Below are positions 1 to 64,000 of a stretch of 64,000 bases of DNA, piece after piece. Source of the stretch: Amoebophrya sp. A120 (taxonomy: Eukaryota > Protista > Dinoflagellata). Numbering within the stretch: the first letter of the stretch is position 1; each line of letters starts with the position of its first letter. The position numbers were made by a program, and so were the translations under genes. The notes below the pieces were generated by a model. It was not told where the DNA came from. It did not search any database and was given only the letters and a program-made list of their open reading frames with translations. The stretch is taken from the NCBI GenBank assembly GCA_905178155.1, contig CAJINV010000004.1:8702882-8766881 (forward strand). Reading direction: 5' to 3'.

Positions 1-47
1 TTAACTTTGATTTTATATTTAAGTTATCACTTTTATCAAGTTTTATA

Positions 48-478
48 TATACGGAACGTTAGAATCGCATCTCAAGTCGATAAAAACTTGATCATTGACT
101 TCCACCGAACACGCATGCTACTGCGAAAAACAAACAAGAACTCCCCGAGACGTCACATCATGATTTTTTGCGTTTTTTCTTCTTTTTCATCATCACAATG
201 TTGAGGTAAACGAGAGCATTCGGAGCGGTTCGATATTTCTTGTCGCCTACCGCGAGCTTCTTTCAGCGCGACAACCTCAACTACGAACCGGGAAGTTTTG
301 TTTTTTCATTCAACGAAACTCGTTGCAGCAAGTCTGTCATGCACGAATGACAGGAAACGCACCTGAAAACGGAACGCATATACGAAAAGCTGCATCTTTT
401 TCAAAAAGCCAAACAGTTGTACGAAATTGAAAAAAGAAAAACGTAAGACATATTTCCGAGCTTCGTCAGCGACAAGTT
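48..478. repeat. Direct terminal repeat (pseudo-LTR) of the PLE, copy 1
   Basis: tatacggaacgttagaatcg...gtcagcgacaagtt recurs at 4654-5084 (offset 4606) with a few substitutions. Confidence 0.95.
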
Positions 479-956
479 GAACAAAAACATCTTTTTCGTT
501 TGGCAAGCAACAGCATCTGTTTATTTTTCTCCAGACTACAAAACTTATATCTTCATCTTCATCATCCCCTTCTTTACATCCTCTTCCAGTTTTTCAAATT
601 CTCCTCTGCACTTCGGCAGGTGTCGTTCGTTTGCGTTCAAACCGGAATAACAAATCCCAATTCGGTTTTACGGGTGGGTGGAAAAAGAACAGGCAGATGA
701 TCACTGGAGAGCCGTGCGCTGTACTCCAAAATGGACTGGTCGTGTGGATCATCGTCACCAGGTAGTTGCTAGTCCTTCACCCCTGTATTCCCGATCCGGT
801 TCGTCAAAAATAAATCTTCACTGTCAACTTCGATCTCTACACTTACATCCTGCTTCCTTACCGTCGTACTTAGTTTACATCAACACTGCGCGTGGTACCA
901 TCGTGGAATCACTGCACATCATTTCCTTGCAACCAGAATTACATCGGTCATTGCAA

Positions 957-3900
957 CTAAAAACTGTCTTCGAGGATGTAAATGCTGGAGATGAAGTCGA
1001 TCGCCTCGGCCTTGATGTGCATCCTCCATGTCTCCGCCTGGGGATGCCCGTTGTCGATCCGTCGCTGCTCACACGCATCCGCATCACCCTGCGGGACCAG
1101 TGCGTAGATGCATCGCAGTTCCGGCATCGTCAACTCCGCCATCTTGTCCACCGCGGGCTCGTCGTCGTCCTTCCAGCTGATGCGGTTGATCATGCTGATA
1201 GTCATGTAGCGCGACAATTTCTCCTTGTCGCAGGTGTCGTCCTCGTGCTGCCGGAATTCATCCGGCGCGATGTTGAAGTTCTGCGGCACCTGGTGGTTGT
1301 TGTTCATGCTGTTGTTGGCGGGGCCGTTCTGGTTGTTCATGTTGTTGTTGTTGTTGTTTTTCGGATTGATCGGAATGTTGTTCGCGCGCATCTGCGCCTG
1401 CTGGTTCTCCAGCACCTGCCGCAGGAGGTCGTCGCTGTTGTCGAAGCGGCGATTGACTGTGTCGAAACGCCGGTCGACATCGGTACGGAAGGTTTTTAAA
1501 TCCTTCACGTCGGCCTTCAAGGCCGCGATATCCTCACGCTCCTGCTGGGTGAGGCCAGATGCGGGGGCAGTAGCAGTAGTACTAGTAGTAGTGGTCGGGG
1601 CGCTGTTCGTGGTGGGGTGGTCACACTCGCCACGAATTCCGGTCCGTATCATCTCGGTGCACTTCACCAGGCACTGCTCCTGTGCTTCGAACCACTTGCG
1701 ATCGGCTTCCTTCTTCTGGTGCTGTTTCCAGTTGTAGCGGTCCTGCATCTCCTCAAACTCGTCAAAGGTCAACTTGTTGCCCTTGCCGTAGTTGTTGTTG
1801 TTGCGCCAGGGCTGTTTCCCTGTGTTCTCGTTCGGGCCGCCCATCTCGATAAATTTGAGAACTTGCAAAGAAACTTTTACAGCCGGATTTTTCGACAATG
1901 TCGGGGCAGCATACAAATACTGCCGAAGTGTGGAAGCTTGGAATCGTTGAACCCACTTGAAGTTCGTCACTGTTAGTTGCTCTACTAGCACGCTCGTCTC
2001 GCTGTTCGTATTGATCAATCTTTGTACTGTTGCTGTGTAACACGCTCGGGCATAACTCAAATCCTCACTGTTGTACGGGACTCGCTGTTTTTGCATAGAG
2101 TTACTCACGCGCAACTCTACCGCTTCTAGACAGTGCGCGTTGATCACCTCGTTGCGCATGTCCAGCCACGTCACTGCTACTGATGATCTCTCCACGTTTT
2201 CAAACGGCACGGAGTACACAGATCGCGTATTTTGGGACAGACACTCTTCGCATAGCGTAAAACTGATGCCAAAGCAGTCGTCTACGTATCTCTTCCGCCT
2301 GGTGATGTCTCCGACTAGTAACGGGGATGGGCTCAGGTAGGCCCTGTGCTCGTCGCCGCATAAGGTTACAGATGCGACAACTTTACTGTTGATCCCGCCA
2401 ATCGGCGACCCTACCCCCGGCGGGAGGGCGTACACGGTGTCCGAACCGACCTGAAAATAGCGCAATGCTGGAACTACTCCTCTGAGAGTGTCGATCACTT
2501 GTTTCGGTGTTTTATTTTTAAAGCGCGCGACTTTATCACCTTCGGTCAGCTCTTCTAGGTCGTCACATCTTTCGAAAAAACTCTCGTGCGGGATCTTCTC
2601 AAAAAACGAAGTGGCGTCCTCGCAGGTCATGCTGACGAGTGACTTGGGTTTTCCGCAGCAAATACAGACGTCCGGGCGGTAGGCCTTGCCTTGCTTTTTT
2701 GCTTCTGCTTTCATTTCTGCAAACATCTGCAAAAGTTCGTCCTTCGCCTTGGAGAGGTCGTTGCATTCGTTGTGGTGCTTGAATCGTTTCTGGATGAAAG
2801 CCGAGACCTCCCAGTTGAGTTTACGCAACCGCAACCGGTTCGGTCCCTTGATCGCGGTGATCATAGAAACGATTTTTCGCCAGTGGTTGTGTCCGGAGTC
2901 TATTGTCTTCGTGCAAACAAGCTGGCCGTCCTTGATGCACTTATTTTTCAGGGAAGGATAGAAGTACGGTAGGGAGGTGATGGGCTTCAATGGTATTGGG
3001 AGGCTGGTTAGTTGTTTGTTGATTTCGGCTAAAACTACTGACGTGGGACGCGGCTCGGGCACCATGTCCGAGCGGGCTGCTAAGACTAAGATATTCAGAA
3101 ACTCACAGCGGGGCAATGTGTAGAAGTTGTCGCGTGACTTGTCATCCGTTACCGGTACATGATCCGGGGGAGGACACTCCTGCACAAACCGCCGAAAGGC
3201 CTGGGAATCTTTGCCAAACCCGACCAAACATCCCTCCTGCTCTTTTGACAGCCACTGCGGCGTGACTGTTGCTTTCTTCCTTTTACAGAAGGAGCGGAGG
3301 CGCGTCAACTGTTGGAACAAAAACTGGTTGCTGACTGGGGGCATCGTGCTACTCAGGATGCCCTGGGAGTCGTGTCGGAAGGTGCTGTAGTTCGGTTCGC
3401 GTGGTTGGACGTTTTTCAAACTCGCGCGGCGGGCTACGCGTACGGCCTGTAACAACATTTCTCGCATGCGTGGCTTGGGTAGCTGTACGAAGGACAGGGA
3501 TCGTAACAAAAAACGGCGGCACTCGATTTCGGACCTTGCTAGGGCCTTCCTCAATGCAACCGCGAGGGCCTTGCGTTCGTGCTCGTACCGCCAATAAATG
3601 CGGGCTCGTTCGCATGTCGGCAGACCCATCAAATTCATCACGAATTTGACCTTTCTTCGTGCTCGCGTGCGCAGCAAATTCGACAAATTCGCTGAAACTA
3701 CTCGGAGGATTTTAAATTCCGGGAATCGGGTGGGGTGTGCGTTGCGGCGTAACGACAGGACGTCTAGGTCGTGCGTGCGTTCTCTTTTTCGCCCGTCCTT
3801 AATCGTTAGCCATTTGGCGAGTAGTACGTAGTTGCTGGGGTGGTATATGTTCAGTGGCGCTGGTAGTTTCTTGGCAAAGATGGAGTATGCTGTGGGGAAA

Positions 3901-4577
3901 TTTGCTTTCCGTATCTCCTGGCGCAGCTGGTGTCGCTGCGAGTTGCGTGTGGCTAGGATGAACGCAGTAGAAACTGCGTGGTCGTTGGGGCTAGTTGTGT
4001 GCTTTTTCTGTCGCTGGTGCTTTGGTGGCCTGCGCCGCCTCCCTCTGGCGCGCTGGCACGGGGCTATTATTTCGCTAGAATTTGGCATGTCCTGCAAGAT
4101 TTCTTTGGGAAGTTGCATGCGGTTCGAATCTTCGTGGTTGTTGTGTACTTTGTTCATGGCAGGGCTGTAGGTTGCAATGAGGTACCGCTCGACTGCACGC
4201 ATGTGGTCGATTGGTCCGTGGCGAAGGGTGAGAAAATACAGGGCGCGACTGGATCGAAACTTTTCACGTTTTTCAAACTTTCGGAGATGCTCGGTCCACC
4301 TCGTGAGCGGTTCTCGCTCCGTTGATCCCAAATAAAAATTCCAAGAATTGTCAAAAATTAGGTAACAAACGCCGTCCGTTTTGCATGTTCCCGTTTGCTG
4401 TCCATGCTGCTGAAGCTGGAACAGGCTGGAACGGGGTCGGTGCTGGGCCTCGAAGAGACGGTAGATGCGCTCGGCTTTTCGCTTTCCCGCGTGTACTGCG
4501 TCCAGCAACCTGTTGGCCGCCAGAGTTGTCAAAGCGGTGTACCGGGTCACCCATCTCGTCGCCTTCCGGATTGCCAT
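957..4577 (-). CDS. PLE polyprotein: GIY-YIG endonuclease + reverse transcriptase + Asn-rich/coiled-coil C-terminal extension
   Basis: 1206-aa ORF; GVCYLIF...FYLGST...RWTEH (GIY-YIG); RT motifs EDATSFFEKI, GSPIGG, RYVDDCF, WLDM. Confidence 0.85.
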   Translation of the reverse strand: MAIRKATRWVTRYTALTTLAANRLLDAVHAGKRKAERIYRLFEAQHRPRSSLFQLQQHGQQTGTCKTDGVCYLIFDNSWNFYLGSTEREPLTRWTEHLRKFEKREKFRSSRALYFLTLRHGPIDHMRAVERYLIATYSPAMNKVHNNHEDSNRMQLPKEILQDMPNSSEIIAPCQRARGRRRRPPKHQRQKKHTTSPNDHAVSTAFILATRNSQRHQLRQEIRKANFPTAYSIFAKKLPAPLNIYHPSNYVLLAKWLTIKDGRKRERTHDLDVLSLRRNAHPTRFPEFKILRVVSANLSNLLRTRARRKVKFVMNLMGLPTCERARIYWRYEHERKALAVALRKALARSEIECRRFLLRSLSFVQLPKPRMREMLLQAVRVARRASLKNVQPREPNYSTFRHDSQGILSSTMPPVSNQFLFQQLTRLRSFCKRKKATVTPQWLSKEQEGCLVGFGKDSQAFRRFVQECPPPDHVPVTDDKSRDNFYTLPRCEFLNILVLAARSDMVPEPRPTSVVLAEINKQLTSLPIPLKPITSLPYFYPSLKNKCIKDGQLVCTKTIDSGHNHWRKIVSMITAIKGPNRLRLRKLNWEVSAFIQKRFKHHNECNDLSKAKDELLQMFAEMKAEAKKQGKAYRPDVCICCGKPKSLVSMTCEDATSFFEKIPHESFFERCDDLEELTEGDKVARFKNKTPKQVIDTLRGVVPALRYFQVGSDTVYALPPGVGSPIGGINSKVVASVTLCGDEHRAYLSPSPLLVGDITRRKRYVDDCFGISFTLCEECLSQNTRSVYSVPFENVERSSVAVTWLDMRNEVINAHCLEAVELRVSNSMQKQRVPYNSEDLSYARACYTATVQRLINTNSETSVLVEQLTVTNFKWVQRFQASTLRQYLYAAPTLSKNPAVKVSLQVLKFIEMGGPNENTGKQPWRNNNNYGKGNKLTFDEFEEMQDRYNWKQHQKKEADRKWFEAQEQCLVKCTEMIRTGIRGECDHPTTNSAPTTTTSTTATAPASGLTQQEREDIAALKADVKDLKTFRTDVDRRFDTVNRRFDNSDDLLRQVLENQQAQMRANNIPINPKNNNNNNMNNQNGPANNSMNNNHQVPQNFNIAPDEFRQHEDDTCDKEKLSRYMTISMINRISWKDDDEPAVDKMAELTMPELRCIYALVPQGDADACEQRRIDNGHPQAETWRMHIKAEAIDFISSIYILEDSF

Positions 4578-4653
4578 GCCAGTCGTCCGCTTGGCCGGTG
4601 TTATACTCCGCCGCCGTTGGTCTTGTTTCGTACCCGGAATCGGCAGGAGTGGT

Positions 4654-5084
4654 TATACGGAACGTTAGAATCGCATCTCAAGTCGATAAAAACTTGATCA
4701 TTGACTTCCACCGAACACGCATGCTACTGCGAAAAACAAACAAGAATTCCCCGAGACGTCACATCATGATTTTTTGCGTTTTTTCTTCTTTTTCATCATC
4801 ACAATGTTGAGGTAAACGAGAGCATTCGGAGCGGTTCGATATTTCTTGTCGCCTACCGCGAGCTTCTTTCAGCGCGACAACCTCAACTACGAACCGGGAA
4901 ATTTTGTTTTTTCATTCAACGAAACTCGTTGCAGCAAGTCTGTCATGCACGAATGACAGGAAACGCACCTGAAAACGGAACGCATATACGAAAAGCTGCA
5001 TCTTTTTCAAAAAACCAAACAGTTGTACGAAATTGAAAAAAGAAAAACGTAAGACATATTTCCGAGCTTCGTCAGCGACAAGTT
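4654..5084. repeat. Direct terminal repeat (pseudo-LTR) of the PLE, copy 2
   Basis: Matches 48-478. Confidence 0.95.
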
Positions 5085-5546
5085 ATATATATTTTTTACG
5101 CATCATTTTTTTATTATCTTTTTTGATGTTTTGCAGGAGGAAGTGCGAAAAAGCTGTGGAAACATCTGCCGCTTAAAGTAGCTCACGGTAGGGCAGTGCA
5201 TCGAAATAAAGATGTAGGCTGAACCGTTGCGAAAGCTCTCAACGTCTTCACAGCAGCACAGGGAAAGACCAGAAAAAACCAAAAAAGCAAAAAACAGCTC
5301 CTGCATTCGGCTGCAGATGCATTTCTTCTTCTACTCGCGGCGTTGTTCAGGAACCAAAAAAATCGTCTTCACATGATTCGCTGAGATCCTAACACTGTCG
5401 CATTTTTTAGTTTTTATTATTCTTATTTTTATTTAATAAAAGGTAGTAAGTAGTAAGAGACCGGTACGCGCTGAGGCCCAGATTTTTTAACACGGCGGCA
5501 CGCTGAAGGTTGCTATTTTTGCGTCGAGCATACCGTCGGGGAAAAC

Positions 5547-5925
5547 AGGGGGCCCCCGCCTCCCGCCCTTTCGTCCGCTGGGTATCCTCCCCACAGGGGG
5601 GCCCCCGTCCCCGGCTCCTGCCCTCCCGCCCGCTGGGTATCCTCCCCACAGGGGGGCCCCCGCCTCCCGGCCCACCCGCAAGGGGGCCCCCGCCGGCCTC
5701 CCTCTTTCACTGGCCACGCGCAGGGGGCCCCCGCCTCCTTGCCCGCCCCCCCCCGCACGCCCTTTCGCCCGGTGGGAATCGCGCCTGCAGGGGGGGCCCC
5801 CCGGCTCCCGCCCTCCCGGCCGCTGGGTACCGTGCCTGGAGGGGGGCCCCAGCCCCCGCCGCCCTCTTTGCCCACAAGGGGGCCCCACCTCCCTGCCGCC
5901 CCCACTCGAAGGGGGCCCCCACTCC
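5547..5925. repeat. Array of GGGGGCCCCC palindromic motifs
   Basis: About nine G4-7/C4-5 palindromes at roughly 30-65 bp spacing. Confidence 0.85.
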
Positions 5926-7014
5926 CGCCCTAGCAGGTCCGGAACGGGCCTCCGCCTTCGTAGTTACCTGACTCCCGGGAAGGTAGGGGAAAGCTTGGGG
6001 AGGCCTCTCCGTCACGCCCAGCTTTGGGGAAAAGAGGCGGCCTGCCCTAGCCTTTGGGGCTTAGGGCCGGCTGCCTTGGTGGCCTACGTAGGTACTCCGC
6101 CCGCGTTTGGCCGCGGGCACGCAGGGAGCCGCCCGCGTGCGGCGCGCCTGGCTTCCGGGCCGCCCGCCTTGGTGGTTCGTTGGGCGGGGGGGGGCGGGTG
6201 TTGTGGGTGGCCCGCTGGTTTGCCATCTTGTTTGGTAGGGGGGGGAACTTCAGCTATTGTGCCCGCGGGCCTCAGACCGGACCTAACCAGTGCGGGGCTT
6301 TTGTTGAACACAGCTATTGTGCCCGCGGGCCTCACCACGGACCTAACCATTGCGCCGCTTGCTTCTGTTGGGCGCCTGGCCGGTCCCCTCGTTGGTGACT
6401 GTTCTGGGGGTGTTCCGCTCGTCCGCCCGAGGGGCCGCAACCGCAGGGCCCGAGCCGTAAGGCAGAGTGGCGGGGAACAAGGCCCATCACACTGGGGCGC
6501 CCGCGCGCGGCGGCGGTGGACGGGCCCCAAAGCGTCCCCAACAGTAGCGCTGTGGCGCGGGCCGAAGGGAAACGAAAGAGAGGCGCAGCGGCAATACTGC
6601 CCGCGCGCGCCATCACATTCCCGGAAGCGGAGCCGTGATACTCGGGCGGGCGTGCCGAGGAAGTTCGCGACGCACGGCGGTGCTGGTTGTGGGTTGGTTG
6701 TCAAGTTGGCTCGTTGGCAATGCGTCAGTTTTCAAGTTGGTTGCCAATACGCCCGAACGAAAACTCAACTGACAACCAACAACAACCAACCGAAGAGGAG
6801 ACACCGCCGACATGCGCATGCCCATTCTCAGCGCGACACAGTGGGCACATCCCCCACATGCGCAGCAGCCAGCGTGCGCGCGCTGGAAATACTGCCCACA
6901 TGCGCCAGCGCTGTCCCGCGTGGAAGTTGGGAAACCGGGCGCGCCGTGGTTCGCACAACAAAACTGCCGAAGTTGAGCGATTAGCACAAGTCGAATCGAA
7001 ACACGACCCATACC

Positions 7015-7320
7015 GCCCTGGTTCGGCGCAAAGTGTAGGGATAGTTGCGCGGCGAGTTGCACCGTGCAACTTGCCGTGCAACTCGGGCCATACCATCGCG
7101 ATTCGCAACGCAAAACGTGCAAAAGTTGCACGAGTTGCACAGGTTTCCGGGAAATCTCGGAAGGGCCATACAATCCTGGTTCTGCGCGAAGTGTTGTGAT
7201 AGTTGCACGGCGAGTTGCACCGTGCAACTCGCCGTGCAACTCGGCCGTACCGTCGTGATTCGCAGCAAAAACGTGCAAAAGTTGCACGAGTTGCACAAGT
7301 TCCCGGGAAATCTCGGAAGG
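7015..7320. repeat. Tandem duplication (~158-bp period) with gttgcac/gtgcaac palindromic motifs
   Basis: gagttgcaccgtgcaact...aaaacgtgcaaaagttgcacgagttgcac...gaaatctcggaagg present twice. Confidence 0.8.
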
Positions 7321-7829
7321 CGAAAACTCCGGGACCCCGGAAAGAGGTGAAGAACAGCAAAGCGAGCGGATTGGAAATCCGTGCTGCCACGAATTTCCAA
7401 TCCGCATGGTATGGTGGGCGTTGGCCAGTAGAATTGCTATGCTTCCATAGCCTAAAAAAAGGCGCTCCACGAGGGCACCGCGCCCGGGTATATACGCAAG
7501 GTTTGACCCCAATCAGGGTGCTACGATGGATTTTTCTGGGCCTCAGCGCGTACCGTTCTGGAAAATTATAGTAATAATCACTTTAAAAATTTTTTACTAT
7601 TAATTCCACGCTATGATTTTTTGATGACGGCTTTATTCTCGTACGGTGGAGGACTCCTTCTACCGATGTATTTTGTCATCAAGCTTGCCATCATACACTA
7701 GAGCATCAGTTCACCATACATGAATGGACATCAAATAAACCACTGCACAAGAAAAGGTTCTGCGAAGTAAAAACCCCCTTCATCTCTACCACCGGATGGC
7801 AAGTGGAGGTAGTTCTAGTTCTAGAAATA

Positions 7830-8476
7830 GTTTTCGCGCTTTGACAGTACTAATTTCTCCACGACAGGTACTACCATGTGGACGCAGTACAAGGACCGAC
7901 ATCGAGATCTAGATCTACCTTCGCAAAAAGCCGAAATAAAAAAATAACAAAAAACGACTTTCATTTTTCGACGACGCCTCGGCACTGGACAGCCGGCACG
8001 GCGAGAGAGGGGTTTGGTCAAGATGGAAGTGAAAAAATCCAAAATAAAAATTCAATAATCGTAAGAAAAATTATGTATGTCACTGTTTGTCCGAAAATGT
8101 TTCACGTCTAGCGCCTTGGTGCTAGAAAAAGTTTGTTGAGATGAAGATGATGGAAAAGTTGGACTTGTAATGATCTTCCCGCGCTGATCACCATCACTAA
8201 CGCTTGAATTTGGCAAAAATGGGTCCTCAGGAAAATGCTGAAGGTAGCGCACGGCAATCTCGTGCGGAATTTCCAGACGCATTACAAATCTGACGCTTTT
8301 TGCTTTTTCAAAAAACCAGTGACAGGACATAAAGCAGCAGTCACAGCTAGAGCTGTGCAGTTTTTCTTTTTACCGCATTGCAAGTCCGATGCTCCCCGTC
8401 GTCTTTTGTGCGTGTAAGCGAAGATCTTGCACCTTGTTTCTTGGAATGTAAAAGTGAGAATATACGTCTCCAGTAA
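7830..8476. mobile_element. 647-bp insertion with 9-bp target-site duplication
   Basis: Flanked by ctagaaata (7821-7829 and 8477-8485); the paralogous flank at ~14257 has one ctagaaata and no insert. Confidence 0.65.
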
Positions 8477-8760
8477 CTAGAAATAATTCTGTGATAGACA
8501 AAAACCAAAACGTTCGAAGGCTGCGCAATGCGTCGACTCTGATTTTTTGTTCAGGAGCTCAACCTGCAACCATTTCGAAGAGGTGTGGTGTTGAAATTCA
8601 AATTGCGTTCGCGATGGAAGGTTCTTGTAAAATGAAACGATCTCCATGGGTTCGTCATCGTCTCGGGGCACGAATTAAAATTGAATGATGTTTATGCGTG
8701 GCCTGGGCTTCTGCACCTTGTTCCAAAAATAGATACTTCAGGCACAATCGGTGTAGAAGT

Positions 8761-11435
8761 TCACTGTAGATACTCTTCCCACATGGCCAACAGCTCGTCG
8801 ATCTTTTCCTTGGTAACGTGCTCCATGGTAAAGACGTGGATGTGCGCGTGCTTGTTCGCTTTGTCCTTGCTGGTCACCTGCACATACTCGGGGAAGGGCG
8901 CCAGATGGAACTTTCGGAACAGCTCCTTCGGCGGGAGGGGGCACATGACGCACATCACGCCCGGCGGGTGCCACGCGTCAAAGGGAAGCGCGTTTTTCCA
9001 CAAATTGATTTTTCTTGTACAAGATGTATTTGAGTCATTTTCGCCGTGGTGCCTCCTCTTGTTCAACTCCGAAACGAAATAATCCGCGGTTTCCAGGCAC
9101 TTCCTCGTTCTTTCCACCATGTTTTCGAAGAAATTCTTTTCCATCAACTCCTTCAGCACGATGAAGGGCGCTAGCCCGTTCCGGGACCCCGTCAACGTGG
9201 TGTCCGGCGAGCCGATCTCAACTGCAAATATGTCTGGGTCTGGAAACTTGTGGTGCTGACAGTTGCAACACAGGATGGCCGCTTGTACGGTATAACAGCA
9301 TGAGAAGCTTTCCTCGGCTTCTTCTGCATTCATTCGTAAATAAGTAGCACGACAAACTGTCTTCCAGCACGACAAAAAAAATCGCAAATCCTCTTCATGC
9401 ATCACAGATCCAGCTGTCCTTCAAATTTCGCATCACAAATCCAGACCCAGACATATTTGCAATGCATAGCCGATGTAAGCCACGTAGTGGTGCTCCCGCA
9501 TCTCCTTCATGCGGCACTGCCGCAGCAAGTAGATCGAGCAGGGGAACGGCGTCCCCAAGCGCTTGTGGAAACTCGTGGCCTGGGAATCGACGAGCTCGTT
9601 GCTCACGTCGCAGTCTTTGTAATAAACCCGGCCTTCCAGAACGTCATGGCTCCTCTCAGTCTCGTCGCCCGTGGAACTTGCGTCGCGAGCTTGCCTCGCG
9701 CGCGCGCGTCGCGTCTGCGTCGCGTTGCGACGCGCGCAGGCGCGCGCCTGCGCAACGCGCCAGCGCGACGCAGCAGCAGCAGACAGCAAAGTGTCTACCT
9801 CTTGCCGCGGCCCAACATGCAGTTCGGCTTCTCGCGTAGACGTTTTTGCATTCAAGAACGGCGTGATAAATCCCCCGAGGGCTGCGTCCAGGTGGATGAA
9901 AACCCGGTTCCGCTTTAACTGCAAATCCTTGTAGAGCACTTCCGCCAGTGCCGTTACGTCGTCGATCGCGCCCGTGCGGACGGACCCGCTGCACGCAACC
10001 AGGATAAAGGCCGGGGTGAAGGACGGGTGCTTTTTCTGCTGCGCAGCAGAAGTCGCAGAACAAACTCCAGTGTCACCGGCAACTCCAGGGTCAGAAGTCG
10101 TACAACAAACTCCATGATTCGGCAACCAACCACCAGCCGCGGAAGCCTTCTCCTGCACTTTTCGTATTACAATGAAAAATGCCCCCACCCCCGAACTTGA
10201 AAGCATTTGGATTGCAAACTTTTCCAAATGAAACATTCGCCCTCTTGCGTGTATCAGCATCACAGATTTCCGATCGTGAATGGCAAAAATTTGTATTGCA
10301 AACGATCCCAGCAAGAGCGGCGCCTGTCATGCAAGCGATGCAAAACACGACTAGAATCTGCATCAGAAAGATTCACGCTCCTTTCATGCATGACAAAAAG
10401 TTTTCATTTGGAAACTTCGCATCACAAATTTTTGCAATTTCAGGGGTGGGGGGCATTTTTCACTGTGATATTTCGCCGCAGGTCTTCCGGGTCCATCCGG
10501 CCCTCCGCGTCCACCTCGACCAGCAAAGCCTCCACGCCCACCAGGTCGGCGGCTTTGGTGACGCTGTAGTGCGAGTCCGCCGCGCAGAGGCAGAAGATAC
10601 GCAGCGGGGGACGCGCTGAGGCAGAAGATACGATCGCTGAGAGATCGGAAGACTTAATAGTAGTTGTACTAGTTTTCATCTTTTCTTCTTCAACATCTTC
10701 TCCTTCCTGTTGCCACATTTGCTGCAGCCAGCGGCGCGCGTTGTAGATCGCAAAGATGTTGGACTCCGACGAGCCGTGGGTAATGTACCCCCAGAACCTT
10801 TCCGGGTCCACCCGGTACAGCATTTTACACAGCAAGTTGATGGCCTGCACCTCCTCGTCAAATGTTTGTACGTACGCGTTTTTGCCCGTGTACGGGTCCC
10901 CCAAGTTGTTGCAGCAGTTGCCCAACAGGGGCCAGTACTTGGTTAAATCGTGCACGTCCATATTCATTTGGATGCCGAGGCAGTTTTTGCTCTCGGCAAC
11001 GTTTTTTTCGTAAAACTTGGTTGCAGACGGGTCGGCGGCGGGAGGTGTTCGTGAGAGCCGGTCGCGCTGCTCATCGCCCGGCTGCTTGGTACTAGTATCC
11101 CCGACTACTTCGCGGGCCTGGTCGGCAGTGCCAGTAAACAGGATAGCATTACCATTGCTGGTAGCGCAGCAACCTTTTGCCTCGTCCCCGTCGTTCATTT
11201 CATCGAGGTCGCAGGCAGCTTCTAAGGCACATTCCATGGGCGAGACGGTAGAGTCCGTCTTACGCAGCGTGAAGAAATTTCGACGCTTCAGCATGAATCC
11301 ACTCGAGGACACCAATTTGCCCCCAGTGAATTTTCCTCCCTTCATCTTGTCGCCCTGCTCTCCGAGGGGCTTGGACGAAGGGGCGGACTCGTCGTCGTTT
11401 TTCCGATTAGTGATTTTTGTTTTTGTGTTTTTCAT
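8761..11435 (-). CDS. Group II PLP-dependent decarboxylase (serine/histidine decarboxylase-like), copy 1; two non-canonical introns; start uncertain
   Basis: NNLGDPY, WGYITHGSSESN, SHYSVTKAA, GAIDD, IHLDAALGG, SFHK (PLP lysine), YIGSPDTTLTGSRNG; frame is restored after removing inserts 9216-9468 and 10165-10470 plus one direct repeat each. Confidence 0.88.
9216..9468 (-). mobile_element. Inverted-repeat introner (family I) acting as intron; also at 14978-15230 and 20740-20992
   Basis: 22-bp IR tgcaaatatgtctgggtctgga / tccagacccagacatatttgca; gccga direct repeat; absent from paralog 4; contains an in-frame stop. Confidence 0.9.
10165..10470 (-). mobile_element. Inverted-repeat introner (family II) acting as intron; also at 15927-16232 and 21689-21994
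   Basis: IR tattacaatgaaaaatgcccccacccc / ggggtggggggcatttttcactgtgata; tttcg direct repeat; absent from paralog 4 (28508-28520). Confidence 0.9.
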
Positions 11436-12758
11436 GTTTTTCAAATTTTTATGCTTTTACTATTTTTATCTTGTTATGCTGAAGAGGAATCTGTAACGAA
11501 AAACAGGCACTGTAGAATGCGAAAATTTGTGATGCAAAAGCAACAACTTTTACTGCACGCAGAGGATATTAGTCGCGGCGCTCCTCGTTGGCGACTGGAA
11601 CTGGGAGGGGCGCAGCTGTTCGTGGTGGTTGTTGCGGCGGCTCCTCGGCGGTGTGCTACTTAATTTCGAGATCGAAAAATTAGTAGTAAACCTAAAAAAA
11701 TTGCAAAAGTAAATTAGCTCTACAGCGTGGGGACGCTTGTACTGGAATAAATTTTCAAGGTGTAAGCCGTTACGTTGGGCTCATAACTCTTGGAAGGAAA
11801 ACGTGTGAACACCTTGACCCTCCAAGAGTAGAACGGTACAACGACGGACGAAGTAGGAAACTAGTGGGATACCACTTGAGTCGGGGCACCACTTTGTATC
11901 CTGCGTACAGACAGTATTCACGATGGTAGCACGACACTAGCATGATGCTACGACTACTAGACACGATACTACCATGCTACGACAGACGATACTTCTTGTG
12001 TCATACCGAATATAGGCCTAGTGCTGGCGTGAACGATGTGAGTACGATACCGATGACGATTCGGGACACGACTAGAGCTACTACCGATGGAGGGACGTTT
12101 TTGTGTCACTTTGTATCATTTCTTACAGGCAAAAGAACAACGGACCGCACCCATGGTTTTACTTTAGTATCGTCTTATATGTGAATTGTACTAGGTGCTT
12201 GCTCTTACTAGCAATTTCTTTTTCGTGAATTGTATTAGATCATCTGATTGCTCCAACAGAAATTCCTTTACATCAAGTGAGTCTTTCCCTACTGTAGGGT
12301 TGCGGAGTTCTTTTCATGCGAAGTAGTCTTTACGTTTTTCGGCAACTGTTAATAGCCGAGAACCCTTTGTAGACTCGACGCGTCCAAGAAAAAAACGGTG
12401 TTGTTGAATTGCAAAAAAAACCTATGGGCCGATGACTGTGTGCAGAGGATCTACGGGTCCCGACTTTCTCAAGCCAACCGACAGGCGCGCAGAATTCTTC
12501 GGCACGTAGCACCTTGCGCTTATTTTTCATTTTGGCAGTTTTCTTGTTGGTCCGGTGGTCTTTTCATTTTTGATCTTGATCCCTTCAGCAGGAAACACGT
12601 ACTCCTTGTCCTGCCAGGCCTGCTTCAGATCTCTTGCGGGATGGTCTTTTTTCTCTACTAGAAGTAAAACAAATCGAGGAACGACGTTGACTAGGCAGTA
12701 GATGAGAAGGTGATCTTCGTTCAACATGCTTTATTTCATAATACACGGATTATATTAA

Positions 12759-13929
12759 GGTCGCGCCCGGAGGGCGATATTGGTAACCAAATGCGTGCGC
12801 GAAAATCTAACCAGCGCGAAGGCCCACCAACCTTTTTCTAACATCGCAGCGGGGCATCCTTTCTAGCCCCCTGCATGACAAACTGGCCACCTGGCCGGGA
12901 AGGTATGTGGGTCATCGGGGGCTTCCGGATTCGCATTCAAAGCTTATCGCAGGACAACTACTGTCGCCCGCGTCGGCCCGCAGGCTCCTGCGATAAGCAT
13001 TGAAGGCGAAATCCGGTCTGCTATTTCGCAGCGGGCCATCCTTTCGATGCCCCTTGAAACAAAGTAGCCTTCTCTGAGGGCCACTATGCCGTCCCACATA
13101 ACGTTCTGCACGAGGGCACGCTGGCCAGGTAAAATGCATGAATTTCAAAAAGTGACGCACTTCTGTTCATTTCCGGCTGGCCTTTTGGGCAACCCAGATC
13201 GGGCTTTTCCAAGCGGGGGAAGGGTTCCAGTTTGCGACCTCAAAGAGGTCGAAAACCGTGCCCGTGTGACACACCTCCACAGGCTTGATAATTGGTTTTT
13301 CTTCGTCCAATCCTGGTGGTCCGGGCCTGCGGAAAATTTTGCGAACCCCTTTTGAGCGGCAATTTCCAAGCGGCTTTTGCTTTTTCAGAAAAAGTTGCCA
13401 TTTTCAATTTTCAAGCGGTTTCCGGGGGCTGGAGAAAATCGGTAAATTTTGTCGGCCGCTTATATGCTGCGAAAAATTGCATTTTTTCAACGCTTTTTTT
13501 CAATTTCCAAGCGGCTGGAGTTGCCCGGAGGTGGCGCGTTTTTCGCTACAAAACCCATCACACCGTCGGCCCTTGCCGAAAATGCAACTATCTTTTTTGA
13601 GATTCAGACCGGGCGGAGCTGCAAAATGCTCTTTTTTACCCTTTTCCCACTTGATAATTGCTGTTTTGGTTGCTTTCGGTTAAATTCCCAGAAATTCTGC
13701 CTGATCCGCTTTCTGAAGGCAAAACACACTTGGAAATGCCCGATTTTGCCAGTGATTGCATACTCCCGAATTCCTCCCATATGGCAACGGCAAAGCCTTC
13801 GCGCTGCGTTTGCGATGGATGAGCATCTCGCAAAGAGCGCTTTGCGCGCGGGCAAGCCCGCGCGCAAAGCGCTCTTGCGAGCGCTTGCGCACGCTTTGGT
13901 TACCAGATCACAATCCGAAGACGTAACCA
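12759..13929. mobile_element. Putative non-autonomous element with degenerate inverted ends (one per tandem unit)
   Basis: tggtaaccaaatgcgtgcgc (~12781) vs gcgcacgctttggttacca (~13887); internal tt(c)caagcgg repeats; perfect 21-bp-stem hairpin at 13833-13876. Confidence 0.45.
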
Positions 13930-14522
13930 AGTACAAGGAAAGAAACACGGCACATCGCTTCTCCATCGAGGTTGTAAGTGTGGAGGCCCCTGCGCTCCGT
14001 CCGGGCATGCGCCTGCTATCAATATTTCATGTTTCATTTCATCTACGCTTGTTACGACCTGAATATGGTTTTTTGATGACGGCTTTATTCGGACTCCTTC
14101 TACCGATGTATTTTGTCATCGGGCTTCTTGCCATCATACACGAGAGCATCAGTTCATCATACAACAGGGGGACATCAAATAAACCACATGCGCGAAAGAT
14201 TTTGCGAAATAAAAAGACACTTCATCTCTACCACCGGATGGCAAGTGGAAGTGGTTCTAGAAATAATTCTGTAGTAGACAAAAAACTTCGAAGCCTGCGG
14301 AGTGCGTCGACTCTGATTTTCTAACCTGCAACCATTTCGAAGAGGTGTGGTGTTGAAATTCAAATTGCGTTCGCGATGGAAGGTTCTTGTAAAATGAAAC
14401 GATCTCCATGGGTTCGTCATCGTCTCGGGGCACGAATTAAAATTGAATGATGTTTATGCGTGGCCTGGGCTTCTGCACCTTGTTCCAAAAATAGATACTT
14501 CAGGCACAATCGGTGTAGAAGT

Positions 14523-17197
14523 TCACTGTAGATACTCTTCCCACATGGCCAACAGCTCGTCGATCTTTTCCTTGGTAACGTGCTCCATGGTAAAGACGTG
14601 GATGTGCGCGTGCTTGTTCGCTTTGTCCTTGCTGGTCACCTGCACATACTCGGGGAAGGGCGCCAGATGGAACTTTCGGAACAGCTCCTTCGGCGGGAGG
14701 GGGCACATGACGCACATCACGCCCGGCGGGTGCCACGCGTCAAAGGGAAGCGCGTTTTTCCACAAATTGATTTTTCTTGTACAAGATGTATTTGAGTCAT
14801 TTTCGCCGTGGTGCCTCCTCTTGTTCAACTCCGAAACGAAATAATCCGCGGTTTCCAGGCACTTCCTCGTTCTTTCCACCATGTTTTCGAAGAAATTCTT
14901 TTCCATCAACTCCTTCAGCACGATGAAGGGCGCTAGCCCGTTCCGGGACCCCGTCAACGTGGTGTCCGGCGAGCCGATCTCAACTGCAAATATGTCTGGG
15001 TCTGGAAACTTGTGGTGCTGACAGTTGCAACACAGGATGGCCGCTTGTACGGTATAACAGCATGAGAAGCTTTCCTCGGCTTCTTCTGCATTCATTCGTA
15101 AATAAGTAGCACGACAAACTGTCTTCCAGCACGACAAAAAAAATCGCAAATCCTCTTCATGCATCACAGATCCAGCTGTCCTTCAAATTTCGCATCACAA
15201 ATCCAGACCCAGACATATTTGCAATGCATAGCCGATGTAAGCCACGTAGTGGTGCTCCCGCATCTCCTTCATGCGGCACTGCCGCAGCAAGTAGATCGAG
15301 CAGGGGAACGGCGTCCCCAAGCGCTTGTGGAAACTCGTGGCCTGGGAATCGACGAGCTCGTTGCTCACGTCGCAGTCTTTGTAATAAACCCGGCCTTCCA
15401 GAACGTCATGGCTCCTCTCAGTCTCGTCGCCCGTGGAACTTGCGTCGCGAGCTTGCCTCGCGCGCGCGCGTCGCGTCTGCGTCGCGTTGCGACGCGCGCA
15501 GGCGCGCGCCTGCGCAACGCGCCAGCGCGACGCAGCAGCAGCAGACAGCAAAGTGTCTACCTCTTGCCGCGGCCCAACATGCAGTTCGGCTTCTCGCGTA
15601 GACGTTTTTGCATTCAAGATCGGCGTGATAAATCCCCCGAGGGCTGCGTCCAGGTGGATGAAAACCCGGTTCCGCTTTAACTGCAAATCCTTGTAGAGCA
15701 CTTCCGCCAGTGCCGTTACGTCGTCGATCGCGCCCGTGCGGACGGACCCGCTGCACGCAACCAGGATAAAGGCCGGGGTGAAGGACGGGTGCTTTTTCTG
15801 CTGCGCAGCAGAAGTCGCAGAACAAACTCCAGTGTCACCGGCAACTCCAGGGTCAGAAGTCGTACAACAAACTCCATGATTCGGCAACCAACCACCAGCC
15901 GCGGAAGCCTTCTCCTGCACTTTTCGTATTACAATGAAAAATGCCCCCACCCCCGAACTTGAAAGCATTTGGATTGCAAACTTTTCCAAATGAAACATTC
16001 GCCCTCTTGCGTGTATCAGCATCACAGATTTCCGATCGTGAATGGCAAAAATTTGTATTGCAAACGATCCCAGCAAGAGCGGCGCCTGTCATGCAAGCGA
16101 TGCAAAACACGACTAGAATCTGCATCAGAAAGATTCACGCTCCTTTCATGCATGACAAAAAGTTTTCATTTGGAAACTTCGCATCACAAATTTTTGCAAT
16201 TTCAGGGGTGGGGGGCATTTTTCACTGTGATATTTCGCCGCAGGTCTTCCGGGTCCATCCGGCCCTCCGCGTCCACCTCGACCAGCAAAGCCTCCACGCC
16301 CACCAGGTCGGCGGCTTTGGTGACGCTGTAGTGCGAGTCCGCCGCGCAGAGGCAGAAGATACGCAGCGGGGGACGCGCTGAGGCAGAAGATACGATCGCT
16401 GAGAGATCGGAAGACTTAATAGTAGTTGTACTAGTTTTCATCTTTTCTTCTTCAACATCTTCTCCTTCCTGTTGCCACATTTGCTGCAGCCAGCGGCGCG
16501 CGTTGTAGATCGCAAAGATGTTGGACTCCGACGAGCCGTGGGTAATGTACCCCCAGAACCTTTCCGGGTCCACCCGGTACAGCATTTTACACAGCAAGTT
16601 GATGGCCTGCACCTCCTCGTCAAATGTTTGTACGTACGCGTTTTTGCCCGTGTACGGGTCCCCCAAGTTGTTGCAGCAGTTGCCCAACAGGGGCCAGTAC
16701 TTGGTTAAATCGTGCACGTCCATATTCATTTGGATGCCGAGGCAGTTTTTGCTCTCGGCAACGTTTTTTTCGTAAAACTTGGTTGCAGACGGGTCGGCGG
16801 CGGGAGGTGTTCGTGAGAGCCGGTCGCGCTGCTCATCGCCCGGCTGCTTGGTACTAGTATCCCCGACTACTTCGCGGGCCTGGTCGGCAGTGCCAGTAAA
16901 CAGGATAGCATTACCATTGCTGGTAGCGCAGCAACCTTTTGCCTCGTCCCCGTCGTTCATTTCATCGAGGTCGCAGGCAGCTTCTAAGGCACATTCCATG
17001 GGCGAGACGGTAGAGTCCGTCTTACGCAGCGTGAAGAAATTTCGACGCTTCAGCATGAATCCACTCGAGGACACCAATTTGCCCCCAGTGAATTTTCCTC
17101 CCTTCATCTTGTCGCCCTGCTCTCCGAGGGGCTTGGACGAAGGGGCGGACTCGTCGTCGTTTTTCCGATTAGTGATTTTTGTTTTTGTGTTTTTCAT
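14523..17197 (-). CDS. PLP-dependent decarboxylase, copy 2
   Basis: Same as copy 1 except F->I (TPFL->TPIL) from SNP at 15620. Confidence 0.88.
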
Positions 17198-20100
17198 GTT
17201 TTTCAAATTTTTATGCTTTTACTATTTTTATCTTGTTATGCTGAAGAGGAATCTGTAACGAAAAACAGGCACTGTAGAATGCGAAAATTTGTGATGCAAA
17301 AGCAACAACTTTTACTGCACGCAGAGGATATTAGTCGCGGCGCTCCTCGTTGGCGACTGGAACTGGGAGGGGCGCAGCTGTTCGTGGTGGTTGTTGCGGC
17401 GGCTCCTCGGCGGTGTGCTACTTAATTTCGAGATCGAAAAATTAGTAGTAAACCTAAAAAAATTGCAAAAGTAAATTAGCTCTACAGCGTGGGGACGCTT
17501 GTACTGGAATAAATTTTCAAGGTGTAAGCCGTTACGTTGGGCTCATAACTCTTGGAAGGAAAACGTGTGAACACCTTGACCCTCCAAGAGTAGAACGGTA
17601 CAACGACGGACGAAGTAGGAAACTAGTGGGATACCACTTGAGTCGGGGCACCACTTTGTATCCTGCGTACAGACAGTATTCACGATGGTAGCACGACATT
17701 AGCATGATGCTACGACTACTAGACACGATACTACCATGCTACGACAGACGATACTTCTTGTGTCATACCGATTATAGGCCTAGTGCTGGCGTGAACGATG
17801 TGAGTACGATACCGATGACGATTCGGGACACGACTAGAGCTACTACCGATGGAGGGTCGTTTTTGTGTCACTTTGTATCATTTCTTACAGGCAAAAGAAC
17901 AACGGACCGCACCCATGGTTTTACTTTAGTATCGTCTTATATGTGAATTGTACTAGGTGCTTGCTCTTACTAGCAATTTCTTTTTCGTGAATTGTATTAG
18001 ATCATCTGATTGCTCCAACAGAAATTCCTTTACATCAAGTGAGTCTTTCCCTACTGTAGGGTTGCGGAGTTCTTTTCATGCGAAGTAGTCTTTACGTTTT
18101 TCGGCAACTGTTAATAGCCGAGAACCCTTTGTAGACTCGACGCGTCCAAGAAAAAATCGGTGTTGTTGAATTGCAAAAAAAACCTATGGGCCGATGACTG
18201 TGTGCAGAGGATCTACGGGTCCCGACTTTCTCAAGCCAACCGACAGGCGCGCAGAATTCTTCGGCACGTAGCACCTTGCGCTTATTTTTCATTTTGGCAG
18301 TTTTCTTGTTGGTCCGGTGGTCTTTTCATTTTTGATCTTGATCCCTTCAGCAGGAAACACGTACTCCTTGTCCTGCCAGGCCTGCTTCAGATCTCTTGCG
18401 GGATGGTCTTTTTTCTCTACTAGAAGTAAAACAAATCGAGGAACGACGTTGACTAGGCAGTAGATGAGAAGGTGATCTTCGTTCAACATGCTTTATTTCA
18501 TAATACACGGATTATATTAAGGTCGCGCCCGGAGGGCGATATTGGTAACCAAATGCGTGCGCGAAAATCTAACCAGCGCGAAGGCCCACCAACCTTTTTC
18601 TAACATCGCAGCGGGGCATCCTTTCTAGCCCCCTGCATGACAAACTGGCCACCTGGCCGGGAAGGTATGTGGGTCATCGGGGGCTTCCGGATTCGCATTC
18701 AAAGCTTATCGCAGGACAACTACTGTCGCCCGCGTCGGCCCGCAGGCTCCTGCGATAAGCATTGAAGGCGAAATCCGGTCTGCTATTTCGCAGCGGGCCA
18801 TCCTTTCGATGCCCCTTGAAACAAAGTAGCCTTCTCTGAGGGCCACTATGCCGTCCCACATAACGTTCTGCACGAGGGCACGCTGGCCAGGTAAAATGCA
18901 TGAATTTCAAAAAGTGACGCACTTCTGTTCATTTCCGGCTGGCCTTTTGGGCAACCCAGATCGGGCTTTTCCAAGCGGGGGAAGGGTTCCAGTTTGCGAC
19001 CTCAAAGAGGTCGAAAACCGTGCCCGTGTGACACACCTCCACAGGCTTGATAATTGGTTTTTCTTCGTCCAATCCTGGTGGTCCGGGCCTGCGGAAAATT
19101 TTGCGAACCCCTTTTGAGCGGCAATTTCCAAGCGGCTTTTGCTTTTTCAGAAAAAGTTGCCATTTTCAATTTTCAAGCGGTTTCCGGGGGCTGGAGAAAA
19201 TCGGTAAATTTTGTCGGCCGCTTATATGCTGCGAAAAATTGCATTTTTTCAACGCTTTTTTTCAATTTCCAAGCGGCTGGAGTTGCCCGGAGGTGGCGCG
19301 TTTTTCGCTACAAAACCCATCACACCGTCGGCCCTTGCCGAAAATGCAACTATCTTTTTTGAGATTCAGACCGGGCGGAGCTGCAAAATGCTCTTTTTTA
19401 CCCTTTTCCCACTTGATAATTGCTGTTTTGGTTGCTTTCGGTTAAATTCCCAGAAATTCTGCCTGATCCGCTTTCTGAAGGCAAAACACACTTGGAAATG
19501 CCCGATTTTGCCAGTGATTGCATACTCCCGAATTCCTCCCATATGGCAACGGCAAAGCCTTCGCGCTGCGTTTGCGATGGATGAGCATCTCGCAAAGAGC
19601 GCTTTGCGCGCGGGCAAGCCCGCGCGCAAAGCGCTCTTGCGAGCGCTTGCGCACGCTTTGGTTACCAGATCACAATCCGAAGACGTAACCAAGTACAAGG
19701 AAAGAAACACGGCACATCGCTTCTCCATCGAGGTTGTAAGTGTGGAGGCCCCTGCGCTCCGTCCGGGCATGCGCCTGCTATCAATATTTCATGTTTCATT
19801 TCATCTACGCTTGTTACGACCTGAATATGGTTTTTTGATGACGGCTTTATTCGGACTCCTTCTACCGATGTATTTTGTCATCGGGCTTCTTGCCATCATA
19901 CACGAGAGCATCAGTTCATCATACAACAGGGGGACATCAAATAAACCACATGCGCGAAAGATTTTGCGAAATAAAAAGACACTTCATCTCTACCACCGGA
20001 TGGCAAGTGGAAGTGGTTCTAGAAATAATTCTGTAGTAGACAAAAAACTTCGAAGCCTGCGGAGTGCGTCGACTCTGATTTTCTAACCTGCAACCATTTC

Positions 20101-20284
20101 GAAGAGGTGTGGTGTTGAAATTCAAATTGCGTTCGCGATGGAAGGTTCTTGTAAAATGAAACGATCTCCATGGGTTCGTCATCGTCTCGGGGCACGAATT
20201 AAAATTGAATGATGTTTATGCGTGGCCTGGGCTTCTGCACCTTGTTCCAAAAATAGATACTTCAGGCACAATCGGTGTAGAAGT

Positions 20285-22959
20285 TCACTGTAGATACTCT
20301 TCCCACATGGCCAACAGCTCGTCGATCTTTTCCTTGGTAACGTGCTCCATGGTAAAGACGTGGATGTGCGCGTGCTTGTTCGCTTTGTCCTTGCTGGTCA
20401 CCTGCACATACTCGGGGAAGGGCGCCAGATGGAACTTTCGGAACAGCTCCTTCGGCGGGAGGGGGCACATGACGCACATCACGCCCGGCGGGTGCCACGC
20501 GTCAAAGGGAAGCGCGTTTTTCCACAAATTGATTTTTCTTGTACAAGATGTATTTGAGTCATTTTCGCCGTGGTGCCTCCTCTTGTTCAACTCCGAAACG
20601 AAATAATCCGCGGTTTCCAGGCACTTCCTCGTTCTTTCCACCATGTTTTCGAAGAAATTCTTTTCCATCAACTCCTTCAGCACGATGAAGGGCGCTAGCC
20701 CGTTCCGGGACCCCGTCAACGTGGTGTCCGGCGAGCCGATCTCAACTGCAAATATGTCTGGGTCTGGAAACTTGTGGTGCTGACAGTTGCAACACAGGAT
20801 GGCCGCTTGTACGGTATAACAGCATGAGAAGCTTTCCTCGGCTTCTTCTGCATTCATTCGTAAATAAGTAGCACGACAAACTGTCTTCCAGCACGACAAA
20901 AAAAATCGCAAATCCTCTTCATGCATCACAGATCCAGCTGTCCTTCAAATTTCGCATCACAAATCCAGACCCAGACATATTTGCAATGCATAGCCGATGT
21001 AAGCCACGTAGTGGTGCTCCCGCATCTCCTTCATGCGGCACTGCCGCAGCAAGTAGATCGAGCAGGGGAACGGCGTCCCCAAGCGCTTGTGGAAACTCGT
21101 GGCCTGGGAATCGACGAGCTCGTTGCTCACGTCGCAGTCTTTGTAATAAACCCGGCCTTCCAGAACGTCATGGCTCCTCTCAGTCTCGTCGCCCGTGGAA
21201 CTTGCGTCGCGAGCTTGCCTCGCGCGCGCGCGTCGCGTCTGCGTCGCGTTGCGACGCGCGCAGGCGCGCGCCTGCGCAACGCGCCAGCGCGACGCAGCAG
21301 CAGCAGACAGCAAAGTGTCTACCTCTTGCCGCGGCCCAACATGCAGTTCGGCTTCTCGCGTAGACGTTTTTGCATTCAAGAACGGCGTGATAAATCCCCC
21401 GAGGGCTGCGTCCAGGTGGATGAAAACCCGGTTCCGCTTTAACTGCAAATCCTTGTAGAGCACTTCCGCCAGTGCCGTTACGTCGTCGATCGCGCCCGTG
21501 CGGACGGACCCGCTGCACGCAACCAGGATAAAGGCCGGGGTGAAGGACGGGTGCTTTTTCTGCTGCGCAGCAGAAGTCGCAGAACAAACTCCAGTGTCAC
21601 CGGCAACTCCAGGGTCAGAAGTCGTACAACAAACTCCATGATTCGGCAACCAACCACCAGCCGCGGAAGCCTTCTCCTGCACTTTTCGTATTACAATGAA
21701 AAATGCCCCCACCCCCGAACTTGAAAGCATTTGGATTGCAAACTTTTCCAAATGAAACATTCGCCCTCTTGCGTGTATCAGCATCACAGATTTCCGATCG
21801 TGAATGGCAAAAATTTGTATTGCAAACGATCCCAGCAAGAGCGGCGCCTGTCATGCAAGCGATGCAAAACACGACTAGAATCTGCATCAGAAAGATTCAC
21901 GCTCCTTTCATGCATGACAAAAAGTTTTCATTTGGAAACTTCGCATCACAAATTTTTGCAATTTCAGGGGTGGGGGGCATTTTTCACTGTGATATTTCGC
22001 CGCAGGTCTTCCGGGTCCATCCGGCCCTCCGCGTCCACCTCGACCAGCAAAGCCTCCACGCCCACCAGGTCGGCGGCTTTGGTGACGCTGTAGTGCGAGT
22101 CCGCCGCGCAGAGGCAGAAGATACGCAGCGGGGGACGCGCTGAGGCAGAAGATACGATCGCTGAGAGATCGGAAGACTTAATAGTAGTTGTACTAGTTTT
22201 CATCTTTTCTTCTTCAACATCTTCTCCTTCCTGTTGCCACATTTGCTGCAGCCAGCGGCGCGCGTTGTAGATCGCAAAGATGTTGGACTCCGACGAGCCG
22301 TGGGTAATGTACCCCCAGAACCTTTCCGGGTCCACCCGGTACAGCATTTTACACAGCAAGTTGATGGCCTGCACCTCCTCGTCAAATGTTTGTACGTACG
22401 CGTTTTTGCCCGTGTACGGGTCCCCCAAGTTGTTGCAGCAGTTGCCCAACAGGGGCCAGTACTTGGTTAAATCGTGCACGTCCATATTCATTTGGATGCC
22501 GAGGCAGTTTTTGCTCTCGGCAACGTTTTTTTCGTAAAACTTGGTTGCAGACGGGTCGGCGGCGGGAGGTGTTCGTGAGAGCCGGTCGCGCTGCTCATCG
22601 CCCGGCTGCTTGGTACTAGTATCCCCGACTACTTCGCGGGCCTGGTCGGCAGTGCCAGTAAACAGGATAGCATTACCATTGCTGGTAGCGCAGCAACCTT
22701 TTGCCTCGTCCCCGTCGTTCATTTCATCGAGGTCGCAGGCAGCTTCTAAGGCACATTCCATGGGCGAGACGGTAGAGTCCGTCTTACGCAGCGTGAAGAA
22801 ATTTCGACGCTTCAGCATGAATCCACTCGAGGACACCAATTTGCCCCCAGTGAATTTTCCTCCCTTCATCTTGTCGCCCTGCTCTCCGAGGGGCTTGGAC
22901 GAAGGGGCGGACTCGTCGTCGTTTTTCCGATTAGTGATTTTTGTTTTTGTGTTTTTCAT
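20285..22959 (-). CDS. PLP-dependent decarboxylase, copy 3
   Basis: Translation identical to copy 1. Confidence 0.88.
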
Positions 22960-25900
22960 GTTTTTCAAATTTTTATGCTTTTACTATTTTTATCTTGTTA
23001 TGCTGAAGAGGAATCTGTAACGAAAAACAGGCACTGTAGAATGCGAAAATTTGTGATGCAAAAGCAACAACTTTTACTGCACGCAGAGGATATTAGTCGC
23101 GGCGCTCCTCGTTGGCGACTGGAACTGGGAGGGGCGCAGCTGTTCGTGGTGGTTGTTGCGGCGGCTCCTCGGCGGTGTGCTACTTAATTTCGAGATCGAA
23201 AAATTAGTAGTAAACCTAAAAAAATTGCAAAAGTAAATTAGCTCTACAGCGTGGGGACGCTTGTACTGGAATAAATTTTCAAGGTGTAAGCCGTTACGTT
23301 GGGCTCATAACTCTTGGAAGGAAAACGTGTGAACACCTTGACCCTCCAAGAGTAGAACGGTACAACGACGGACGAAGTAGGAAACTAGTGGGATACCACT
23401 TGAGTCGGGGCACCACTTTGTATCCTGCGTACAGACAGTATTCACGATGGTAGCACGACACTAGCATGATGCTACGACTACTAGACACGATACTACCATG
23501 CTACGACAGACGATACTTCTTGTGTCATACCGAATATAGGCCTAGTGCTGGCGTGAACGATGTGAGTACGATACCGATGACGATTCGGGACACGACTAGA
23601 GCTACTACCGATGGAGGGACGTTTTTGTGTCACTTTGTATCATTTCTTACAGGCAAAAGAACAACGGACCGCACCCATGGTTTTACTTTAGTATCGTCTT
23701 ATATGTGAATTGTACTAGGTGCTTGCTCTTACTAGCAATTTCTTTTTCGTGAATTGTATTAGATCATCTGATTGCTCCAACAGAAATTCCTTTACATCAA
23801 GTGAGTCTTTCCCTACTGTAGGGTTGCGGAGTTCTTTTCATGCGAAGTAGTCTTTACGTTTTTCGGCAACTGTTAATAGCCGAGAACCCTTTGTAGACTC
23901 GACGCGTCCAAGAAAAAAACGGTGTTGTTGAATTGCAAAAAAAACCTATGGGCCGATGACTGTGTGCAGAGGATCTACGGGTCCCGACTTTCTCAAGCCA
24001 ACCGACAGGCGCGCAGAATTCTTCGGCACGTAGCACCTTGCGCTTATTTTTCATTTTGGCAGTTTTCTTGTTGGTCCGGTGGTCTTTTCATTTTTGATCT
24101 TGATCCCTTCAGCAGGAAACACGTACTCCTTGTCCTGCCAGGCCTGCTTCAGATCTCTTGCGGGATGGTCTTTTTTCTCTACTAGAAGTAAAACAAATCG
24201 AGGAACGACGTTGACTAGGCAGTAGATGAGAAGGTGATCTTCGTTCAACATGCTTTATTTCATAATACACGGATTATATTAAGGTCGCGCCCGGAGGGCG
24301 ATATTGGTAACCAAATGCGTGCGCGAAAATCTAACCAGCGCGAAGGCCCACCAACCTTTTTCTAACATCGCAGCGGGGCATCCTTTCTAGCCCCCTGCAT
24401 GACAAACTGGCCACCTGGCCGGGAAGGTATGTGGGTCATCGGGGGCTTCCGGATTCGCATTCAAAGCTTATCGCAGGACAACTACTGTCGCCCGCGTCGG
24501 CCCGCAGGCTCCTGCGATAAGCATTGAAGGCGAAATCCGGTCTGCTATTTCGCAGCGGGCCATCCTTTCGATGCCCCTTGAAACAAAGTAGCCTTCTCTG
24601 AGGGCCACTATGCCGTCCCACATAACGTTCTGCACGAGGGCACGCTGGCCAGGTAAAATGCATGAATTTCAAAAAGTGACGCACTTCTGTTCATTTCCGG
24701 CTGGCCTTTTGGGCAACCCAGATCGGGCTTTTCCAAGCGGGGGAAGGGTTCCAGTTTGCGACCTCAAAGAGGTCGAAAACCGTGCCCGTGTGACACACCT
24801 CCACAGGCTTGATAATTGGTTTTTCTTCGTCCAATCCTGGTGGTCCGGGCCTGCGGAAAATTTTGCGAACCCCTTTTGAGCGGCAATTTCCAAGCGGCTT
24901 TTGCTTTTTCAGAAAAAGTTGCCATTTTCAATTTTCAAGCGGTTTCCGGGGGCTGGAGAAAATCGGTAAATTTTGTCGGCCGCTTATATGCTGCGAAAAA
25001 TTGCATTTTTTCAACGCTTTTTTTCAATTTCCAAGCGGCTGGAGTTGCCCGGAGGTGGCGCGTTTTTCGCTACAAAACCCATCACACCGTCGGCCCTTGC
25101 CGAAAATGCAACTATCTTTTTTGAGATTCAGACCGGGCGGAGCTGCAAAATGCTCTTTTTTACCCTTTTCCCACTTGATAATTGCTGTTTTGGTTGCTTT
25201 CGGTTAAATTCCCAGAAATTCTGCCTGATCCGCTTTCTGAAGGCAAAACACACTTGGAAATGCCCGATTTTGCCAGTGATTGCATACTCCCGAATTCCTC
25301 CCATATGGCAACGGCAAAGCCTTCGCGCTGCGTTTGCGATGGATGAGCATCTCGCAAAGAGCGCTTTGCGCGCGGGCAAGCCCGCGCGCAAAGCGCTCTT
25401 GCGAGCGCTTGCGCACGCTTTGGTTACCAGATCACAATCCGAAGACGTAACCAAGTACAAGGAAAGAAACACGGCACATCGCTTCTCCATCGAGGTTGTA
25501 AGTGTGGAGGCCCCTGCGCTCCGTCCGGGCATGCGCCTGCTATCAATATTTCATGTTTCATTTCATCTACGCTTGTTACGACCTGAATATGGTTTTTTGA
25601 TGACGGCTTTATTCGGACTCCTTCTACCGATGTATTTTGTCATCGGGCTTCTTGCCATCATACACGAGAGCATCAGTTCATCATACAACAGGGGGACATC
25701 AAATAAACCACATGCGCGAAAGATTTTGCGAAATAAAAAGACACTTCATCTCTACCACCGGATGGCAAGTGGAAGTGGTTCTAGAAATAATTCTGTAGTA
25801 GACAAAAAACTTCGAAGCCTGCGGAGTGCGTCGACTCTGATTTTCTAACCTGCAACCATTTCGAAGAGGTGTGGTGTTGAAATTCAAATTGCGTTCGCGA

Positions 25901-26036
25901 TGGAAGGTTCTTGTAAAATGAAACGATCTTTCGTCTTGGGGCACGAATTAAAACTAAATGATGTTTATGCGTGGCCTTGGCTGCTGCACCTTGTTCCAAG
26001 AATACTAGATACTTCAGACACAATCGGTGTAGAAGT

Positions 26037-29000
26037 TCACTGTAGACATTCCTCCCACATGGCCAACAGCTCGTCGATCTTTTCCTTTATCAAAGTGAAA
26101 AAAGCCCCCACCCCCTATCGGAAACGGAAGATGCGCGAATTTGTGATGCTGTATTTGAGTACACAAATCAACTTGTATTGCTGGAAAGCCAAGAGACGAA
26201 GCTGCGGCCTAAATTGCAGGCAATCTGTCATGCTGTTTCCCACTTCCAGTTGCCTCGTGTCATCCTGGAGCTGCAAGGCTTTCCCACGCTAGACAGCACT
26301 ACAGTCCGCATCTTTTGCCTTCGAGCATCACAGAGCTCATTTGTGACCACAAATCTGCATCACAGATTTCCGTTTTAATATGGGGAGGGGGCATTTTTCA
26401 TTGTCATATCCTTGGTAACGTGTTCCATGGTGAAGACGTGGATGTTATCAAATGCAAATATGTCTGGGTCTGAAAGGATGCGAACTTGTGATGCATCTTG
26501 CGGACCGTACAACAATCTGTGTTGCGTGACTTGCAAAAGGTGCCCATTTCTGTCCATGCTGAGAGGGTATTTCTCTTGCAGAACAGGCATCACCGAGGGG
26601 CTGCAGATCCTGTGATGCTAGCCCCTGCATTCCAGACTTGGTGGAGCTTGGATAAACTGCATCACAAATCTCCGAATCTTCCAGACCCAGACAATTTTGC
26701 ATTTGATATATGTGGCCGTGCTTCTCCGCCTTGTCCTTGCTGGTCACCTGCACATACTCGGGGAAGGGCGCCAGATGGAACTTTTGGAACAGCTCCTTCG
26801 GCGGCACGGGGCACATGACGCACATCACTATCCCACAGAGAAAAGCTGGCAGGGCATAATTTTTGTATAATGCAAAAATAAACACACAGAAAAATCTGTC
26901 ACGGGCTGCCTCATAGCATGCTGGTTAGGATACGCAATACAGATTTTTTTGTGTATTTATTTTTGCATTACAAATGTGGCCCGCCAGTTTTTTTCTGTGT
27001 GATAATCACTCCCGGCGGGTGCCACGCATCGAAGGGAAGCGCGTTTTTCCACAAGTTTATTATGCATTGCAAATATGTTGTCTGGGTCTGGAAACCTGTG
27101 ATGCTGCGTGACGTATCATGAGGAGGTCACAAGTGCTGGCTCAGCATGACAAGTTTCTCAGCCTTTGCGTGTTGCCTATTCTGCATGACAAACTGCGTTT
27201 CTGCATGACAGAAAAGCGGGGCTCTTGGGTAGCCTGCATGACAGATTTAAGAGTCATGCCAGACAAGCATGACAAACATGCATTCTTCCAGACCCAGACA
27301 TTTTTGCATTTGATATTGATTTTTCTTGTACAAGAAGATGAATTTGAGTCAACATCGCGACCACACAAGAACTTCTCGCCGTGGTGCCTCCTCTTGTTCA
27401 ACTCCGTAACAAAATAATCCGCGGTTTCCAGGCAGGTCCTCTATGCAATGCAAAAGCATCGCACTCGTGTTGCAATCATGCATTACAAATCTTTTTCTGA
27501 GGACAAATCCGCATTACAAAAATTTCCTTTCTCATGCTGAGGAAATTTGTAATGCATTTGTACGAGTACGATACTTTTGCAGTGCATATCCTCGTTCTTT
27601 CCACCATGTTTTCGAAGAAATTCTTTTCCATCAACTCCTTCAGCACGATGAAGGGCGCTAGCCCGTTCCGGGACCCCGTCAAGGTGGTGTCCGGCGACCC
27701 GATGTAATCGACGTAGTGGTGCTCCCGCATGGCCTTCATGCGGCACTGCCGCAGCAAGTAGATCGAGCAGGGGAACGGAGTATCAAATGCAAAAGCGCCT
27801 TGGTCTGGAAGATTGCAACTTGTCATGCTGTTTTTGGACTCTAAAAAAATTTGTATTGCATGACCAGCAAGAGGGGTGCAATTTGTGCTACACGGACAGG
27901 GCATTTCTCATGCGGAAGGTGCATCAGGAAGCCCTCTAAAAGCCTGCGGTGCTAGGGCATGCATTACAGGCGTCATGGGTCATGCAAAATATGCATGACA
28001 AACCTGGCAATCTTCCAGACCCAGACATTCTTGCAGTTCATACGGCGTCCCCATACGCTTGTGGAAACTGGTGGTCTGGGAATCGACGAGCTCGTTGCTC
28101 ACGTCGCAGTCTTTGTAGTAAGGCCGGCCTTCCAGAAGGTCGTGGCCCGTTGAACAAGTGTCTACCTCTTGCCGCGACCCAAGATGCAGTTGCAGTTCAG
28201 CTTCTCGTGTAGACGTTTTGGCATTCAAGAACGGCGTGATAAATCCCCCGAGGGCTGCGTCCAGGTGGATGAAAACCCGGCTCCGCTTTAACTGCAAATC
28301 CTTGTACAGCACTTCCGCCAGTGCCGTCACGTCGTCGATCGCGCCCGTGCGGACGGACCCGCTGCACGCAACCAGGATAAAGGCCGGGGTGAAAGAGAAC
28401 TCGTGCTCCTCCTGCTGCGCAGCAGAAGTCGTACAACAACTTCCCGTGTCGCCGGCAACATCGTGATGATTCGGTAACCAACCACCAGCCGCGGAAACCT
28501 TCTCCTGCACTTTTCGCCGCAGGTCTTCCGGGTCCATCCGGCCCTCCGCGTCCACCTCGATTAACAAAGCCTCCACGCCCACCAGGTCGGCGGCTTTGGT
28601 GACGCTGTAGTGCGAGTCCGCCGCGCAGAGGCAGAAGATACGAAGTTGGGGACGGCAATAGGAAGAGTTGTTGATAGTTGTACTAGTTTTCATCTCTTTT
28701 TCAACATCTTCTGCTTCCTGTTGCCACATCTGCTGCAGCCAGCGGCGCGCGTTGTAGATCGCAAAGATGTTGGACTCGGACGAGCCGTGGGCTATGTAGC
28801 CCCAGAACCTTTCCGGGTCATCAACCCGGTACAGCATTTTACACAGCAAATTGATCGCCTGCGCCTCCTCGTCAAAGGTTTGGACGTACGCGTTTTTGCC
28901 CGTGTACGGGTCCCCCAAATTGTTGCAGCAGTTGCCCAACAGGGGCCAGTACTTCGTTAAATGGTGCACGTTGAGATTCATTTGGATCCCGAGGCAGTTT

Positions 29001-29167
29001 TTGCTCTCGGCAACGTTTTTTTCGTAAAACTTGGCTGCGGACGGGTCGGCGGCGGGAGGTGTTGGTGACGAGAGCTGGTCTCGCTGCTCATTCTTGTCAG
29101 GCCACTCGGTTGTACTATCCTCGACTACCTCGAGGGGGGCAACGAAAGAACGACGGACCGCACCCAT
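26037..29167 (-). CDS. PLP-dependent decarboxylase, diverged paralog 4 with six introner introns
   Basis: Same motifs; ATG at 29167, TGA at 26037-26039; collinear with copy 1 once six TAT...ATA inserts are removed. Confidence 0.85.
26088..26408 (-). mobile_element. Introner family II
   Basis: tatcaaagtgaaaaagccccc...gggggcatttttcattgtcata; direct repeat tcctt. Confidence 0.88.
26446..26708 (-). mobile_element. Introner family I
   Basis: tatcaaatgcaaatatgtctgggtctg...cagacccagacaattttgcatttgata; repeats gatgt/tatgt. Confidence 0.88.
26829..27004 (-). mobile_element. Introner family III (nearly full-length hairpin)
   Basis: tatcccacagagaaaagctggc...gccagtttttttctgtgtgata plus inner IR; direct repeat atcac. 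Confidence 0.88.
27061..27315 (-). mobile_element. Introner family I
   Basis: tatgcattgcaaa...gtctgggtctggaa / ttccagacccagac...tgcatttgata; repeats tttat/ttgat. Confidence 0.88.
27442..27588 (-). mobile_element. Introner family IV
   Basis: tatgcaatgcaaaagcatcgcactcgt / acgagtacgatacttttgcagtgcata; direct repeat tcctc. Confidence 0.88.
27781..28042 (-). mobile_element. Introner family I
   Basis: tatcaaatgcaaaa...ggtctggaa / ttccagacc...tgcagttcata; repeats cggag/cggcg. Confidence 0.88.
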
Positions 29168-30141
29168 GGTTTTACTTTAGTAATCGTCTTCTATGTGATG
29201 TACTAGGCGCTTGCTCTAACTAGCAATTTTTATTCGTGAATTGTACCACTAGATATGATTGCTTGAACTCCAACAGAAATTCCTTTAGATCAAGTGAGTC
29301 TTTCTCTACTTTAGCGCTGCGGAGTTCTTTTCATGCGAAGTAGTCTTTACGTTTTTCCGAAACTGTTAACATTAGCCGAGATCCTTTTGCAGACTCGATG
29401 CGTCCAGCAAAAAAACACTGTTGTTGAATTGAAAAGAAAACCTATGGGCCGATGACTGTGTGCAGAAGATTCATCACGGGTCCCGACTTATTTCTCAAGC
29501 CAACCGACTACAGGCGCGCAGAATTCTTCGGCATGGAGCACCTTGCGCTGATTTTTCAATTTCGCAGTTTTCTTGTTGATCCGGTGGTCTTTCCATTTTC
29601 GATATTGATCCGAATTTCTACGAGGCGCGGTTTGCGGTAATTCGTTAGAAAGTCCATGCAGATTACAACCGATCAGCTAGATGTGATCAAGACGCGAAGA
29701 ACCGACAACATTTGAAAGCGTCAGTGTACAGTTCTTTTCTATCGATTGGATACCACAACAACGTCTTGTCTTCATTGGGGCTTGCTTACAACAACAACAA
29801 CAAAAATGAAAGCGCGGAACGCAGCTGGAAGCGCCGCACGCAGTTGCGCCATGTTGTTCTTTTCTGGGTTGATAAAGTCGCCTGCGTCGCCGCGAAGGAA
29901 ATGATAAAATAAAATGTCCTTTAACACTCTGACTCAATAAATGAAGATGAACTGTCGTGGCTGTGCAGCGTCGCTAATTTGCATGCTGTTCGCGGAAACT
30001 CGAGACGACAGCGCGACTTTGGTAGGTGTCGAAATATCTTTTGGGGGATCGAAACTTTTTTTTTGCACGAAGCAGCTCTTTCAAGATCACAGACCCCTGC
30101 TTACCGCTCCGGTTGTCGCCTTGGAGGCGCCGGTTTTCTCT

Positions 30142-31893
30142 TCAGTTCCTAGCTGTTACTTCGCAGGTATGAACTATGGTATCCAGCAAATAGTGCGTGA
30201 TCGCGATGCAACTGGACCCAAGCAACCCCACATCAGAGAGCCGCACACCCTGAATGGCCTCGATGTTTGCTTTCGAACACGCGTTGCACTCGTCTACTGC
30301 CCGATCTTGGTTGAACAGGCCGTGTAGCATTACTTCATAATTACGAAAACCAGGACAAAGCGGAATGCCCTCGTGGTCTCCGAGCAGCAAGACGTGGTCT
30401 TTTGCACAGCCATCCGAAGATAAAAGTTCCTCTTCTTCCCGCCTATTCGCTCCTTCATTTGCCGACGCTCCTTCATCTGCCGACGTCTGGCTGTCGTCTT
30501 GTGCGAAAATAAGTGCTTCATCTTGCGAAGTAGTAGCCCCCGAAGTAGAAGATACAACTTGCTTTCTGCTGCGGGCCGCGGTAGTACTATTTCTAATTGC
30601 TCCCACCTCTGTGCCCCCTGCTCTACTTTTCGACGCCGCGGGTTGTACTACTTCCCTTCGTAACCACTCTTCCAGAGGCGGGTACTTTTTTTCTTCATCT
30701 AGGAACAGAATTTTTCTTCGCCCCGCATCTTCCAATCGGAACACGGACCGCAAGCCTCCCACCGTGCGGGATCTGGCGGCAGAGAGGAGCGGCTGAAGGT
30801 GGTGCGAAGAAAGTGCAGCAGCTCCGGGGGGCATCTTCGTGGCTCCTTTGGTCTTGCTGTTGGACTTTGAAGATATTGCCGGTGGTTGATCATTCTCAGA
30901 ACCGTTATTTTCAGTGAAATAACTCGATGCAGCCGTTGTCAAAAACTTCGCAATCCAGGCTTCCGACATGGCCTTGACGTCCGACGCCTTGATTCGGTAG
31001 TACCCCTCATACGCCCAAATGTCGAATACCACGTTTCGGCGCTTGCCGTGCCCCGTGAAAAAGGCCTGCTGGATCATGCGCGCGAGAACGTCCGGCCGCA
31101 GGGACTTCCTCTTCACACCCGTCGCCGCTTCAACACACAGATTCTCTTCCTGCAGGCGCTGCAACACCGACAAAGGGCTGGTGTTGTCATGTTGGTCCTG
31201 CTCCCGTTTTATTTTGGAGGCAGCACTTTTGCTAATTGTGCTTTCCTTCCGCAGCCATTTGTGTGGCGCGAAGAGAAGAAAATGTCGCGCGCCACAATGT
31301 GCCCGCTGTCCCGGGGAACATCGCAGCACGGCCGAGGAATTATGGGGTCGTGTTGTCGGGGGCCTCGTCAAAAATGCCGAGATATTCTTAGAGGAATTAG
31401 GTGCACTACTGCCAGTAGTATTTTTGTCGCCTATTATCGAATAATCTGTTTGTTCACAATCTTCATTTCCCCCATAGAGGTACAACTCGTGCTGCAGCTC
31501 GGGACAGTGCTTCTCGAAGTGCCCGGTCTGGCCGCAACAGCGACAGGTCATGCGCAGTGCTTCCGGGCAGTCCCGCGCGTAGTGGCCGGGCTGGTGGCAA
31601 TTGTCGCAGAAAATGACCCTCCGTTGTAGATCTTTCTTTCGCGGCTTGGCGTCTGTTTGCGGACCATGGACGAGAGGCTTCGGCTCGGCGTCGCTTGTCG
31701 GTTGTACTTTCACCGCCTCAACATCTTCACCCAGGTTTTCAACATCTTCACGAGTGGCGACGATGGTCGGTGCAGAATTTATGTTCCGAGCAGTTGTAGT
31801 CCCGACCGTTTCTTTTTCAAACTTGGCTACCGCACTTGATGTTTGCCACGAAACATCAACGAGAAGCGCGGGATAGGGGATCGACGCCACCAT
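30142..31893 (-). CDS. Two CCHC zinc knuckles fused to a TrmY-like SPOUT methyltransferase (tRNA pseudouridine-N1 methyltransferase family)
   Basis: CDNCHQPGHYARDC and CRCCGQTGHFEKHC; RPDVLARMIQQAFFTGHGKRRNV, LLLGDHEGI, VRLSDVGLLGSSCIAITHYLLD resemble TrmY motifs. Confidence 0.7.
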   Translation of the reverse strand: MVASIPYPALLVDVSWQTSSAVAKFEKETVGTTTARNINSAPTIVATREDVENLGEDVEAVKVQPTSDAEPKPLVHGPQTDAKPRKKDLQRRVIFCDNCHQPGHYARDCPEALRMTCRCCGQTGHFEKHCPELQHELYLYGGNEDCEQTDYSIIGDKNTTGSSAPNSSKNISAFLTRPPTTRPHNSSAVLRCSPGQRAHCGARHFLLFAPHKWLRKESTISKSAASKIKREQDQHDNTSPLSVLQRLQEENLCVEAATGVKRKSLRPDVLARMIQQAFFTGHGKRRNVVFDIWAYEGYYRIKASDVKAMSEAWIAKFLTTAASSYFTENNGSENDQPPAISSKSNSKTKGATKMPPGAAALSSHHLQPLLSAARSRTVGGLRSVFRLEDAGRRKILFLDEEKKYPPLEEWLRREVVQPAASKSRAGGTEVGAIRNSTTAARSRKQVVSSTSGATTSQDEALIFAQDDSQTSADEGASANEGANRREEEELLSSDGCAKDHVLLLGDHEGIPLCPGFRNYEVMLHGLFNQDRAVDECNACSKANIEAIQGVRLSDVGLLGSSCIAITHYLLDTIVHTCEVTARN

Positions 31894-33646
31894 ATTTCTT
31901 TTGAAGTACTTGCAACCCTTTCCGAAGTAGTAGCAGATGGCTCGTGCTGTCCCCTCGCGGGGGTGCTGAGGTCTAATAAAGTCGTTGAAACATTATCTCC
32001 GTGATAAGGAGTGGTATTAAAAACGACAAACTAGCGGCTCATAGAAATTTCTGCCCTGTTGGTTTTTGTGGAAGTGGACCACGGTCGTTAGTTGAATTGT
32101 ATACTGGACGGTAGTTGTGCCACGAACATCTTCGTGGGTACAACTAAGTACCTACTCCCGCGGGTTCCGCGTAGTGGTAGTACATGAGGAGGACAGTAGG
32201 GAAAATAAAAAACATTGGAAAAAATTCTCCGCTTCTGATCTTACCCTTGTTCAGCTCAGTTGCAATTTTGATCCACCGCACAAATTTCCTTTTCAACATC
32301 TAACAAAGGAACTCAATTTTTCTTTTTTCGACCCCGTTTGAGCGCCGCAGCAGCGTGACGCCGTGCTAAATTTTGAACGCGCACGCGCAGGGAAGATGCG
32401 TGGCCAGTTTCGGCGGCCTCAGAGAACCTGGTCGCCCGACCCTTGTGGCCGAGCACTGCGAATGCAGCACGAGGGGGGCGAAGCACGCACGGCGGAACGA
32501 AGGATCGCCCGGAGTGCTGCAACGAGCGCTGCCCGCATGAGCGACGGGCGGGTGCCTCGAGGATGAGCCGTGACCTGCGGTGGCACGCGGGGCAGCGTTT
32601 CAGCTCGTATGCCGTGGATGCCCACGGCAAAATTCCGGAACGCCATGCCGCGCAGCTGTTCCATGGCGCGGACGTCAGTAGAAGCTAGTAACCCGACCTG
32701 CCTGCTGCGCTTGGATCACAAAACAGCGTCAAGGGGGGGCGCCTTGCGTCCGAAACCGACTGCCCCGGGGGGCGCGGGCTTGCCCGAATTCCAAACAGGC
32801 GGCCGGCCCTGCGCGCATCCGCAAGAAAGTCGCGCGCCGCTCCCGGAACGCAACATCGGCCGCCCGGCGCCGCGGGCCGTGCAGGAAGATATGGCCTTGG
32901 TCTCACGGATGAATAACGCCTCCCGCGGTAGGGGGCCGCGCCGCCTTCGGCCGTCGTGCTTCTTGCCGCACGCATCCAGAGGCCAAGGCGCTTGCCGCAG
33001 CGGGGGCGGGCCGCCAGCAGCCCGCGGCGCGGGTTGCGGCGTGGTTGCCCGGGGCCAGATTCCAGCGCGCAAGTCGATCACGCACCCGGTTCGCCACGCC
33101 CGGTCCGTCGCGTTGCCGATCCTCCGCGCTAGGAGCCGACCGGGTCCACCCCCGTGGTTGCTGCGGTGCTTTGTGGGTGCGTAGCATTTTGCGAAGCCGC
33201 TTGGACATGGGTCCGGCTGCGGATTATGCAGCGCCGCTGCCTCCGGCCCGTTTTCCATGAATTGGGCATGGTAGGATGCATCACAGGAGGACTTTGTTCA
33301 TTTTTCAATTTTTTCAAGAACTTCCCAGATTTTCACAATATGGTGGAATCTGGATGATTGTGCTACGAGCCACGGTCCGCGCCAGCAGTTCCTGTATTTT
33401 CTTTTATCCCAACAGCCAATCCAATACCATGCAATGCTTATTTTTCCTATTTTTTGACTTTTTCAAATTTTGAAAAATTCGTGCGATGATCATACCCCTG
33501 AATTTTCTCGCCAATATTGGCAATGAAAATGGTCTACTGTATGAAATTGCAGGATCTTTTCAGTTTATAATGCGGAATATATTTTTAGTGATAAATTCAC
33601 GGCATTTTTGAGCTGTGAAAAAATTTCAAAATTTTTTCAATGTCAA

Positions 33647-34654
33647 CGCTACTTTGTGAAGTAGTGTGTCGTCGTGAGATGCTGAGAGGAGAAGAGGGCA
33701 AGCGAGGAATTTGGTGCGTGAGCTTTTTGAAATTTGGAGCGCTTGACACGAGAGTGTCTGGCTTGAAAGAATCGCACGGGAAACAACTCTCATGAACAAA
33801 TCAACTTTTGAGCCAAAGCCTGTAGCTGCACTGCTTGTTTTTTTGGGGAACGTGAAAAAATCTACCTGCACAGGGCCTCCTTGTGCGTTTCTGCATGAAA
33901 ATCTGCTTACTAGTACCGCTGTGGTGTTCCGACTTCGATATCTGCATTTTGAGTACACAGCTTTACTATTCTAAGATCGGTCGGCCATGCCTTCTAGTCC
34001 CGCGCGCGTCGCGTCCGTCAGCGATCATTTCTGCTACGAAAATATCTGTCATTCTAGTTACGGCCCTTCTCTTTACGAAATTTGCACCGATCTCGACGAC
34101 CGCACTGATTTTCTCTGGGATCGCACTTACAAGATAGGAACAGAACAACAGGACCTGTTAGCCCGCGTTACCCGCCTTGAGAAAGAAGCATCAGACTTGA
34201 AGCACGCCACGCCCGTAATCTCGGTTGCAAAAGTTTTACAGCGTCTGTCTTCCCGCATTCTGCCACGCAAATAAATCAGATTCTAAGTACAAACACGACG
34301 AGAATCTAGTACAAGCCTAGGGGTTCTACTTTTTTTTCTACTTAGCAAATCCGCCTGTCACGATGAGGAGCGCGCGAGAGAAGCGAGTAGTTGTTCCTGC
34401 CGCAGCACCATTCTTCTTCATCTTGATTTGTTACACTTTGGCGTCTGCTTTTGTGTCCATTGTTTCCGGAATCTGCTTCCATGCAAAGACGAAAAATCAA
34501 AGTACACACACGGGGATCCTACTAGAGCTGAACCTAGAACCAGAGGCGTCGGGTCGTCATGTCTTCCTATTCTCGAGCTCGCGACGCCCTATCTTAGATC
34601 CGTATTCTGTTAGAGGCGACGACGAAGGGGCTACAGGCATACTTTACTTTAACG
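33647..34654 (+). repeat. 5' LTR (cgctac...ttaacg)
   Basis: About 98% identical to 53639-54646 (about 20 substitutions counted by eye, no indels). Confidence 0.95.
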
Positions 34655-34674
34655 CGGCACCCCTGACGGGACTC
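34655..34674 (+). promoter_or_regulatory. Putative tRNA primer-binding site (tRNA-Arg-like)
   Basis: cggcacccctgacgggactc directly follows the LTR; reverse complement gagtcccgtcaggggtg-ccg resembles a tRNA T-stem/acceptor 3' end, with CGG instead of TGG. Confidence 0.55.
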
Positions 34675-34869
34675 TCACCCAATGAAGTCCTTATGCATCA
34701 CTTACAAAACGAAAACTTTTTCAAATATTTCCACCCACCCAATTTCATAGGAAGCAACTTACTTACCTCTAAAGCACTACTTACTGTCGGAGCACCACAG
34801 CGGAGCGCTAAAAACTTTTTTCTTTTTTCACACTTTTGGGGCGTTCAGATCCAGAAAAGAAATCCCGAT

Positions 34870-37800
34870 ATGTCGGGAATTGACTGGTCGGCCTTTCCTA
34901 CCCGCGCGCAGCTCGAGCGGCAGCGAGCAACCAGGCGGCGCATCGGGTTTGTTGAAGGTCTTAACGAGAACACGCGCTGCATCTTCATCCGGAGAGAGCG
35001 GTTTTTTGCGACCCTCGGATCCGTTGATGATGGTGCAAACGCCGACGAATGGATCTGCGTCCGGTGCGTCTCCGGCAAGACTTTTTCTGCAGTAGAAATT
35101 TCCGTCGCGGGGGAGGAAAACCGCGTCGAGCTGCCCACCTGGATCCAGTGCATTATTACCACCGGAGGAAATCCGCCCGTCAAGCGAATCGCGTCGCACT
35201 TCGTCAAGTGCCGCAGCCTCCTGATCTACTTCCCCCGCGCTTCTACACCCCAAGACCGACTGTCTTTTTGCCGCGACATCGCGACCCGCTTTGGTCTCGA
35301 CAACCCGCAAATTGTGACGATGGACGCGCGCTTTGAAGCAGGAGCACAAGGAATCTTCAACACCGCCGGGGAGTTGACCGATGTCGCGGTCGAAGCCTTT
35401 TCGCGCTTTGGAGTCTTTGACAAGATGGGGGACCACAAGTTTACCAGCGATAAGGACCTGATGTCCGAAGCGTCGCAGAAGATGGAATTTTGGGGGTTCG
35501 ACAGCGAAGGCGTTTTTTTGTCTGATTTGTGTGATGAAGAAGTGATCAAATCTATTTCCGACATTGACGCCATTGAGTCTGAGGCGTACGACGAAACCGG
35601 AAAGCTGATGGAGATTGCGATGACGCCCGAGCTCGTGGTCGTTGCCTCCCCGGAGAAAGCCCTGATGGGTACTACCTTGCAGGAGCGCCGCACCATTTCT
35701 AAGAACTTGCAGCCCCGCCTGCTCAATGACGACACTGCCTCGGTGATCCTCGACCCGGTCGACCCACCCGACTCCGTTATCGGAGACCCCGAGAACACCG
35801 TCTCCTCCGACTTGAAAGCCCTGATCACGTCGCTGAAGTACCCGTCCAAACCGAAGAACTTGCTCCCGATCGACGAATACGGCAACTTGCACCTCCCCCC
35901 GTCCCCACTGCCGAAGTCCCTCGCTGCGTCGCGATCCGCATCGAAAGCCGGTGGGGCGGGACCACTCGGAGGTACTGACTCTTCTGGCTCCGACAGTGAC
36001 GCGGTCGACAAAATTTACGCTGGCCTGCAGGAGATGCTTTTCGCGAACGACTTGTTTCCGGTCCGCGCGTGCAAGTACCTCGTCGAGTACGAAGGAACAA
36101 AAGATGATATTCCCCACGACAAGATGAGAGGAATCATGCAAAAAGTCGGAAAACTGCATGAGATTCCGGAGAAGCTCTTGCAGGTCCCGAAGGTTAAGAC
36201 AGGTGGAATTTTTGAGGACGGTCTCAAGTCCCTGCACCTCCCCTCCGACAGCGGGAAAAAGGACGGGCTACAGGTTTTGTTTCTCCAGAACCAGTCGCAG
36301 AATCGCACCTGCACCGACGAAGAGTTCAAGTCTTTCCCGAAACTTGCTATCAGCGGTTCCAACTACATCGCGGAGCGTGACGCCATCTGTCAATGGTTGT
36401 ACAACATCGCCGATGGCAGTTCAATCCGCGATAAAGCAGTGGTTTACTCGAAGGGGTTCTCCGCCATGCAGAGAATCAAAGGCGAAAAGGTTTCTGTGTG
36501 GGTCTCGTGCATGCGCATCGCGGACAACTTCAAAACCGAACCAACTTCGCGACGATTTGAAATTGGCTTCGAGATGGCGCTGGAGACCTTCCAGAGCGAC
36601 CAGTCGAACACCCACGACGGCGAATACATTGGTCTCTTCCGCGTCCTTGTCTCCAACGTCGACGATTATGTGAACAAAATCTTCGCCGAGGACGCTACCA
36701 GCTACCTGGAACTTTTGATGCAGTCGCGCATGATGTACCAAGCCCGCATGAAAATCGACAACGAAGCCCTGGCCGGGTACCGCATTGCAAAAGAAGAGCC
36801 ACGCGCTGTGCAAGACGTTTTTATCCGGCGCTGGCCCAAACTGAACGAAGGGCTCAACCACTGCTACGAACGCTGTGTGCGCAAGCACGAAAAACACCCG
36901 AGCCGGTTCATCGTCGCGGTGTACCACGCTGCTTTTGGAGTTTTGACCCTCCTCCGGAAGCACCAAGATACGATCAAGCCGCGCCCGAAGGAGATTGACT
37001 CCAAAACTTCTAAGGAGATCGCGCCGCACAATCGCATCAAGAAAAACTACTACATCCCCACAAACGACTACACGGAATCATCTTCCTCTTCTTCCGCGAA
37101 GGTAGTTGGTGCGTCTATGAAAAACGCCACTACGGGTGAGGAAGTCCCGGTCTATGACAACGACGACGGATACAGTTCTATGTACGACATCCCGGGAGTC
37201 TCTCCCGCGCCGTCCACGACCCCGGCTTTCCGCTTCAGCTGGGACGGAGATGCTGAAGAAGCGGTGGAGGCGAAGTTTGACCTTGCGATCGGTGACAGCA
37301 GTGATCTCCCCATCTGCCCGGTGGCGGAGGCAGACCGGTGGGATTTGAACAAGTATTCAACTCCCGAGTGCAAGGAGAAGGGTTGGTATCCCCGGTGGGA
37401 GATGCAGCGCGATGGCCAGCATTTTGTCTTCATCATCTATGACAACCGGTCCGACATCCGAAACCGAAAACTCGCGGGACCGGGACCGCTCCCGGGAAAC
37501 CTCTGTATCCTGGCGCTTTTTGGACAGTGCTTCGCGCACATGCGGTGCGGTTGTGCCCACTGGCAGCTCGAAGACTGGGCAGCAGAGGTTTTGCGCAAGC
37601 GCTGCATCGCCGATGGGTTCAAACCGCAAGAGGGCATCGAGCTGATTGCTTTCGCGTTCCACCTCCTTTTGTCGAACTCGAACCGCACATACCACAAGGA
37701 GTTCAAGGGCTTGTCGGTTAAGGACTGCTTCAAGATTGGCTCGGAGAAATACTCCATCAAGAACCCGCTGAAAATCGACCCGCGTACGAAAAAAGACGAC

Positions 37801-37944
37801 CACCGGATGGCAGCTGCGCGCATCACCTTGCCTGTGTACTCGAAGTTCATCAACGACTGCGACGGGTTGTCCCAGGAGCAGAAGGACCGTCTCCTCGAGC
37901 TGAAGCGCATTTTGCAGCGCATCAAGCCGATGTCCCTTTTCTAG
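34870..37944 (+). CDS. Gag-like ORF1 with CCCH zinc finger
   Basis: Long ORF after the PBS (plausible ATG, MSGIDW, 1024 aa); C-x7-C-x5-C-x3-H (CILALFGQCFAHMRCGCAH); the ORF-track start at 34363 lies inside the LTR. Confidence 0.65.
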   Translation: MSGIDWSAFPTRAQLERQRATRRRIGFVEGLNENTRCIFIRRERFFATLGSVDDGANADEWICVRCVSGKTFSAVEISVAGEENRVELPTWIQCIITTGGNPPVKRIASHFVKCRSLLIYFPRASTPQDRLSFCRDIATRFGLDNPQIVTMDARFEAGAQGIFNTAGELTDVAVEAFSRFGVFDKMGDHKFTSDKDLMSEASQKMEFWGFDSEGVFLSDLCDEEVIKSISDIDAIESEAYDETGKLMEIAMTPELVVVASPEKALMGTTLQERRTISKNLQPRLLNDDTASVILDPVDPPDSVIGDPENTVSSDLKALITSLKYPSKPKNLLPIDEYGNLHLPPSPLPKSLAASRSASKAGGAGPLGGTDSSGSDSDAVDKIYAGLQEMLFANDLFPVRACKYLVEYEGTKDDIPHDKMRGIMQKVGKLHEIPEKLLQVPKVKTGGIFEDGLKSLHLPSDSGKKDGLQVLFLQNQSQNRTCTDEEFKSFPKLAISGSNYIAERDAICQWLYNIADGSSIRDKAVVYSKGFSAMQRIKGEKVSVWVSCMRIADNFKTEPTSRRFEIGFEMALETFQSDQSNTHDGEYIGLFRVLVSNVDDYVNKIFAEDATSYLELLMQSRMMYQARMKIDNEALAGYRIAKEEPRAVQDVFIRRWPKLNEGLNHCYERCVRKHEKHPSRFIVAVYHAAFGVLTLLRKHQDTIKPRPKEIDSKTSKEIAPHNRIKKNYYIPTNDYTESSSSSSAKVVGASMKNATTGEEVPVYDNDDGYSSMYDIPGVSPAPSTTPAFRFSWDGDAEEAVEAKFDLAIGDSSDLPICPVAEADRWDLNKYSTPECKEKGWYPRWEMQRDGQHFVFIIYDNRSDIRNRKLAGPGPLPGNLCILALFGQCFAHMRCGCAHWQLEDWAAEVLRKRCIADGFKPQEGIELIAFAFHLLLSNSNRTYHKEFKGLSVKDCFKIGSEKYSIKNPLKIDPRTKKDDHRMAAARITLPVYSKFINDCDGLSQEQKDRLLELKRILQRIKPMSLF

Positions 37945-37997
37945 ACGACCCCACCGATGAACCACGACAAACCGAGCCAACATTTTTCATTGGTGGG

Positions 37998-39503
37998 GTG
38001 AATCAAGATCCCCGCTTGTGCGATTTTTTCGAGGACAAGCAGTCGATCGAAGACGCATTGGCAGTTGAAGATGAAATGACACATGATGAATCTTTTTGCT
38101 CTTCTCAAGAACATTCTCTTTTTTCAGAAATCAGCACTCAGCAGGAGGAGAACGCTTCGCCGGCGGATGTCCCCCCAAGTGAAGGAGTTAGTGACGACCT
38201 CGACATCGCGAGCAACTTCAACGCGATCGGCGAGTCGGAAGAAAACTCATCGGCTTCAGGAGACCAGTCTTTTGGACCAATTTCTTTGATTAGCTTCGAG
38301 GACGCCGACGGAGTAGTGGTTTCTGTTGAATCTCCACCAACGGGCGGCATCACTGGGCCAATCGCGGTGGAAGCCCCCTCGTCAACAGCCTCCGACTCAA
38401 ATCGTTTTTCGCAGATAGCAGATAACACCAACGCTAGTGGGACGGAAAATACCGGCCCTGCGGCACAAATGGAAGAGTCGCAGGACCGGGACCGGTATTC
38501 TTATCATTCATCTTTTGGTGCGAATGATAATACCGGTCCTGTGAGTCCTTTTGATGATAAAACTGAAGATTTGTTGTCCTCGCCTCCGAAACTTCAACAA
38601 CAGCACTGCCTCACAAAACCGTCCTGTTCCGACACTCCCCCTGGAGGGATAACCGATCCCGGCACCGGAACTGGCCAGATGCGATCGAATGCCGATTTCA
38701 ACGAGGCGCGGCTCTTAGGCCCTGCAAGATTCAAGATGGTCCTCCTCGCCCAGCAAGCCGTGCGGGAGTTCGATTGGAGCCATTGGATCACTTCTGGGGA
38801 ATGGCGAGACGAAGTGTCGAAGCAGGATTTTGGATACCTTATCCGCAACAAAGATACGGACGAATCTTACTTCTGCCCTGACATTTCTGCAGAAAATCGC
38901 ATTTCCATTATGCGACCAGGGGTGTTCGGTAACCCGTTCCGCATCACAAACGAAACCGAGAGAGAATCTTCGGCAATCAAGTTTGCAGAATCCCTTGCAG
39001 AAGAAACCGCTACTGACGCGCTGGACGCTTTTTTTCAGAAGCAGGTCGATCCTGATGCTACTGCTAAGTGCGAACTCGTTTGCGTCTGCGCCCCTGACCT
39101 GTGTCGCGGTGTTGTATGGGGAAAGGTGGAACAACTCCTGATCAAAAAACTCCAAGTAGAAACCGCAATAGCAACGTCCCCTACGCCTTCGCGAACTCTT
39201 CTTCCAACGGAACAGCCGGGAATGAATGTATCCTCCTCGGACTCCGACGATTCTCCCACGGCAAAAACAACGGAGATCCCCGCTAACGACCACGAGGAGT
39301 ACGCCCGGTTCTTGCGAGAAGCTACTGCTTTTGAAGAAACGTACGAACAGCGGCAGATTGCGAAGGGCTTCAATTGTACCGGAGTGAAGAAGGTTCGTGA
39401 AAAGGTTGATGGTCGCGGAGGTCCTGTGCCACTCCTTTCCTTCCCGCCGCCGTCGCGATGGCGCACTGTCCGTGAGCCGATTCTCGTTGACCACAAGCTT
39501 TGA
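37998..39503 (+). CDS. Pol N-terminal segment: acidic low-complexity region + DUF4326-like domain
   Basis: RPGVFGNPF...LVCVCAPDLCRG; frame open from 37722 (-1 overlap with ORF1); same frame as the next ORF, separated by one TGA. Confidence 0.6.
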   Translation: MNQDPRLCDFFEDKQSIEDALAVEDEMTHDESFCSSQEHSLFSEISTQQEENASPADVPPSEGVSDDLDIASNFNAIGESEENSSASGDQSFGPISLISFEDADGVVVSVESPPTGGITGPIAVEAPSSTASDSNRFSQIADNTNASGTENTGPAAQMEESQDRDRYSYHSSFGANDNTGPVSPFDDKTEDLLSSPPKLQQQHCLTKPSCSDTPPGGITDPGTGTGQMRSNADFNEARLLGPARFKMVLLAQQAVREFDWSHWITSGEWRDEVSKQDFGYLIRNKDTDESYFCPDISAENRISIMRPGVFGNPFRITNETERESSAIKFAESLAEETATDALDAFFQKQVDPDATAKCELVCVCAPDLCRGVVWGKVEQLLIKKLQVETAIATSPTPSRTLLPTEQPGMNVSSSDSDDSPTAKTTEIPANDHEEYARFLREATAFEETYEQRQIAKGFNCTGVKKVREKVDGRGGPVPLLSFPPPSRWRTVREPILVDHKL

Positions 39504-39530
39504 AGAAAGCACTCGCATGTTGTTGTCCGC

Positions 39531-42500
39531 GTGGGTACCCGCATTGTCATGCCCGACAAGTGCGGCTCAGACCCGTTCAAGTACCTCTACCACGGGACAG
39601 ACGAGGACGTTATGGACGCAATCGCAGCAATGGCTTCTGTCAGTTTTCTTTCGACTGAAAAATCCGGCTCCGCCCTGAACATAACCCTCTGCCTCCTCAA
39701 CTTCCAGTTTTTCGAGTGCCAGCACGCGATCCGAGATAAAGACCAATGTGTACCTCCTTGCACCGTGACGAACTTGAACCCTCTGGCCTGTGACCCGAAG
39801 CTCATGACGTCGGCGCAACAACTGTACCACGTCACAAGCACAATGGCCTGTGGAAAGGTCGCTCTTGTCTGGGGCGTGTTTGGGTCAGGAAAAAGTCGAA
39901 CAATCGCCGCGGTCATTTGCGAACTGACACGCAACAAGGTGTGCCGGTGCGTCCACTTTTGCGCGGCACAGAGTCTCGCTCTCGACTCGGTCATTCGGAG
40001 ACTCCATAGTCTTGACGTCCCGACCGTCCGTTTTTCTTCGCGAGCACACCTCGAAAAGCAGAAAATGTCCAAGAAAAGCATCTTATCCTCCTTCGACGAA
40101 ATTTGTTCGCTTGTTGGTGCTGCTAGACCGACGAGCGTATTCGCCGAATATTTGAAGGAGAAGAAGAAGCGTGATCGACTTGCCGCGAGGAGAATCTACG
40201 ACAGAAAACAAGAAAAGCGATTCCTCGAAAGTCGGAAGTGGTGTGTCAAGGTTGTCCTGCGGAACGCAAAAGCAGTGTGCACAACTGTGAACAATTCCCC
40301 GAGTGTCGGGGGCGCGGGAGCCGAGATTACAATCGTCGACGAGGCAGGCCAAATTCCGGAACACGAGATGATCCCCGCAGAAGCAGGCGCGCAGCGGATG
40401 GCTTTGGTCGGAGATCACAAACAACTTCCGCCTGTGATTGTTTCTTCACGAAAACTCCCACCGCCGAAGGCAGCAGTAGCAGGACAGTCCGAAAATGCGA
40501 AACTTCTTCCCCCGACTGTCCCGGGACCAGGCAGCTTTGACGTCACTCCGCTGCGGAAGAGCCTTTTCGAACGTCTGATAACAAATGCAGCCGGAGAAAC
40601 AACAAACGCCACTGCTTTTCTTGACACACAGTTCCGCTGTCCACCTGTTCTCGCTGCACACCTGAGTGCCGAGTACTACGAGGGGAAGCTGCGAAGCGCC
40701 GAAAATGCTCCTGCAGAAGCAAAGTACACTTTTTCGCACCAGTTCGTCGGAGTCGATACAAAACCAGACATTTTTCTAGCGCGACAAGCAACAGACCGGA
40801 TAAAGCCGTACGTCTCCCCATCAACAGCAGAACGCGTCCGAGAAATGCGAGACTTTCTTGCTTCCAAGGGTGTGCTTCTGTCCGACATTCAATGTATCTC
40901 AGTCTACAAAGCCGCCGGCTCTGGGATGATCCCGCTTGTGAAACCTCTCGCCCTCGAGGGGATCGACGCATTCCAGGGAGGAGAAGTCCAAGTTTTGTTT
41001 GCGCTGATCCTGACTCCGCCTTCCGGCCCTACCGAGTGGGCGACAGACCCGCGCCGCAATTTGGTTCTGTTGTCGCGCGCTATTAGCGCTGCCTTCGTCT
41101 TTTACCCGCGCGTCGTCCAGGATACCGACACGTGCTTGAAGTCGATGGACATCTACATTCGCAACGCCGAGAAGTGTATGCATATTAGCGACACCTCTTC
41201 TATCCCCATCACCGTCGAGAAGGTTTCTGCGCCAACAGTGACAACAGTTGCCGACACGAAGGATCCAGCAATTGTCGCCGAGATTCTAAAGGACCTCGAC
41301 GGGGAAAAGACAGCGGACGACCCAGCTGAACAGGCCACGATGTTTTGCTTGCGCGAGAGTTTTTCCTCAGAACTCCACCGCTTCAATTCCGTCAGCGGCA
41401 CTGACGACTTAGAAGACTTGATGTTCCTTGACTTCGAAGATCTTGCCCTGGAGGTCAACGACAAGGCAGTCGAGGCAGCTGTTCTTGGACACCACGGAGG
41501 GAAAGAATATGCTCTTGAAGCTCTCCGCGCGGCGGAAGCAGCAGACGACGGCCACTGGCTGGACCCACACCTTTTTGGCAAAATTAAGAAAGGAGAAAAC
41601 TCGCAGACTTCGAAGCTAGAGCAGAAGAACAAATACGGGAATTTCGAAGTCTCCGCTAGTGAGATTTTTGTAGCGAAAAACGGGTGCAGTTTTTGGGTTG
41701 GAAACTTCGCCGCGACCAGTCTCCCTGGGTGGTACGTGGTCACTAACTGCACCTCGAATGTAGAAGACGCCAACAATTGCGACTTCTACCGTCGAGTCCC
41801 CCTGGTTTCCGGTGCGGAAAGCCGGAATGTCCGCGCTTCGCGAAAAAATCTGAAGTGGATTCTTCGGCACGCACAAGCAGAGAAGAAGACTTTGCTTCAC
41901 TGCGTCTGGGGACTTGATCGCTCTCCTGCTCTTTGCCGTGTCGTCGCGTACTTTATCGATGGGCTCGAAACACCTGCTGTCGAGATTTTCCGACTGTTCT
42001 CCGATGCCAGACCTCGCGTTAGGTACAGCTTCCGCGAGTACGACAAGTTTTGGCGCGACGCAATCCAAGCGCAACCTTCAACGAGAGTCCGCCTCCTAGA
42101 CGACAACTGCATGATCGAGTCTCTCCTTGACGGAGCCCGCGCCAACCCGAGCAAAATCATCGACGAGGACGACTTTATCCTTGAAAAATGTGTGCAGGTG
42201 ACCTCGAAAGCGATCGCTGCGATTGAAGCGAAGCCGCCCCGTTGTCCTCGATCCGCGATTCCACCACGAACATACATGATGAGCTTTCGCCTCGAGTCTT
42301 ACAACCCCGACTCATTGAACATCTTCCTTTCAGATCCATCGCGAGCATCTGACGCTGCAGAAGTTTTTGTTGCGCTCGCGCCGTCCTGTCTCGGACTCCC
42401 AGAAGCAAAACTTTCAACGAAAACGGCGAAGACTGCGCGCGATCTTGTTGCTGAGCGGAATTATGAGCTCACAAACTTCCTCAACGAGCGCGAAGAAGGA

Positions 42501-45500
42501 AAGCATGGGTGTTCGGTTGCAATCCCCGTCGACTGCCCGCTGAAACCGATCGCGATTCGCCGAGGTCCAAGCAAAGAAGGCCGCATTGCCATCGTGGAGT
42601 GCCTCTACTTCAGCGTCATTTTCGAGTACGCGCCAAACCGTGTCAACGACGCAGCGAACGCAGAATATGACAACGCCATCGCAGGATGCCTGCGAGAGCT
42701 GTGGAAGAGAACGCAAAAGCCATTTGTTTTGGCAGGCGATAGAAATATCGCGCCAGAAAAGAGAGATATTGCGCCAAGTCCACGGCTTTCTGCAGAGCAG
42801 GTCCCTTCCACCCGGCAGACAGACCGTGACGCGTACGACAAGTTGATCAAGGAGTTTTCACTTACCGACGCGTGGAGGTGGTGCAATCCGACCGCTGAAG
42901 GGCACTACACCGGGTTCCACCAGCAGGGGAACTGTCTCCGTGACAACGTCGGGGCTCGAGTCGACCTTTTTCTTCTGTCACCAGGGATGATGCCGCTCCT
43001 TCAAAACTGCCAGATTGTCACGACCGTCCACAAACGTCTTGGAGATCATCATCCCGTCTACTGCGACTTTTTGTTGGACTTTGGGGACGAAGTCATTCGG
43101 TCTGCCGCAGCGAAAAGAGGCATTGCAAAAGCTCTCGCCGCCCCGGCAGTCGACCCAGCAGGAAGGCAAAACTCTTCTCTTTTTGTGGGCTCCGTCGCGC
43201 ATGACGAGCGGTTTGGAACACTAGACTTCGAAGAACAGCCCGTGGCAGAGGAGGAGGAACAAGAAGAAGGTAAATCTGAGCAGAAGACAGAGTTTGCAGA
43301 GGAAGACGAGAAGTACAAGAAAATCGAGGAAAATTTCCTACGCTCGATCGGGGTTCTCAAAGAATCACACGCGTACCAGAAGGCTCTCGCGGTTTTGCGG
43401 AAGTGGATTGACGGCCGTCTCGCAGCAGGGTACACAACTTCGCAAGTGTATCAGATGTTGATGATGGACGACGCAACCGCTCCTGCGTACGCACTGGACG
43501 ACGCGTTTTTGAAATTTCTTCTCAATCTCGGGGCGGTGATGGAACTCGGGGGTAAATACGGAGTCGACAAAACGAAATTCTTGTCGCTGGTCGAGAAAAG
43601 TTGTGGAATGATTTTGAAGGGCGGCTGGCTATCCGTCCCGGAGAAGATGGTGAACGACATCAAAAAACTCGCTCGCTTACCACCAACGCCGCGCCTGATG
43701 AGACGGCTCCTGGGGAAATTAGCTTTCTGTCCAAACACCCTTGGGCTTGAGTACTCTCGCCAGGTCCCGATCCTGATCGACCTTTCTCGGAAAACCCTGC
43801 AGGAATACATCCGAAAACTCCAAGAACCAGCAGCAATTCACGCCATGGAAGTAATTATTTCTTCTTCTTCTGTCACGCCGCTTTGCCCAATTGATTGGGA
43901 TCTCGTCGATAGCGGGAAGTGGGTCGTCATTGGAATGCCTGATGCTCATTGTGTCGGGTGGGGAGGCGTCCAGTTTAGCATCGACCTCGACATATGGCTA
44001 AGCGACGACTGTTCCGATGTGCGTGCTGCGATCCGAATCCACGCAATCAAAAGCACCCCGCTCCCACCGCGACTGCGAAACCGGTGTAGCGCCGAACATG
44101 AATGCTACGCGACTCTCGGGCACTATCAGTACATTGACTACTTGATGTCGGGGCGAAACCGGTTTTGGTGCAACGACAACACAAATATCGCCACGATCGA
44201 GGATGAGATGCACCGCTGTACGGTAAAAAGTTTCAACTCTGCGATCGGGTATTTGAAAAGATTTTTTGACCAGCCGGGTCCCACGCGTCTCATCCTCCCC
44301 GAGATGTTGATGGCGTGGGGAGATGTTGCTGGCCGTCTCCACCGAAACTGCGTTGTCGCGGCGTCTCTTGTGCAAGAGACTTTGTCTCAACCGAAGCAGG
44401 CACTGAAGATCCTGTTTCCGCACGTAGACTTCGAAAAACGAGGCGAAAGCAAACGAATGAACATTATCACGGAAGAGGAGGTGAAGGATTTCGCAGCAGC
44501 AGCAGAAGAAGAAATGCATTCCTCCTCTTTCCGCGCGTGCTCCCTCGTTGGAGTCGACCCTAGTGTTGAGGAACATGATGTCAATGCGTTCAATTTCTCG
44601 GTCGTCGATCTTGTCGAAGAATTTCCGACACCGGAGACACTTGATGGGTTTACGTACGACGACCCCTTTTTGCACCGCGCCCCTGTCTCTCGGTCCTTCA
44701 GCTCAGCAGAAGTGATGGAGGTAGAAGCTGCGCCGGCATTGACCGATGATGAAGACCCTGACCCAGTCCTGGAGCCGGTCGCGCAATATGTGATTTCAAA
44801 CCCAGAGCAGTGCTCTACGCTCTCGGTAGACTTGATTTCTACCGCAGATTCGTCCGCCACGATCTGCTGCCACGAGCTCTACCTCGACACGGACGACCAC
44901 GCTCTTGCGCGGTCAGGACATCTATTCGTGAAAAGATTCAGCACCGACGAAAACGCCGTCGACTTTGCTCTCGTAATCGGCAGTGTTTGGGACGGGGCCA
45001 ACCCTGACGCTGTGTACGGCGACGACGCATTTACAATTGTTTGCAGCGAGCTCAAGCTGAAGATGAGTGGCGAAGAACTGCGGAAAAAGTGCGACGGAGT
45101 CCTGCAACACCGAGTCTGTGCCGACGAGTATCCCTTGATGACTGTCTCGGAAGTTGACATGAAACAGGTCTCGTTGGGGTTCCGCGCACAACAAATTGTC
45201 GACTTTTCCTACTGTGTCGACCTCCTTTCCTTCACTCCTGTTGCTGGGTTCAAGGGTTTCGACCTGACAACAATGATGAAAACGACCCGAATTTTGCGTG
45301 TGAGGCAAGAATCCGCGGGGGTGTGTAGCGTTTCGGATTTGGAGCTCGCTTGGCGCATTCGCGAAGACAAGATCGAGCGCGACGACACGTGGACCCCGAT
45401 CCTCGCGGTCACAGCACCTGCAGTGCGAAAAGCATGGCTTAACGCCGTCTACGACTTCAACGTGCTTTCTAGTTTCCGTGTGGGTGGAAAACGGCATGGA

Positions 45501-48467
45501 GATGCTGAGAGCGATAGTGAAGAAGGTAGTCGCAAGAAGCGGAAGCCGGCTGGAAAATTGTTTGACCCTCCGCGAGATCGGCCCACGGCAAAAACAGATG
45601 AGGACCTCCCCACGGCAAAAACAGAACAGAACCCTGTCCAAGACCCTGCTTCATCTTCGCGCGACTCGCCCCCAGATGAAGGTCCCCCACCTACAGAAGA
45701 ACGTGAAGCAGGTCCGATTTGTTATGACATTGGAGATGACTCTGATGACGACATCCCTGTCTTCGAACAAATCAAGAACCGAAAGCGAGAAATCACGCAT
45801 AACGACGTCCAGAACATGTACCGCGAGCTTTTGCAGGAGTCTGATTTTCTTGGGCTGCCGACGATTTTGCGAGAAGTAGGCGTCGACAAGAAACGAGCGA
45901 AGGGGCCCATCCCTCTGACGGACGCCGAAGTTTTGAAGATCCATCAGCTCGACGACCACCGGCCTGCGAAAAGTCTATCCTACGGTCTTCGTGTCGCGGG
46001 GTATCAAGTATCGGAAGAACAGGCACAACGATCAATTTTGAAATGCTGGCGCGGTGGGCCGCTTTTCAACAAGTTTTTCCCGAAGAAGAAAGCCTCGCTG
46101 CGAATTCCGAGTCCGAATGAGTGGAGCACCGACCTCTTCTGGCTCCCGTGGTCAAACGGTCGGCTGAACCTCCGCGACAAATTGTTTGAGATCACGGACG
46201 AACCTTTCTCGGCGGAAGAGTGGAAAAATGTTGCCCGCTGCGACATCTACAGCATCATTGGAAACTCGCGGTGGGACACGCGCACTACCCCGATCGAAGA
46301 TGGCACGCTGACACTCAACTTCATGCAGTTCGAGAAGCAGATAAAGTGCAAGCCGACCATCATCCTTGTTAGCGATTCCTTCGCGCGAGGGTCAGCAGTT
46401 TTGAACTACGGCGCTATCCGCACCGACGTCCCAATGGTCCCCTACCACAGCCAAGACGCGGCTACATCTATCAACGGTCCGCAGCAGTTTACGTTCCGTG
46501 TTCTCTGGTACGACAACCACGAGCTGGCAGTAGAACTAAAACTCACCCGGCGTGAGAAGTGCATGATGATCGATGTCCGAATGAACTGCATCCCAGCGGG
46601 GAATATCAACATCAACTACCTTCTGCCTGGGCGAGACACAGAATTTATGATGCAGCGCGCCCTTATCGGCTTGGCGGACATGTACGTGGCCCGCGCTCTC
46701 CTTCAACCGCGAGTCCAGAGAATGCTCCACATGCGGATCAACGATCGGCACGGACTGACGATGCCGCCGCACTGCGATACATCTTGCAACAGAGAGGAGA
46801 TGGCGTGCTTCAAACACACAAAACACGGAATGGCGGAGGCGCTGCTAGAAGCGCAGAAGAGGACTACGATTACCTCCGCTGGTGGTCGTCCTCTGACCGT
46901 GCAGGGTGAACAGTGCAAATTTGAAAAAGCAAGACCTGCGTCCCTTCCGATTGTGTTCTTCGCTATTTACCCGCGGCACAAAGCGGTGAAGTTGGAGATT
47001 TGCCACGGTGACTGGTCCAGTTATGCAGTCAACCCGCTGCAGAGCGACCCGATCGAGGGTCCTGCTCCTGCAGAACAACTTGTCGCCAAGATCGGATCAC
47101 CGCGCCCTGCAGGATTCTTCCGCGTCCGCGACTCAAACGGATCTGCAATTGCCTTCGAAGCTCGGCGAGGGCGCGAACCGCTCATGCACAAAATCGGACT
47201 GCACAAGCTAGAAGACGGAGTTCTTTGCTTCACTCGCGGGAACTACGTGCCTGGCACTCCACGACACCTGTACGGGTATAAAATCCCCGGAGGAGTAACA
47301 ATAAATGGAGTAAACCGAGCCGCGCTCTACTGGCAGTGGCATGTTGAAGATCGCGCACTCCCTGAGGGTCAGTTCCGCACTGTCGCTCGCCTTTGGATGC
47401 GACGCCGAGTAGAAGAAGACGGAGAACTTGAAACCTGGGCGGGGAGTGGCACCTTCAACCTCCTTGCGCCTGCAGTAACAGAACAATCTGTCGCGGAAGA
47501 ATTTCTTACTGCAGAAACTGGGATCATCGACGAGACAAGCCTGCCTGACAACCAGAACTACACGAATGCGCTTGCAGCTGTTTCTTTGCATGAAGCGACC
47601 TGCATGTGCCGCAATATTGCTGAGCCACTCCGCGCACGTGCGGTCCAGCGATGTCCTAGCGGGTTTCTTGTCCCTCTGAGCGACAACAGACGCGTGACTA
47701 TTTCGGACGACTCTCTCCGCGCATGGACAAGTCATTCTGAGTTCCGAGAAGCAGCGTGTCGCGCGATCTTCGACAGCGCCCCTGTTGCTGACTCATTTGT
47801 TTCAACGGAAGGAGTTTTCTTCGAAGCAACAACAACTACGAATAAATTTGACGCAGGAACGGAGTGGAAAACTGAAAAAACATCAGCCCTCGAGGACGTC
47901 GCCCTTGCTTGCGCCCAGTTTTACACGGGCGAGCAGTGGAGTGAAGAGTTCGCGACTGCAACTTTCAACTCATGCCGGTACGCGCCGGACGACGGCGAAA
48001 CCTCAATCAACATGGCGGCTCCGGTCATCGTCGAAACCTCGCTCGATGATTTTGTTCTCCCCGAAGCTGCTTTCCTGCGCGCTGCACCTGCGGAAGAGGG
48101 AAATTCGTCCTTGGCACCTGCCGCGGTGCCAGTAGTAGCAAAACAAAAACAGGCTGTCGGACAGTTTTCCAAGAGAGCAACTGAGTCTAAATATGTCGTC
48201 ATCAAGGCGTGTTTAGATGGGCGCATCAGAAGTGCTGTGTCTCTCGACAAGTTTGAACAAGACGCGTTTTACATCGGGAAGGACGCCACCGGCCCAGCGT
48301 TCTACATGCGAGATAGGGTCTCGTTTTTTCTCGCGAAGCACAACGCGCCCCCAACACCGAAAGAGGGAGCAACCCTTGAGCAGATCCTCATCTACATCAT
48401 TTGCCCCGAGACAGCCTGGAGTGCAATGAATTGTCGACAGTGGTTGTGCGTGTGGTCCAACTTTTGA
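39531..48467 (+). CDS. Pol main segment: Upf1-like SF1 helicase, dual-specificity phosphatase-like, ExoIII/APE nuclease, RT C-half, RNase H, aspartic protease-like, integrase-like
   Basis: GVFGSGKS/DEAGQ/GDHKQLPP/SLFERL/TQFR/DAFQGGE; HCVWGLDRS; GDRN/DAWR/RVDLFL/GDHHPV; LMMDD...KTKF...RRLLGKLAF; PDAHCVGWGG/EHECYA; ADSSAT...DAVYGDD; HQLDDH/EWSTDL/VSD/PYHSQ. Confidence 0.85.
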   Translation: MGTRIVMPDKCGSDPFKYLYHGTDEDVMDAIAAMASVSFLSTEKSGSALNITLCLLNFQFFECQHAIRDKDQCVPPCTVTNLNPLACDPKLMTSAQQLYHVTSTMACGKVALVWGVFGSGKSRTIAAVICELTRNKVCRCVHFCAAQSLALDSVIRRLHSLDVPTVRFSSRAHLEKQKMSKKSILSSFDEICSLVGAARPTSVFAEYLKEKKKRDRLAARRIYDRKQEKRFLESRKWCVKVVLRNAKAVCTTVNNSPSVGGAGAEITIVDEAGQIPEHEMIPAEAGAQRMALVGDHKQLPPVIVSSRKLPPPKAAVAGQSENAKLLPPTVPGPGSFDVTPLRKSLFERLITNAAGETTNATAFLDTQFRCPPVLAAHLSAEYYEGKLRSAENAPAEAKYTFSHQFVGVDTKPDIFLARQATDRIKPYVSPSTAERVREMRDFLASKGVLLSDIQCISVYKAAGSGMIPLVKPLALEGIDAFQGGEVQVLFALILTPPSGPTEWATDPRRNLVLLSRAISAAFVFYPRVVQDTDTCLKSMDIYIRNAEKCMHISDTSSIPITVEKVSAPTVTTVADTKDPAIVAEILKDLDGEKTADDPAEQATMFCLRESFSSELHRFNSVSGTDDLEDLMFLDFEDLALEVNDKAVEAAVLGHHGGKEYALEALRAAEAADDGHWLDPHLFGKIKKGENSQTSKLEQKNKYGNFEVSASEIFVAKNGCSFWVGNFAATSLPGWYVVTNCTSNVEDANNCDFYRRVPLVSGAESRNVRASRKNLKWILRHAQAEKKTLLHCVWGLDRSPALCRVVAYFIDGLETPAVEIFRLFSDARPRVRYSFREYDKFWRDAIQAQPSTRVRLLDDNCMIESLLDGARANPSKIIDEDDFILEKCVQVTSKAIAAIEAKPPRCPRSAIPPRTYMMSFRLESYNPDSLNIFLSDPSRASDAAEVFVALAPSCLGLPEAKLSTKTAKTARDLVAERNYELTNFLNEREEGKHGCSVAIPVDCPLKPIAIRRGPSKEGRIAIVECLYFSVIFEYAPNRVNDAANAEYDNAIAGCLRELWKRTQKPFVLAGDRNIAPEKRDIAPSPRLSAEQVPSTRQTDRDAYDKLIKEFSLTDAWRWCNPTAEGHYTGFHQQGNCLRDNVGARVDLFLLSPGMMPLLQNCQIVTTVHKRLGDHHPVYCDFLLDFGDEVIRSAAAKRGIAKALAAPAVDPAGRQNSSLFVGSVAHDERFGTLDFEEQPVAEEEEQEEGKSEQKTEFAEEDEKYKKIEENFLRSIGVLKESHAYQKALAVLRKWIDGRLAAGYTTSQVYQMLMMDDATAPAYALDDAFLKFLLNLGAVMELGGKYGVDKTKFLSLVEKSCGMILKGGWLSVPEKMVNDIKKLARLPPTPRLMRRLLGKLAFCPNTLGLEYSRQVPILIDLSRKTLQEYIRKLQEPAAIHAMEVIISSSSVTPLCPIDWDLVDSGKWVVIGMPDAHCVGWGGVQFSIDLDIWLSDDCSDVRAAIRIHAIKSTPLPPRLRNRCSAEHECYATLGHYQYIDYLMSGRNRFWCNDNTNIATIEDEMHRCTVKSFNSAIGYLKRFFDQPGPTRLILPEMLMAWGDVAGRLHRNCVVAASLVQETLSQPKQALKILFPHVDFEKRGESKRMNIITEEEVKDFAAAAEEEMHSSSFRACSLVGVDPSVEEHDVNAFNFSVVDLVEEFPTPETLDGFTYDDPFLHRAPVSRSFSSAEVMEVEAAPALTDDEDPDPVLEPVAQYVISNPEQCSTLSVDLISTADSSATICCHELYLDTDDHALARSGHLFVKRFSTDENAVDFALVIGSVWDGANPDAVYGDDAFTIVCSELKLKMSGEELRKKCDGVLQHRVCADEYPLMTVSEVDMKQVSLGFRAQQIVDFSYCVDLLSFTPVAGFKGFDLTTMMKTTRILRVRQESAGVCSVSDLELAWRIREDKIERDDTWTPILAVTAPAVRKAWLNAVYDFNVLSSFRVGGKRHGDAESDSEEGSRKKRKPAGKLFDPPRDRPTAKTDEDLPTAKTEQNPVQDPASSSRDSPPDEGPPPTEEREAGPICYDIGDDSDDDIPVFEQIKNRKREITHNDVQNMYRELLQESDFLGLPTILREVGVDKKRAKGPIPLTDAEVLKIHQLDDHRPAKSLSYGLRVAGYQVSEEQAQRSILKCWRGGPLFNKFFPKKKASLRIPSPNEWSTDLFWLPWSNGRLNLRDKLFEITDEPFSAEEWKNVARCDIYSIIGNSRWDTRTTPIEDGTLTLNFMQFEKQIKCKPTIILVSDSFARGSAVLNYGAIRTDVPMVPYHSQDAATSINGPQQFTFRVLWYDNHELAVELKLTRREKCMMIDVRMNCIPAGNININYLLPGRDTEFMMQRALIGLADMYVARALLQPRVQRMLHMRINDRHGLTMPPHCDTSCNREEMACFKHTKHGMAEALLEAQKRTTITSAGGRPLTVQGEQCKFEKARPASLPIVFFAIYPRHKAVKLEICHGDWSSYAVNPLQSDPIEGPAPAEQLVAKIGSPRPAGFFRVRDSNGSAIAFEARRGREPLMHKIGLHKLEDGVLCFTRGNYVPGTPRHLYGYKIPGGVTINGVNRAALYWQWHVEDRALPEGQFRTVARLWMRRRVEEDGELETWAGSGTFNLLAPAVTEQSVAEEFLTAETGIIDETSLPDNQNYTNALAAVSLHEATCMCRNIAEPLRARAVQRCPSGFLVPLSDNRRVTISDDSLRAWTSHSEFREAACRAIFDSAPVADSFVSTEGVFFEATTTTNKFDAGTEWKTEKTSALEDVALACAQFYTGEQWSEEFATATFNSCRYAPDDGETSINMAAPVIVETSLDDFVLPEAAFLRAAPAEEGNSSLAPAAVPVVAKQKQAVGQFSKRATESKYVVIKACLDGRIRSAVSLDKFEQDAFYIGKDATGPAFYMRDRVSFFLAKHNAPPTPKEGATLEQILIYIICPETAWSAMNCRQWLCVWSNF

Positions 48468-50493
48468 CATCAACGGCGCGATCAACCATTTCCGCGACAT
48501 CGCTGACAACACAACAGACGAGAACAAGAAGAATTGGGCACAGTCGCTAGCAGATAAACTTCGTTCTTGCAAGAACGTCTTTGACAAGGCCCGCCTGAGC
48601 CTTTGCGATGGTGCTGTTACCGAACGGCTGGCGATCACCCTCGGAGACGAAGCAGTCGAGATTCTTCTTTCGCACTACGAAGGTCCCCACTGCGTCTCCG
48701 GGTTCACCGGCGGGTCCCGCGACTTGAGCCCCACCGTGTTGCAATTCAAGGTGTACTTGTGCGACCGGCGCACTGGTCGACTCCATCTAACCCCATGTGT
48801 CAACAACTATGTGACGCGGCCGTGGTGTCGGAGTGCCCCCACCTGGGAAACTCTGGGCGTTGCCTTCGGAAGCTGTGATCTAGCCCGTTTCAACTTCCGA
48901 CTTTCGAAAGAAGAGCCAGAGGTTATTTTTGATCTCCCCGACGGTGTCACGGTTCACGTCGCAAACCTTGTCAAGTTCCCAGACGCACCATTGTCGCCGG
49001 TAACAGAATCAGCAGCACAAGAAGCCCGAGTGCTCAGCATCACAAAGCCATCGAAGGAAGAAATTGAAGCGCTCCGCGGAGAAGAGGCAGACAAAACAAT
49101 AACTCTCCGTGCGGGGCAACAAGCAACAGCGGTGGTCGATATTCCTGTTCTTGCTGGAACAAAAATCAAAACTTCGCTCACGACCCCGACAGATGCAGAG
49201 CGGCTTCTCCTCGTCCACAATGGCCATGTCGTGCCTCTGATTATGGCTGCACCTCCGTCGCACCAAGTTACATTACGAGTGGAAGCAATCAAGCAGAAGG
49301 CGCGCATCAAAAACGGAGTCATCGGAATTACTATCACTCCGTTCCACGGAAACTCATCGCACAACTGTAAGGTCCAGTTAGGGGAACTCGCGGAAGAAGT
49401 TGGTCTTGATGCTGCAATGAACCTCCTCACCGGTGAGCCGCGTGATTTGGGTCCCGGTTTAGAGCAGGCAGGAAGTGGCCAGCTCAACGCAGCGGGCGCT
49501 GTCTCGAATATTCCAGAACTCACCCCTGCCTACATGGAAGAATGTCGGAAAGAACACGCGAAATTTATCGAGACAAAGAAGAACAGCAGCGAAGGGCCCG
49601 ACAAGTTTCTTTTCCACGTGTGGCGACAGTATCTCAGTACCGCAGACTGCGAGGCTTTGTATACTTCTTGCGCTCGAGAAGGTCGCGACATCGAGAAAAC
49701 AATTAAGCTGTGCGAGGCGTTCCTCTTCATCGCCGCTGTCGAGTTCGGGCACAAAACGCAGATGACGGAGGGGCACACGATACCGATCTTCAGATTCCCT
49801 GGTTGCGGGTCGGAGCTTATAAATCATAGCAAGACCCCACCGGAACAACCCAAGCGTTTCCGAAACCCGCCGGATTTGGATGAAATAATGCGGATGCTGA
49901 GCGACCAGGATGTGATGAGTGACATCGTCGAAGCCTTGTCTGCTACGAAACACGGGTCGGCCAAGTTCGTGAGCATGACCATGTGGGCCCAGCGGTCTAA
50001 CCGTTTCCTCGGGCGGTGGGTTTCGATCCTGAAGGGGCCAAACATCATGAAGCAAGAAACATACTGCTTCTCGATCATCCCCTCCCAGATCGTCGACGGT
50101 CTCCGGCACCATCTGACAATCGGTTACATCGCGGTGGACATAAAGAGAGCACTTCAAGGAGTCCGCGTTTTTACCGAGCTGGGACTTTGGTTGGCGATGA
50201 CAATAGGAGACACTGTTTTTATACCCAAGAGGGCCAGTCTCGGTTTTACCAGCTGGCCGGGTATTTTTGGACAAATCGTCAACCCGATTTTCCAGGGACT
50301 CCGAGCTGGTCCAGAAGCAGCAGCAGCCTTCTTCTTGGAGCTCGTCGACCCGCTTCTAGAACTACACGCAGAAATGGAGAAAGTCGGATTGGCAGACGCG
50401 TGCCGGTCGTGTTCACACTCATACCGTGCGTCAATTACAGAAGAGAAGAAACAGCTGCACGCCTCCCAGCGGAGTGGGAGAGAACAAGAGTAG
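48463..50493 (+). CDS. Pol C-terminal segment: dUTPase-like beta region + RT N-half (motifs A and B)
   Basis: Frame open from 48430 (+1 relative to previous ORF); PKRFRNPP, RWVSILKGPN, AVDIKRALQGV (motif A), PKRASLGFTSWPGIFGQIV (motif B); no YxDD follows. Confidence 0.75.
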   Translation, partial: FDINGAINHFRDIADNTTDENKKNWAQSLADKLRSCKNVFDKARLSLCDGAVTERLAITLGDEAVEILLSHYEGPHCVSGFTGGSRDLSPTVLQFKVYLCDRRTGRLHLTPCVNNYVTRPWCRSAPTWETLGVAFGSCDLARFNFRLSKEEPEVIFDLPDGVTVHVANLVKFPDAPLSPVTESAAQEARVLSITKPSKEEIEALRGEEADKTITLRAGQQATAVVDIPVLAGTKIKTSLTTPTDAERLLLVHNGHVVPLIMAAPPSHQVTLRVEAIKQKARIKNGVIGITITPFHGNSSHNCKVQLGELAEEVGLDAAMNLLTGEPRDLGPGLEQAGSGQLNAAGAVSNIPELTPAYMEECRKEHAKFIETKKNSSEGPDKFLFHVWRQYLSTADCEALYTSCAREGRDIEKTIKLCEAFLFIAAVEFGHKTQMTEGHTIPIFRFPGCGSELINHSKTPPEQPKRFRNPPDLDEIMRMLSDQDVMSDIVEALSATKHGSAKFVSMTMWAQRSNRFLGRWVSILKGPNIMKQETYCFSIIPSQIVDGLRHHLTIGYIAVDIKRALQGVRVFTELGLWLAMTIGDTVFIPKRASLGFTSWPGIFGQIVNPIFQGLRAGPEAAAAFFLELVDPLLELHAEMEKVGLADACRSCSHSYRASITEEKKQLHASQRSGREQE

Positions 50494-51303
50494 ATCATAG
50501 AAATTCATAGCGAACCAATACAAATCGCCTCAACTTTTTGATACACGAGAAATCAGCCTCTTTTTCCTTGCGCCGTTCCTATCACAGACCGAAGATCCGC
50601 GCCACAATTTTGCTTTGATCTATACAATTTTGCTTTCGTGCACTCGCGTGCTTCAATCCCAATGCAATCATAGTCTTTTCAAAATAGGTAGCACTAAGTG
50701 CGAAAAGTAGAAGATATCGAACCGACACAAAAAAAAAAAAGGGAGAAAGAAAAGGATGCCGTACTTCGTCTTCGCGGGCACAACTATTCTATCTGACCGT
50801 GACGCAAGTCCTCGCGCGTTACATACAATTCAGAATACTGCCTCAGAGACAATCTATTGGAGGGGTAGCGGCTCGCTCACGGCAGCGCGGTTACGCGAAA
50901 ACGATCTCCAGTACGCACCTCCTAGTAGCGAAAGTAGTTCTAGTTCTAGTAGCGAAAACAGTTCTAGCACTAGCAGTAAAAGCAGTAGTAACGAAAGTAG
51001 TTCAAGCAGCACAAGTTCACACCGCGCTCCAATCGCTAATCGAAGAAGGAGGAAATCACCAATGAGCGGACAGTTGCCGTGTAGTTCTATGCACCCAGGC
51101 GGTTTTGCTCCTATTTGATTTCCTTTTCCGTTTTTACGAAAAGGAAAGATTAAGGAAGAAAAAAAAAAAAACAAACTACGAAAAAAAAAAAAGAACGACG
51201 CTTTTCTCTGACTTTACAATAAATAAACTTCATCCGTTTACTTTCCCTTACCTCATTTTACTACTAAGTTCTCTCCCGCTCCGGCCGCTTCCGTCCGCTC
51301 ACC

Positions 51304-52617
51304 ATGTCGAAGCAGATTGACGAAAAAACCGGAGAACCGTTACTCCGCGGCGGCACTCCGGCCTTGCATTGGTCCGGCGCCAGTAAGAAAAAGGGAGGAA
51401 ATAAAACCACGGTGAAAGAAGAGCCTTCTCCGACCAAAACTACCGGATCCGCTGGAAATAAGGGGAACAAGTCTTCCGCTTCCGGTGCGAACAAATCCGC
51501 CGCTTCCGGCGCGAACAAGCCCGCTTCCGGCGCGAACAAAGCCGCTGCTTCTGGCGCGAACCAGACGCCCGATTCCGGTAAGAACAAACAGGCGAAATCC
51601 GAGGACGAGTTAGTGTTGCAGAAATCGAAAAAGCGCCGGAACAGCCGCGGCCAATTCTGCTCCGACCCCGCGAAGCGCATCAAGGAAGAAATTACGGACA
51701 AGCAGCTGGATGAAGAATTGGAATACGATGTCGCCCGCGCGGACGAGATCCGCGCCGCCGCTACTCCGCCGATGGTGGGAAGTGAAGGAAAGAAGGGATA
51801 CCGCACCAAGTCGGGACCGGTCGTGAAGGAAAAGCAGGCGCAGGCTTCGGTGGGGAAAGAAGGATTGCCGGAAAAATATGTGCATATTCCGTCGAGTGCC
51901 GAGCTGTTCGTCAAAGACCAGTGCGAAAAGCTGAAAAAGAACCATCAGGAGTTGTTCGACACGCACAAGGAGCTGCTCGCCGACTACACCAAAACCCACA
52001 AGAAGGCGGTCGAGAACAAGGAAAAATCCGAGGCGATGAAGTTTGAAAAGCAAGGACTCGCGGCGGACTACCACAAGCTGCACGAGGAAAACATGTCCAT
52101 GAAGAGCGCCCGGAAGATGGGCGAGCTGCAGGCGGAACTTCGTCTGTGTCGTAAAGAGTTGGAAGAATCTCGCCAGGCCCGGCATGGTGACAGGGTGATC
52201 ACCCGTCGCCGTTTGCGAGATCGCTACTCCCACAGCTCCGCGGCCGATACCCACTCCTCCGAGCTCATCGGAGATGACTCCGATTCTGGGTCGAATTTTA
52301 CCGCCGGCATCGACGCTGCGCGCAACAAGGGGAAGAAAGGAGGAAAGTACGACGGTGGAAAGAAAGGGAAATTTTTTGGTGGTGATTTTGTCGACGGCGG
52401 CTGGATGAACGGAAAATACGGTGATGCCGGAAAGAAAGACGGGATGAAGGGAAAGGACGGCGACGGCAAGAAGGGCGGTCCCATCGGTCCGGCGGACCGC
52501 AACCGCGATGATGACTCCTCCGACTCCGTCTTCGGCCCCACCCGTCGCTTCACCAAGGGCGGAAAGAAGGATAAGAATGGTGGAAAGGCGGGCGAATACA
52601 AGGGTGAAAAGAAATAA
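51304..52617 (+). CDS. Accessory ORF of the LTR element: Lys/Gly/Asp-rich with SGANK repeats and central coiled coil
   Basis: 437-aa ATG ORF with coding-like composition between pol and the 3' LTR; no recognisable family. Confidence 0.75.
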   Translation: MSKQIDEKTGEPLLRGGTPALHWSGASKKKGGNKTTVKEEPSPTKTTGSAGNKGNKSSASGANKSAASGANKPASGANKAAASGANQTPDSGKNKQAKSEDELVLQKSKKRRNSRGQFCSDPAKRIKEEITDKQLDEELEYDVARADEIRAAATPPMVGSEGKKGYRTKSGPVVKEKQAQASVGKEGLPEKYVHIPSSAELFVKDQCEKLKKNHQELFDTHKELLADYTKTHKKAVENKEKSEAMKFEKQGLAADYHKLHEENMSMKSARKMGELQAELRLCRKELEESRQARHGDRVITRRRLRDRYSHSSAADTHSSELIGDDSDSGSNFTAGIDAARNKGKKGGKYDGGKKGKFFGGDFVDGGWMNGKYGDAGKKDGMKGKDGDGKKGGPIGPADRNRDDDSSDSVFGPTRRFTKGGKKDKNGGKAGEYKGEKK

Positions 52618-53638
52618 GTGTGTGACCGGGTAGCAGTGGTCTTGCGACTACTGGAGTCATAGCATTATTTTCGTAAGAAAAGTCTGGCATTTATGCAAAA
52701 GCACTAGCCCTTGCGCAATACAAATTGTTTTTCTCTGGAAATATTTTTTTCTGTGAAAAAAATATATCACCGCATCGCTCTATAGGCAGCAATCTTTGTG
52801 CCACTTCGAAGTAATCCGCAGTATCATGAGCTTTTGGGTGAAGATTTGTAATAAATTCATCCGACGCGATTCCAATAGGGTGCTGGTGTACTACGACGCA
52901 GAAATAATTCAGCGACAGAGCCTATAGATGTAGCGGCGGTAATGAAGGGGAAAGAAGGGAAAATCATCCCAACTACTTAGATCTTTTATTTTTTATGAGA
53001 GCCTCCTACTCGACAGCTGTTCAAGAAGCCTAGATTAGCAACCACCCGCGCCACAACTTTTGATCTACCGAAGTTTATAGTTGAAAGATCGTCACTTCGA
53101 AATGATACTGCCTGAGCGACAAGATCGCGCATTTTCTTTATTTCAAGAACGAAAATAACAACTGCTTTTACTTTTCGACCTTCGCCTCAACAGAACTTCC
53201 TCTTCACTCTTAAGCCCAATTTTGTTTTATGGAATTGTAATTTTTCTCTATCAGGATCGACAACAAGTGCGTCTTTTTTATGTGGTCTTCATCTTCTTAT
53301 CCTGCACTAAAAAAAACCCTCGTAACCACAGCGAACACCAAATACAAAAAAAAATAATATATAGGGCTAGCAGAAAGACATGAAAAATATATCAACAAAC
53401 CACGTAAAAAGAACGCACAGCAGCCCGCGTTCATTCAAATACAAAAAAATAAGAAAGTCCTCAAATACAAAAACAGAAGAAAATATAAAAACCAAAAACA
53501 TTTCCTTATTCCGAAAGATATGAAAAAAATATAAAACAGCTTAAGGAGGAAAAAGTGACCTTCTCCCATTTCTAACGAGCAGTAAGACTAAGTAAGAATA
53601 CGCCTTCTCTCTCAGCCATCTCACGACGCCAGCCGGCG

Positions 53639-54646
53639 CGTTACTTTGTGAAGTAGTGTGTCGTCGTGAGATGCTGAGAGGAGAAGAGGGCAAGCGAGGA
53701 ATTTGGTGCGTGAGCTTTTTGAAATTTGGAGCGCTTGGCACGAGAGTGTTTGGCTTGAAAGAATCGCACGGGAAACAACTCTCAGGAACAAATCAACTTT
53801 TGAGCCAAAGCCTGTAGCTGCACTGCTTGTTTTTTTGGGGAACGTGAAAAAATCTACCTGCGCAGGGCCTCCTTGTGCGTTTCTGCATGAAAATCTGCTT
53901 ACTAGTACCGCTGTGGTGTTCCGACTTCGATATCTGCATTTTGAGTACACACCTTTACTATTCTAAGATCGGTCGACCATGCCTTCTAGTCCCGCGCGCG
54001 TCGCGTCCGTCAGCGATCATTTCTGCTACGAAAATATCTGTCATTCTAGTTACGGCCCTTCTCTTTACGAAATTTGCACCGATCTCGACGACCGCACTGA
54101 TTTTCTCTGGGATCGCACTTACAAGATAGGAACAGAACAACAGGACCTGTTAGCCCGCGTTACCCGCCTTGAGAAAGAAGTATCAGACTTGAAGCACGCC
54201 ACGCCCGTAATCTCGGTTGCAAAAGTTTTACAGCGTCTGTCTTCCCGCGTTCTGCCACGCAAATGAATCAGATTCTAAGTACAAACACGACGAGAATCTA
54301 GCACAAGCCTAGGGGTTCTACTTTTTTTTCTACTTAGCAAATCCGCCTGTCACGATGAGGAGCGCGCGAGAGAAGCGAGTAGCTGTTCCTGCCGCAGCGC
54401 CATTCTTCTTCATCTTGATTTGTTACACTTTGGCGCCTGCTTTTGTGTCCATTGTTTCCGGAATCTGCTTCCGTGCAAAGACGAAAAATCAAAGCACACA
54501 CACGGGGATCCTACTAGAGCTGAACCTAGAACCAGAAGCGTCGGGTCGTCGTGTCTTCCTATTCTCGAGCTCGCGACGCCCTATCTTAGATCCGTACTCT
54601 GTTAGAGGCGACGACGAAGGGGCTACAGGCATATTTTACTTTAACG
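53639..54646 (+). repeat. 3' LTR (cgttac...ttaacg)
   Basis: Matches the 5' LTR; terminal inverted repeat cgtta/taacg. Confidence 0.95.
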
Positions 54647-57236
54647 GTCAAACATGTAGCCAAAATTCAATGCGCAACGCATGAAATTCGCATATGCATC
54701 ACCGTTATGCATTTTTTTTGATTTATTCTCTACACAGACTCTTCCCATACTGTTTTTTCTGGTATTTTTTAAGATTGTCAAAATTTTGAAAAATTTCAGA
54801 TTGATGAAAAATGCTGAAACGTCACACAAAAAGTGTAGAGTTGCCATGCTTTTGCATACTGAATTTAATTCTTGTTCATTTCCCATTGATCCAATTTGTT
54901 TTGCATTTTTATTTTTTGACTATTTTAGACCTTCCAAAAAATTGAAAATTTTGCAGAGTGATTTTACTTGAGAAATAATGAATAAAAAAGACCAGAAAAA
55001 AGACACTATTATGCAAAAATTCCTTTTGTTTTAATGTACGTGACTAAAGTAATGCTATTATAGTGTGTTATTGAGCAACTTCAAGAATTTTACAAAATTT
55101 CAAAATTTTCGAAAATTGAGAGCACTTGGAGGCGTTTGCGTTAGTCATTATATACCCAGACATCGGCTCTGCAGCCATCCTCTTACTTATACAAAGACAA
55201 CAGTGCTGGAATTTCCATCTGTTTGCAAAATTATGAAAAAAAAAGTAGAAAAATGCTCCACCCTGTGGCCAGCCCCCTCCCCCCTCCACCCCACCCCACC
55301 CATAATCGGACCCACAATGGAATAAGGATCCTGTCCCCCATCAACCATAGTCAGCGAGGCCCCCAACTGCATTGCCTGACACGCAGAAAGAGCTACACCC
55401 CGCCCCGCGCGTGCATTGCTCCCACCGGCGCTACCCGACGCCGCCCCCTGCTCCGGCTGCCCGCCGCGGCGGGGTTCGACGCGTCGCAGCGCTCCGCGCG
55501 CGCCCTTGCCAACGCTCCACGCACTTCCCGACGCTCTGCCGCGGCGGTGTTCGACGCCCCGCCGCGGCGCCGCTCGGATTCCCGGTCATACGCGTGGCGA
55601 CGCTGCTGGCAGGCGCGGGCCGACGCTTCCTGCAGGCGCGGACTGAGTCCGCGCCGCGGCGTCTTTCGACGCTCCGTCCCTGCGCACCCCGGCGCTTCTG
55701 GCTGGCACGCGCAGACGCTCCGGCGCAACGGCGTTCGGCGCTCCGCCGCGGTGCTGTTTGGCGCGCCTCGCAGCGCCGCCGCGAGTTCCGCGCTGGCGCC
55801 GCTGCACGCTCCGCCGCAGCGCTGCTTGGCACTCCGTTGCGGCGCCACTTGGCGCTCGTCGTCCTAGCGGGCGCGGCTCCACCGCCCTTTCCAGTCCGGA
55901 ATGGCTCGTCGTCTCCTTTGATTGGGCTGGGGCCTATCGAGGCGCGCCGGTTTGCGTGCGGAGGTCCAACGCCATTCGTTTTATATTTCGGTCGGTTGAG
56001 GAGGGGAAGGACTTCTGCCCCCCCCGTGAGCCTGAGCGCAGCAAGACGTGGAGCTTTGGTGGACTTCGTTCGCGTTGCGGTTTGGTAGCCCATCTTTCTT
56101 TCGTCAGCATCGGTGCTATATGCAGATCATGCTTGAATAAGGTGGTCGCAATGCGAGAAGACTCATGCGGACTAATTGCTGTTGCGACATGTATCTACAT
56201 AGCATGCTGCCTTCTACTAGTAGCTCATTCGCCAGCACGTCTCAATCATTTTGTTTGGGCTGCCAGTGTTGCACGGGGTAAGCCAGTACATTCAGAATAT
56301 TGGGGCAGACAAAGTAGAGCCCAAATAGTTACGGCACCTTCATCAACACTCTGCACCGGCGCGATTTTCATCACGGCGTGGTTCTCTAGCAATAACTGGT
56401 CGCAACGACTTTGTGCGTGCGGATTCTTCTTGTGCAGCAGCTTCGCCGGCAATACGGCATGCTGTTTGCGCCACCAGTGCGGAAAATGTTGGGGGCACAT
56501 TATGCGTCGAGCGAACTTCCACCAGTCGAGGTTTACAATGTATTACGAGCAGGGTACTAGTTCTGCCACAGCAAGAACGACACACCTCTAGGCTGAGAAA
56601 TCAAACAGCGAAAAGAATCTCGGGGCCGGAAGCCGAATGAAAGTGCCGAGGGTGTTCATCTCATGAGCGTATTTTGCGACGTTTTTCTTTTTACCTGAAC
56701 CGCGGCGACAGAAGTGAGGAAGAATCATTCCAACCATGAACAAGAGAGGTCAGCGCCTTTTTAGTCCGCATAAGTACCACGAGGAGCATTTTCATACAGT
56801 ACATTGGAGCGGGCCCGACTCTCAGAACTGTGCGAATATTAAAACGTCTCCGAAATGGGTTTTCTTGGCGGGGGAAATATTAATCATAGCCTGCAATTAG
56901 AAAGAACAGTTGAGACATTTGTGAATCGGTTTAATACAGACTGCTGCTCCCTTACAAGAAAAGATGTGACCACGACCCTCGTGACAACATCAGGGGCTGT
57001 TTCTTTTTGCACCTCGTCCGCACGAGGGCCGGCCACCCTGGGTGGAGATCGTGCGCCCACGACTGCGAGGCTGAAGTTCTGCCGCGAGGAGCCGGGCGAA
57101 AACCGACGTCCAGAAGACATCGCCGCACAGCCCCGCACGAAGGGCAAATGTAGGACTACAGCAGTATTCTAGGCGGTTGAGGCAGACCCAGACAACGTAG
57201 TGCTCGTCCTGCTGTGCTACTACTGACTACAAAAAA

Positions 57237-60200
57237 ATGGGCGGGTCGCTGGCTTCCTACGCCTGCCCCAAGCGGTCCGACCGGGGGCCGACCACGGGGT
57301 ATATCGATGGCTGCTTTGACATCATGCACAGCGGCCACTACAACGCGATTCGGCAAGCGAAGCAGCTCTGCGACAGGTTGGTCGTCGGGGTGCACTCCGA
57401 TCCCGAGATCGCGAAGAATAAGGGGCCGCCGGTAATGAATCAGCAGGAACGGGTATGATCCACGGTGTGAAAATATGCTCATAGCACCGCCTTCGTGCAG
57501 TAAGAAGTATCGAGTACTACTTGTTCGGTTCTTGCCAAAGGATAAGATTTTCGATTTTGTATCGCACATTTTTTTCTACCGCTGAAAAAAGAATACATGT
57601 TAAAAATTATCCAACCTTCGCTATCAAGACTCGGCGGTGCGTTGGAGGCTTTCTTCGCATAGGATAAGTCTACGGCCTTCTGGAGCATATCAAGTGGATA
57701 GACAAAATTGTTTACGACGTGCCGTATTCTCCTGGCATCGAGCTCCTGGACCGCGCGGGGGCGGACTTCTGCGTTCACGGTAAAATTTGTTTCTGTGAAG
57801 ATGTTCGTTTTCTTTAAGAAAACGAACACGAGAAGAAGAAGTTGCACTAATAGTGCAACTTCTTGTGAAGGTGCAGAAACTTGCAACTTGGATTTCGGAC
57901 GAGGTTGTCAAGCATGAAACTGTTTCAAGAATAACGAAAACGCAGGGGACGATATGCCTGTCAATTCGGAAGGGGTCGGTGCGTACGATGCGATCCGCGA
58001 CGCCGGGATATCCAGAGCTACTCGACAACTTCCTCCCTTTATTTGCCATGCCGGAGCAGCTGTAAAACCGTAGCTGGTGATGCGAGAACTCTTGCATGGA
58101 AAATTCATGTTCTGAAATGTGCAACAACCAAGGGCCGCATCAAGCTGTCTTCAGCACGATAAATGCGGAAGTGAGGGTAGTTTTGTTCAACGTGATACCA
58201 GAGACTGAAAATAGTGAAGCGAACCGAGGGCGTGTCCACCACGGATTTCATTGGGAGGCTGCTTTCGCTTTCCAAGTAAGAAATTTATTTTGAAAGCAGT
58301 TTGTCTTTGTCATGCTGAACAGATGTAGCACATGTTCTACTTTTACCGCGGCCCATGATGCGTGGGTAATATGTTTCCAAGCTAGGATGTTAGGTGGAGA
58401 TGAATTTTTGTTGCTCGTCAAGTTATTGTCATCGGTATTTGCAATACCAATTTTTTTCTCACCAGGTCGCACCACGAGCGCAGTAGCCCGATCGCACCGC
58501 AGACCCCGCCAGAGAGGAGAACGCTGTCGCAGCAGGGCGTGATATCCTGATGGGAAATCCTCGCACAAGTTGTGATGCGCCAGAACATGAACGTGTAATG
58601 CGGCAGAACGAACATGCGAGACATTATTACACTTCCCCTTTAGCCTGCAACTACTGTACGCTTTTTCAAAGTCCCTTCCGACGCATTACAACGAGATGGT
58701 GAAGATTTTGCCCTTGCATACTTGAAGCTGCTTGCCTCGACAAGAAGAATATCGGAGTTTTCCCGGCCTCACAAAAGCCCCTCGCCGACGGACACTGTGG
58801 TAAGTAAGTATGTTAAAGGTTTTATTTGTCATTCGGTAAGACCATGCCTCTAGAAGTACTTTGTCATGTCAAATCATACACGGTAGAAACACAAGAATAC
58901 TCCGAGGTCTACTGTGACGGCGCGTTCGACATGTTCCACCTCGGCCATGCCACGACGCTGAAAAAGGCGAAGGAACTCGGCAGCTTCCTGATAGTCGGGG
59001 TTTACGACGACGACACAGTGAATGAGATCAAGGGCGCAAACTACCCCATCGCGACTTTGCAGGAGCGGGTGCTCTGCGTGTGCAGCTGCAAGTGGGTCGA
59101 CGAGGTACTTGTACTTCTAGAGAATTTTGCTTCAGCAGGAGCAGCTTCGCTACTTTGCGTTTGCGAGGACGTGTAAGGTGCAATAAAGATAAACCCCTTG
59201 TAGTTCTTCATCTTTTGAAAGAACCTGTTATCCACGATGAAACATCTTCAACACCAACGCGCAAAAAAACATTACAAAAAGGTTATTATCGGCGCTCCCC
59301 TCGCCGTATGAACTGCAGAAGTATCGTACTCGTATAAATGCATTACAAATTTTCTCAGCATGAGAAAATCTGTAATGCGGATTTACCTTGAGAAAAAGAT
59401 TTGTAATGCATGAGTGCAATACGAGTGCGATTCTACACAGGATACGCCGTGACCAGTGACATGATCCACACGCTGAACATCAATCTGGTGGTCAACGGAA
59501 GCCACATATCAGATGCAAAAATGTCTGGGTCTGGAAGAGTGCAACGTGTGATGCTGCATTTGGATGCTGGAAAAAATCTGTATTGCATGAGCAGCAAGAG
59601 GAGTCAACTATGGCTACGCGGACAGGGCATTTGTCATGCGGGATGCGCATCAAGAAGCGCTCAAAAACTCTGTGATGCTAGGGGATGCACCACAGACATC
59701 ATGGATCATGGAAATGGTGCATGACAACCCAGACATATTTGCATTTGATACCACACGAGCACGCACTACTTCCGCGAGGCCGGGTTCGGTACCGACGTTC
59801 TGTCACTCGAAAACACGGACATGGACCCCTACCGGGTACCGAAGCGGCTGGGGCTCATGCGCATATCAAATGCAAATATGTCTGGGTCTGGAAACTTGTA
59901 AAAATGCTGCGTTGGCAATAGTGAGCGCTCGGTAATGCACAGCCAAGCATGAGAAATTTCTTTGCGTTGCGTTTTTCGCATGAATTTGCATGACAGGCAA
60001 AAGGGTCTCTTCTTGGACACGCATCACAAACTTTTTGGTCATGCCAGACAAGCATGACAGGTCTCGCAATCTTCCAGACCCAGACATTTTTGCATTTGAT
60101 AGCGCACCGTGAAGAGCGACTACCCGGAGCTGAACACCAGCGTGATTGCCAAACGCGTAGCGGAGAACCGGCTGGCCTACATCAACCGCAATAACGATCG

Positions 60201-60524
60201 GGAAAAGCGGGAAATCGACTACTATAAGGACAAGCAAAAGTCTATGAACTGCAAATATGTCTGGGTCTGGAAACTTGTGATGCTACTTTCTGAAGGCTCG
60301 GCGCACTGCGTTACGCAGCCACGCATGACAAGTTTCTGAGCTCCTATGTGTTTCGCTTCTCGGGTGACAAACTGCGTTTTTGCATGACAGGGAAGGAGCT
60401 GCTTTGCCGCTCATGCATGACAGATTCAAGAGTCATGTGAGACAAGCATGACAAACTTGCATTCTTCCAGACCCAGACATATTTGCACTTGATAAAGTCC
60501 AAGGAGTTTCGGGCGGAGAATTGA
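57237..60524 (+). CDS. PCYT2: Ethanolamine-phosphate cytidylyltransferase (two CTP-transferase domains), 12 exons
   Basis: DGCFDIMHSGH...VGVHSD...KGPPVM, DFCVHGDD, KRTEGVSTTD, DGAFDMFHLGH...KWVDEVIIGAP, DPY; GT-AG introns 57780-57945, 58276-58465, 58800-58906, 59105-59281; seven non-canonical introns. Confidence 0.9.
58543..58720 (+). mobile_element. Degenerate introner intron
   Basis: tatc...cata flanked by cgtga/cttga; removal gives GVKLLASTRRISEF. Confidence 0.7.
59307..59444 (+). mobile_element. Introner family IV
   Basis: Similar to the reverse complement of 27442-27588; direct repeat cgccg. Confidence 0.85.
59507..59750 (+). mobile_element. Introner family I
   Basis: Family I IRs; direct repeat ccaca; interior similar to 27781-28042. 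Confidence 0.9.
59864..60101 (+). mobile_element. Introner family I
   Basis: Family I IRs; direct repeat gcgca. Confidence 0.9.
60243..60494 (+). mobile_element. Introner family I
   Basis: Family I IRs; direct repeat aagtc; interior similar to 27061-27315. Confidence 0.9.
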
Positions 60525-61162
60525 GATTCGAGGATGCCAAGGTTCAAACTGATGGATCATCTGTGATTTCTTTGATATGGGTCGTCGTAACTGTAGTTTT
60601 TGATACTACGCAGATATTAAAGAGCTGCTGCAGAGCAGTTTGCTGCAAGTGAGGAAAGATTATAAGTACACATTAGCTTGATAGTACGCGCGTGTCGAAG
60701 GCCAAAGCGTCCGACCATGCGCTGCAGGATACAAACGTGAAAATAAGTAGCGGGATAGAAGGCGAGTAGAGTAAAAAAATTATCGTAGTAGACGTCCTAG
60801 TATGTCGCACAGAGGAAAAACTACTACAGAGGACCATGGTTGCCTGCTATTGCGCCGCAGATCGGAGTAGAAAAACATGTTTAAAAGTAGTTCGCGCACT
60901 CATCCGCACAAGATGAAAGTGCTCGTACGTGTCCGTAAGTGGTGGAGAGAGGGCGCAGCAGCTGAGAAAGGTGAAGTAAGTACGTTTGTTGCAGGAGCAG
61001 TTGCAGTTATAGGAAAACTTGAATTGATTTCGTATTCGTATTGGAACCCGTTCACGTCAGCATAAAGCCACGACGTGGTCCGCAAAACGCACTCCTCTAA
61101 CATGGTCGCTTGAGACCGGTTTTTGTCGCGCGGCCGCAAGGTTCCGCGCGTAAAAGGGCGGG

Positions 61163-64000
61163 ATGGCGAGGCTGCGGCGGGGGTGGTGGGCACGACGATT
61201 CGGCGTAGGAGCTGCAGTAGGGGCCACAGCTTTGGTCCTTGTGGGAGATCCTGCAAACCAACTTGTCTCCGCCGCTGCTCCCTCCGTTCTTCTGCCGCCA
61301 GAGTTCCGCGCGTGGCACAACAACCGGGGAACGACGGGCGAAGAGAGTGCAGGAACGCAGGCAACACGGCCTGATGAACATCAGCGTGGAGTTGATAATG
61401 AAGACCCAAGCAGGGCTAGAAGGAAGGAACGCAAACGAAGCAGCGCGAAAATTCCTTCTAATCCAGGTCGGTCATCAGCAACTGAAGTAGACCATGAGGA
61501 ACAGAAAAATCTCCGCTCGGGGACCACGACGCCACCGCACGGTGCAGCTCCAGAAGCAGGTGGGAAAATAAATAAAGCCGCACCAGCACGTGAAGAACAA
61601 GGGAGCAATCATCTCTCGTCGGCGAAGAGGGATAAACAACTCGTTCGCACGAGAAACAAGCCCCCTCAACGGCCGAATAGGACGGTCAGCACGACCCGTC
61701 CTGCTGCGACCTCCGTGCAACCGAAATCTTCAAAAATCGCAGATGCGCATAAAAAATCGCCGCAGAACATCAACGGGTCGAAATCAAGAAGGATTTCCGC
61801 TGCCAAAAACCTCCCCCTCGCCCGCGCCTTGCTGAAGAGCGGTAGAAGTGACGAGAACCAGGGAGATGCTGGTGTTGTCAGGCATGAGGAGAGTTCTCTC
61901 GTCCGCGCGATGCCAGCGGCACGGGCGGACCGGAAGCAGAAGAATCGGTTGGAGCCGAAATCGCTCATGCAGACGGGAACCGGCAGCGACGTCGAGTGGA
62001 CGGTTATGGAACCGAAAATTAATTATGGGTTTTGTTGTAGTGGTGCTACGCGCCGTAAGTGCTTCGGGGCGAAAGATCCCCGCGCGCTAAGTACTTCGCT
62101 CCTTAAGTGCCTCGCCCCTTAGGTGCTTCGCACTTAAAGTGCTTCGCCCATTAAGTGCCTCGCTCCTTAAGTGTTTCGCGCCTTAAGTGCTTCGCTCCTT
62201 AAGTGCTTCAGTGTTTCGCGCCTTAAGTGCTTCGCGCCTTAAGTGCTTCGCGCCTTAAGTGCTTCGCTCCTTAAGTGCTTCGCCCCTTAAGTGCTTCGCC
62301 CCTTAAGTGCTTCGCCCCTTAAGTGCTTCGCCCCTTAAGTGCTTCGGCGATGAAGACCCTCCCCCCTAAAGTAATTCGCTCCTGCTTAAGTCTTTCGCTT
62401 AGGTGCTTACGTAGTGCTTCCTGCAAGTAGCGTTTCGCGTAGGTGGTTCCTCCCTCAAGTGGTGCGCCGCTTCTGTACTGCTTCGCTCAAGTAGTGCCCT
62501 GTTTGAGTACTTGCTCGCCCAGCTGGTGCTCCGCTTGCGTACTGCTTCACTTGAGGGCTTCGCTTACGTGCTTCGCCTGGGTGCTTCGCTTAAGTGCTTC
62601 GCCTGAGTAAGTGCTTCGCTTAAGTGCTTTGCTCAATCGCGCCCCTGAGAAGCGTCGCCCGACAAGTGGTTCGTCGCTTAAGTAGTGCGTCGCTTAAATA
62701 GTGCGTCGCTTAAATAGTGCGTCGCTTAGCTGGTGCGTCGATCAAGTAGTGCCCCGCTTAATTAGCGCGTCGCTTAAGTAGTGCCCCTCTTAATTAGCGC
62801 GTCGCTTAAGTAGTGCGTCGCTTAAGTAGTGCCCCGCTTAAGTAGTGCGTCGCTTAAGTAGTGCGTCGCTTAAGTAGTGCGTCGCTTAAGTAATGCGTCG
62901 CTTAAGTAGTGCGAGTGCCACCTCGCCTCAGTAGTACTGCCTCGCCTAGCTGCGCGTCGCAGATGTGGCGCCCCGCGTAAATGGTTCGCTTCAGTGCCTT
63001 TCTCAAGTGCTCTGTCTATGGCGTTCGAAATTCGGTGCTTCGCTTTTTTGCCGAAGACGACAACAACCTTAATTTTCCCTTCCACAACCGTCACCAACCT
63101 CGCGTCTCGTGGTCGCATCCAGCGGTTGAATAGCGACATCTCGCAGGAGAGGCAATCCGCAGAAGAAAGCGACCGGGAGTGCCGCGCGGAGCAGCAGAGC
63201 ATGCAGTCGGAGGTCATGGAAATGCAGAACAGCCTTGGCGAGATATCATTTCTAAAAACGTCCCCACTACATAGTTGTCATGCAAATCTGCATGCTCAAA
63301 ATGTTTCTCATGCGGAGCCCCATGACAAGCATTTTCTAGGCGCGTTTTGGAATTTGTAGTGCTCCAATCAGCATAATAGGCTAGATCTGTGATGCTGCTG
63401 AACAGGCTAAACAGGATTACACTACGAGGCCAAGCTTGTCATGCGCAACACCCAAAGCTGACAGATTTGTCTAGCAGATTTTCCATCTTGGCTATGGGGT
63501 AGGTACGTTTTTGCTCAGGATGCGAGATCATGATCCAGTTGGCCGACGAAGAGGCGAAGCAGGGAAAAGCCCAGGGCAACAAGATAAGTAAGTGGCTTAC
63601 CACAGTGAGGTTAAGGTGCGGGAGGACTGGCTACTTTGTGATCATGCACTTACTTTTACACTTCTACTTCCACCCTGAAGAACCTATTGGCTTTGAAGAG
63701 TTCTTTGTGTGATGTTGCTCGCTCTTGCACAGATAGATTCAAGCGTATAATATCTGTCCCCACCTAAATCCTTTTTCTTTCCACACGATACGATGACGCG
63801 CACCAGAACAACGCGGACCCGTCGAGTACGAGTGAAGCGTCCGAGAAATGCAACATCGCCGGCGTGCGGGAAAAGCTGCGGCTCGCGGAGAGGCAGTTGG
63901 ACGAGAATCGGAAAGAGGAGAAGCGGCTCGAGGCGGTTTGCAGTGCGGAAAAGCAACACGCCGACGATCAGACGGCGCTGCTGGAGAAGAGTTCCGGGTC
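61163..64000 (+). CDS. Hypothetical protein (N-terminal hydrophobic segment, low-complexity linker, coiled coils); 3'-partial, multi-exon
   Basis: Exon to ~62004 joins in frame to 63092-63243 (WTV-TNLASRGRIQRL) and 63528-~63587 (GEIMIQLADEE); further coiled-coil exon from ~63790. Confidence 0.6.
62005..63086 (+). mobile_element. Introner-type intron expanded by internal satellite
   Basis: tatggaaccgaaaattaa / ttaattttcccttccaca; repeats acggt/accgt. Confidence 0.7.
62085..62915. repeat. 16-bp minisatellites (cttaagtgcttcgcnc then cgcttaagtagtgcgt)
   Basis: Visible tandem units at 62085-62346 and 62675-62912 with a degenerate transition. Confidence 0.92.
63244..63522 (+). mobile_element. Degenerate introner intron
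   Basis: tatcatttctaaaaacgt...acgtttttgctcaggatg; direct repeat cgaga; removal restores frame. Confidence 0.75.

Follow-up and report, generated by a model that had tools for sequence, protein, structure and literature searches.

The window, which is the whole stretch of 64,000 nucleotides of Amoebophrya sp. A120 DNA analysed here, contains genes interrupted by inserts that run from TAT to ATA between short direct repeats. The question that this locus raises is whether these inserts leave the transcript, at which bases, and by which signals. More than 60% of the introns in Amoebophrya A120 and A25 have been reported to be removed without GT-AG. We collected the inserts, compared them with transcript contigs and with a related assembly, and weighed the possible removal mechanisms.

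Architecture of the inserts

The inserts come from a scan for inverted arms enclosed by a perfect 5-bp repeat, a further, less strict scan, and manual curation. When the tandem copies are counted once, there are 17 distinct TAT...ATA-type inserts of 138 to 321 nt in three genes (Table 1): two in the tandem decarboxylase copies, six in their diverged fourth copy, seven in the ECT (ethanolamine-phosphate cytidylyltransferase) gene, and two in the gene at 63 kb. The first-pass annotation had counted about 15 inserts in four gene loci; the inserts are confirmed, but the loci reduce to three genes, one of which is present as three plus one copies. Read in the gene direction, the TAT...ATA ends are exact in 14 of the 17 (9216 ends in AGA, 63244 ends in ATG and 63585 starts with TAA). 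The flanking 5-mers agree at all five positions in 10/17 inserts, at four in another four, and at three, two and one positions in one insert each. Twelve inserts fold far better than shuffled sequences (z −4.2 to −8.0), and the fold of those at 57454, 58009, 58543, 63244 and 63585 is not beyond that of the shuffles (z −1.5 to +2.4). Seven inserts belong to a main family, two others are 86% identical, two have only their ends in common, and the remainder are singletons or decayed.

None of the 17 inserts has GT-AG or GC-AG ends in any of six exact registers. An in-frame GY..AG pair is found within 12 nt at 7/17, although its use would alter the length of the protein. For each of the 15 inserts tested, retention of that insert alone results in an early stop or a frameshift. 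Removal of the element plus one repeat restores the conserved protein in ECT and in the decarboxylase, as had been claimed for every case, but the gene at 63 kb has no homolog that a protein search could find, and there only an open frame is regained.

The window elements carry the inverted repeat published for A120 (TAT, seven variable bases, AAA), which the decayed copies lack. Flanking repeats with five (10/17) or four (4/17) matching positions agree with the published 3–5-nt direct repeats; the elements are repeated in families, and their depth in run X5 is very high. The decayed copies fit the class of non-repeated non-canonical introns described by Farhat 2021. The inserts are, as the first-pass annotation had recognized, the transposon-derived non-canonical introns already published for A120.

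Table 1. Coordinates of genes, introns and inserts in the window (repeat, flanking 5-mer or number of matching positions; removal by length, removal follows from the summed exon length)
Feature	Position	Strand	Repeat	Remarks
Decarboxylase copy 1	8761..11456	−		predicted gene; two inserts; copies 2 and 3 at +5762 and +11524
Main-family introner, ends AGA	9216..9468	−	TCGGC	also 14978-15230 and 20740-20992; empty in copy 4
Introner	10165..10470	−	CGAAA	also 15927-16232 and 21689-21994; empty in copy 4
PLP-dependent decarboxylase, diverged copy 4	26030..29167	−		predicted gene; start codon uncertain; six inserts
Introner	26088..26408	−	AAGGA	empty in copies 1-3
Main-family introner	26446..26708	−	4/5	empty in copies 1-3
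Introner	26829..27004	−	GTGAT	empty in copies 1-3
Main-family introner	27061..27315	−	4/5	empty in copies 1-3
Introner	27442..27588	−	GAGGA	empty in copies 1-3
Main-family introner	27781..28042	−	4/5	empty in copies 1-3
ECT gene	57237..60523	+		12 exons, 386 aa; 7 non-canonical and 4 GT-AG introns
Decayed TAT...ATA insert	57454..57666	+	1/5	no significant fold; intron 57453-57670, unique junction
GT-AG intron	57780..57945	+		ECT model
Decayed TAT...ATA insert	58009..58197	+	3/5	transcript joint 58006-58201 permits registers 0, −1, −2
GT-AG intron	58276..58465	+		joint 58275-58466
Decayed TAT...ATA insert	58543..58720	+	4/5	no predicted end stem; removal by length
GT-AG intron	58800..58906	+		ECT model
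GT-AG intron	59105..59281	+		ECT model
Introner	59307..59444	+	CGCCG	86% like 27442-27588; removal by length
Main-family introner	59507..59750	+	CCACA	internal orientation opposite to 27781; removal by length
Main-family introner	59864..60101	+	GCGCA	removal by length
Main-family introner	60243..60494	+	AAGTC	257 nt skipped by transcript
Introner, ends ATG	63244..63522	+	CGAGA	gene without homolog; removal restores open frame
Predicted decayed insert, TAA...ATA	63585..63790	+	2/5	core plus 5 nt removed leaves open frame

The decarboxylase tandem unit is present as three 5,762-bp copies (window 8561-25846), of which copy 2 deviates at 5 positions from copies 1 and 3, which show no difference between them; this triplication is either a very recent amplification or an assembly artefact. 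Copy 4 is eight insertions apart from the tandem copies at a divergence of only about 6%. A search with a copy-4 exon found no A120 protein of 217–692 aa corresponding to this copy, and a test of the register at the insert at 63585, where K-D-A is predicted as against K-N-A, N-D-A or D-D-A, turned up no protein that matched. The decarboxylase copies and the 63-kb gene, which together carry ten inserts, could be silent. An 83-bp hairpin with ATT...AAA ends, outside the TAT...ATA class, lies inside a perfect 5-bp repeat in the intergenic region at 12929-13011 (and at +5762 and +11524).

The elements are transposon copies inserted into exons

The 5-bp repeat is a target-site duplication, since the paralogous empty sites hold a single copy of the 5-mer. 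This was observed at 8/8 decarboxylase sites, seven of them identical to one flank and one with a single difference. As a comparison set we used 133 loci (243.5 kb) from a related assembly with the same terminal motif (contig prefix JACKZZ01). A perfect 5-bp repeat was present at 87 of 118 pattern-anchored pairings in these loci, mis-paired ends included. In a scan that made no use of the motif, TAT...ATA appeared in 178/200 hits at repeat length 5 and in 1/13 at length 7, and an element finder recovered 104 elements in 40 loci and none in Markov-resampled controls; the TAT...ATA elements are therefore not due to chance. The base composition of the repeat, and thus of the target, is flat and unbiased in 160 perfect repeats, and the preference for A at repeat position 5 that we had seen in the window was gone in this set.

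Terminal inverted repeats, a constant target-site duplication, empty sites, the lack of coding capacity and insertion in either orientation are all found here, as in MITEs, and we conclude that the window inserts are non-coding copies of terminal-inverted-repeat transposons inserted into exons. The combination of a 5-bp repeat and a TAT...ATA hairpin, which the first-pass annotation had proposed as one rule, holds as a signature of insertion but fails as a rule of removal, given that ECT introns without the repeat or without the stem are also removed. The scan of 13 ORFs of the window revealed no transposase family, the window elements contain no integrase-like ORF, and the terminal motif had no match in viral contigs. 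The enzyme responsible for the insertion may be an integrase-type DDE transposase acting in trans, for which a Ginger-like lead is given by Gozashti 2025 (PMC12130899); the proposed pathway would begin with its insertion of an element into an exon, an event that duplicates 5 bp and occurs in either orientation.

Two TAT...ATA elements with perfect 5-bp repeats, L021:570-1051 and L059 (697 nt), are two to three times the usual length and may be nested insertions; a stretch of L059 matches window 26088-26410 at 93%.

The assembled ECT transcript lacks all seven inserts

Exon 1 of the ECT gene matches, without any difference, a protein that carries the name Amoebophrya sp. A120 at NCBI, and the spliced ECT model with 11 introns agrees with this annotated protein, P0004, at 386/386 residues; P0004 is not independent of the transcripts, from which it was annotated. 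The A25 ortholog is collinear and gap-free across all seven insert sites, with 285 identical residues. The transcript evidence comes from sets X1 and X4, which are assembled contigs rather than reads and are presumed to be RNA. Record 9 of X4 is a contig of 1,778 nt (depth 118), the length of the 11-intron model is also 1,778 nt, and all listed anchors match. All seven ECT inserts, plus 5 nt each, are absent from this contig; of the seven non-canonical junctions, three can be read off directly, and for the other four the removal is deduced from summed lengths only. The element and 5 nt are thus missing, to the base, from the ECT transcript contig. Three of the seven removed inserts are decayed, two of them without a predicted end stem and one without a repeat. 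Retention in transcripts, which would have contradicted the first-pass annotation, is not what we observed for these 7 of the 17 inserts, and the ordinary GT-AG introns that it had described in the same gene are indeed present, four of them beside the seven inserts.

In run X5, one contig spans 56600-59335 with three ECT inserts in place, and an exact skip was found at none of the 15 joints listed (274 further joints exist). The raw RNA reads of run X8, which carries the same species label, covered element ends only and no exon. One X1 contig keeps the GT-AG intron 57780-57945, yet skips the non-canonical intron at 58008; this may hint at an order of removal, although contigs do not show single molecules.

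The position of the cut

When the repeat is perfect, the placement of the cut by an aligner is arbitrary. Intron 57453-57670 has lost its repeat, so its junction cannot slide, and it fixes the register. The ECT transcript joins 57452|57671 without any possible slide (X4 record 9, positions 490|491), and contigs from a second sample (S1; X1 records 1-3) show their break at exactly these positions. This intron consists of one base, TAT...ATA and four bases; that is, the 5′ cut precedes TAT by 1 nt and the 3′ cut follows ATA by 4 nt (−1/+4). The other decayed ECT introns permit registers 0 to −2 (joint 58006-58201) and 0 to −3 (protein at 58543). We consider it likely that a single fixed register, N-UAU...AUA-NNNN, applies, being established at one unique junction, compatible at two more and extrapolated to the rest. 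Of the first repeat, bases 1–4 would then stay in the message, and of the second repeat only base 5, as seen at the unique junction.

In the related assembly, frames called separately on the two flanks agreed with the retention of one 5-nt repeat at 75 of 83 callable elements among 247 (with a codon model built from the same loci); these calls replaced a first open-frame test that was too lax to discriminate. The polarity of mismatches between the repeats did not separate the registers. Looking for decayed introns in the gaps between coding blocks gave a noisy result (16 vs 5 and 9 of 107 gaps), and 78/90 known elements had GT-AG solutions by chance.

Published annotations bear on the same point. 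In Table S4 of Farhat 2021 (PMC7789003), 9/9 listed A120 classes begin with NT and 9/9 A25 classes begin with TT, although these classes are biased in that aligners favour GT/CT and AG/AC. In Gozashti 2025 (PMC12130899), seven large A120 families together have 1,994 annotated starts, of which 45% are gt or at, 5% are gc and 5% are ga. The NT starts and the gt plus at share fit the −1/+4 register, and both hinge on aligner choices; the logos of Farhat 2021 may already show part of the register. It is conceivable, but in our opinion improbable, that the cut floats within the repeat and is set by structure, the −1/+4 junction being one case among several. The gc and ga starts would agree with such a floating cut, as would the legend of Fig. 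3 in Farhat 2021, which calls the splice sites variable relative to the hairpin. Against it stand the prevalence of gt and at and the NT start of all nine top A120 classes, the arbitrary placement that perfect repeats impose on aligners, and the three decayed ECT introns, which permit only −1, 0 to −2, and 0 to −3.

Signals in oriented copies

Of the 247 unique elements of the related assembly, 203 were oriented by the codon model, whose held-out strand and frame calls were correct in 27/27 and 38/38 cases. The four largest of 26 clusters were split between the two orientations (30/43, 20/17, 10/11 and 10/7); since large families occur in both, the internal sequence holds no strand-specific signal that is needed. 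Both orientations of the main family are removed in ECT.

The bases near the ends are almost constant in the 203 copies: A at +3 and at −7 in 203 each, T at +2 and at +4 in 201 each, T at −6 in 200, and A at −5 in 198. Deviations were more numerous at +4/−5/−6 (10) than at +2/+3/−7 (2; p 0.04, for a hypothesis formed on the window). This asymmetry is a weak result with ascertainment limits, the element finder having tolerated one end deviation only, and the invariance of TAT and ATA in young copies can stem from the needs of the transposase. The first base and the last four bases of the intron are free, given the flat composition of the repeat, and no excess of G/G or A/C first-last pairs was detected (13 and 12 of 160; table p 0.05). 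A predicted preference for G at +5 and for a purine before the A at −7 failed, with 45 vs 27 the other way. The four GT-AG donors of ECT also have T at +2 and A at +3. Two of the removed introns show no significant fold and a near-zero predicted TAT:ATA pairing; because these two stem-less ECT introns are removed, a long stem is not required.

How the elements could be removed

These results lead us to favour, by a little, the existence of a second A120 splicing code, N-UAU...AUA-N4, that would do without terminal dinucleotides, without the direct repeat and without a long stem, would act in both orientations, would undo the 5-bp duplication exactly, and would possibly be read by a U1-less spliceosome. 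To the whole explanation, in which a relaxed major spliceosome removes transposon-derived elements from RNA at a likely fixed register, we give an even chance. Under this explanation, U+2/A+3 would be the remnant of a GUA donor, the invariant A at −7 would be the branch point, and the 3′ site would be counted from this A and not read as AG. The terminal stem of young copies may help to pair the ends, replacing the U1 snRNA. The near-palindromic ends would present the same signals in either orientation, as seen for the main family in ECT; after fixation, the repeat and the stem would decay and the short end motifs alone would persist. In A120, U2, U4, U5 and U6 were found and U1 was not (Farhat 2021, PMC7789003); Amoebophrya sp. 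Kv has GT-AG introns and U1. A U2-type spliceosome removes transposon-derived non-GT/AG introns in Fritillaria (PMC13326754; PMC11282704). When the elements are examined for U2-type features, the A at −7 is invariant, the GT-AG or GC-AG ends are missing from the exact registers, and the context favours neither a purine at −8 nor G at +5. Known step-2 chemistry does not easily accommodate an intron whose first and last bases are free.

A dedicated machinery, non-spliceosomal or second, could instead bind a 3-bp UAU/AUA clasp and cut at fixed spacers, as has been proposed for the nonconventional introns of Euglena; it would give the same register, and we regard it as the main rival, possible but clearly less probable. 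The free terminal bases with a flat repeat composition, the absence of an orientation bias and the failed prediction on +5G and the branch context would all be in line with it, and the Euglena code N3-CDG...CH'G-N5-6, whose donor spacer is rigid, works by the same logic (PMC12501133). Pairing alone, however, does not predict the 10 vs 2 asymmetry of the deviations, the predicted TAT:ATA pairing is near 0 in two introns that are removed from RNA, and T+2/A+3 is shared with the GT-AG donors of ECT. A hairpin with a short repeat is a known setting for template switching by reverse transcriptase, and the skips could be such switches at short direct repeats in genes that are broken. We consider this very unlikely, as intron 57453-57670, without repeat or fold, is skipped to the base in two samples, and the conserved 386-aa protein needs all seven removals. 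Just as remote is the excision of the elements from DNA in some life stage, in the manner of the internal eliminated sequences of ciliates: TA-rich ends and the precise loss of the element with one repeat would suit it, but the X5 contig over 56600-59335 retains three inserts, no exact skip occurs among the 15 X5 joints listed (there are 274 others), and the GT-AG introns are likewise missing from the X4 contig that lacks the inserts.

If true, the fixed −1/+4 cut with U+2, A+3 and A−7 of the relaxed-spliceosome explanation predicts the branch position, the mutations that would block removal, and corrected intron borders. Palindromic transposon ends would allow the invasion of exons at little cost. 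If A120 does use a second code, a TA-ended transposon in an exon would be harmless from the start, and one rule would explain tens of thousands of non-canonical introns, paralleling the Euglena code by convergence.

Other elements in the window

The region 33647-54646 looks like a giant LTR-like retroelement. This 21-kb element has direct terminal repeats of 1,008 bp (98% identical), CG at both ends and GTCAA on both sides, and the inverted complement of the start of the repeat lies just inside the right repeat. Its long intron-free ORFs encode an SF1 helicase resembling UPF1, a domain of the exonuclease III/AP endonuclease type and a product with a weak match to dual-specificity phosphatases, and the ORF 48430-50493 resembles reverse transcriptases (an Atlas lead of 0.80 only). 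No integrase was recognised in it, and it contains no TAT...ATA element. A 5-kb element (48-5084) has 431-bp direct repeats (99%) around a 1,231-aa minus-strand ORF, for which no convincing family match was obtained. In addition, an intron-free minus-strand ORF of 616 aa, which has a zinc knuckle and weakly matches SPOUT methyltransferases, is located at 30142-31992, and a degenerate 16-bp tandem array occupies 62000-62960, between two genes.

Comparison with known systems

The A120 introners of Farhat 2021 (PMC7789003) are the same elements in the same organism. That paper describes RNA-supported elements of about 240 nt that occur together with GT-AG introns in the same gene, with inverted repeats of TAT, seven variable bases and AAA, direct repeats of 3–5 nt (5 bp in Fig. 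S19), and an intron border that is variable or unknown. Our results differ in that the repeat is 5 bp by the empty sites and the border is placed at −1/+4 from decayed introns. The A120 families in Gozashti 2025 (PMC12130899) are TIR DNA elements like those of the window. Family 38 is listed there under Ginger, with the remark '5-bp TSD, TA/TA Termini'; it has an integrase-like ORF, which the window elements lack. In the 22 of 58 A120 rows considered, the automated TSD calls range from 2 to 5, the origin of the splice sites differs between families, and no single register is given. The remark of the first-pass annotation that the removal mechanism of Amoebophrya introners had yet to be resolved holds for the literature searched (subscription papers lie outside it), in which we found no paper with a fixed register or a removal mechanism. 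The elements, the TAT ends and the 5-bp repeats have already been published; what is gained here is a sharper positional rule and not a new system.

The introns of Fritillaria borealis (PMC13326754; PMC11282704) are similar in being transposon-derived, with TIR and TSD, non-GT/AG and genome-wide. They differ in their dominant AG-AC/AG-AT ends, in the conservation of U1 and in a demonstrated dependence on the spliceosome, whereas A120 has free ends and no detected U1. The nonconventional introns of Euglena (Nomura 2025, PMC12501133) share with those of A120 the complementary trinucleotides at fixed spacers, the free terminal bases, a proposed MITE origin and the coexistence with GT-AG introns. 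The lineages are unrelated, and the Euglena code, N3-CDG...CH'G-N5-6|R, was tested genetically, whereas the A120 rule, N1-TAT...ATA-N4, is drawn from sequences and contigs. The A120 ends do not carry the euglenid signature, and the two systems are alike in logic only.

Follow-up and report, generated by a model that had tools for sequence, protein, structure and literature searches.

The question raised by this locus is where its introns begin and end, when each insert is bordered by a short direct repeat that blurs the splice junction. The window analysed, a 64,000-nt stretch of the genome of Amoebophrya sp. A120, contains a gene for a PLP-dependent decarboxylase (copy A), the product of which is of group II and histidine-decarboxylase-like. 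The gene adjoins three near-identical 5762-bp tandem paralogs. Alignment of copy A to one of these paralogs revealed six inserts (A1-A6) that were absent from the paralog, each consisting of a TAT...ATA element that ends in terminal inverted repeats and stands between two copies of a 5-mer. When the element plus 5 nt was taken out at A2-A6, the frame was open from the exon after A1 through the stop codon, in agreement with the paralog. The features of the gene are as follows, with the intron ends as predicted in the N-TAT...ATA-NNNN register:

26030..29176, minus strand: PLP-dependent decarboxylase gene, copy A, with six introner elements (Pfam PF00282, E=1.9e-14)
27777..28043, minus strand: intron A1 (GT..CC), element 28042-27781, repeats cgccg/ctccg
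27438..27589, minus strand: intron A2 (AT..GG), element 27588-27442, perfect repeat gagga
27057..27316, minus strand: intron A3 (AT..AA), element 27315-27061, repeats atcaa/ataaa
26825..27005, minus strand: intron A4 (TT..GA), element 27004-26829, perfect repeat gtgat
26442..26709, minus strand: intron A5 (AT..AT), element 26708-26446, repeats acata/acatc, long terminal stem predicted
26084..26409, minus strand: intron A6 (AT..GG), element 26408-26088, perfect repeat aagga, lying beyond the stretch covered by the original prediction
20285..22980, minus strand: paralog B, one of the three tandem copies, with its own elements 21994-21689 and 20992-20740 and without A1-A6

The three tandem copies occupied 8561-25846, and neighbouring copies differed from each other by 5 bases; the triplication either happened very recently or is an artefact of the assembly. 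No exon cover of 25940-29300 was found in four RNA-contig runs, which was uninformative on expression either way.

The inserts belong to the introners: they are TAT...ATA transposons that have inverted-repeat ends and a 5-bp target-site duplication. Introner elements of A120 were described by Farhat et al. 2021, with an inverted repeat that opens with TAT, followed by seven looser bases and AAA, and a median length of about 260 nt (PMC7789003), and they have been assigned TE classes (PMC12130899). The end profile of the present elements, TAT + 7 nt + AAA as an inverted repeat, fitted these introners. Border direct repeats of the introner type (3-5 nt) were present with a length of 5 nt, and empty sites were seen in the paralog. 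An exact 5-mer flanked 183 of 344 TIR pairs, a set that still includes overlapping loci; exact repeats of 4 nt flanked 1 pair, and those of 3 nt flanked 7.

For a larger sample, metagenome contigs were scanned for the TIR, which gave 130 loci (L001-L130, 393 kb) of a related strain. Pairing of element ends without use of the repeats yielded 354 unique elements, the window included, of which 243 had perfect repeats and 68, 18 and 25 had one, two and more mismatches, respectively. There were 315 locus elements with two mismatches or fewer, and 228 of them were oriented by a codon model. Neighbouring elements agreed in orientation in 103/103 cases, and among 11 window elements the model scored 10 above its threshold on the strand expected and the eleventh below it. 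Family copies were 66-90% identical in the related-strain loci, with many more in RNA runs, and family markers were found in both orientations (13/11, 5/7 and 4/6); no family match was found for three decayed introns of the window, and no TIR match in viral contigs. The 5-mer target showed no base preference in the 228 oriented elements. In L001-L130, bases 2-4 upstream of the duplication were G-rich while the 5-mer itself was unbiased, and insertion phase was uneven (98/74/56, p=0.003). Two raw-read runs, X8 and X9, matched element sequence only (16 and 1 reads). The reads of run X8, from another sample, carried the same TIR (60068-60101) with different flanks and no exons, so that a further strain shares the element family.

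Other elements of the window were also observed. A 21-kb element at 33647-54646 had CG...CG termini, direct terminal repeats of 1008 bp (98% identical) and a target duplication (gtcaa) of 5 bp, the same length as in the introners. It contained intron-free ORFs of 1207, 593, 2987, 687 and 449 aa, the 2987-aa ORF matching a UPF1-like helicase (AAA_11/12) and, weakly, a dual-specificity phosphatase; the 21-kb element resembles an LTR retroelement of unusual size. At 957-4652 on the minus strand, an intron-free 1231-aa ORF lay between 431-bp direct repeats (48-478 and 4654-5084). No Pfam match was found for this ORF; judged by eye, it carries what we take to be a GIY-YIG-like N-terminal motif and RT-like motifs, and it is possibly a Penelope-like element.

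The original prediction had placed the junction in copy A by reading the paralog as the intron-less ancestral state. The alignment confirmed that three mismatched 5-nt repeats flank the inserts, and where the mismatch fell at position 2 or 3, the paralog matched the upstream copy, and where it fell at position 5, the downstream one, as claimed. The paralog was not intron-less, having two elements of its own, and its alleles did not prove a register, as four of eight random patterns fit some single register. The ancestral allele would not mark the exonic copy, because the paralog represents the target as it was prior to insertion, and either copy, exonic or intronic, can take a synonymous change.

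The register was instead approached through RNA, in a cytidylyltransferase (PCYT2-like) gene of the same window, the transcript of which came from contig runs X1 and X4, two samples of one study:

57237..60523, plus strand: cytidylyltransferase (PCYT2-like) gene, 11 introns in RNA contigs (7 TAT...ATA, 4 GT-AG)
57453..57670, plus strand: intron G-TAT...ATA-AGTC (GT..TC) with a unique junction, joint 57452>57671, 0 ambiguous letters, in X1 and X4
58008..58201, plus strand: intron with the junction after base 3, 4 or 5 in RNA contigs, repeats cggga/ccaga, AT..AG after base 4
58542..58724, plus strand: intron with the junction after base 2-5 in RNA contigs, repeats cgtga/cttga, AT..TG after base 4
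59306..60498, plus strand: four spliced introner introns with perfect repeats that fit any register (elements 59307-59444, 59507-59750, 59864-60101 and 60243-60494)

The spliced transcript had 11 joints and a full open frame, and the element plus 5 nt was removed precisely in the RNA contigs. The four GT-AG introns of this gene did not have the TAT...ATA geometry. All seven TAT...ATA introns fitted N-TAT...ATA-NNNN, and no other register fitted all seven; one junction was unique, two bounded the register from below, and four were uninformative owing to their perfect repeats. The intron with the unique junction, 57453-57670, was a decayed element with the 5-mers acggg/agtct, and its 5' end was weak beyond TATG (PWM -15.5).

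Two further elements were found downstream of this gene:

62004..63090, plus strand: TAT...ACA element of 1.08 kb (element 62005-63086) with a 16-nt minisatellite inside, repeats acggt/accgt, synonymous
63243..63526, plus strand: TAT...ATG element (start 63244) with the perfect repeat cgaga, predicted to read AT..AG in the N-TAT register

Excising the 62005-63086 element restored the frame. As the original prediction stated, the N-TAT register gives AT...AG ends at 58008-58201 and at 63243-63526.

An independent comparison was made between the related-strain locus L062, a single gene, and its A120 ortholog P0001 (85% identical). The register was supported at three of the four informative introns, at two of them uniquely, and opposed at one. 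In an old intron of the form G-TAT...ATA-CAAG, the ortholog's Leu was obtained only with the junction after base 4. In intron Y (G-TAT...ATA-AAAT), the ortholog's Gln was likewise obtained only after base 4, and a junction at base 3 or earlier created stop codons; reassignment of the stop codon was rejected as an explanation, the aligned L062 exons being stop-free and having many Gln. In the third intron, the ortholog's Asp appeared only after base 3 or 4. The opposing site, L062:1298, requires a junction at or before base 3 to give the ortholog's Lys, or else a Lys-to-Arg change, and one discordant site in four would not be surprising at 85% identity. A paralog within locus L068 (42% identical), the sole addition from the paralog search among the loci, weakly favoured base 4 or later. 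Homolog searches for polarised sites returned only an unspliced near-self product for L124 and nothing for L049, the search for L061 gave a self fragment and a repeat-type match only, and the PDB alignment of L013 ended short of the junction. Four of 41 non-synonymous mismatches could be polarised.

These data also bear on a register fixed one base earlier (NN-TAT...ATA-NNN). Such a register would explain the Lys at L062:1298, fits six of the seven RNA junctions and gives GA..AG ends at A2 and A6, but the unique RNA junction excludes it, as do the two old introns of L062. It also leaves no T at +2, unlike Table S4 of Farhat et al., where nine of the nine predominant non-canonical sites of A120 have T at this position (PMC7789003). 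We consider it very improbable. A T at +2 is what the N-TAT register predicts, although aligner bias may contribute to the published pattern. The junction of the original prediction thus stood on the RNA contigs and the L062 ortholog, while its argument from paralog alleles failed. The N-TAT...ATA-NNNN register is probably general, so that mRNA keeps bases 1-4 of the upstream repeat and base 5 of the downstream repeat, and the other copies are intronic and free to mutate.

The mismatches between repeat copies were examined with regard to a junction that slips within the repeat, with both copies held synonymous, as the original prediction had proposed. All three mismatches of copy A (cgccg/ctccg, atcaa/ataaa and acata/acatc) were synonymous, and four of the five single mismatches of the window were, as claimed, the fifth being cgtga/cttga (Val/Leu); this count favours slippage, but it was no more than expected by chance (p=0.13). 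In the related-strain elements, the counts over repeat positions 1-5 were flat (12, 17, 15, 17 and 18), and 38 of 79 mismatches were synonymous (48%), where a fixed junction predicts 44.7% (p=0.31); under relaxed exon constraint, with 30% of replacements accepted (omega 0.3), the share was marginally high (p=0.049), which would favour slippage. The remaining 41 of 79 were non-synonymous and were spread over all five positions. Mismatches were twice as frequent at third codon positions as at the other two (41/400 vs 38/740). This excess, together with the 41 non-synonymous mismatches, fits one exonic and one free copy, and slippage is not needed. Slippage could also account for L062:1298, which is at odds with base 4, rare isoforms could be dropped by contigs, and the sites have been called variable in print (PMC7789003). 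Against it, one joint per intron was found among the joints listed in each of the two runs, and stop codons would arise at L062 intron Y. Overall, a slipping junction appears improbable, and a single register is preferred.

In the N-TAT...ATA-NNNN register, only 6 of 228 oriented elements had GT...AG termini. No preference for AG at the acceptor was found among the 228 (15 downstream vs 17 upstream). The claim that N is A or G in most inserts agreed with 13 of the 17 window elements, a proportion within chance (p=0.07), but did not extend to the larger set, where 132/228 were purines vs 56.4% expected. A G at N, by which the introns were said to mimic a GTAT donor, occurred in 74/228 of these young elements vs 30.7% expected, and a preference for either purine or G was rejected. 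Intron phases in this register were 98/56/74, phase 0 being the highest, which supports it weakly. Among the five old introns with outside evidence (57453, 58008 and 58542 in the window; 1168-968 and 539-334 of L062 on the minus strand), N was G, A, A, G and G, and two ended in AG. These purine starts and AG ends hint at a slow drift towards canonical ends, five introns being too few for a test; an ab initio scan for further decayed introns found seven, too few to test drift to GT-AG. No Rfam match was found within the 64,000-nt window.

The two ends of the element were compared in 236 oriented elements from two scans (238 less two pairs without an intact end). At the 5' end the first T was never changed, whereas its mirror base at the 3' end was changed 5 times. 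The third base was changed 6 times at the 5' end and its 3' mirror, the first A of ATA, not once. This post hoc asymmetry (Fisher p=0.002) is built on 11 changes, and some of these may be family variants (TAC x3, TAA x2); four of the five last-base changes were A>G, also compatible with U.G wobble. The first T and the first A of ATA were kept in 236/236 and in all 17 window elements. In the N-TAT...ATA-NNNN register these invariant bases are U+2 and A-7, and the asymmetry suggests them as a donor base and a candidate branch A at -7. A U at branch position -2 was not favoured.

A mechanism can be proposed on this basis. A relaxed U2-type spliceosome would likely read U+2 and the adenosine at -7 in place of GT-AG. 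Donor U+2 would come from the first T of TAT, and the branch adenosine from the first A of ATA; the 3' cut would be measured six bases past this putative branch adenosine, with +1, -2 and -1 free. In spliceosome structures, U+2 contacts U6 and G+1 pairs with G-1. It would thus be coherent that U+2 is kept while +1 and -1 are freed together; an invariant A so close to the acceptor hints that branching occurs there and that the 3' cut is placed by distance. If the symmetric end of the transposon holds both signals, the element could insert at any 5-mer, in whichever orientation, and be spliced out seamlessly. That the elements are excised at one fixed register without need of GT-AG is, on balance, the best overall explanation. 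Whether the symmetric ends themselves supply the donor and branch signals in either orientation, with a measured 3' cut and +1, -2 and -1 free, is close to evenly poised.

The same fixed register might instead be set by a terminal hairpin acting as a ruler, excision being spliceosome-independent or structure-guided, as proposed for nonconventional introns of Euglena. The young element A5 folded strongly (z=-9.0), whereas the RNA-exact intron 57453-57670 had no significant fold (z=-0.5). The 5' end of an element fitted its own 3' end better than that of another (10.0 vs 8.3 of 13), but transposition alone predicts the same. A U.G pair was kept in the four A>G last-base changes, but changes at TIR position 3 occurred on the 5' side only, breaking the pairing, and G.U showed no excess over A.C in TIR positions 4-16 (100 vs 137); selection for RNA wobble in the TIR was rejected on these counts. 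The hairpin would also accord with the missing U1 and with the fixed spacers N3...N5-6 of Euglena (PMC12501133). Taken together, a hairpin ruler seems unlikely, and reading of U+2 and A-7 by the spliceosome is favoured over it.

Several known systems resemble parts of this arrangement. Introns of Giardia and Trichomonas have a fixed short distance from branch to acceptor, and retain GT/AG ends together with a long, fused branch motif. They are alike in that the 3' splice site is fixed from the branch A; here, A-7 is a candidate for that role. The introners of Micromonas and Aureococcus are likewise TIR transposons that can be spliced seamlessly by virtue of their target-site duplication, and in Fritillaria borealis non-GT/AG ends are handled by a U2-type spliceosome; those systems keep a GT/GC donor, take AG from the duplication, or have AG-AN ends at TAC targets, whereas the 5-mer here was unbiased (PMC11282704, PMC13326754). 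In Euglena, junctions of nonconventional introns are also blurred by direct repeats, non-slidable introns reveal fixed spacers, and a MITE-like origin has been suggested. The Euglena form is N3-CAG...CTG-N5-6 with tested pairing (PMC12501133), whereas the form proposed here is N1-TAT...ATA-N4, and no RNA-level pairing signal was found; TAT and ATA occupy +2..4 and -7..-5, instead of CAG at +4..6 and CTG at -8..-6. The published A120 introners share 5-bp direct repeats and non-canonical borders mixed with GT-AG introns. They are described with splice positions that vary relative to the hairpin, and the legend of Fig. 3 calls the splice sites variable and the border unknown (PMC7789003), whereas the present proposal is of a single register with two invariant bases that depend on orientation. 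The elements are thus already known; no statement of the N1/N4 register or of the end asymmetry was found in the literature searched, with figures and most subscription papers outside its scope, and the register rule was not found in print there.

With the splice position left variable or unknown in print, any mechanism is blocked and gene models are affected. The register, if true, would settle this question. More than 60% of the introns of the A120 genome are non-canonical, and its gene models would be touched. A fixed N1/N4 register with two invariant bases predicts the retained allele, the lariat branch site and the changed U6/U2 bases. U1 snRNA was not detected in A120 (PMC7789003). We tentatively propose that the A120 lineage splices tens of thousands of introns without a terminal-dinucleotide code, by means of a donor N-U-A, a branch A at -7 and a measured 3' cut, with no U1 detected. 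The register would show how far a spliceosome tolerates the loss of GT-AG, and how a transposon can spread without target-site preference.

Follow-up and report, generated by a model that had tools for sequence, protein, structure and literature searches.

A family of long terminal repeat (LTR) retroelements found in Amoebophrya sp. A120 encodes its reverse transcriptase (RT) in two separated halves, which likely reassemble into one enzyme after predicted cleavage by the family's own protease. The element analysed here is 21,000 bp long (33647..54646) and lies within the window, a 64-kb stretch of Amoebophrya DNA to which all coordinates refer; the features described below are on the + strand except for the target-site duplications, to which no strand applies. 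The 5' LTR of 1008 bp (33647..34654, CGCTA...TAACG) is directly repeated by the 3' LTR (53639..54646, CGTTA...TAACG), and a direct-repeat comparison shows 988 of 1008 positions to be identical (98%) with 0 gaps, 18 of the 20 differences being transitions. The LTRs of this one element end in CG...CG with a short inverted match and not in TG...CA, and the same 5 bases, GTCAA, are found as a target-site duplication on the left (33642..33646) and on the right (54647..54651). Run X1 contains a diverged copy of the LTR whose loose end coincides with the left boundary of the 5' LTR. Since positions 34612-50965 are reproduced, with neither a difference nor a gap, by a short-read contig at single-copy depth, the layout and the breaks in the open reading frames (ORFs) are not long-read errors. 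Copy number is judged from read depth only, which is 43.6 in the element interior and 88 for the LTR contig. The direct repeats, the duplication and the short-read agreement bear out the earlier note, which had described a 21-kb LTR retroelement from the sequence alone and had regarded it as much longer than usual LTR elements and perhaps an undescribed lineage: its great length is confirmed, and no description has been found. No LTR pair was found in the relative L001, and the LTRs, the duplication and the priming sites are observed in a single element, the window copy.

The RT is cut before the YxDD motif, and its back half and RNase H are encoded about 6 kb upstream of its front half. Comparison of the family profile with solved RTs has shown that the back half (43440..43892) contains the DD pair (43467-43472), motifs D and E and the thumb, and RNase H follows at 43914..44420, as judged by motif order and position. 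The front half (49618..50410), located by profile alignment, contains the fingers, the motif A Asp (50137), motif B' and a family-specific helix near the end of the polyprotein. Each half is present once in the window, with no second RT piece. With the back-half profile, MLV/XMRV RT is matched starting at YVDD (E 3e-9) and CaMV RT over residues 298-425 (E 2e-8). The front-half profile aligns to residues 186-293 of CaMV RT with a conditional E of 1.6e-4, a weak match that is not significant alone; placed along CaMV RT, the front and back profiles adjoin (186-293 and 298-407), in an order that is reversed in the element, and the front half of P0019 matches Pfam RVT_1 with an E of 0.037. The motif A Asp is present in 17 of 17 aligned front halves and each back-half Asp in 19 of 19 back halves, and RNase H keeps D, E and D in 19/19 and its last D in 18/19. 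An LTR-class RT with three catalytic Asp residues and RNase H is present, the RT being in two pieces. The window ORFs themselves give no Pfam or single-sequence PDB match to RT, RNase H, integrase or protease. Gammaretrovirus, caulimovirus and foamy virus RTs (PDB 8wus, 5dmq, 8r0s, 7kse), whose domains are contiguous, unlike those of the window copy, are the best structural-database matches of the back half, a ranking that does not place the family because the PDB holds few retrotransposon RTs.

Both halves bear conserved extensions at the cut point. Complex prediction, carried out on single sequences without alignments, scores the pair of halves at 0.70 and the best control at 0.00; 51 of 78 solved complexes reach the score mark, as do 2 of 108 mismatched pairs. 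Contacts agree between runs to at least 91%, and the partner pLDDT is at least 69. The three Asp positions all fall within the predicted interface, as do the family-specific helices (front 616-654, back 1278-1301), and such modelled co-folding tends to reflect the likeness of the halves to solved RTs rather than binding in cells.

The RT is split in all 16 long relatives, whose median identity is 22%. Twelve of them carry the back half first, with 15-41% identity, unbroken frames and invariant catalytic residues, three carry the front half first with a spacer of 186-229 aa, and one is front-first with 1,783 aa between the halves. The front-first members read IN-PR-RT-RH and have low-complexity linkers of varying length within a single open frame. 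Every long relative is a single open frame of 1,387-5,113 aa, the halves lying in separate genes in 0/16, and the spacer ranges from about 70 aa, in the fragment P0008, to about 1,950 aa. A contiguous RT in the order PR-RT-RH-IN is found in 0/17 elements. The front-half and back-half trees largely agree, with 7 groupings in common, among them the window copy with P0001 and the window copy with P0001, P0002 and P0003, with one unstarred conflict, in which P0013 joins P0026 or P0024; these trees contain the family only, are unrooted without an outgroup and give no direction of change. The relative L001 repeats the gag, -1 and pol layout and the domain order, and the nearest named relative comes from Amoebophrya. 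Word-based homologue searches gave nothing new, scanning viral contigs and contigs from prokaryote genomes for patterns gave no relative, and the sole RVT_2 match belongs to a separate Copia-like part fused into the gene model P0003. Since the split RT occurs in 16/16 relatives as against 9/16 for the helicase, 6/16 for the phosphatase and 4/16 for the APE nuclease, the family-wide trait is the split RT and not the cargo.

An aspartic protease is assigned by motif at 48430..48930, with the motif IVDSG (48430-48444, its D at 48436) placed after the integrase, a flap-like GFTGG at 48700 and an end motif at 48865. The hydrophobic-hydrophobic-D-[ST/C/G] motif is found in 14 of the 15 relatives with the domain, the 15th of which begins inside it, and the domain has no Pfam or PDB match. 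A protease had previously been placed at DSS (44847) and DAVYGDD (45006); this candidate is rejected, as the stretch is CYTH-like, has a homologue in only 3/16 relatives and carries motifs that are not conserved. Since the true protease lies at the start of ORF4, the order RT(C)-RH-IN-PR-RT(N) is a rotated Gypsy order, so that the view that the element is neither Copia nor Gypsy/BEL holds only in that its order is not a plain one. On the conserved motifs, the pol order follows from the Gypsy PR-RT-RH-IN by circular permutation, with the cut falling inside RT.

The two halves share one open frame in 16/16 relatives and never occupy separate genes, and no protease cleavage site has been identified, as would be expected if the halves stayed covalently tied, the uncut polyprotein folding back with integrase and protease as loops. 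This arrangement is unlikely, because the protease has a conserved Asp with its motif visible in 14/16 relatives, the spacers vary between about 70 and about 1,950 aa, and the isolated halves co-fold in prediction. Rejoining at the RNA level by back-splicing, trans-splicing or circular RNA, so that the enzyme would be an ordinary single chain, is less probable still. The commonest order is the circular permutation that a circle would yield, and dinoflagellate hosts use trans-splicing, according to one report (PMC7789003). However, the conserved extensions at the cut are predicted to lie in the interface, three orders exist, one of which (P0001) would need removal of integrase and protease, and the front-first members carry their variable linkers in one open frame. 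No RNA joints of the RT halves were seen, and no run covered the element interior. Reassembly of two protein halves is the preferred explanation.

The integrase-like region (45903..46937), identified by conserved residues and structure search, consists of a zinc domain, a core with D (46131) and D (46374) and an SH3-like end. It is found in 15/16 relatives, and the first His, the third ligand Cys and both Asp residues are present in 15/15, whereas an acid at the usual third position is present in 0/15. The earlier integrase-like call at about 45940-46500 is therefore upheld for the finger, the two Asp residues and the SH3-like end but not for the third acid. The best Foldseek matches are retroviral integrases (E 0.009-0.05, TM <0.2), the C-terminal barrel has a Z of 5-6, the core is modelled with low confidence, a single-sequence fold of the integrase having a pLDDT of 32, and an ESM Atlas search gave no usable match. 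The APE1/ExoIII-like nuclease (42246..43073) is of cellular type (PDB APEX1, 1e-14) and keeps the motifs YNP, GD-x-N and GDH in 5/5 aligned sequences, the window copy included. Integration by this nuclease as in LINEs would suit an integrase lacking its third acid, but it is very improbable, since APE occurs in only 4/16 relatives and is closest to cellular APEX1, the integrase-like domain is far more widespread with both Asp residues invariant, and the clean 5-bp duplication and short inverted ends fit an integrase.

ORF1 (34870..37944), in the gag position, has a conserved central domain and a C-x7-C-x5-C-x3-H finger (37504-37560). Its homologues are the first L001 ORF (E 1e-28) and the N-terminal part of P0012, with the CCCH finger in 3/3, and it shows no capsid match in Pfam or PDB with profiles from 2-3 sequences; the proposed Gag(CCCH) is thus supported in conservation, position and finger but not by a capsid match. 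A likely -1 frameshift junction from ORF1 to pol (37929..37944) has CCCTTTTC ahead of the stop and then a stem-loop. L001 likewise shows a -1 overlap where gag ends, with the heptamer G GGT TTT, and in P0012 the gag end leads into pol in frame. ORF2 (37722..39503) contains a low-complexity region and DUF4326 (38892-39116; Pfam PF14216, E 7.8e-7) and ends in an in-frame TGA (39501-39503); P0012 has DUF4326 and the helicase in one frame. Next are a UPF1-like superfamily 1 helicase (39813..41099; Pfam AAA_11 6e-19 and AAA_12 2e-11), whose top PDB match is UPF1 (7e-16), and a dual-specificity-type cysteine phosphatase (41655..42101) with an intact HC-x5-R (41898) and a Pfam DSPc match of 4e-6, below the curated cut-off. 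By their sequence matches, the UPF1-like helicase and the APE1-like nuclease are genuine, though optional, cargo. The CYTH-like domain (44805..45359) matches Pfam CYTH in 1 of 4 aligned sequences (E 0.042), and its L001 homologue gives 0.95 in the ESM Atlas, with CYTH in 25 of 30 matches and a recognition of 2213 against a mark of 2300. Regions conserved in relatives, with no assigned function and no convincing Pfam match, occupy 46938..48400. Between the protease and the RT front half lies a beta-rich domain (49078..49443) found in 6/16 relatives, which had been called dUTPase-like and has no Pfam or PDB match. ORF5 (51304..52617) is an accessory, Lys/Gly-rich, coiled-coil-like open frame with no Pfam match, to an env gene or otherwise, and no homologue in L001. 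The domain order first proposed survives for the CCCH finger, DUF4326, helicase, phosphatase, APE, RT(C), RNase H, integrase-like, unknown, RT(N) and accessory parts, the protease slot and the dUTPase being the exceptions.

A likely primer-binding site (34655..34672) directly follows the 5' LTR. It starts with CGG instead of TGG and is complementary to what we take, by eye and from tRNA geometry, to be a tRNA-like 3' end; an Rfam search of this short piece gave no tRNA match. No polypurine tract adjoins the 3' LTR of this one element, the closest purine run of at least 10 bases being about 83 nt upstream. A GC-rich, pyrimidine hairpin arm is found there instead, as part of a hairpin spanning the LTR boundary (53602..53691) with a folding energy of -51 kcal/mol (z -4.7; 2 of 200 shuffles equally stable).

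The window copy is probably dead or no longer autonomous, because it has the in-frame stop of ORF2, a one-base frame break before the protease motif (48425..48430) where relatives read through in one frame, and Arg in place of the fourth integrase zinc ligand; the stop and the frame break are both present in short reads. Two runs guessed to be RNA (X8, X9) contain the neighbouring host gene but no contig from inside the element as far as 49799, and the RNA runs X4 and X5, whose reads match an A-rich tract only, and X6, in which even the neighbouring host gene drew no reads, provide no expression test. These lesions and the single-copy state would suit an isolated event among ordinary Gypsy copies (a dead rearrangement or a nested insertion) or their misassembly, a reading that is almost certainly wrong and, judged by sequence, is already refuted for the family, since short reads match without difference, the window has no second RT piece, and twelve diverged relatives show the same order in unbroken frames.

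The element resembles Ty3/Gypsy (Metaviridae) in its LTRs, 5-bp duplication, gag followed by -1 pol, aspartic protease, LTR-class RT, RNase H that follows the thumb, integrase-like domain of HHCC type and rotated PR-RT-RH-IN order. Unlike Ty3/Gypsy, its RT is split before YxDD into halves that move independently, its ends are CG...CG, it has no 3' LTR polypurine tract and no usual third integrase acid, and none of its core domains reaches the Pfam retroelement models at cut-off. The PR-IN-RT-RH order and RVT_2-type RT of Ty1/Copia (Pseudoviridae) are not found. According to PMC6431247, the planarian giant Gypsy-like elements Burro/GYPSM1 have an internal region of about 20 kb or more, a polyprotein of about 4,900-5,100 aa, captured cellular domains and, between PR and RT, a dUTPase-like domain that is confirmed there but not here. 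Burro as described there keeps an unbroken PR-RT-RH-IN, an env-like region and CCHC knuckles, and the cargo differs, being here helicase, APE, phosphatases, CYTH, NADAR and DUF4326. Insect LINEs and LTR elements carry a viral SF1 helicase fused to the polyprotein as non-essential cargo (PMC6338049, PMC4686597, PMC5563155); their helicase comes from plus-strand RNA viruses and their RT is unbroken, whereas the helicase here is cellular UPF1-like. A search of titles and the starts of abstracts of mostly open-access papers, Repbase not included, returned no description of such an element, and we could not find a split, reassembling RT described for any retroelement.

These observations lead to a plausible model in which an RNA of about 20 kb would give Gag and, by -1 frameshift, a polyprotein of 4,000-5,000 aa. 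The protease would release the front half (fingers and motif A Asp) and the back half (DD, thumb and RNase H), which may pack together through the family-specific terminal helices. The minus strand would be primed by a tRNA, plus-strand synthesis would begin, with no polypurine tract, where the hairpin marks the edge of the 3' LTR, and the CG ends would be joined by the integrase with a 5-bp stagger. A cleavable linker is likely to have arisen inside RT, after which the halves would have been free to move, giving the rotated pol order. The helicase, APE, phosphatase, CYTH and DUF4326 domains are optional cargo that probably aids the handling of a very long RNA or of host defence. It is possible, though rather doubtful, that the family is a novel superfamily-level LTR lineage of marine protists, with an obligate two-subunit RT whose halves shuffle, an integrase that acts on CG ends through another third metal ligand, hairpin plus-strand priming and, for copying a 20-kb RNA, a set of tools like that of RNA viruses: a UPF1 helicase, a nuclease of proofreading type, NADAR and two folds that also serve as RNA 5'-triphosphatases.

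Standard annotation misses the element, as no core domain reaches a Pfam retroelement model. The element supplies a naturally occurring split point together with docking helices, a potential split-RT tool, and offers a case for how a retroelement copies a 20-kb RNA. The RT polymerase core is treated as an unbroken unit, and pol domain order is the basis for the classification of LTR elements; a widespread family with its catalytic Asp residues on two movable pieces departs from both the unbroken-RT and the fixed-order rules.

The reverse transcriptase (RT) of the 21-kb LTR retroelement at 33647–54646 is encoded as two halves, the front half carrying motif A and the back half carrying YxDD and the thumb. 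The earlier note had placed RT(C) upstream and RT(N) downstream as separate pieces, in agreement with profile matches to the RTs of CaMV and MLV/XMRV and with the invariant Asp residues. For the back half, the strongest profile match is to MLV/XMRV RT, over the part that starts at YVDD and includes the thumb (E 3e-9); CaMV (2e-8), foamy virus (2e-3) and Ty3 (0.45) come next. The whole-polyprotein profile aligns its last domain with 186–293 and an early domain with 298–407 of CaMV RT; these segments adjoin in CaMV, whereas in the element they stand in the opposite order with about 1,750 positions between them. The front-half match is weak on its own. The motif A Asp is conserved in 17/17 sequences, and the DD and the D, E and D of RNase H (RH) are conserved in 19/19, at a median pairwise identity of 22%.

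A full HMMER scan with ORF3 1271–2469 yields 32 related proteins, 16 long and 16 fragments; P0022 was replaced by P0050, a longer member of its cluster, and the other 16 added cluster members were left out as near-copies. Profiles made without the window sequence recover all four of its core regions (E 6e-62, 1e-91, 7e-78 and 7e-21). Both RT halves and RH lie within one open frame in all 16 long relatives, and the halves are joined in none of them (0/16). The window's order, back half–RH–integrase (IN)–protease (PR)–front half with the front half C-terminal, is found in 12/16. Three of the 16 have IN–PR–front half–spacer (186–229 aa)–back half–RH, among them P0019, which begins inside the protease. 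In the remaining relative, P0001, the front half leads and the back half comes last, with 1,783 aa between them. The front-half and back-half trees have seven groupings in common and one unstarred conflict, and the order label requires 3 to 4 changes on them, so that the pol order has been rearranged more than once with the halves passed on together; the trees have no outgroup and give these changes without their direction. The window's sister is of the P0001 type, and the front-first P0019 is sister to the back-first P0050 (95/93). In the front-half tree, P0003, a EukProt protein of Amoebophrya AT5.2 whose gene model also has a Copia-like front part, belongs to the starred group that contains the window element (98/95). 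ESMFold2 prediction of the two halves as a complex gives 0.70 against 0.00 for the best control; the mark is reached by 51/78 solved and 2/108 mismatched pairs, with contact agreement of at least 91% and partner pLDDT of at least 69. This result can stem from resemblance to solved RTs; the predicted interface includes terminal helices specific to the family.

The protease motif IVDSG is located at the start of ORF4, where relatives show LIDSG, LMDTG and similar motifs. The stretch at 44847/45006, previously called protease-like, is rejected as such: it is present in 3/16 relatives and is CYTH-like, as judged from its homologue in L001, the DNA locus of one relative (Atlas 0.95, recognition slightly below the mark), and from Pfam (E 0.042). 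Since the true protease sits at the ORF4 start, the pol order reads as PR–x–RT(front) / RT(back)–RH–IN, rotated at the RT cut. Thus, the order is neither that of Copia nor an intact Gypsy order, as had been proposed, but it is the Gypsy order PR–RT–RH–IN in rotated form. A dUTPase-like identity of the x domain finds no match in Pfam or PDB profile searches, and that call is unconfirmed; the position of x between PR and RT is that of the dUTPase-like domain in Burro, fungal and rotifer elements, as described in PMC6431247. The integrase-like call holds in part: a zinc finger, two invariant Asp residues and an SH3-like end are present, but there is no acid at the third position expected from the spacing in retroviral integrases (0/15 aligned). 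Candidate third ligands are an acid two residues past the second Asp (12/15) and an acid in a variable insert (14/15). The best Foldseek matches of the predicted structure are retroviral integrases, with weak scores and a poorly modelled core.

The LTRs (33647–34654 and 53639–54646) are ungapped 1008-bp direct repeats with 988/1008 identical bases (98%), flanked on both outer sides by the target-site duplication GTCAA, and, together with read support from sequencing run X1, they confirm the 21-kb LTR element. Their ends are CG(C/T)TA...TAACG rather than TG...CA. Eighteen of the 20 LTR–LTR differences are transitions, and five are CpG sites surviving in the 3' LTR alone. An X1 short-read contig matches 34612–50965 with 0 differences at a depth of 43.6 as compared with 88 for the LTR contig, indicating that the interior is single-copy and the ORF breaks are real, although X1 may itself be the source of the assembly. 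X1 also contains a diverged LTR whose loose end falls at the same left boundary, and another X1 contig has short matches to the interior at 42932, 43452, 44195 and 47028 in preserved order. An 18-nt site, tRNA-like as judged by tRNA geometry, lies directly 3' of the 5' LTR as a putative primer-binding site (no Rfam match). The 3' LTR of the window element has no purine tract next to it, and the 37 nt upstream form a hairpin with the first bases of the LTR (-51 kcal/mol, z -4.7, matched in stability by 2/200 shuffles). Short contigs in X7 and X8, presumed RNA runs, span this boundary hairpin (about 53346–53814) and are possibly from a short transcript. Since no LTR pair is seen in L001, the one relative compared at the DNA level, the LTR ends and priming signals rest on one element.

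ORF1 (34870–37944) is followed by ORF2 in the -1 frame, closing at an in-frame TGA at 39501, by ORF3 (2,987 aa), by ORF4 in the +1 frame and by ORF5. Since L001 has the same ORF1 / -1 / pol layout, the ORF1/ORF2 shift is likely to be programmed. Relatives lack the ORF2/ORF3 stop and the ORF3/ORF4 break and read continuously across the latter position; together with an Arg at the fourth zinc ligand, these two lesions are likely to reflect decay of this copy. Alternatively, the stop and frame break may be overcome by readthrough or a programmed +1 shift. X8, whose contigs inform on presence only, has a 469-nt contig across the 3' LTR boundary and none from the interior (up to 49799), and recovers the neighbouring host gene as a 2,105-nt contig with 0 differences. 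This intronless gene (30142–31992, minus strand), contained in full in that contig, encodes two CCHC knuckles and weakly matches an RNA methyltransferase.

Pfam and single-sequence PDB searches of the window ORFs do not match the retroelement domains; they do find the enzyme cargo named earlier, namely DUF4326, a UPF1-like helicase (E 7e-16), an APEX1-like nuclease (E 1e-14) and, weakly, a DSP-type phosphatase. By local profiles, at least 9 of the 16 long relatives have the helicase, at least 6 DSP, at least 4 APE and at least 3 the CYTH-like domain, these being lower bounds as several proteins are incomplete; Pfam finds DUF4326 in 2, NADAR in 2 and PP2C in 1 of 14 relatives scanned. Since its presence varies, the cargo is optional. 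Both the DSP and CYTH folds are used as RNA 5'-triphosphatases in other systems. At 38892–39345, ORF2 has its DUF4326 followed by a stretch that aligns with the lead-in helix of the RT front half in P0002 (whole match E 2e-6), where DUF4326 directly precedes that helix; this is a possible footprint of module shuffling. Downstream of pol, L001 has a 1,028-aa ORF (18475–21561) that bears clusters of Cys and His, lacks a Pfam match and is not related to the window's ORF5.

Elsewhere in the window, 431-bp direct repeats (99%) at 48–5084 surround a 1,231-aa ORF (957–4652, minus strand) that by eye has a GIY-YIG nuclease-like N-terminal part and an RT-like YVDD motif in the middle, which Pfam did not confirm; this is likely to be a Penelope-like element. 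A PLP-dependent decarboxylase gene (PF00282, E 2e-14) is repeated at 8477–29600 in three near-identical 5,762-bp tandem units and in a fourth, diverged copy; the copies differ by inserts. Short repeated introner- or MITE-like inserts with inverted ends lie at 9213–9470, 26439–28050, 59500–60500 and other places; their core CCAGACCCAGACA is matched exactly at 15 sites in the window. The inserts in host genes resemble the introners of PMC7789003, which mentions LTR elements in general terms only. Together with the tree position of P0003, they point to a host that is likely to be a syndinian dinoflagellate such as Amoebophrya. Tandem arrays with a 16-bp period lie at 62011–62960.

The window element works like Ty3/Gypsy elements but departs from the pol order that defines that family. 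It is regarded here as a variant, possibly a new branch. A literature search found no paper describing an LTR element with a natural split in its RT, which agrees with the earlier suggestion of an undescribed lineage.

Follow-up and report, generated by a model that had tools for sequence, protein, structure and literature searches.

TG..CA ends are not universal among the long terminal repeats (LTRs) of Ty3/gypsy elements (Metaviridae), and giant gypsy elements include Daidara of a springtail. Passages of PMC6431247 give the canonical Ty3/gypsy Pol order as PR-RT-RH-IN and describe Burro, a giant gypsy of planarians that exceeds 20 kb and encodes a polyprotein of 4,900-5,100 residues with extra enzymatic domains; the giant gypsy Gypsy_Pa of orchids, also above 20 kb, retains a host-type RNA enzyme, AlkB (passages of PMC9289625). 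Among non-LTR retroelements, insect TRAS/LINE elements keep a full SF1 helicase motif set (parts of PMC5563155). A polymerase palm encoded in two pieces is described for splipalmiviruses, narna-like mycoviruses whose types are defined by the segment holding motif B (parts of PMC11405419).

The window, the whole 64,000-nucleotide stretch of Amoebophrya sp. A120 DNA analysed here, contains an LTR retroelement of 21,000 bp, bounded and organized as follows.

33642..33646, no strand: target-site duplication, left copy, GTCAA (identical 5-mer at 54647-54651)
33647..34654, + strand: left LTR, 1,008 bp, CG..CG ends (by comparison with the right LTR)
33987..34274, + strand: 95-codon ORF within the LTR, uninterrupted in either copy
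34870..37944, + strand: ORF1, likely Gag; open from 34321, with 1,024 codons counted from the probable start
37936..37999, + strand: likely -1 frameshift signal, where a run rich in U reaches the ORF1 stop and is followed by a 14-bp stem (37948-37999)
37722..39503, + strand: ORF2, start of the Pol frame, with an acidic low-complexity region, DUF4326 at 38892-39116 (E 7.8e-7) and an in-frame TGA at 39501-39503
39504-48467, + strand: ORF3, 2,987 codons, with helicase, phosphatase-like domain and nuclease all in frame
51304..52617, + strand: ORF5, Lys/Gly-rich with a coiled coil
53602..53691, no strand: long hairpin formed by the inner flank and bases 1-53 of the right LTR, at the site where a polypurine tract would normally lie
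53639..54646, + strand: right LTR (by comparison with the left LTR)
54647..54651, no strand: target-site duplication, right copy, identical to the left copy

The long direct terminal repeats and target-site duplication of an LTR retrotransposon are both present, with GTCAA on either side and LTRs that are 98.0% identical (20 substitutions and 0 indels between the two copies). The LTR ends are CG..CG rather than TG..CA, and other LTR copies in sequencing run X1 end at the same borders (loose ends 34654, 53638). The small ORF inside the LTR has no Pfam match. ORF1 is 28% identical to ORF1 of the relative L001 (E 1e-28) and finds a capsid match neither in Pfam nor in the PDB; its position and the frameshift make Gag the likely label. 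The stem at the frameshift site has a z of -3.9, with 0 of 200 shuffles equally stable, and at this junction L001 has both a stem and, in the Gag frame, G_GGU_UUU. With this canonical signal in a relative, a -1 frameshift would likely yield a Gag-Pol of about 5,200 residues. Neither a primer-binding site after the left LTR nor a polypurine tract before the right LTR was found on the coding strand. On the minus strand, within the border hairpin and 7 bases into the right LTR, is a candidate primer site that starts with TGG; the hairpin itself has -51 kcal/mol and z -5.0, a stability that none of 200 shuffles reached.

Positions 34612-50965 are matched with 0 differences by a short-read contig of 16,354 bp, although the window may itself derive from this run. 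The domain order, the stop and the frame changes described below are therefore not long-read assembly errors. This copy carries one in-frame stop and one frame change, both absent in relatives; P0001 and P0002, unlike the window with its TGA, have no stop ahead of the helicase. The window's copy is probably no longer autonomous. Together with its single-copy depth and the lack of recognisable priming signals, these lesions speak for a rearranged dead copy, or a passenger of another element, in which captured domains and RT (reverse transcriptase) pieces would be neutral. However, in 14 further frames of 2,000-5,100 residues, at 20-40% identity, the design is preserved and no catalytic Asp is lost, and the P0001 cluster holds 8 full-length members of 4,020 residues that differ from their representative by 1-5 residues; the dead-copy reading is already largely refuted and retains next to no probability.

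The domains of Pol are listed below. The window supplied the seeds of the domain profiles, and the iterations used the very proteins that were scored, which inflates the E-values; Pfam and blastp serve as the independent checks.

39813..41123, + strand: Upf1-like SF1 helicase core (Pfam, motifs, structure relatives)
41661..42080, + strand: cysteine-phosphatase (DSP-like) domain, HCVWGLDRS at 41898-41924
42261..43088, + strand: nuclease of APE1/ExoIII type with a full set of catalytic residues and a replaced abasic-site pocket
43374..43835, + strand: RT C-half with motif C (LMMDD, 43458), motifs D/E and thumb; profile matches MMLV RT (E 3e-6) and CaMV RT (7e-4); Atlas lead 0.92-0.93
43899..44423, + strand: RNase H (D-E-D-D) at the expected spacing after the thumb; Atlas RT_RNaseH lead on 28% of one cluster
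44781..45416, + strand: conserved domain X1, common to P0001-P0003, no confident structure model
45786..47351, + strand: integrase with the remnant of an HH-C zinc finger, a core in which two Asp are invariant, and a beta domain at the C-terminus
48171..48960, + strand: likely aspartic protease (IVDSG at 48430), motif-level; frame changes within 48430-48467 in the window's copy
49042..49449, + strand: beta-rich domain in the dUTPase slot
49753..50361, + strand: RT N-half with fingers, motif A (AVDIKRA, 50131) and B' (LGFTSWPGIF, 50239); CaMV RT residues 197-293; Atlas RVT_1 0.95

The order is therefore helicase, phosphatase-like domain, nuclease, RT C-half, RNase H, integrase, protease and RT N-half. 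The earlier note had proposed that three cell-type domains at 39700..43085 are fused into Pol, and this is borne out: all are in frame in ORF3, which runs on into the RT C-half, RNase H and integrase. The RT itself is split between motifs B' and C. Its half with motif C, thumb and RNase H follows the nuclease, while the half with fingers, A and B' lies 6.3 kb further downstream, behind integrase and protease, in an ORF that ends at 50493. Aligned to the family profile, the RT chain of 8r0s falls into two reversed pieces (whole-sequence E 9e-6), chain 299-394 matching profile 188-284 and chain 197-293 matching profile 1990-2091. The N-half match is weak by itself (5 bits, i-E 23), and the assignment of this half comes from its motifs and the Atlas lead. 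The Asp of motif A is kept in 16/16 rows and the DD of motif C in all 20 rows that cover it, so that a retroviral/LTR-type RT with three catalytic Asp is present, in two pieces. The RNase H residues DEDD occur in 20 of 23 aligned rows (one DEDH, two incomplete rows).

The integrase reaches retroviral intasomes in Foldseek (E 1.4e-6) and compares with VIA at Z 12.2 and rmsd 2.7 over 125 aligned residues; its DD is present in 15/15 rows, and the third acidic residue of DDE integrases was not identified in it. The protease Asp is invariant (11/11 rows), within a D[ST] motif in ten rows and DC in one, and the region forms one continuous frame in P0001-P0003; no profile or PDB match was obtained for it. 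Pfam finds no RT, RNase H or integrase in the window, and one of 14 relatives scanned has a sub-threshold RVT_1 match. In P0003, RVT_2/rve matches lie in a separate N-terminal part.

Resemblance to Ty3/gypsy (Metaviridae-type) elements extends to the LTRs, the 5-bp duplication, the likely Gag frame with a probable -1 frameshift into Pol, the RVT_1-type RT with thumb, connection and RNase H, and the retroviral-fold integrase. In contrast to them, the window's element has the order RT-C/RH - IN - PR - RT-N with a non-contiguous RT, CG..CG ends, and no primer-binding site or polypurine tract on the coding strand. Ty1/copia (Pseudoviridae) was rejected, as the RT matches the RVT_1 type and not RVT_2, and IN precedes PR rather than following the order PR-IN-RT-RH.

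The arrangement of the RT halves varies among 15 long relatives: 11 have the swapped order of the window, one (P0001) has the halves in normal order 1,800 residues apart, and three have them linked. In the linked forms the distance from B' to C, partly low-complexity, is 228-269 residues (about 113 in the fragment P0006), and IN still stands ahead of RT. All RT catalytic aspartates are invariant across the three domain orders. Trees of both RT halves and of the integrase (unrooted, family members only) recover largely the same groups, and in all of them the closest full-length relative of the window is P0001, with the opposite order. Mapped on the tree, order needs 4-5 changes, the minimum being 2. 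Such order changes with matching trees imply that it is of no consequence where in the polyprotein a half stands, as would be the case for halves that are excised. Alternatively, the working RT might be one normal chain, if trans- or back-splicing of the RNA, or protein splicing, joined the halves again before translation or in its course; the best-named relative is an Amoebophrya gene model, and this group has trans-spliced leaders and non-canonical introns (parts of PMC7789003). But both orders and a linked form in close relatives would demand different splicing routes, each long relative (L001) is one uninterrupted frame, and the N-half ends at the polyprotein C-terminus with no intein-like tail visible by eye, which makes this route very improbable.

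The helicase scores above cut-off in Pfam with AAA_11 (E 6.3e-19) and AAA_12 (E 1.5e-11), with Viral_helicase1 below it (19.6 bits). Motifs I, II, III, V and VI are present, motif VI without its usual Asn position, and the best solved relatives are UPF1 (1e-18), NAM7 (1e-12), IGHMBP2 (9e-10) and SEN1 (1e-5). The Upf1-like motif set read from the letters is thereby confirmed, with the hallmarks of an SF1B helicase of this type (motifs I-VI, AAA_11 plus AAA_12). No Pfam zinc-domain match corresponding to the N-terminal CH domain of Upf1 proper occurs in ORF2 or ORF3, and the helicase tree has no starred branch.

The predicted phosphatase P-loop HCxxGxxRS is found as HCVWGLDRS, and CX5R[ST] is kept in 6/7 rows (degenerate in P0002, VCGTGMRKC); the Pfam DSPc match (E 4.7e-6, 26.9 bits) is below the 33.5 cut-off, and with a profile of three rows the dual-specificity phosphatase structures scored no better than E 0.013-1. 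By eye, the alignment has no conserved Asp that could act as general acid, which is compatible with an RNA triphosphatase; the capping RNA triphosphatase MCE1 lacks a WPD motif (part of PMC9038691). In one relative, P0020, an unrelated PP2C phosphatase occupies the same slot, which is compatible with a protein substrate.

For the nuclease, APE1 structures (E 7e-16) and ExoIII (2e-6) are the PDB relatives, with no LINE endonuclease chain among 52 matches to E 1; the TIGR00633 xth score is 95 bits against a cut-off of 99.05. These structure-chain matches favour a cell-type rather than a LINE-type nuclease, as the earlier note had suggested. Equivalents of the EEP catalytic residues of ExoIII/APE1 (Xth), in APE1 numbering N68, E96, Y171, D210, N212, D283, D308 and H309, are all kept (numbering partly from PMC5785985). 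The nuclease differs from cellular APE1, ExoIII and APE2 in its fusion to a retroelement Pol and its score below the TIGR00633 cut-off, and from APE1 in that the F266/W280 pocket is replaced in five of five copies (G/A, S/S, H/M, S/Q, A/E). In this respect it is like APE2, which has no pocket of this type, and the APE1 mutant F266A has exonuclease rates raised about 20- to 50-fold (both from parts of PMC5785985). The replacement points to a 3'-5' exonuclease.

These observations bear on a suggested role in repairing abasic or uracil-derived sites in cDNA, with a dUTPase as partner and the phosphatase processing RNA 5' ends. The complete APE1 catalytic residues, APE1 as best match and an MCE1-like lack of a general acid suit it. 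However, the pocket is replaced throughout, and the dUTPase-like region has no Pfam or NCBIfam match and, by eye, none of the five catalytic motifs in a 9-row alignment; the nearest phosphatase structures are protein DSPs, weakly, and PP2C takes the same slot. The claims of abasic-site repair and of a dUTPase are thus not supported, and the combined reading appears improbable.

Cargo is patchy among the 15 long relatives, with helicase in 8, phosphatase in 6, nuclease in 4 and all three in two (P0001, P0002); helicase is missing in 7 and nuclease in 11, some sequences being incomplete. It follows that no cargo enzyme is essential family-wide. Variants in the slot include NADAR in P0015 and P0018 and a differently scored EEP-like domain in P0017. 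LTRs were seen for the window's element alone, and the contig L001 contains none. Between the window and L001, synonymous sites have reached saturation (pS 0.66-0.79), and pN is 0.45-0.52 for the cargo domains and 0.45-0.53 for PR, RT, RNase H and integrase core. The cargo domains are as constrained as RT, RNase H and integrase. The same run holds a second element that aligns collinearly at four places (nuclease, motif C, RNase H, integrase) and is too diverged in between; its nuclease-to-motif C spacing, 558 versus 519 bases, leaves no room for an RT N-half. The domains thus recur in relatives and in this second element under the constraint seen on the core, contrary to the absence or neutral evolution that the earlier note had named as refuting.

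With moderate confidence, we favour a giant LTR polyprotein with a two-piece, swapped RT, whose halves would be freed by the protease and reassembled, helped by the captured helicase and exonuclease on a 20-kb RNA. The release of the halves, and a non-covalent rejoining of the palm via helices left on both sides of the split, is a probable step. It is an even guess that the helicase, packaged with the RNA, would unwind structure ahead of RT and at strand transfers, and equally open to argument that the nuclease would act as a 3'-5' exonuclease/3'-phosphodiesterase that trims cDNA ends carrying a mismatch or a block, and so would provide proofreading to an RT that lacks it. That the phosphatase is optional and protein-directed is a slightly weaker conjecture. 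The same architecture might instead carry host-directed cargo, the helicase protecting or remodelling the long transcript with its frameshift so that it escapes decay or silencing, and the phosphatase damping host signalling. The interchangeable enzymes of the slot (PP2C, NADAR, EEP-like) agree with this, and comparable roles are proposed for the virus-type helicases of insect LINEs and for Burro cargo (parts of PMC5563155 and PMC6431247). Yet fusion in the low-abundance Pol frame just before RT would suit particle-borne enzymes, and the nuclease belongs by family to DNA-end enzymes; we regard a host-directed role as unlikely.

Literature searches found no description of such an element. Burro and Gypsy_Pa resemble it in exceeding 20 kb and in having extra enzymatic cargo, but differ in the nature of this cargo (MATH, BIR, BCL2, ankyrin, midasin-like, dUTPase-like and Env domains; AlkB) and in their normal PR-RT-RH-IN order, and the passages cited above describe no Upf1 helicase, ExoIII or split RT for them. 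The insect elements are non-LTR with an RNA-virus-type helicase, whereas this one is an LTR element with a cellular Upf1-type core. Splipalmiviruses divide an RdRp (RNA-dependent RNA polymerase) between genome segments, while here both pieces of an RT belong to a single polyprotein, vary in order and are presumably cut apart by proteolysis; the parallel suggests that one and the same weak point of the palm was exploited on two occasions. Judged from sequence, we tentatively propose, at somewhat less than even confidence, a marine-protist lineage of giant LTR elements with a two-piece RT of freely shuffled halves, a helicase and a proofreading exonuclease of its own, LTRs with CG ends and priming without the usual primer-binding site and polypurine tract; it may form a new superfamily-level group, whose naturally split RT escapes the standard RT profiles.

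The natural B'/C split point would be of interest for split or inducible RT tools. An RT active site built from two polypeptides in any gene order would change what counts as a recognisable RT and, as Pfam finds no RT in the window and one sub-threshold RVT_1 in 14 relatives, such elements are likely under-counted. An element with its own helicase and 3' exonuclease would offer a direct test of how RNA-templated genomes exceed the usual 10-kb limit.

The cargo domains lie within a complete LTR element, which measures 21,000 bp, has the termini CG..CG, and carries the same five bases (GTCAA) on both flanks. Its repeats and reading frames are listed here.

Long terminal repeats (LTRs) and open reading frames of the element.
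33647–34654 and 53639–54646, LTRs, direct repeats of 1,008 bp each, 20 substitutions and zero indels between the copies
ending at 37944, + strand, ORF1
37722–39503, + strand, ORF2
39504–48467, + strand, ORF3, resuming the frame of ORF2 after a single TGA
48430–50493, + strand, ORF4
51304–52617, + strand, ORF5

A single short-read contig spans 34612–50965 at a depth of 43.6 with 0 differences from the window; the run is possibly the window's own source, so that this rules out long-read error rather than supplying a second sample. A second element, a 16,900-bp contig in the short-read run X1, aligns in four patches only (nuclease, motif C, RNase H, integrase tail) and is collinear with that of the window, the gap from nuclease to motif C being 558 vs 519 bases. 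Identity with the first contig and collinearity with the second element exclude an assembly artefact. RNA runs X4 and X5 (same species label, possibly another strain) match only an A-rich run at 51158–51196, and Rfam and tRNA searches of the window returned no match. Both LTRs contain a 95-codon ORF (33987–34274), whose stop codon is changed between the LTRs yet still a stop; a further copy of the LTR lacks 3 bases of this ORF.

Pfam finds no reverse transcriptase (RT), RNase H or integrase in the polyprotein. A search with the region 3' of the nuclease against 1.84 billion representative proteins yielded 23 relatives, 15 of them long (1,387–5,098 residues) and 8 fragments (111–424). One, P0003, is an Amoebophrya sp. 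AT5.2 gene model, the others coming from environmental and genome collections. Profiles built on these proteins reach the RTs of MMLV and CaMV. The DEDD residues of RNase H are intact in 20 of 23 rows, two integrase Asp are kept in 15/15, and the putative protease Asp in 11/11; a third acidic residue of the integrase was looked for and not identified. The model of ORF3 residues 1760–2619 (mean pLDDT 47, 179 residues above 70) resembles retroviral integrases (Foldseek E 1.4e-6; on VIA, Z 12.2 and rmsd 2.7 with 125 residues aligned), and the single-sequence fold of the RT C-half and RNase H is of low confidence (pLDDT 37.7). Fusion of the cargo into Pol, as proposed in an earlier note, is borne out by ORF3 itself, which runs on into the RT C-half, RNase H and integrase. 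The putative Gag and protease are named from position and motifs.

The RT is divided and its halves are transposed. It is entered at motif C (LMMDD, 43458), 3' of the nuclease, with fingers and motif A absent ahead of it, while motifs A (50131) and B' (50239) lie in ORF4, downstream of integrase and protease. An eight-row profile (six relatives plus the two window pieces) matches chain 8r0s twice, at 197–293, weak when taken alone, and at 299–394; these pieces are neighbours in the chain, and in the profile they stand in reversed order, 1,700 positions apart. Both parts have Atlas RVT_1 leads (0.95 for the N-half, 0.92–0.93 for the C-half), and the catalytic Asp is invariant in motif A (16/16 rows) and motif C (20/20 rows). 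The window's order recurs in 11 of the 15 long relatives. In P0001 the N-half follows the nuclease and the C-half comes at the end; in P0010–P0012 the halves are linked, with a partly low-complexity insertion between them. With rows shorter than 120 residues excluded, the trees built on the N-half, the C-half, RNase H and integrase give largely matching groups; in those of the two RT halves and integrase, P0001 is the closest full-length relative of the window (94/87; 99/97 with the fragment P0004; 98/97). The order of the halves requires 4–5 changes on these trees against a minimum of 2, and on the starred branches of the C-half tree the window's order needs at least four. The trees are unrooted and imply no ancestral order.

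All the motifs that the earlier note had read in the cargo are present where it placed them. The helicase (39813–41123) lies above the Pfam cut-offs for AAA_11 and AAA_12, and its best solved structure is UPF1 (1e-18), followed by NAM7, IGHMBP2 and SEN1, in keeping with its description as Upf1-like. For the nuclease (42261–43088) the best structure match is APE1 (7e-16), with bacterial ExoIII at 2e-6, and none of the 52 matches is a LINE endonuclease, which favours a cellular ExoIII/APE1 type over a LINE APE; on TIGR00633 it scores 95 bits, under the cut-off of 99.05. For the phosphatase-like domain (41661–42080) the claim stands as regards the CX5RS loop, which is correct, and falls short in the profile and structure comparisons (DSPc 26.9 bits vs a cut-off of 33.5; structure matches weak). 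Word-based protein searches with the ORF3 region, the RT-C/RNase H profile (longer proteins) and the nuclease profile gave no match and hence no set of cellular donor sequences. Viral-contig scans found no relative.

Among the long relatives, the helicase occurs in 8/15, the phosphatase in 6/15 and the APE1/ExoIII-like nuclease in 4/15, counts in which some absences are not genuine, since several representatives begin mid-polyprotein. P0001 and P0002 possess the complete trio. In the cluster of P0018, the longer member P0041 also has helicase and nuclease, and P0017 shows EEP-type motifs that the nuclease profile leaves unscored. P0015 and P0018 contain NADAR, and in P0020 a PP2C sits between helicase and RT. 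Between the window and L001, the contig carrying P0002, pS is 0.66–0.79 throughout, and with dS saturated a dN/dS ratio is not computable. The pN values are 0.45–0.52 for the cargo, 0.45–0.53 for the core, and 0.52–0.58 for two linkers and the conserved domain X1. As cargo and core are alike in pN, the cargo is, on this sequence comparison, kept by selection at the same level as the core, the contrast with the linkers being small. The domains recur in other copies and are as constrained as the core, contrary to the absence or neutral evolution that the earlier note named as refuting.

DUF4326 is another mobile module: it lies ahead of the helicase in the window (38892–39116), whereas in P0002 (L001 16172–16372) it is flanked by the protease region and the RT N-half, and in P0021 it stands 3' of the phosphatase. 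In P0003, copia-type rve and RVT_2 matches (residues 465–1289) precede the domains of the family and probably mark a second element, fused or nested. L001 has three more ORFs behind Pol that may belong to the element (17831–23167, +), with lengths of 198 codons, 1,028 codons and no fewer than 472 codons; the two longer ones have no Pfam match and the first two no NCBIfam match.

The nuclease keeps its catalytic set, and the equivalents of APE1 F266 and W280 are replaced in 5/5 copies. The F266A mutation of APE1 speeds up its exonuclease ~20-fold in the burst phase and ~50-fold at steady state (PMC5785985, Table 2), and APE2 enzymes, which are without the pocket, prefer exonuclease substrates (PMC5785985). 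The slot behind the protease, once suggested to be dUTPase-like, yielded no dUTPase motifs. Both observations suggest a 3' trimmer and proofreader rather than an abasic-site repair enzyme, and the altered pocket argues against the proposed repair of abasic sites and uracil in cDNA. On the simplest reading the helicase would unwind the structured 20-kb template; a rival reading is that it acts against RNA decay. The general-acid Asp was not seen in the phosphatase alignment, and MCE1 is likewise without it (PMC9038691). Since PP2C takes the place of this domain in a relative, the balance tips toward a protein substrate.

A 14-bp stem follows the ORF1 stop (z -3.9), and at the equivalent Gag/Pol junction of L001 G_GGU_UUU is accompanied by a stem and followed by a single frame of 4,493 codons, so that Gag-Pol is likely made by -1 frameshifting. 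Neither the TGA at 39501 nor the frame change at 48430–48467 has a counterpart in P0001–P0003, and the RNA stem that follows the ORF2 stop and the one at the ORF3/4 junction are no better than shuffles (z -0.67 and -0.37). Programmed read-through at these sites is therefore unsupported, and both are probably lesions in an insertion aged to 2% LTR divergence. Simulated neutral drift of 1% predicts ~4 new stops where 1 is seen (P ~0.08, not significant).

On the coding strand the left LTR is not followed by a TGG primer site, nor does a purine run adjoin the right LTR, the closest 13-mer being 83 bases off. A hairpin (-51 kcal/mol, z -5.0) spans the inner flank and start of the right LTR; on the minus strand of its flank, TGG occurs after 7 bases, a candidate stretch for pairing with the 3' end of a tRNA. 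L001 contains no LTRs.

Elsewhere in the window, 8477–29611 holds three near-identical 5,762-bp tandem units and a diverged partial fourth copy. On the - strand they code for parts of a pyridoxal-dependent decarboxylase (27980–29173 matches Pfam PF00282 with E 2e-14), scattered over several frames through introns or lesions. A 17-base motif occurs 13 times (5 plus, 8 minus; at most 2 mismatches) across 9231–28011 and 59522–60463, partly inside the decarboxylase units, and its second cluster (59.3–60.5 kb) may be another decarboxylase-related copy. At 48–5084, a 1,231-codon ORF (957–4652, -) lies between 431-bp direct repeats that are 99% alike. By eye it shows a GIY-YIG-like motif and then RT-like motifs, the layout of Penelope-like elements with an N-terminal endonuclease; Pfam reports DUF7491 only, under cut-off. 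A 616-codon frame (30142–31992, -) contains zinc knuckles of the CCHC type (E 8e-6) and weakly matches a SPOUT methyltransferase (E 4e-4), and 62011–62960 consists of minisatellite arrays with a 16-bp unit.

The element resembles Ty3/gypsy elements in its LTRs, target duplication, likely Gag-Pol frameshift, RVT_1-type RT and integrase, a likeness of features rather than a placement by RT family, and departs from their defining Pol order. Giant cargo-bearing gypsy elements (PMC6431247, PMC9289625), helicase-bearing LINEs (PMC5563155) and divided RdRps (PMC11405419) are precedents, described, in the portions available of these sources, without this cargo set or split RT. The Amoebophrya genome paper, in its available part, treats LTR elements in general terms only (PMC7789003). 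No description of the family occurs in the literature searched, whose coverage stops short of most subscription journals and Repbase Reports. Overall, this is almost certainly a real, conserved LTR retrotransposon of novel architecture, and the mechanism proposed for it appears moderately probable.

Follow-up and report, generated by a model that had tools for sequence, protein, structure and literature searches.

Evidence for a reverse transcriptase divided between motifs B and C in giant LTR retrotransposons with members in Amoebophrya

To our knowledge, the location of the reverse transcriptase (RT) motifs A, B and C in one chain has been treated as fixed. In RT dimers such as HIV p66/p51 and the Ty3 homodimer, one subunit bears all three polymerase aspartates, and the split archaeal PolB and phage gp43 enzymes belong to the family B DNA polymerases rather than to the RTs. 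The permuted RNA-dependent RNA polymerases (RdRPs) of Birnaviridae and Permutotetraviridae show the motif order C-A-B-D (PMC8310298). Burro/GYPSM1 and Ogre are giant Gypsy elements of >20 kb, with one polyprotein of 4000-5000 aa and many accessory domains (PMC6431247). The Naiad/Chlamys Penelope-like elements are reported to have permuted domains with the RT itself intact (PMC8557442). In the openly available literature, no description was found of any RT encoded as two distant halves in varying order. The term 'split reverse transcriptase' occurred there in one paper, on CRISPR tools.

The window, i.e. the whole 64,000-nucleotide stretch of DNA from Amoebophrya sp. A120 that was analysed, contains a 21-kb copy of an LTR retrotransposon at 33647-54646. 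Its features were as follows.

33642..33646 and 54647-54651 (+): left and right copies of the 5-bp target site duplication (TSD), GTCAA
33647..34654 (+): 5' LTR of 1008 bp with CG...CG ends (not TG..CA), containing an ORF of ~95 aa and the start of ORFa
34321..37944 (+): ORFa in the gag position, 1207 aa from stop to stop, overlapping pol in the -1 frame
37722..39503 (+): start of pol, an acidic region with DUF4326 at 38892-39116, closing at the in-frame TGA 39501-39503
39780..41129 (+): superfamily 1 (Upf1-like) helicase, accessory (Pfam AAA_11 E 6e-19, AAA_12 E 1.5e-11)
41610..42080 (+): dual-specificity phosphatase-like domain, accessory (Pfam DSPc E 2.6e-4, under the curated cut-off; family profile)
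42231..43121 (+): EEP/ExoIII (AP endonuclease-like) domain, accessory (Pfam E 0.013; family profile)
43290..43868 (+): RT C-half, with a helical/Trp extension, motif C MMDD, the motif D Lys, primer grip and thumb
43869..44453 (+): RNase H immediately behind the thumb, catalytic D 43941, E 44100, D 44175 and D 44322
45801..46808 (+): integrase-like domain, with an H/C zinc-finger pattern and conserved Asp 46131 and 46374
48430..49320 (+): retropepsin-like protease, with a catalytic DSG opening the frame, a flap-like GFTG and an LG-x-x-DL-like motif
49723..50493 (+): RT N-half, with fingers, motif A (D 50137), motif B (G 50242), helix alphaE, extra helices and the stop
51268..52617 (+): ORFc, 449 aa from stop to stop, Lys/Gly-rich with a charged helical stretch
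53604..53686 (+): hairpin from RNA folding, spanning the 3' LTR junction at the expected place of a polypurine tract
53639..54646 (+): 3' LTR

Direct LTRs with a short TSD, and the encoded protease, RT, RNase H and DDE integrase, place this copy among the LTR retrotransposons, RT and RNase H being recognised by fold and the other two solely by conserved motifs. The two LTRs differed at 20 positions over 1008 bp (98% identity). Other copies in the same genome ended at both identical boundaries, and the LTR start CGT recurred in a second copy. In the window element, no TGG start of a tRNA-type primer-binding site (PBS) was found behind the 5' LTR, the LTR had no complement to the PBS region for self-priming, and the region ahead of the 3' LTR was pyrimidine-rich, with no purine run. 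No tRNA genes were found. The hairpin at the 3' LTR junction was supported over a 131-nt stretch (-53 kcal/mol, z -3.8 against 200 shuffles), and Rfam returned no family in the window, the single miRNA match on the hairpin being by chance (28 vs 104 bits).

ORFa had no Pfam, PDB or CCHC match, so that no Gag was recognisable from sequence, and its overlap with pol contained no perfect in-frame X-XXY-YYZ slippery site. An ORFa homologue with the same position and the same -1 overlap was present in L001, a metagenomic locus described below. For ORFc, a search for relatives gave none.

The pol region of this copy was interrupted by the premature TGA at 39501-39503 and by a frameshift at the protease catalytic codon (48427-48432), leaving an upstream ORF of 2987 aa (39504-48467, stop to stop) and a downstream ORF of 687 aa (48430-50493). 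Both lesions were also present in short-read contigs. A changed genetic code was ruled out, the TGA being a single in-frame stop in about 4270 codons. The frameshift between the upstream frame and the protease occurred in the window copy only, and the relatives keep both RT halves in one unbroken frame. The copy is therefore probably decayed and no longer autonomous. The view of the first-pass annotation that the element transposed in this form holds for the element family. Three RNA read sets filed under this species name aligned to the element only as poly(A)-type artefacts, and two possible RNA contig sets yielded no match to it; as the runs may come from another strain, these data are silent on expression.

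The evidence supports an RT consisting of two complementary halves, neither of which is complete, with the break falling between motifs B and C. The C-half comprises the DD pair and the thumb together with an intact RNase H. It is located 6.7 kb upstream of the N-half, which carries the fingers and motifs A and B; the integrase and protease lie between them. The first-pass annotation had proposed this arrangement from the sequence alone, and its motif positions were all recovered, including LMMDD at 43458-43472 (D 43467 and 43470) and the motif A Asp at 50137. The motif D Lys lies at 43569. No DD occurred between motif B and the stop codon at 50491-50493. The acidic linker and ExoIII domain that it had placed ahead of the DD half were both present, the latter by Pfam and by the family profile, and the EEP/ExoIII domain reached Pfam E 1e-4 to 3e-4 in the relatives P0002 and P0003. 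Family profiles built without the window and run on all six frames found RT-N once (E 5e-62) and RT-C once (E 6.6e-32), the next matches being at E 0.04 and 0.26. The window therefore harbours no additional, unrecognised copy of the N-half or the C-half.

Pfam and PDB sequence searches of the window returned no RT, integrase, protease or Gag, the sequences being too divergent, and neither RT half matched Pfam RVT_1 or PDB sequences. The RT assignment is based on predicted folds, language-model look-alikes and family conservation. In the model of the N-half (pLDDT 79.7), residues 32-205 aligned with HIV-1 RT 1-172 (Z 15.5, rmsd 2.5 A, 156 aligned), and the fold search also aligned it with Ty3 RT 26-206 (Z 14.8). 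The predicted N-half is thus folded like HIV-1 RT 1-172 and ends just short of YMDD. The thumb of the C-half matched those of CaMV, MMLV, foamy and Ty3 RT, and the RNase H domain had an RNase H1 fold (Z 8.9). The fold matches did not tell retroviral, caulimoviral and Ty3 RTs apart. Folded alone, the DD region of the C-half (residues 41-110) had a pLDDT of 36-65, as expected for a strand that needs a partner. Most fold-search rows left the DD segment unplaced, their aligned ranges beginning at model residue 94-106, and one HIV row placed residue 63 against 188, in register. Motif C was therefore called by invariance and spacing. Helical extensions at both cut ends were conserved, including in the near-collinear P0030, and could plausibly serve in docking.

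The search recovered 31 relatives, 14 of which had both RT halves in one polyprotein and reading frame (hereafter full relatives). The named relatives were from Amoebophrya. The order of the window was found in 12 of these 14, a swapped order in P0003 and a near-collinear order in P0030. Motif C stood 2016-3291 residues before motif B in the 12 relatives, 1824 after it in P0003 and 228 after it in P0030; in MMLV RT the B-to-C spacing is 33 residues, from G191 to D224 (PMC8640165). Comparison with other family copies therefore supports the split layout as a family trait that is not copy-specific. P0030 has N before C, though still with the 228-residue gap. The integrase was ahead of the protease in 14/14, and both were located between the halves in 13/14 layouts. 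The pol open frame ranged from 2200 to 6000 aa, with tails of 50 to 197 aa past motif B that closed in stops, and the linkers between the halves (1800-3300 residues) varied freely in length and content. Of the 11 members of the P0003 cluster, drawn from ENA and Logan assemblies, 8 carried its complete 4020 aa. A metagenome DNA scan gave one locus among 151 candidates, L001, on the P0002 contig, with no LTR pair within 20,780 of its 23,167 nt. IMG/VR scans gave no family member, and word-based protein searches gave no new relative, returning only the query P0016 and no canonical LTR RT outgroup; the trees are therefore unrooted.

An assembly error or a copy-specific rearrangement could have produced the separated halves, and this explanation has practically no probability left. 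A short-read contig of 16,354 nt, from two runs of one sample, was identical to the window over 34612-50965, and the same sample contained another contig, of 16.9 kb and diverged, that matched at the same spacing from 42894 to 50965. These contigs, together with the same order in 12 distant relatives, refute it.

The catalytic residues were conserved at a mean identity of 22-25%. The motif A Asp and the fingers Arg were present in 27/27 sequences, and the DD pair and the motif D Lys in 15/15. The RNase H residues D, E, D and D were found in 15/15, 15/15, 15/15 and 14/15. In an alignment of 16, the Asp pair of the integrase-like domain was present in 16/16 and 15/15, and the third acidic residue was not invariant. 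This domain had no Pfam rve match, and we take 45801..46808 to be integrase-like from its motif pattern. The protease at 48430..49320 also had no Pfam match and is presumed retropepsin-like on the same kind of ground; its catalytic Asp aligned in all 14 full relatives, with D[ST]G in six and the Gly replaced in eight. If the halves were no longer a polymerase, another RT would copy the elements in trans and the pieces would be kept for other roles. The broken state of the window copy would suit this, but the three polymerase aspartates, the fingers Arg and the motif D Lys are invariant at such low identity and the halves are inherited together, which makes it extremely improbable.

This joint inheritance follows from the trees of RT-N, RT-C, integrase and protease, which have clades in common, and from the pairwise identities of RT-N and RT-C, which were correlated (r 0.68; 0 of 5000 permutations as high). 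P0003 was sister to the window, with support of 99/96 for RT-C/RNase H and 98/98 for integrase, and a single origin of the N-before-C order was rejected (p-AU 1e-6). Therefore, the position in the chain appears irrelevant, and the swapped P0003 favours pieces that would function independently of position.

Repair at the RNA level could also reunite the halves, with back-splicing or trans-splicing joining the N-half to the C-half into an ordinary one-chain RT. Spliced-leader trans-splicing and non-canonical introns both occur in Amoebophrya (PMC7789003), the source of the named relatives. We regard this as very unlikely, because pol is intact as one open frame, the tails behind motif B are stop-terminated, the three orders would demand three splicing schemes, and both end extensions are also found in P0030.

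The reading that we consider probable is that the protease of the element frees the two halves, which then reassemble into a single active site. The gag-position ORF and the -1-overlapping pol polyprotein would be made, and the retropepsin-like protease would cleave in the low-complexity linkers. The N-half would supply the fingers together with motif B and the aspartate of motif A; the thumb, RNase H and DD hairpin would come from the C-half. This hairpin may insert between helix alphaE and the strand of motif A, completing the palm sheet, with the extra helices at both cut ends assisting. The integrase would then insert the cDNA, giving the 5-bp duplication. Historically, the halves likely became independent when a loop was inserted between alphaE and the DD strand, an arrangement seen in P0030, and were then free to move.

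Alternatively, the halves could remain in one chain, an uncut or partly cut polyprotein folding back into a circularly permuted RT with the integrase and protease looped out. Both a permuted polyprotein and released pieces that reassemble had been put forward in the first-pass annotation. This would be consistent with the single reading frame in 14/14 full relatives, the 228-residue loop that is all P0030 requires, the atypical protease motif in 8/14, and the fused PR-RT of foamy viruses, whose structure 7ksf was among the fold matches. In known LTR elements, the integrase acts once released, and its excision would part the halves in 13/14 layouts. The protease aspartate is invariant, and the linkers of 1800-3300 residues are free in length and content. 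We therefore judge a single chain unlikely and retain release and re-docking as the preferred reading.

More broadly, and only as a tentative possibility, these elements could form an undescribed giant LTR lineage of marine alveolates. It would have a natural two-subunit RT with aspartates from two polypeptides, genes placeable anywhere in pol, an activity switched on only after the protease frees the halves, priming that dispenses with the standard PBS and polypurine tract, and integration via CG ends. RT profiles and transposable element annotation depend on collinear A-B-C motifs; the family is invisible to Pfam RVT_1 and thus absent from RT and retrotransposon surveys. The layout shows where an RT palm is cut in nature and offers a possible maturation switch for reverse transcription. 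Furthermore, loop insertion, permutation and swap represent living intermediates for polymerase splitting, and a ready-made split RT could be used for tools such as split prime editors.

Compared with Ty3/Gypsy elements (Metaviridae; Ty3 RT 4OL8) and the RTs of Ortervirales (CaMV 8R0S, MMLV, foamy virus, HIV-1), the element shares LTRs with a TSD, a gag-position ORF with a -1 overlap, a protease, the RT fold, RNase H right after the thumb and, in most members, an integrase-like domain after RNase H. It differs from Ty3/Gypsy by the palm split between B and C in the order RT-C/RH-IN-PR-RT-N, the CG..CG ends, the lack of a visible TGG-type PBS or polypurine tract and of a recognisable Gag, and the helicase, phosphatase and EEP cargo. 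The initial label Ty3/Gypsy-like thus serves as a working likeness but not as membership: the order PR-RT-RH-IN with a collinear RT was found in 0/14 full relatives and not in the window, and the LTR ends are CG..CG, not TG..CA. Ty1/Copia (Pseudoviridae), with PR-IN-RT-RH, was rejected, since the integrase precedes the protease in 14/14 and the halves had no RVT_2 match. DIRS/Ngaro/VIPER were rejected by the direct LTRs with a TSD, the integrase-like domain and the lack of a recombinase match in Pfam.

The permuted RdRPs share motif C ahead of A and B, but there the motif C hairpin alone moves within one RNA polymerase domain and the active-site geometry is kept. Here, the C-half is displaced in its entirety, thumb and RNase H included, by 2000-3300 residues, and other enzymes occupy the interval. 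The C-A-B type of permutation is therefore not what is seen, as motifs C, D, E, thumb and RNase H shift together by 1800-3300 aa. Burro/GYPSM1 and Ogre are alike in size and in an accessory-rich polyprotein, with different cargo, and Burro keeps PR-RT-RH-IN and a typical Gag. Naiad/Chlamys are likewise retroelements with an altered domain order, in which entire domains are reported to be reordered. The proposed enzyme is like HIV p66/p51, the Ty3 homodimer, split PolB and gp43 in that two polypeptides would give one active enzyme.

The reverse transcriptase (RT) of the giant LTR retrotransposon is encoded in two separated halves: RT-C, with the motif C DD and the thumb, and RT-N, with the fingers and motifs A and B. 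The motifs quoted in the first-pass annotation were recovered in place: the DD pair at 43467/43470, the aspartate of motif A at 50137, and the glycine of motif B at 50242. Its statement that pol ends without a YxDD agreed with the 83 residues between the motif B Gly and the stop, which contain no DD. Profiles built without the window detected each half once in the window.

Profile comparison, which it had proposed for both pieces, gave no match: Pfam and PDB sequence searches recognized neither piece. The predicted folds matched parts of RT. As leads only, language-model look-alikes of the downstream piece were RVT_1 clusters (0.91), and those of the upstream piece were RT/RNase H-type clusters (0.91-0.94). 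The downstream piece, modelled from 25 sequences (pLDDT 79.7), matched RTs in 143 PDB chains at E<=0.001 in a fold search. Its residues 32-205 aligned with HIV-1 RT 1-172 (Z 15.5, rmsd 2.5 A, 156 aligned) and Ty3 RT 26-206 (Z 14.8). The likeness stops past helix alphaE, just short of the YxDD strand (the YMDD of HIV RT lies at 183-186), and two extra helices follow. The upstream model (pLDDT 70) matched the primer grip, thumb, and adjoining RNase H fold of CaMV RT (Z 13.5, rmsd 5.0, 220 aligned) and the same parts of the MMLV, foamy, and Ty3 RTs. Both folds bear out the original reading of an RT in two separated halves. The DD stretch was poorly modelled when alone and mostly unaligned in the fold search; therefore, it is identified as motif C by its invariance and spacing.

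Features of the window (window coordinates)
33647-54646: LTR element; two direct repeats of 1008 bp each, CG..CG ends, GTCAA on either flank
33987-34274: ~95-aa ORF within the LTR, uninterrupted in both LTRs
34321-37944: ORFa, in the gag position
37722-39503, 39504-48467, 48430-50493: pol region of the window copy, in three pieces
Inside the element, besides ORFa and pol: ORFc, the 3' ORF
53604-53686: hairpin spanning the 3' LTR junction; a pyrimidine-rich stretch before the 3' LTR pairs with the first 50 LTR bases (z -3.8)
48-4953: element whose direct repeats are 99% identical, with a 1231-aa ORF on the minus strand
8561-25929: tandem array, three near-identical copies of a 5762-bp unit; diverged fourth to about 29600
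62011-62960: 16-bp repeat arrays

Pfam returned only DUF7491 for the 1231-aa ORF, which we take to resemble a Penelope-like RT (N-terminal GIY-YIG-like motif, C-terminal coiled-coil extension).

Assembly error as the source of the split was ruled out. One 16,354-nt short-read contig (two runs, one sample) matched 34612-50965 without difference, short-read contigs of other LTR copies broke off at the window element's boundaries, and a diverged 16.9-kb contig kept constant spacing relative to the window from 42894 to 50965. The sample may be the window's own source, and these contigs test the assembly, not the element's spread. Among the explanations weighed, an artefact is the least probable.

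ORFa and pol overlap in the -1 frame, both in the window and in L001, the metagenome locus encoding the related protein P0002. This resembles gag-pol of LTR elements, although a search of ORFa found no Gag signature. L001 also carries a 768-aa 3' ORF with Cys/His clusters (18475-20778), unrelated to the window's ORFc. Neither a PBS of TGG type nor a polypurine tract was seen in the window element; the hairpin occupies the site where the tract is expected and might define the plus-strand primer.

The LTRs differ at 20 positions (18 transitions), about 2%. Short reads contain both the TGA at 39501-39503 and the frameshift at the catalytic codon of the protease, and the protease site is continuous in the related proteins P0002, P0003, P0009, P0011, and P0020, with a single 4493-aa frame in L001. 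Therefore, the window copy is probably decayed; recoding at the TGA and frameshift may operate instead.

A HMMER search with the 687-aa frame against 1.84 billion representatives returned 31 proteins, 14 with both halves in one chain (2240-6024 aa) and 17 partial. Three bear a name, Amoebophrya each time (AT5.2, A25), and most are metagenome proteins. The window's order (RT-C/RNase H, integrase, protease, RT-N) was found in 12/14, motif C preceding motif B by 2016-3291 residues; the integrase and protease labels follow known motif patterns, without a profile match. P0003 has RT-N, integrase, protease, and RT-C/RNase H, with motif C 1824 residues after motif B, and P0030 has integrase, protease, RT-N, and RT-C/RNase H, with motif C 228 residues after motif B. 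In none of the 14 does a DD follow motif B within 50 residues; in MMLV RT, motifs B and C are 33 residues apart (G191 to D224; PMC8640165, excerpt). Comparison of domain order, suggested earlier as a check for a copy-specific rearrangement, thus identified the separated halves as a family trait.

Accessory domains move and swap (P0002, P0014, P0015, P0026). DUF4326 has three alternative positions, P0014 carries PP2C instead of the dual-specificity phosphatase, and in P0026 a second phosphatase sits between protease and RT-N. In P0005, an Amoebophrya AT5.2 gene model, the split-RT polyprotein is preceded by an integrase and RT of Copia type (residues 465-1289); gene prediction has probably fused a nested element to it. 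The family member P0052 (cluster of P0032) comes from a metagenome bin labelled Bathyarchaeota; its 10-kb contig is probably misbinned eukaryotic DNA.

At a mean identity of 22-25% in the RT halves, RT-N retains the motif A Asp (27/27), fingers Arg (27/27), and motif B Gly (28/28), and RT-C retains the DD and motif D Lys (15/15 each). RNase H D/E/D (15/15; last Asp 14/15), integrase Asp (16/16 and 15/15), and protease Asp (14/14) are also conserved. The palm requires the motif A aspartate next to the DD hairpin (excerpts of PMC8310298 and PMC8640165). Since the three aspartates are kept and neither half has another source, the halves would have to meet; a non-polymerase role for them is a very slight prospect. 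Integrase and protease lie between the halves in 13/14 layouts, and normal maturation would cut them out, parting the halves. For this reason we favour two released RT pieces that dock, and infer docking, cleavage, and activity as probable. A single chain folded back on itself, with both halves kept together, is rather unlikely, and joining of the halves at the RNA level is very unlikely.

RT-N, RT-C/RNase H, integrase, and protease each gave an unrooted tree of 15 rows, and the trees shared two groups: the window copy with P0002 and P0003 (and P0005), weaker in the protease tree, and P0007 with P0015 and P0019. RT-N and RT-C identities correlated (r 0.68, 0/5000 permutations), which shows only co-inheritance of the halves, as relatedness alone would pass this test. 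P0003 was sister to the window copy (99/96, 98/98), its halves nonetheless swapped, and holding it together with P0030 was rejected (p-AU 1e-6; group set by gene order, chosen after the tree was seen). So the swap arose within the permuted group, without loss of any catalytic residue. P0030 keeps both end extensions, the helix after alphaE and the segment before the DD marked by an aromatic residue (Trp 8/15, Tyr 2/15), joined by a low-complexity linker. This suggests loop insertion as the first step of RT splitting; in an unrooted tree, P0030 may be a re-fusion instead.

Literature searches found no description of a split-RT element. The Amoebophrya genome paper (PMC7789003, main-text excerpt) treats LTR elements in general terms only, and the excerpt of bioRxiv 10.64898/2026.05.21.726589 does not mention one. 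The family is real, conserved, and apparently undescribed. Its Ty3/Gypsy-like label stands insofar as the window element works like Ty3/Gypsy-type LTR elements, but domain order and termini differ from theirs. The giant Burro elements, unlike this one, keep the normal order (PMC6431247, excerpt). A motif C ahead of A-B has its nearest precedent in the permuted RdRP of birnaviruses and permutotetraviruses, where the permutation lies inside one domain (PMC8310298, excerpt). Against these systems, the element is apparently an LTR retrotransposon variant whose RT architecture has no known equal.
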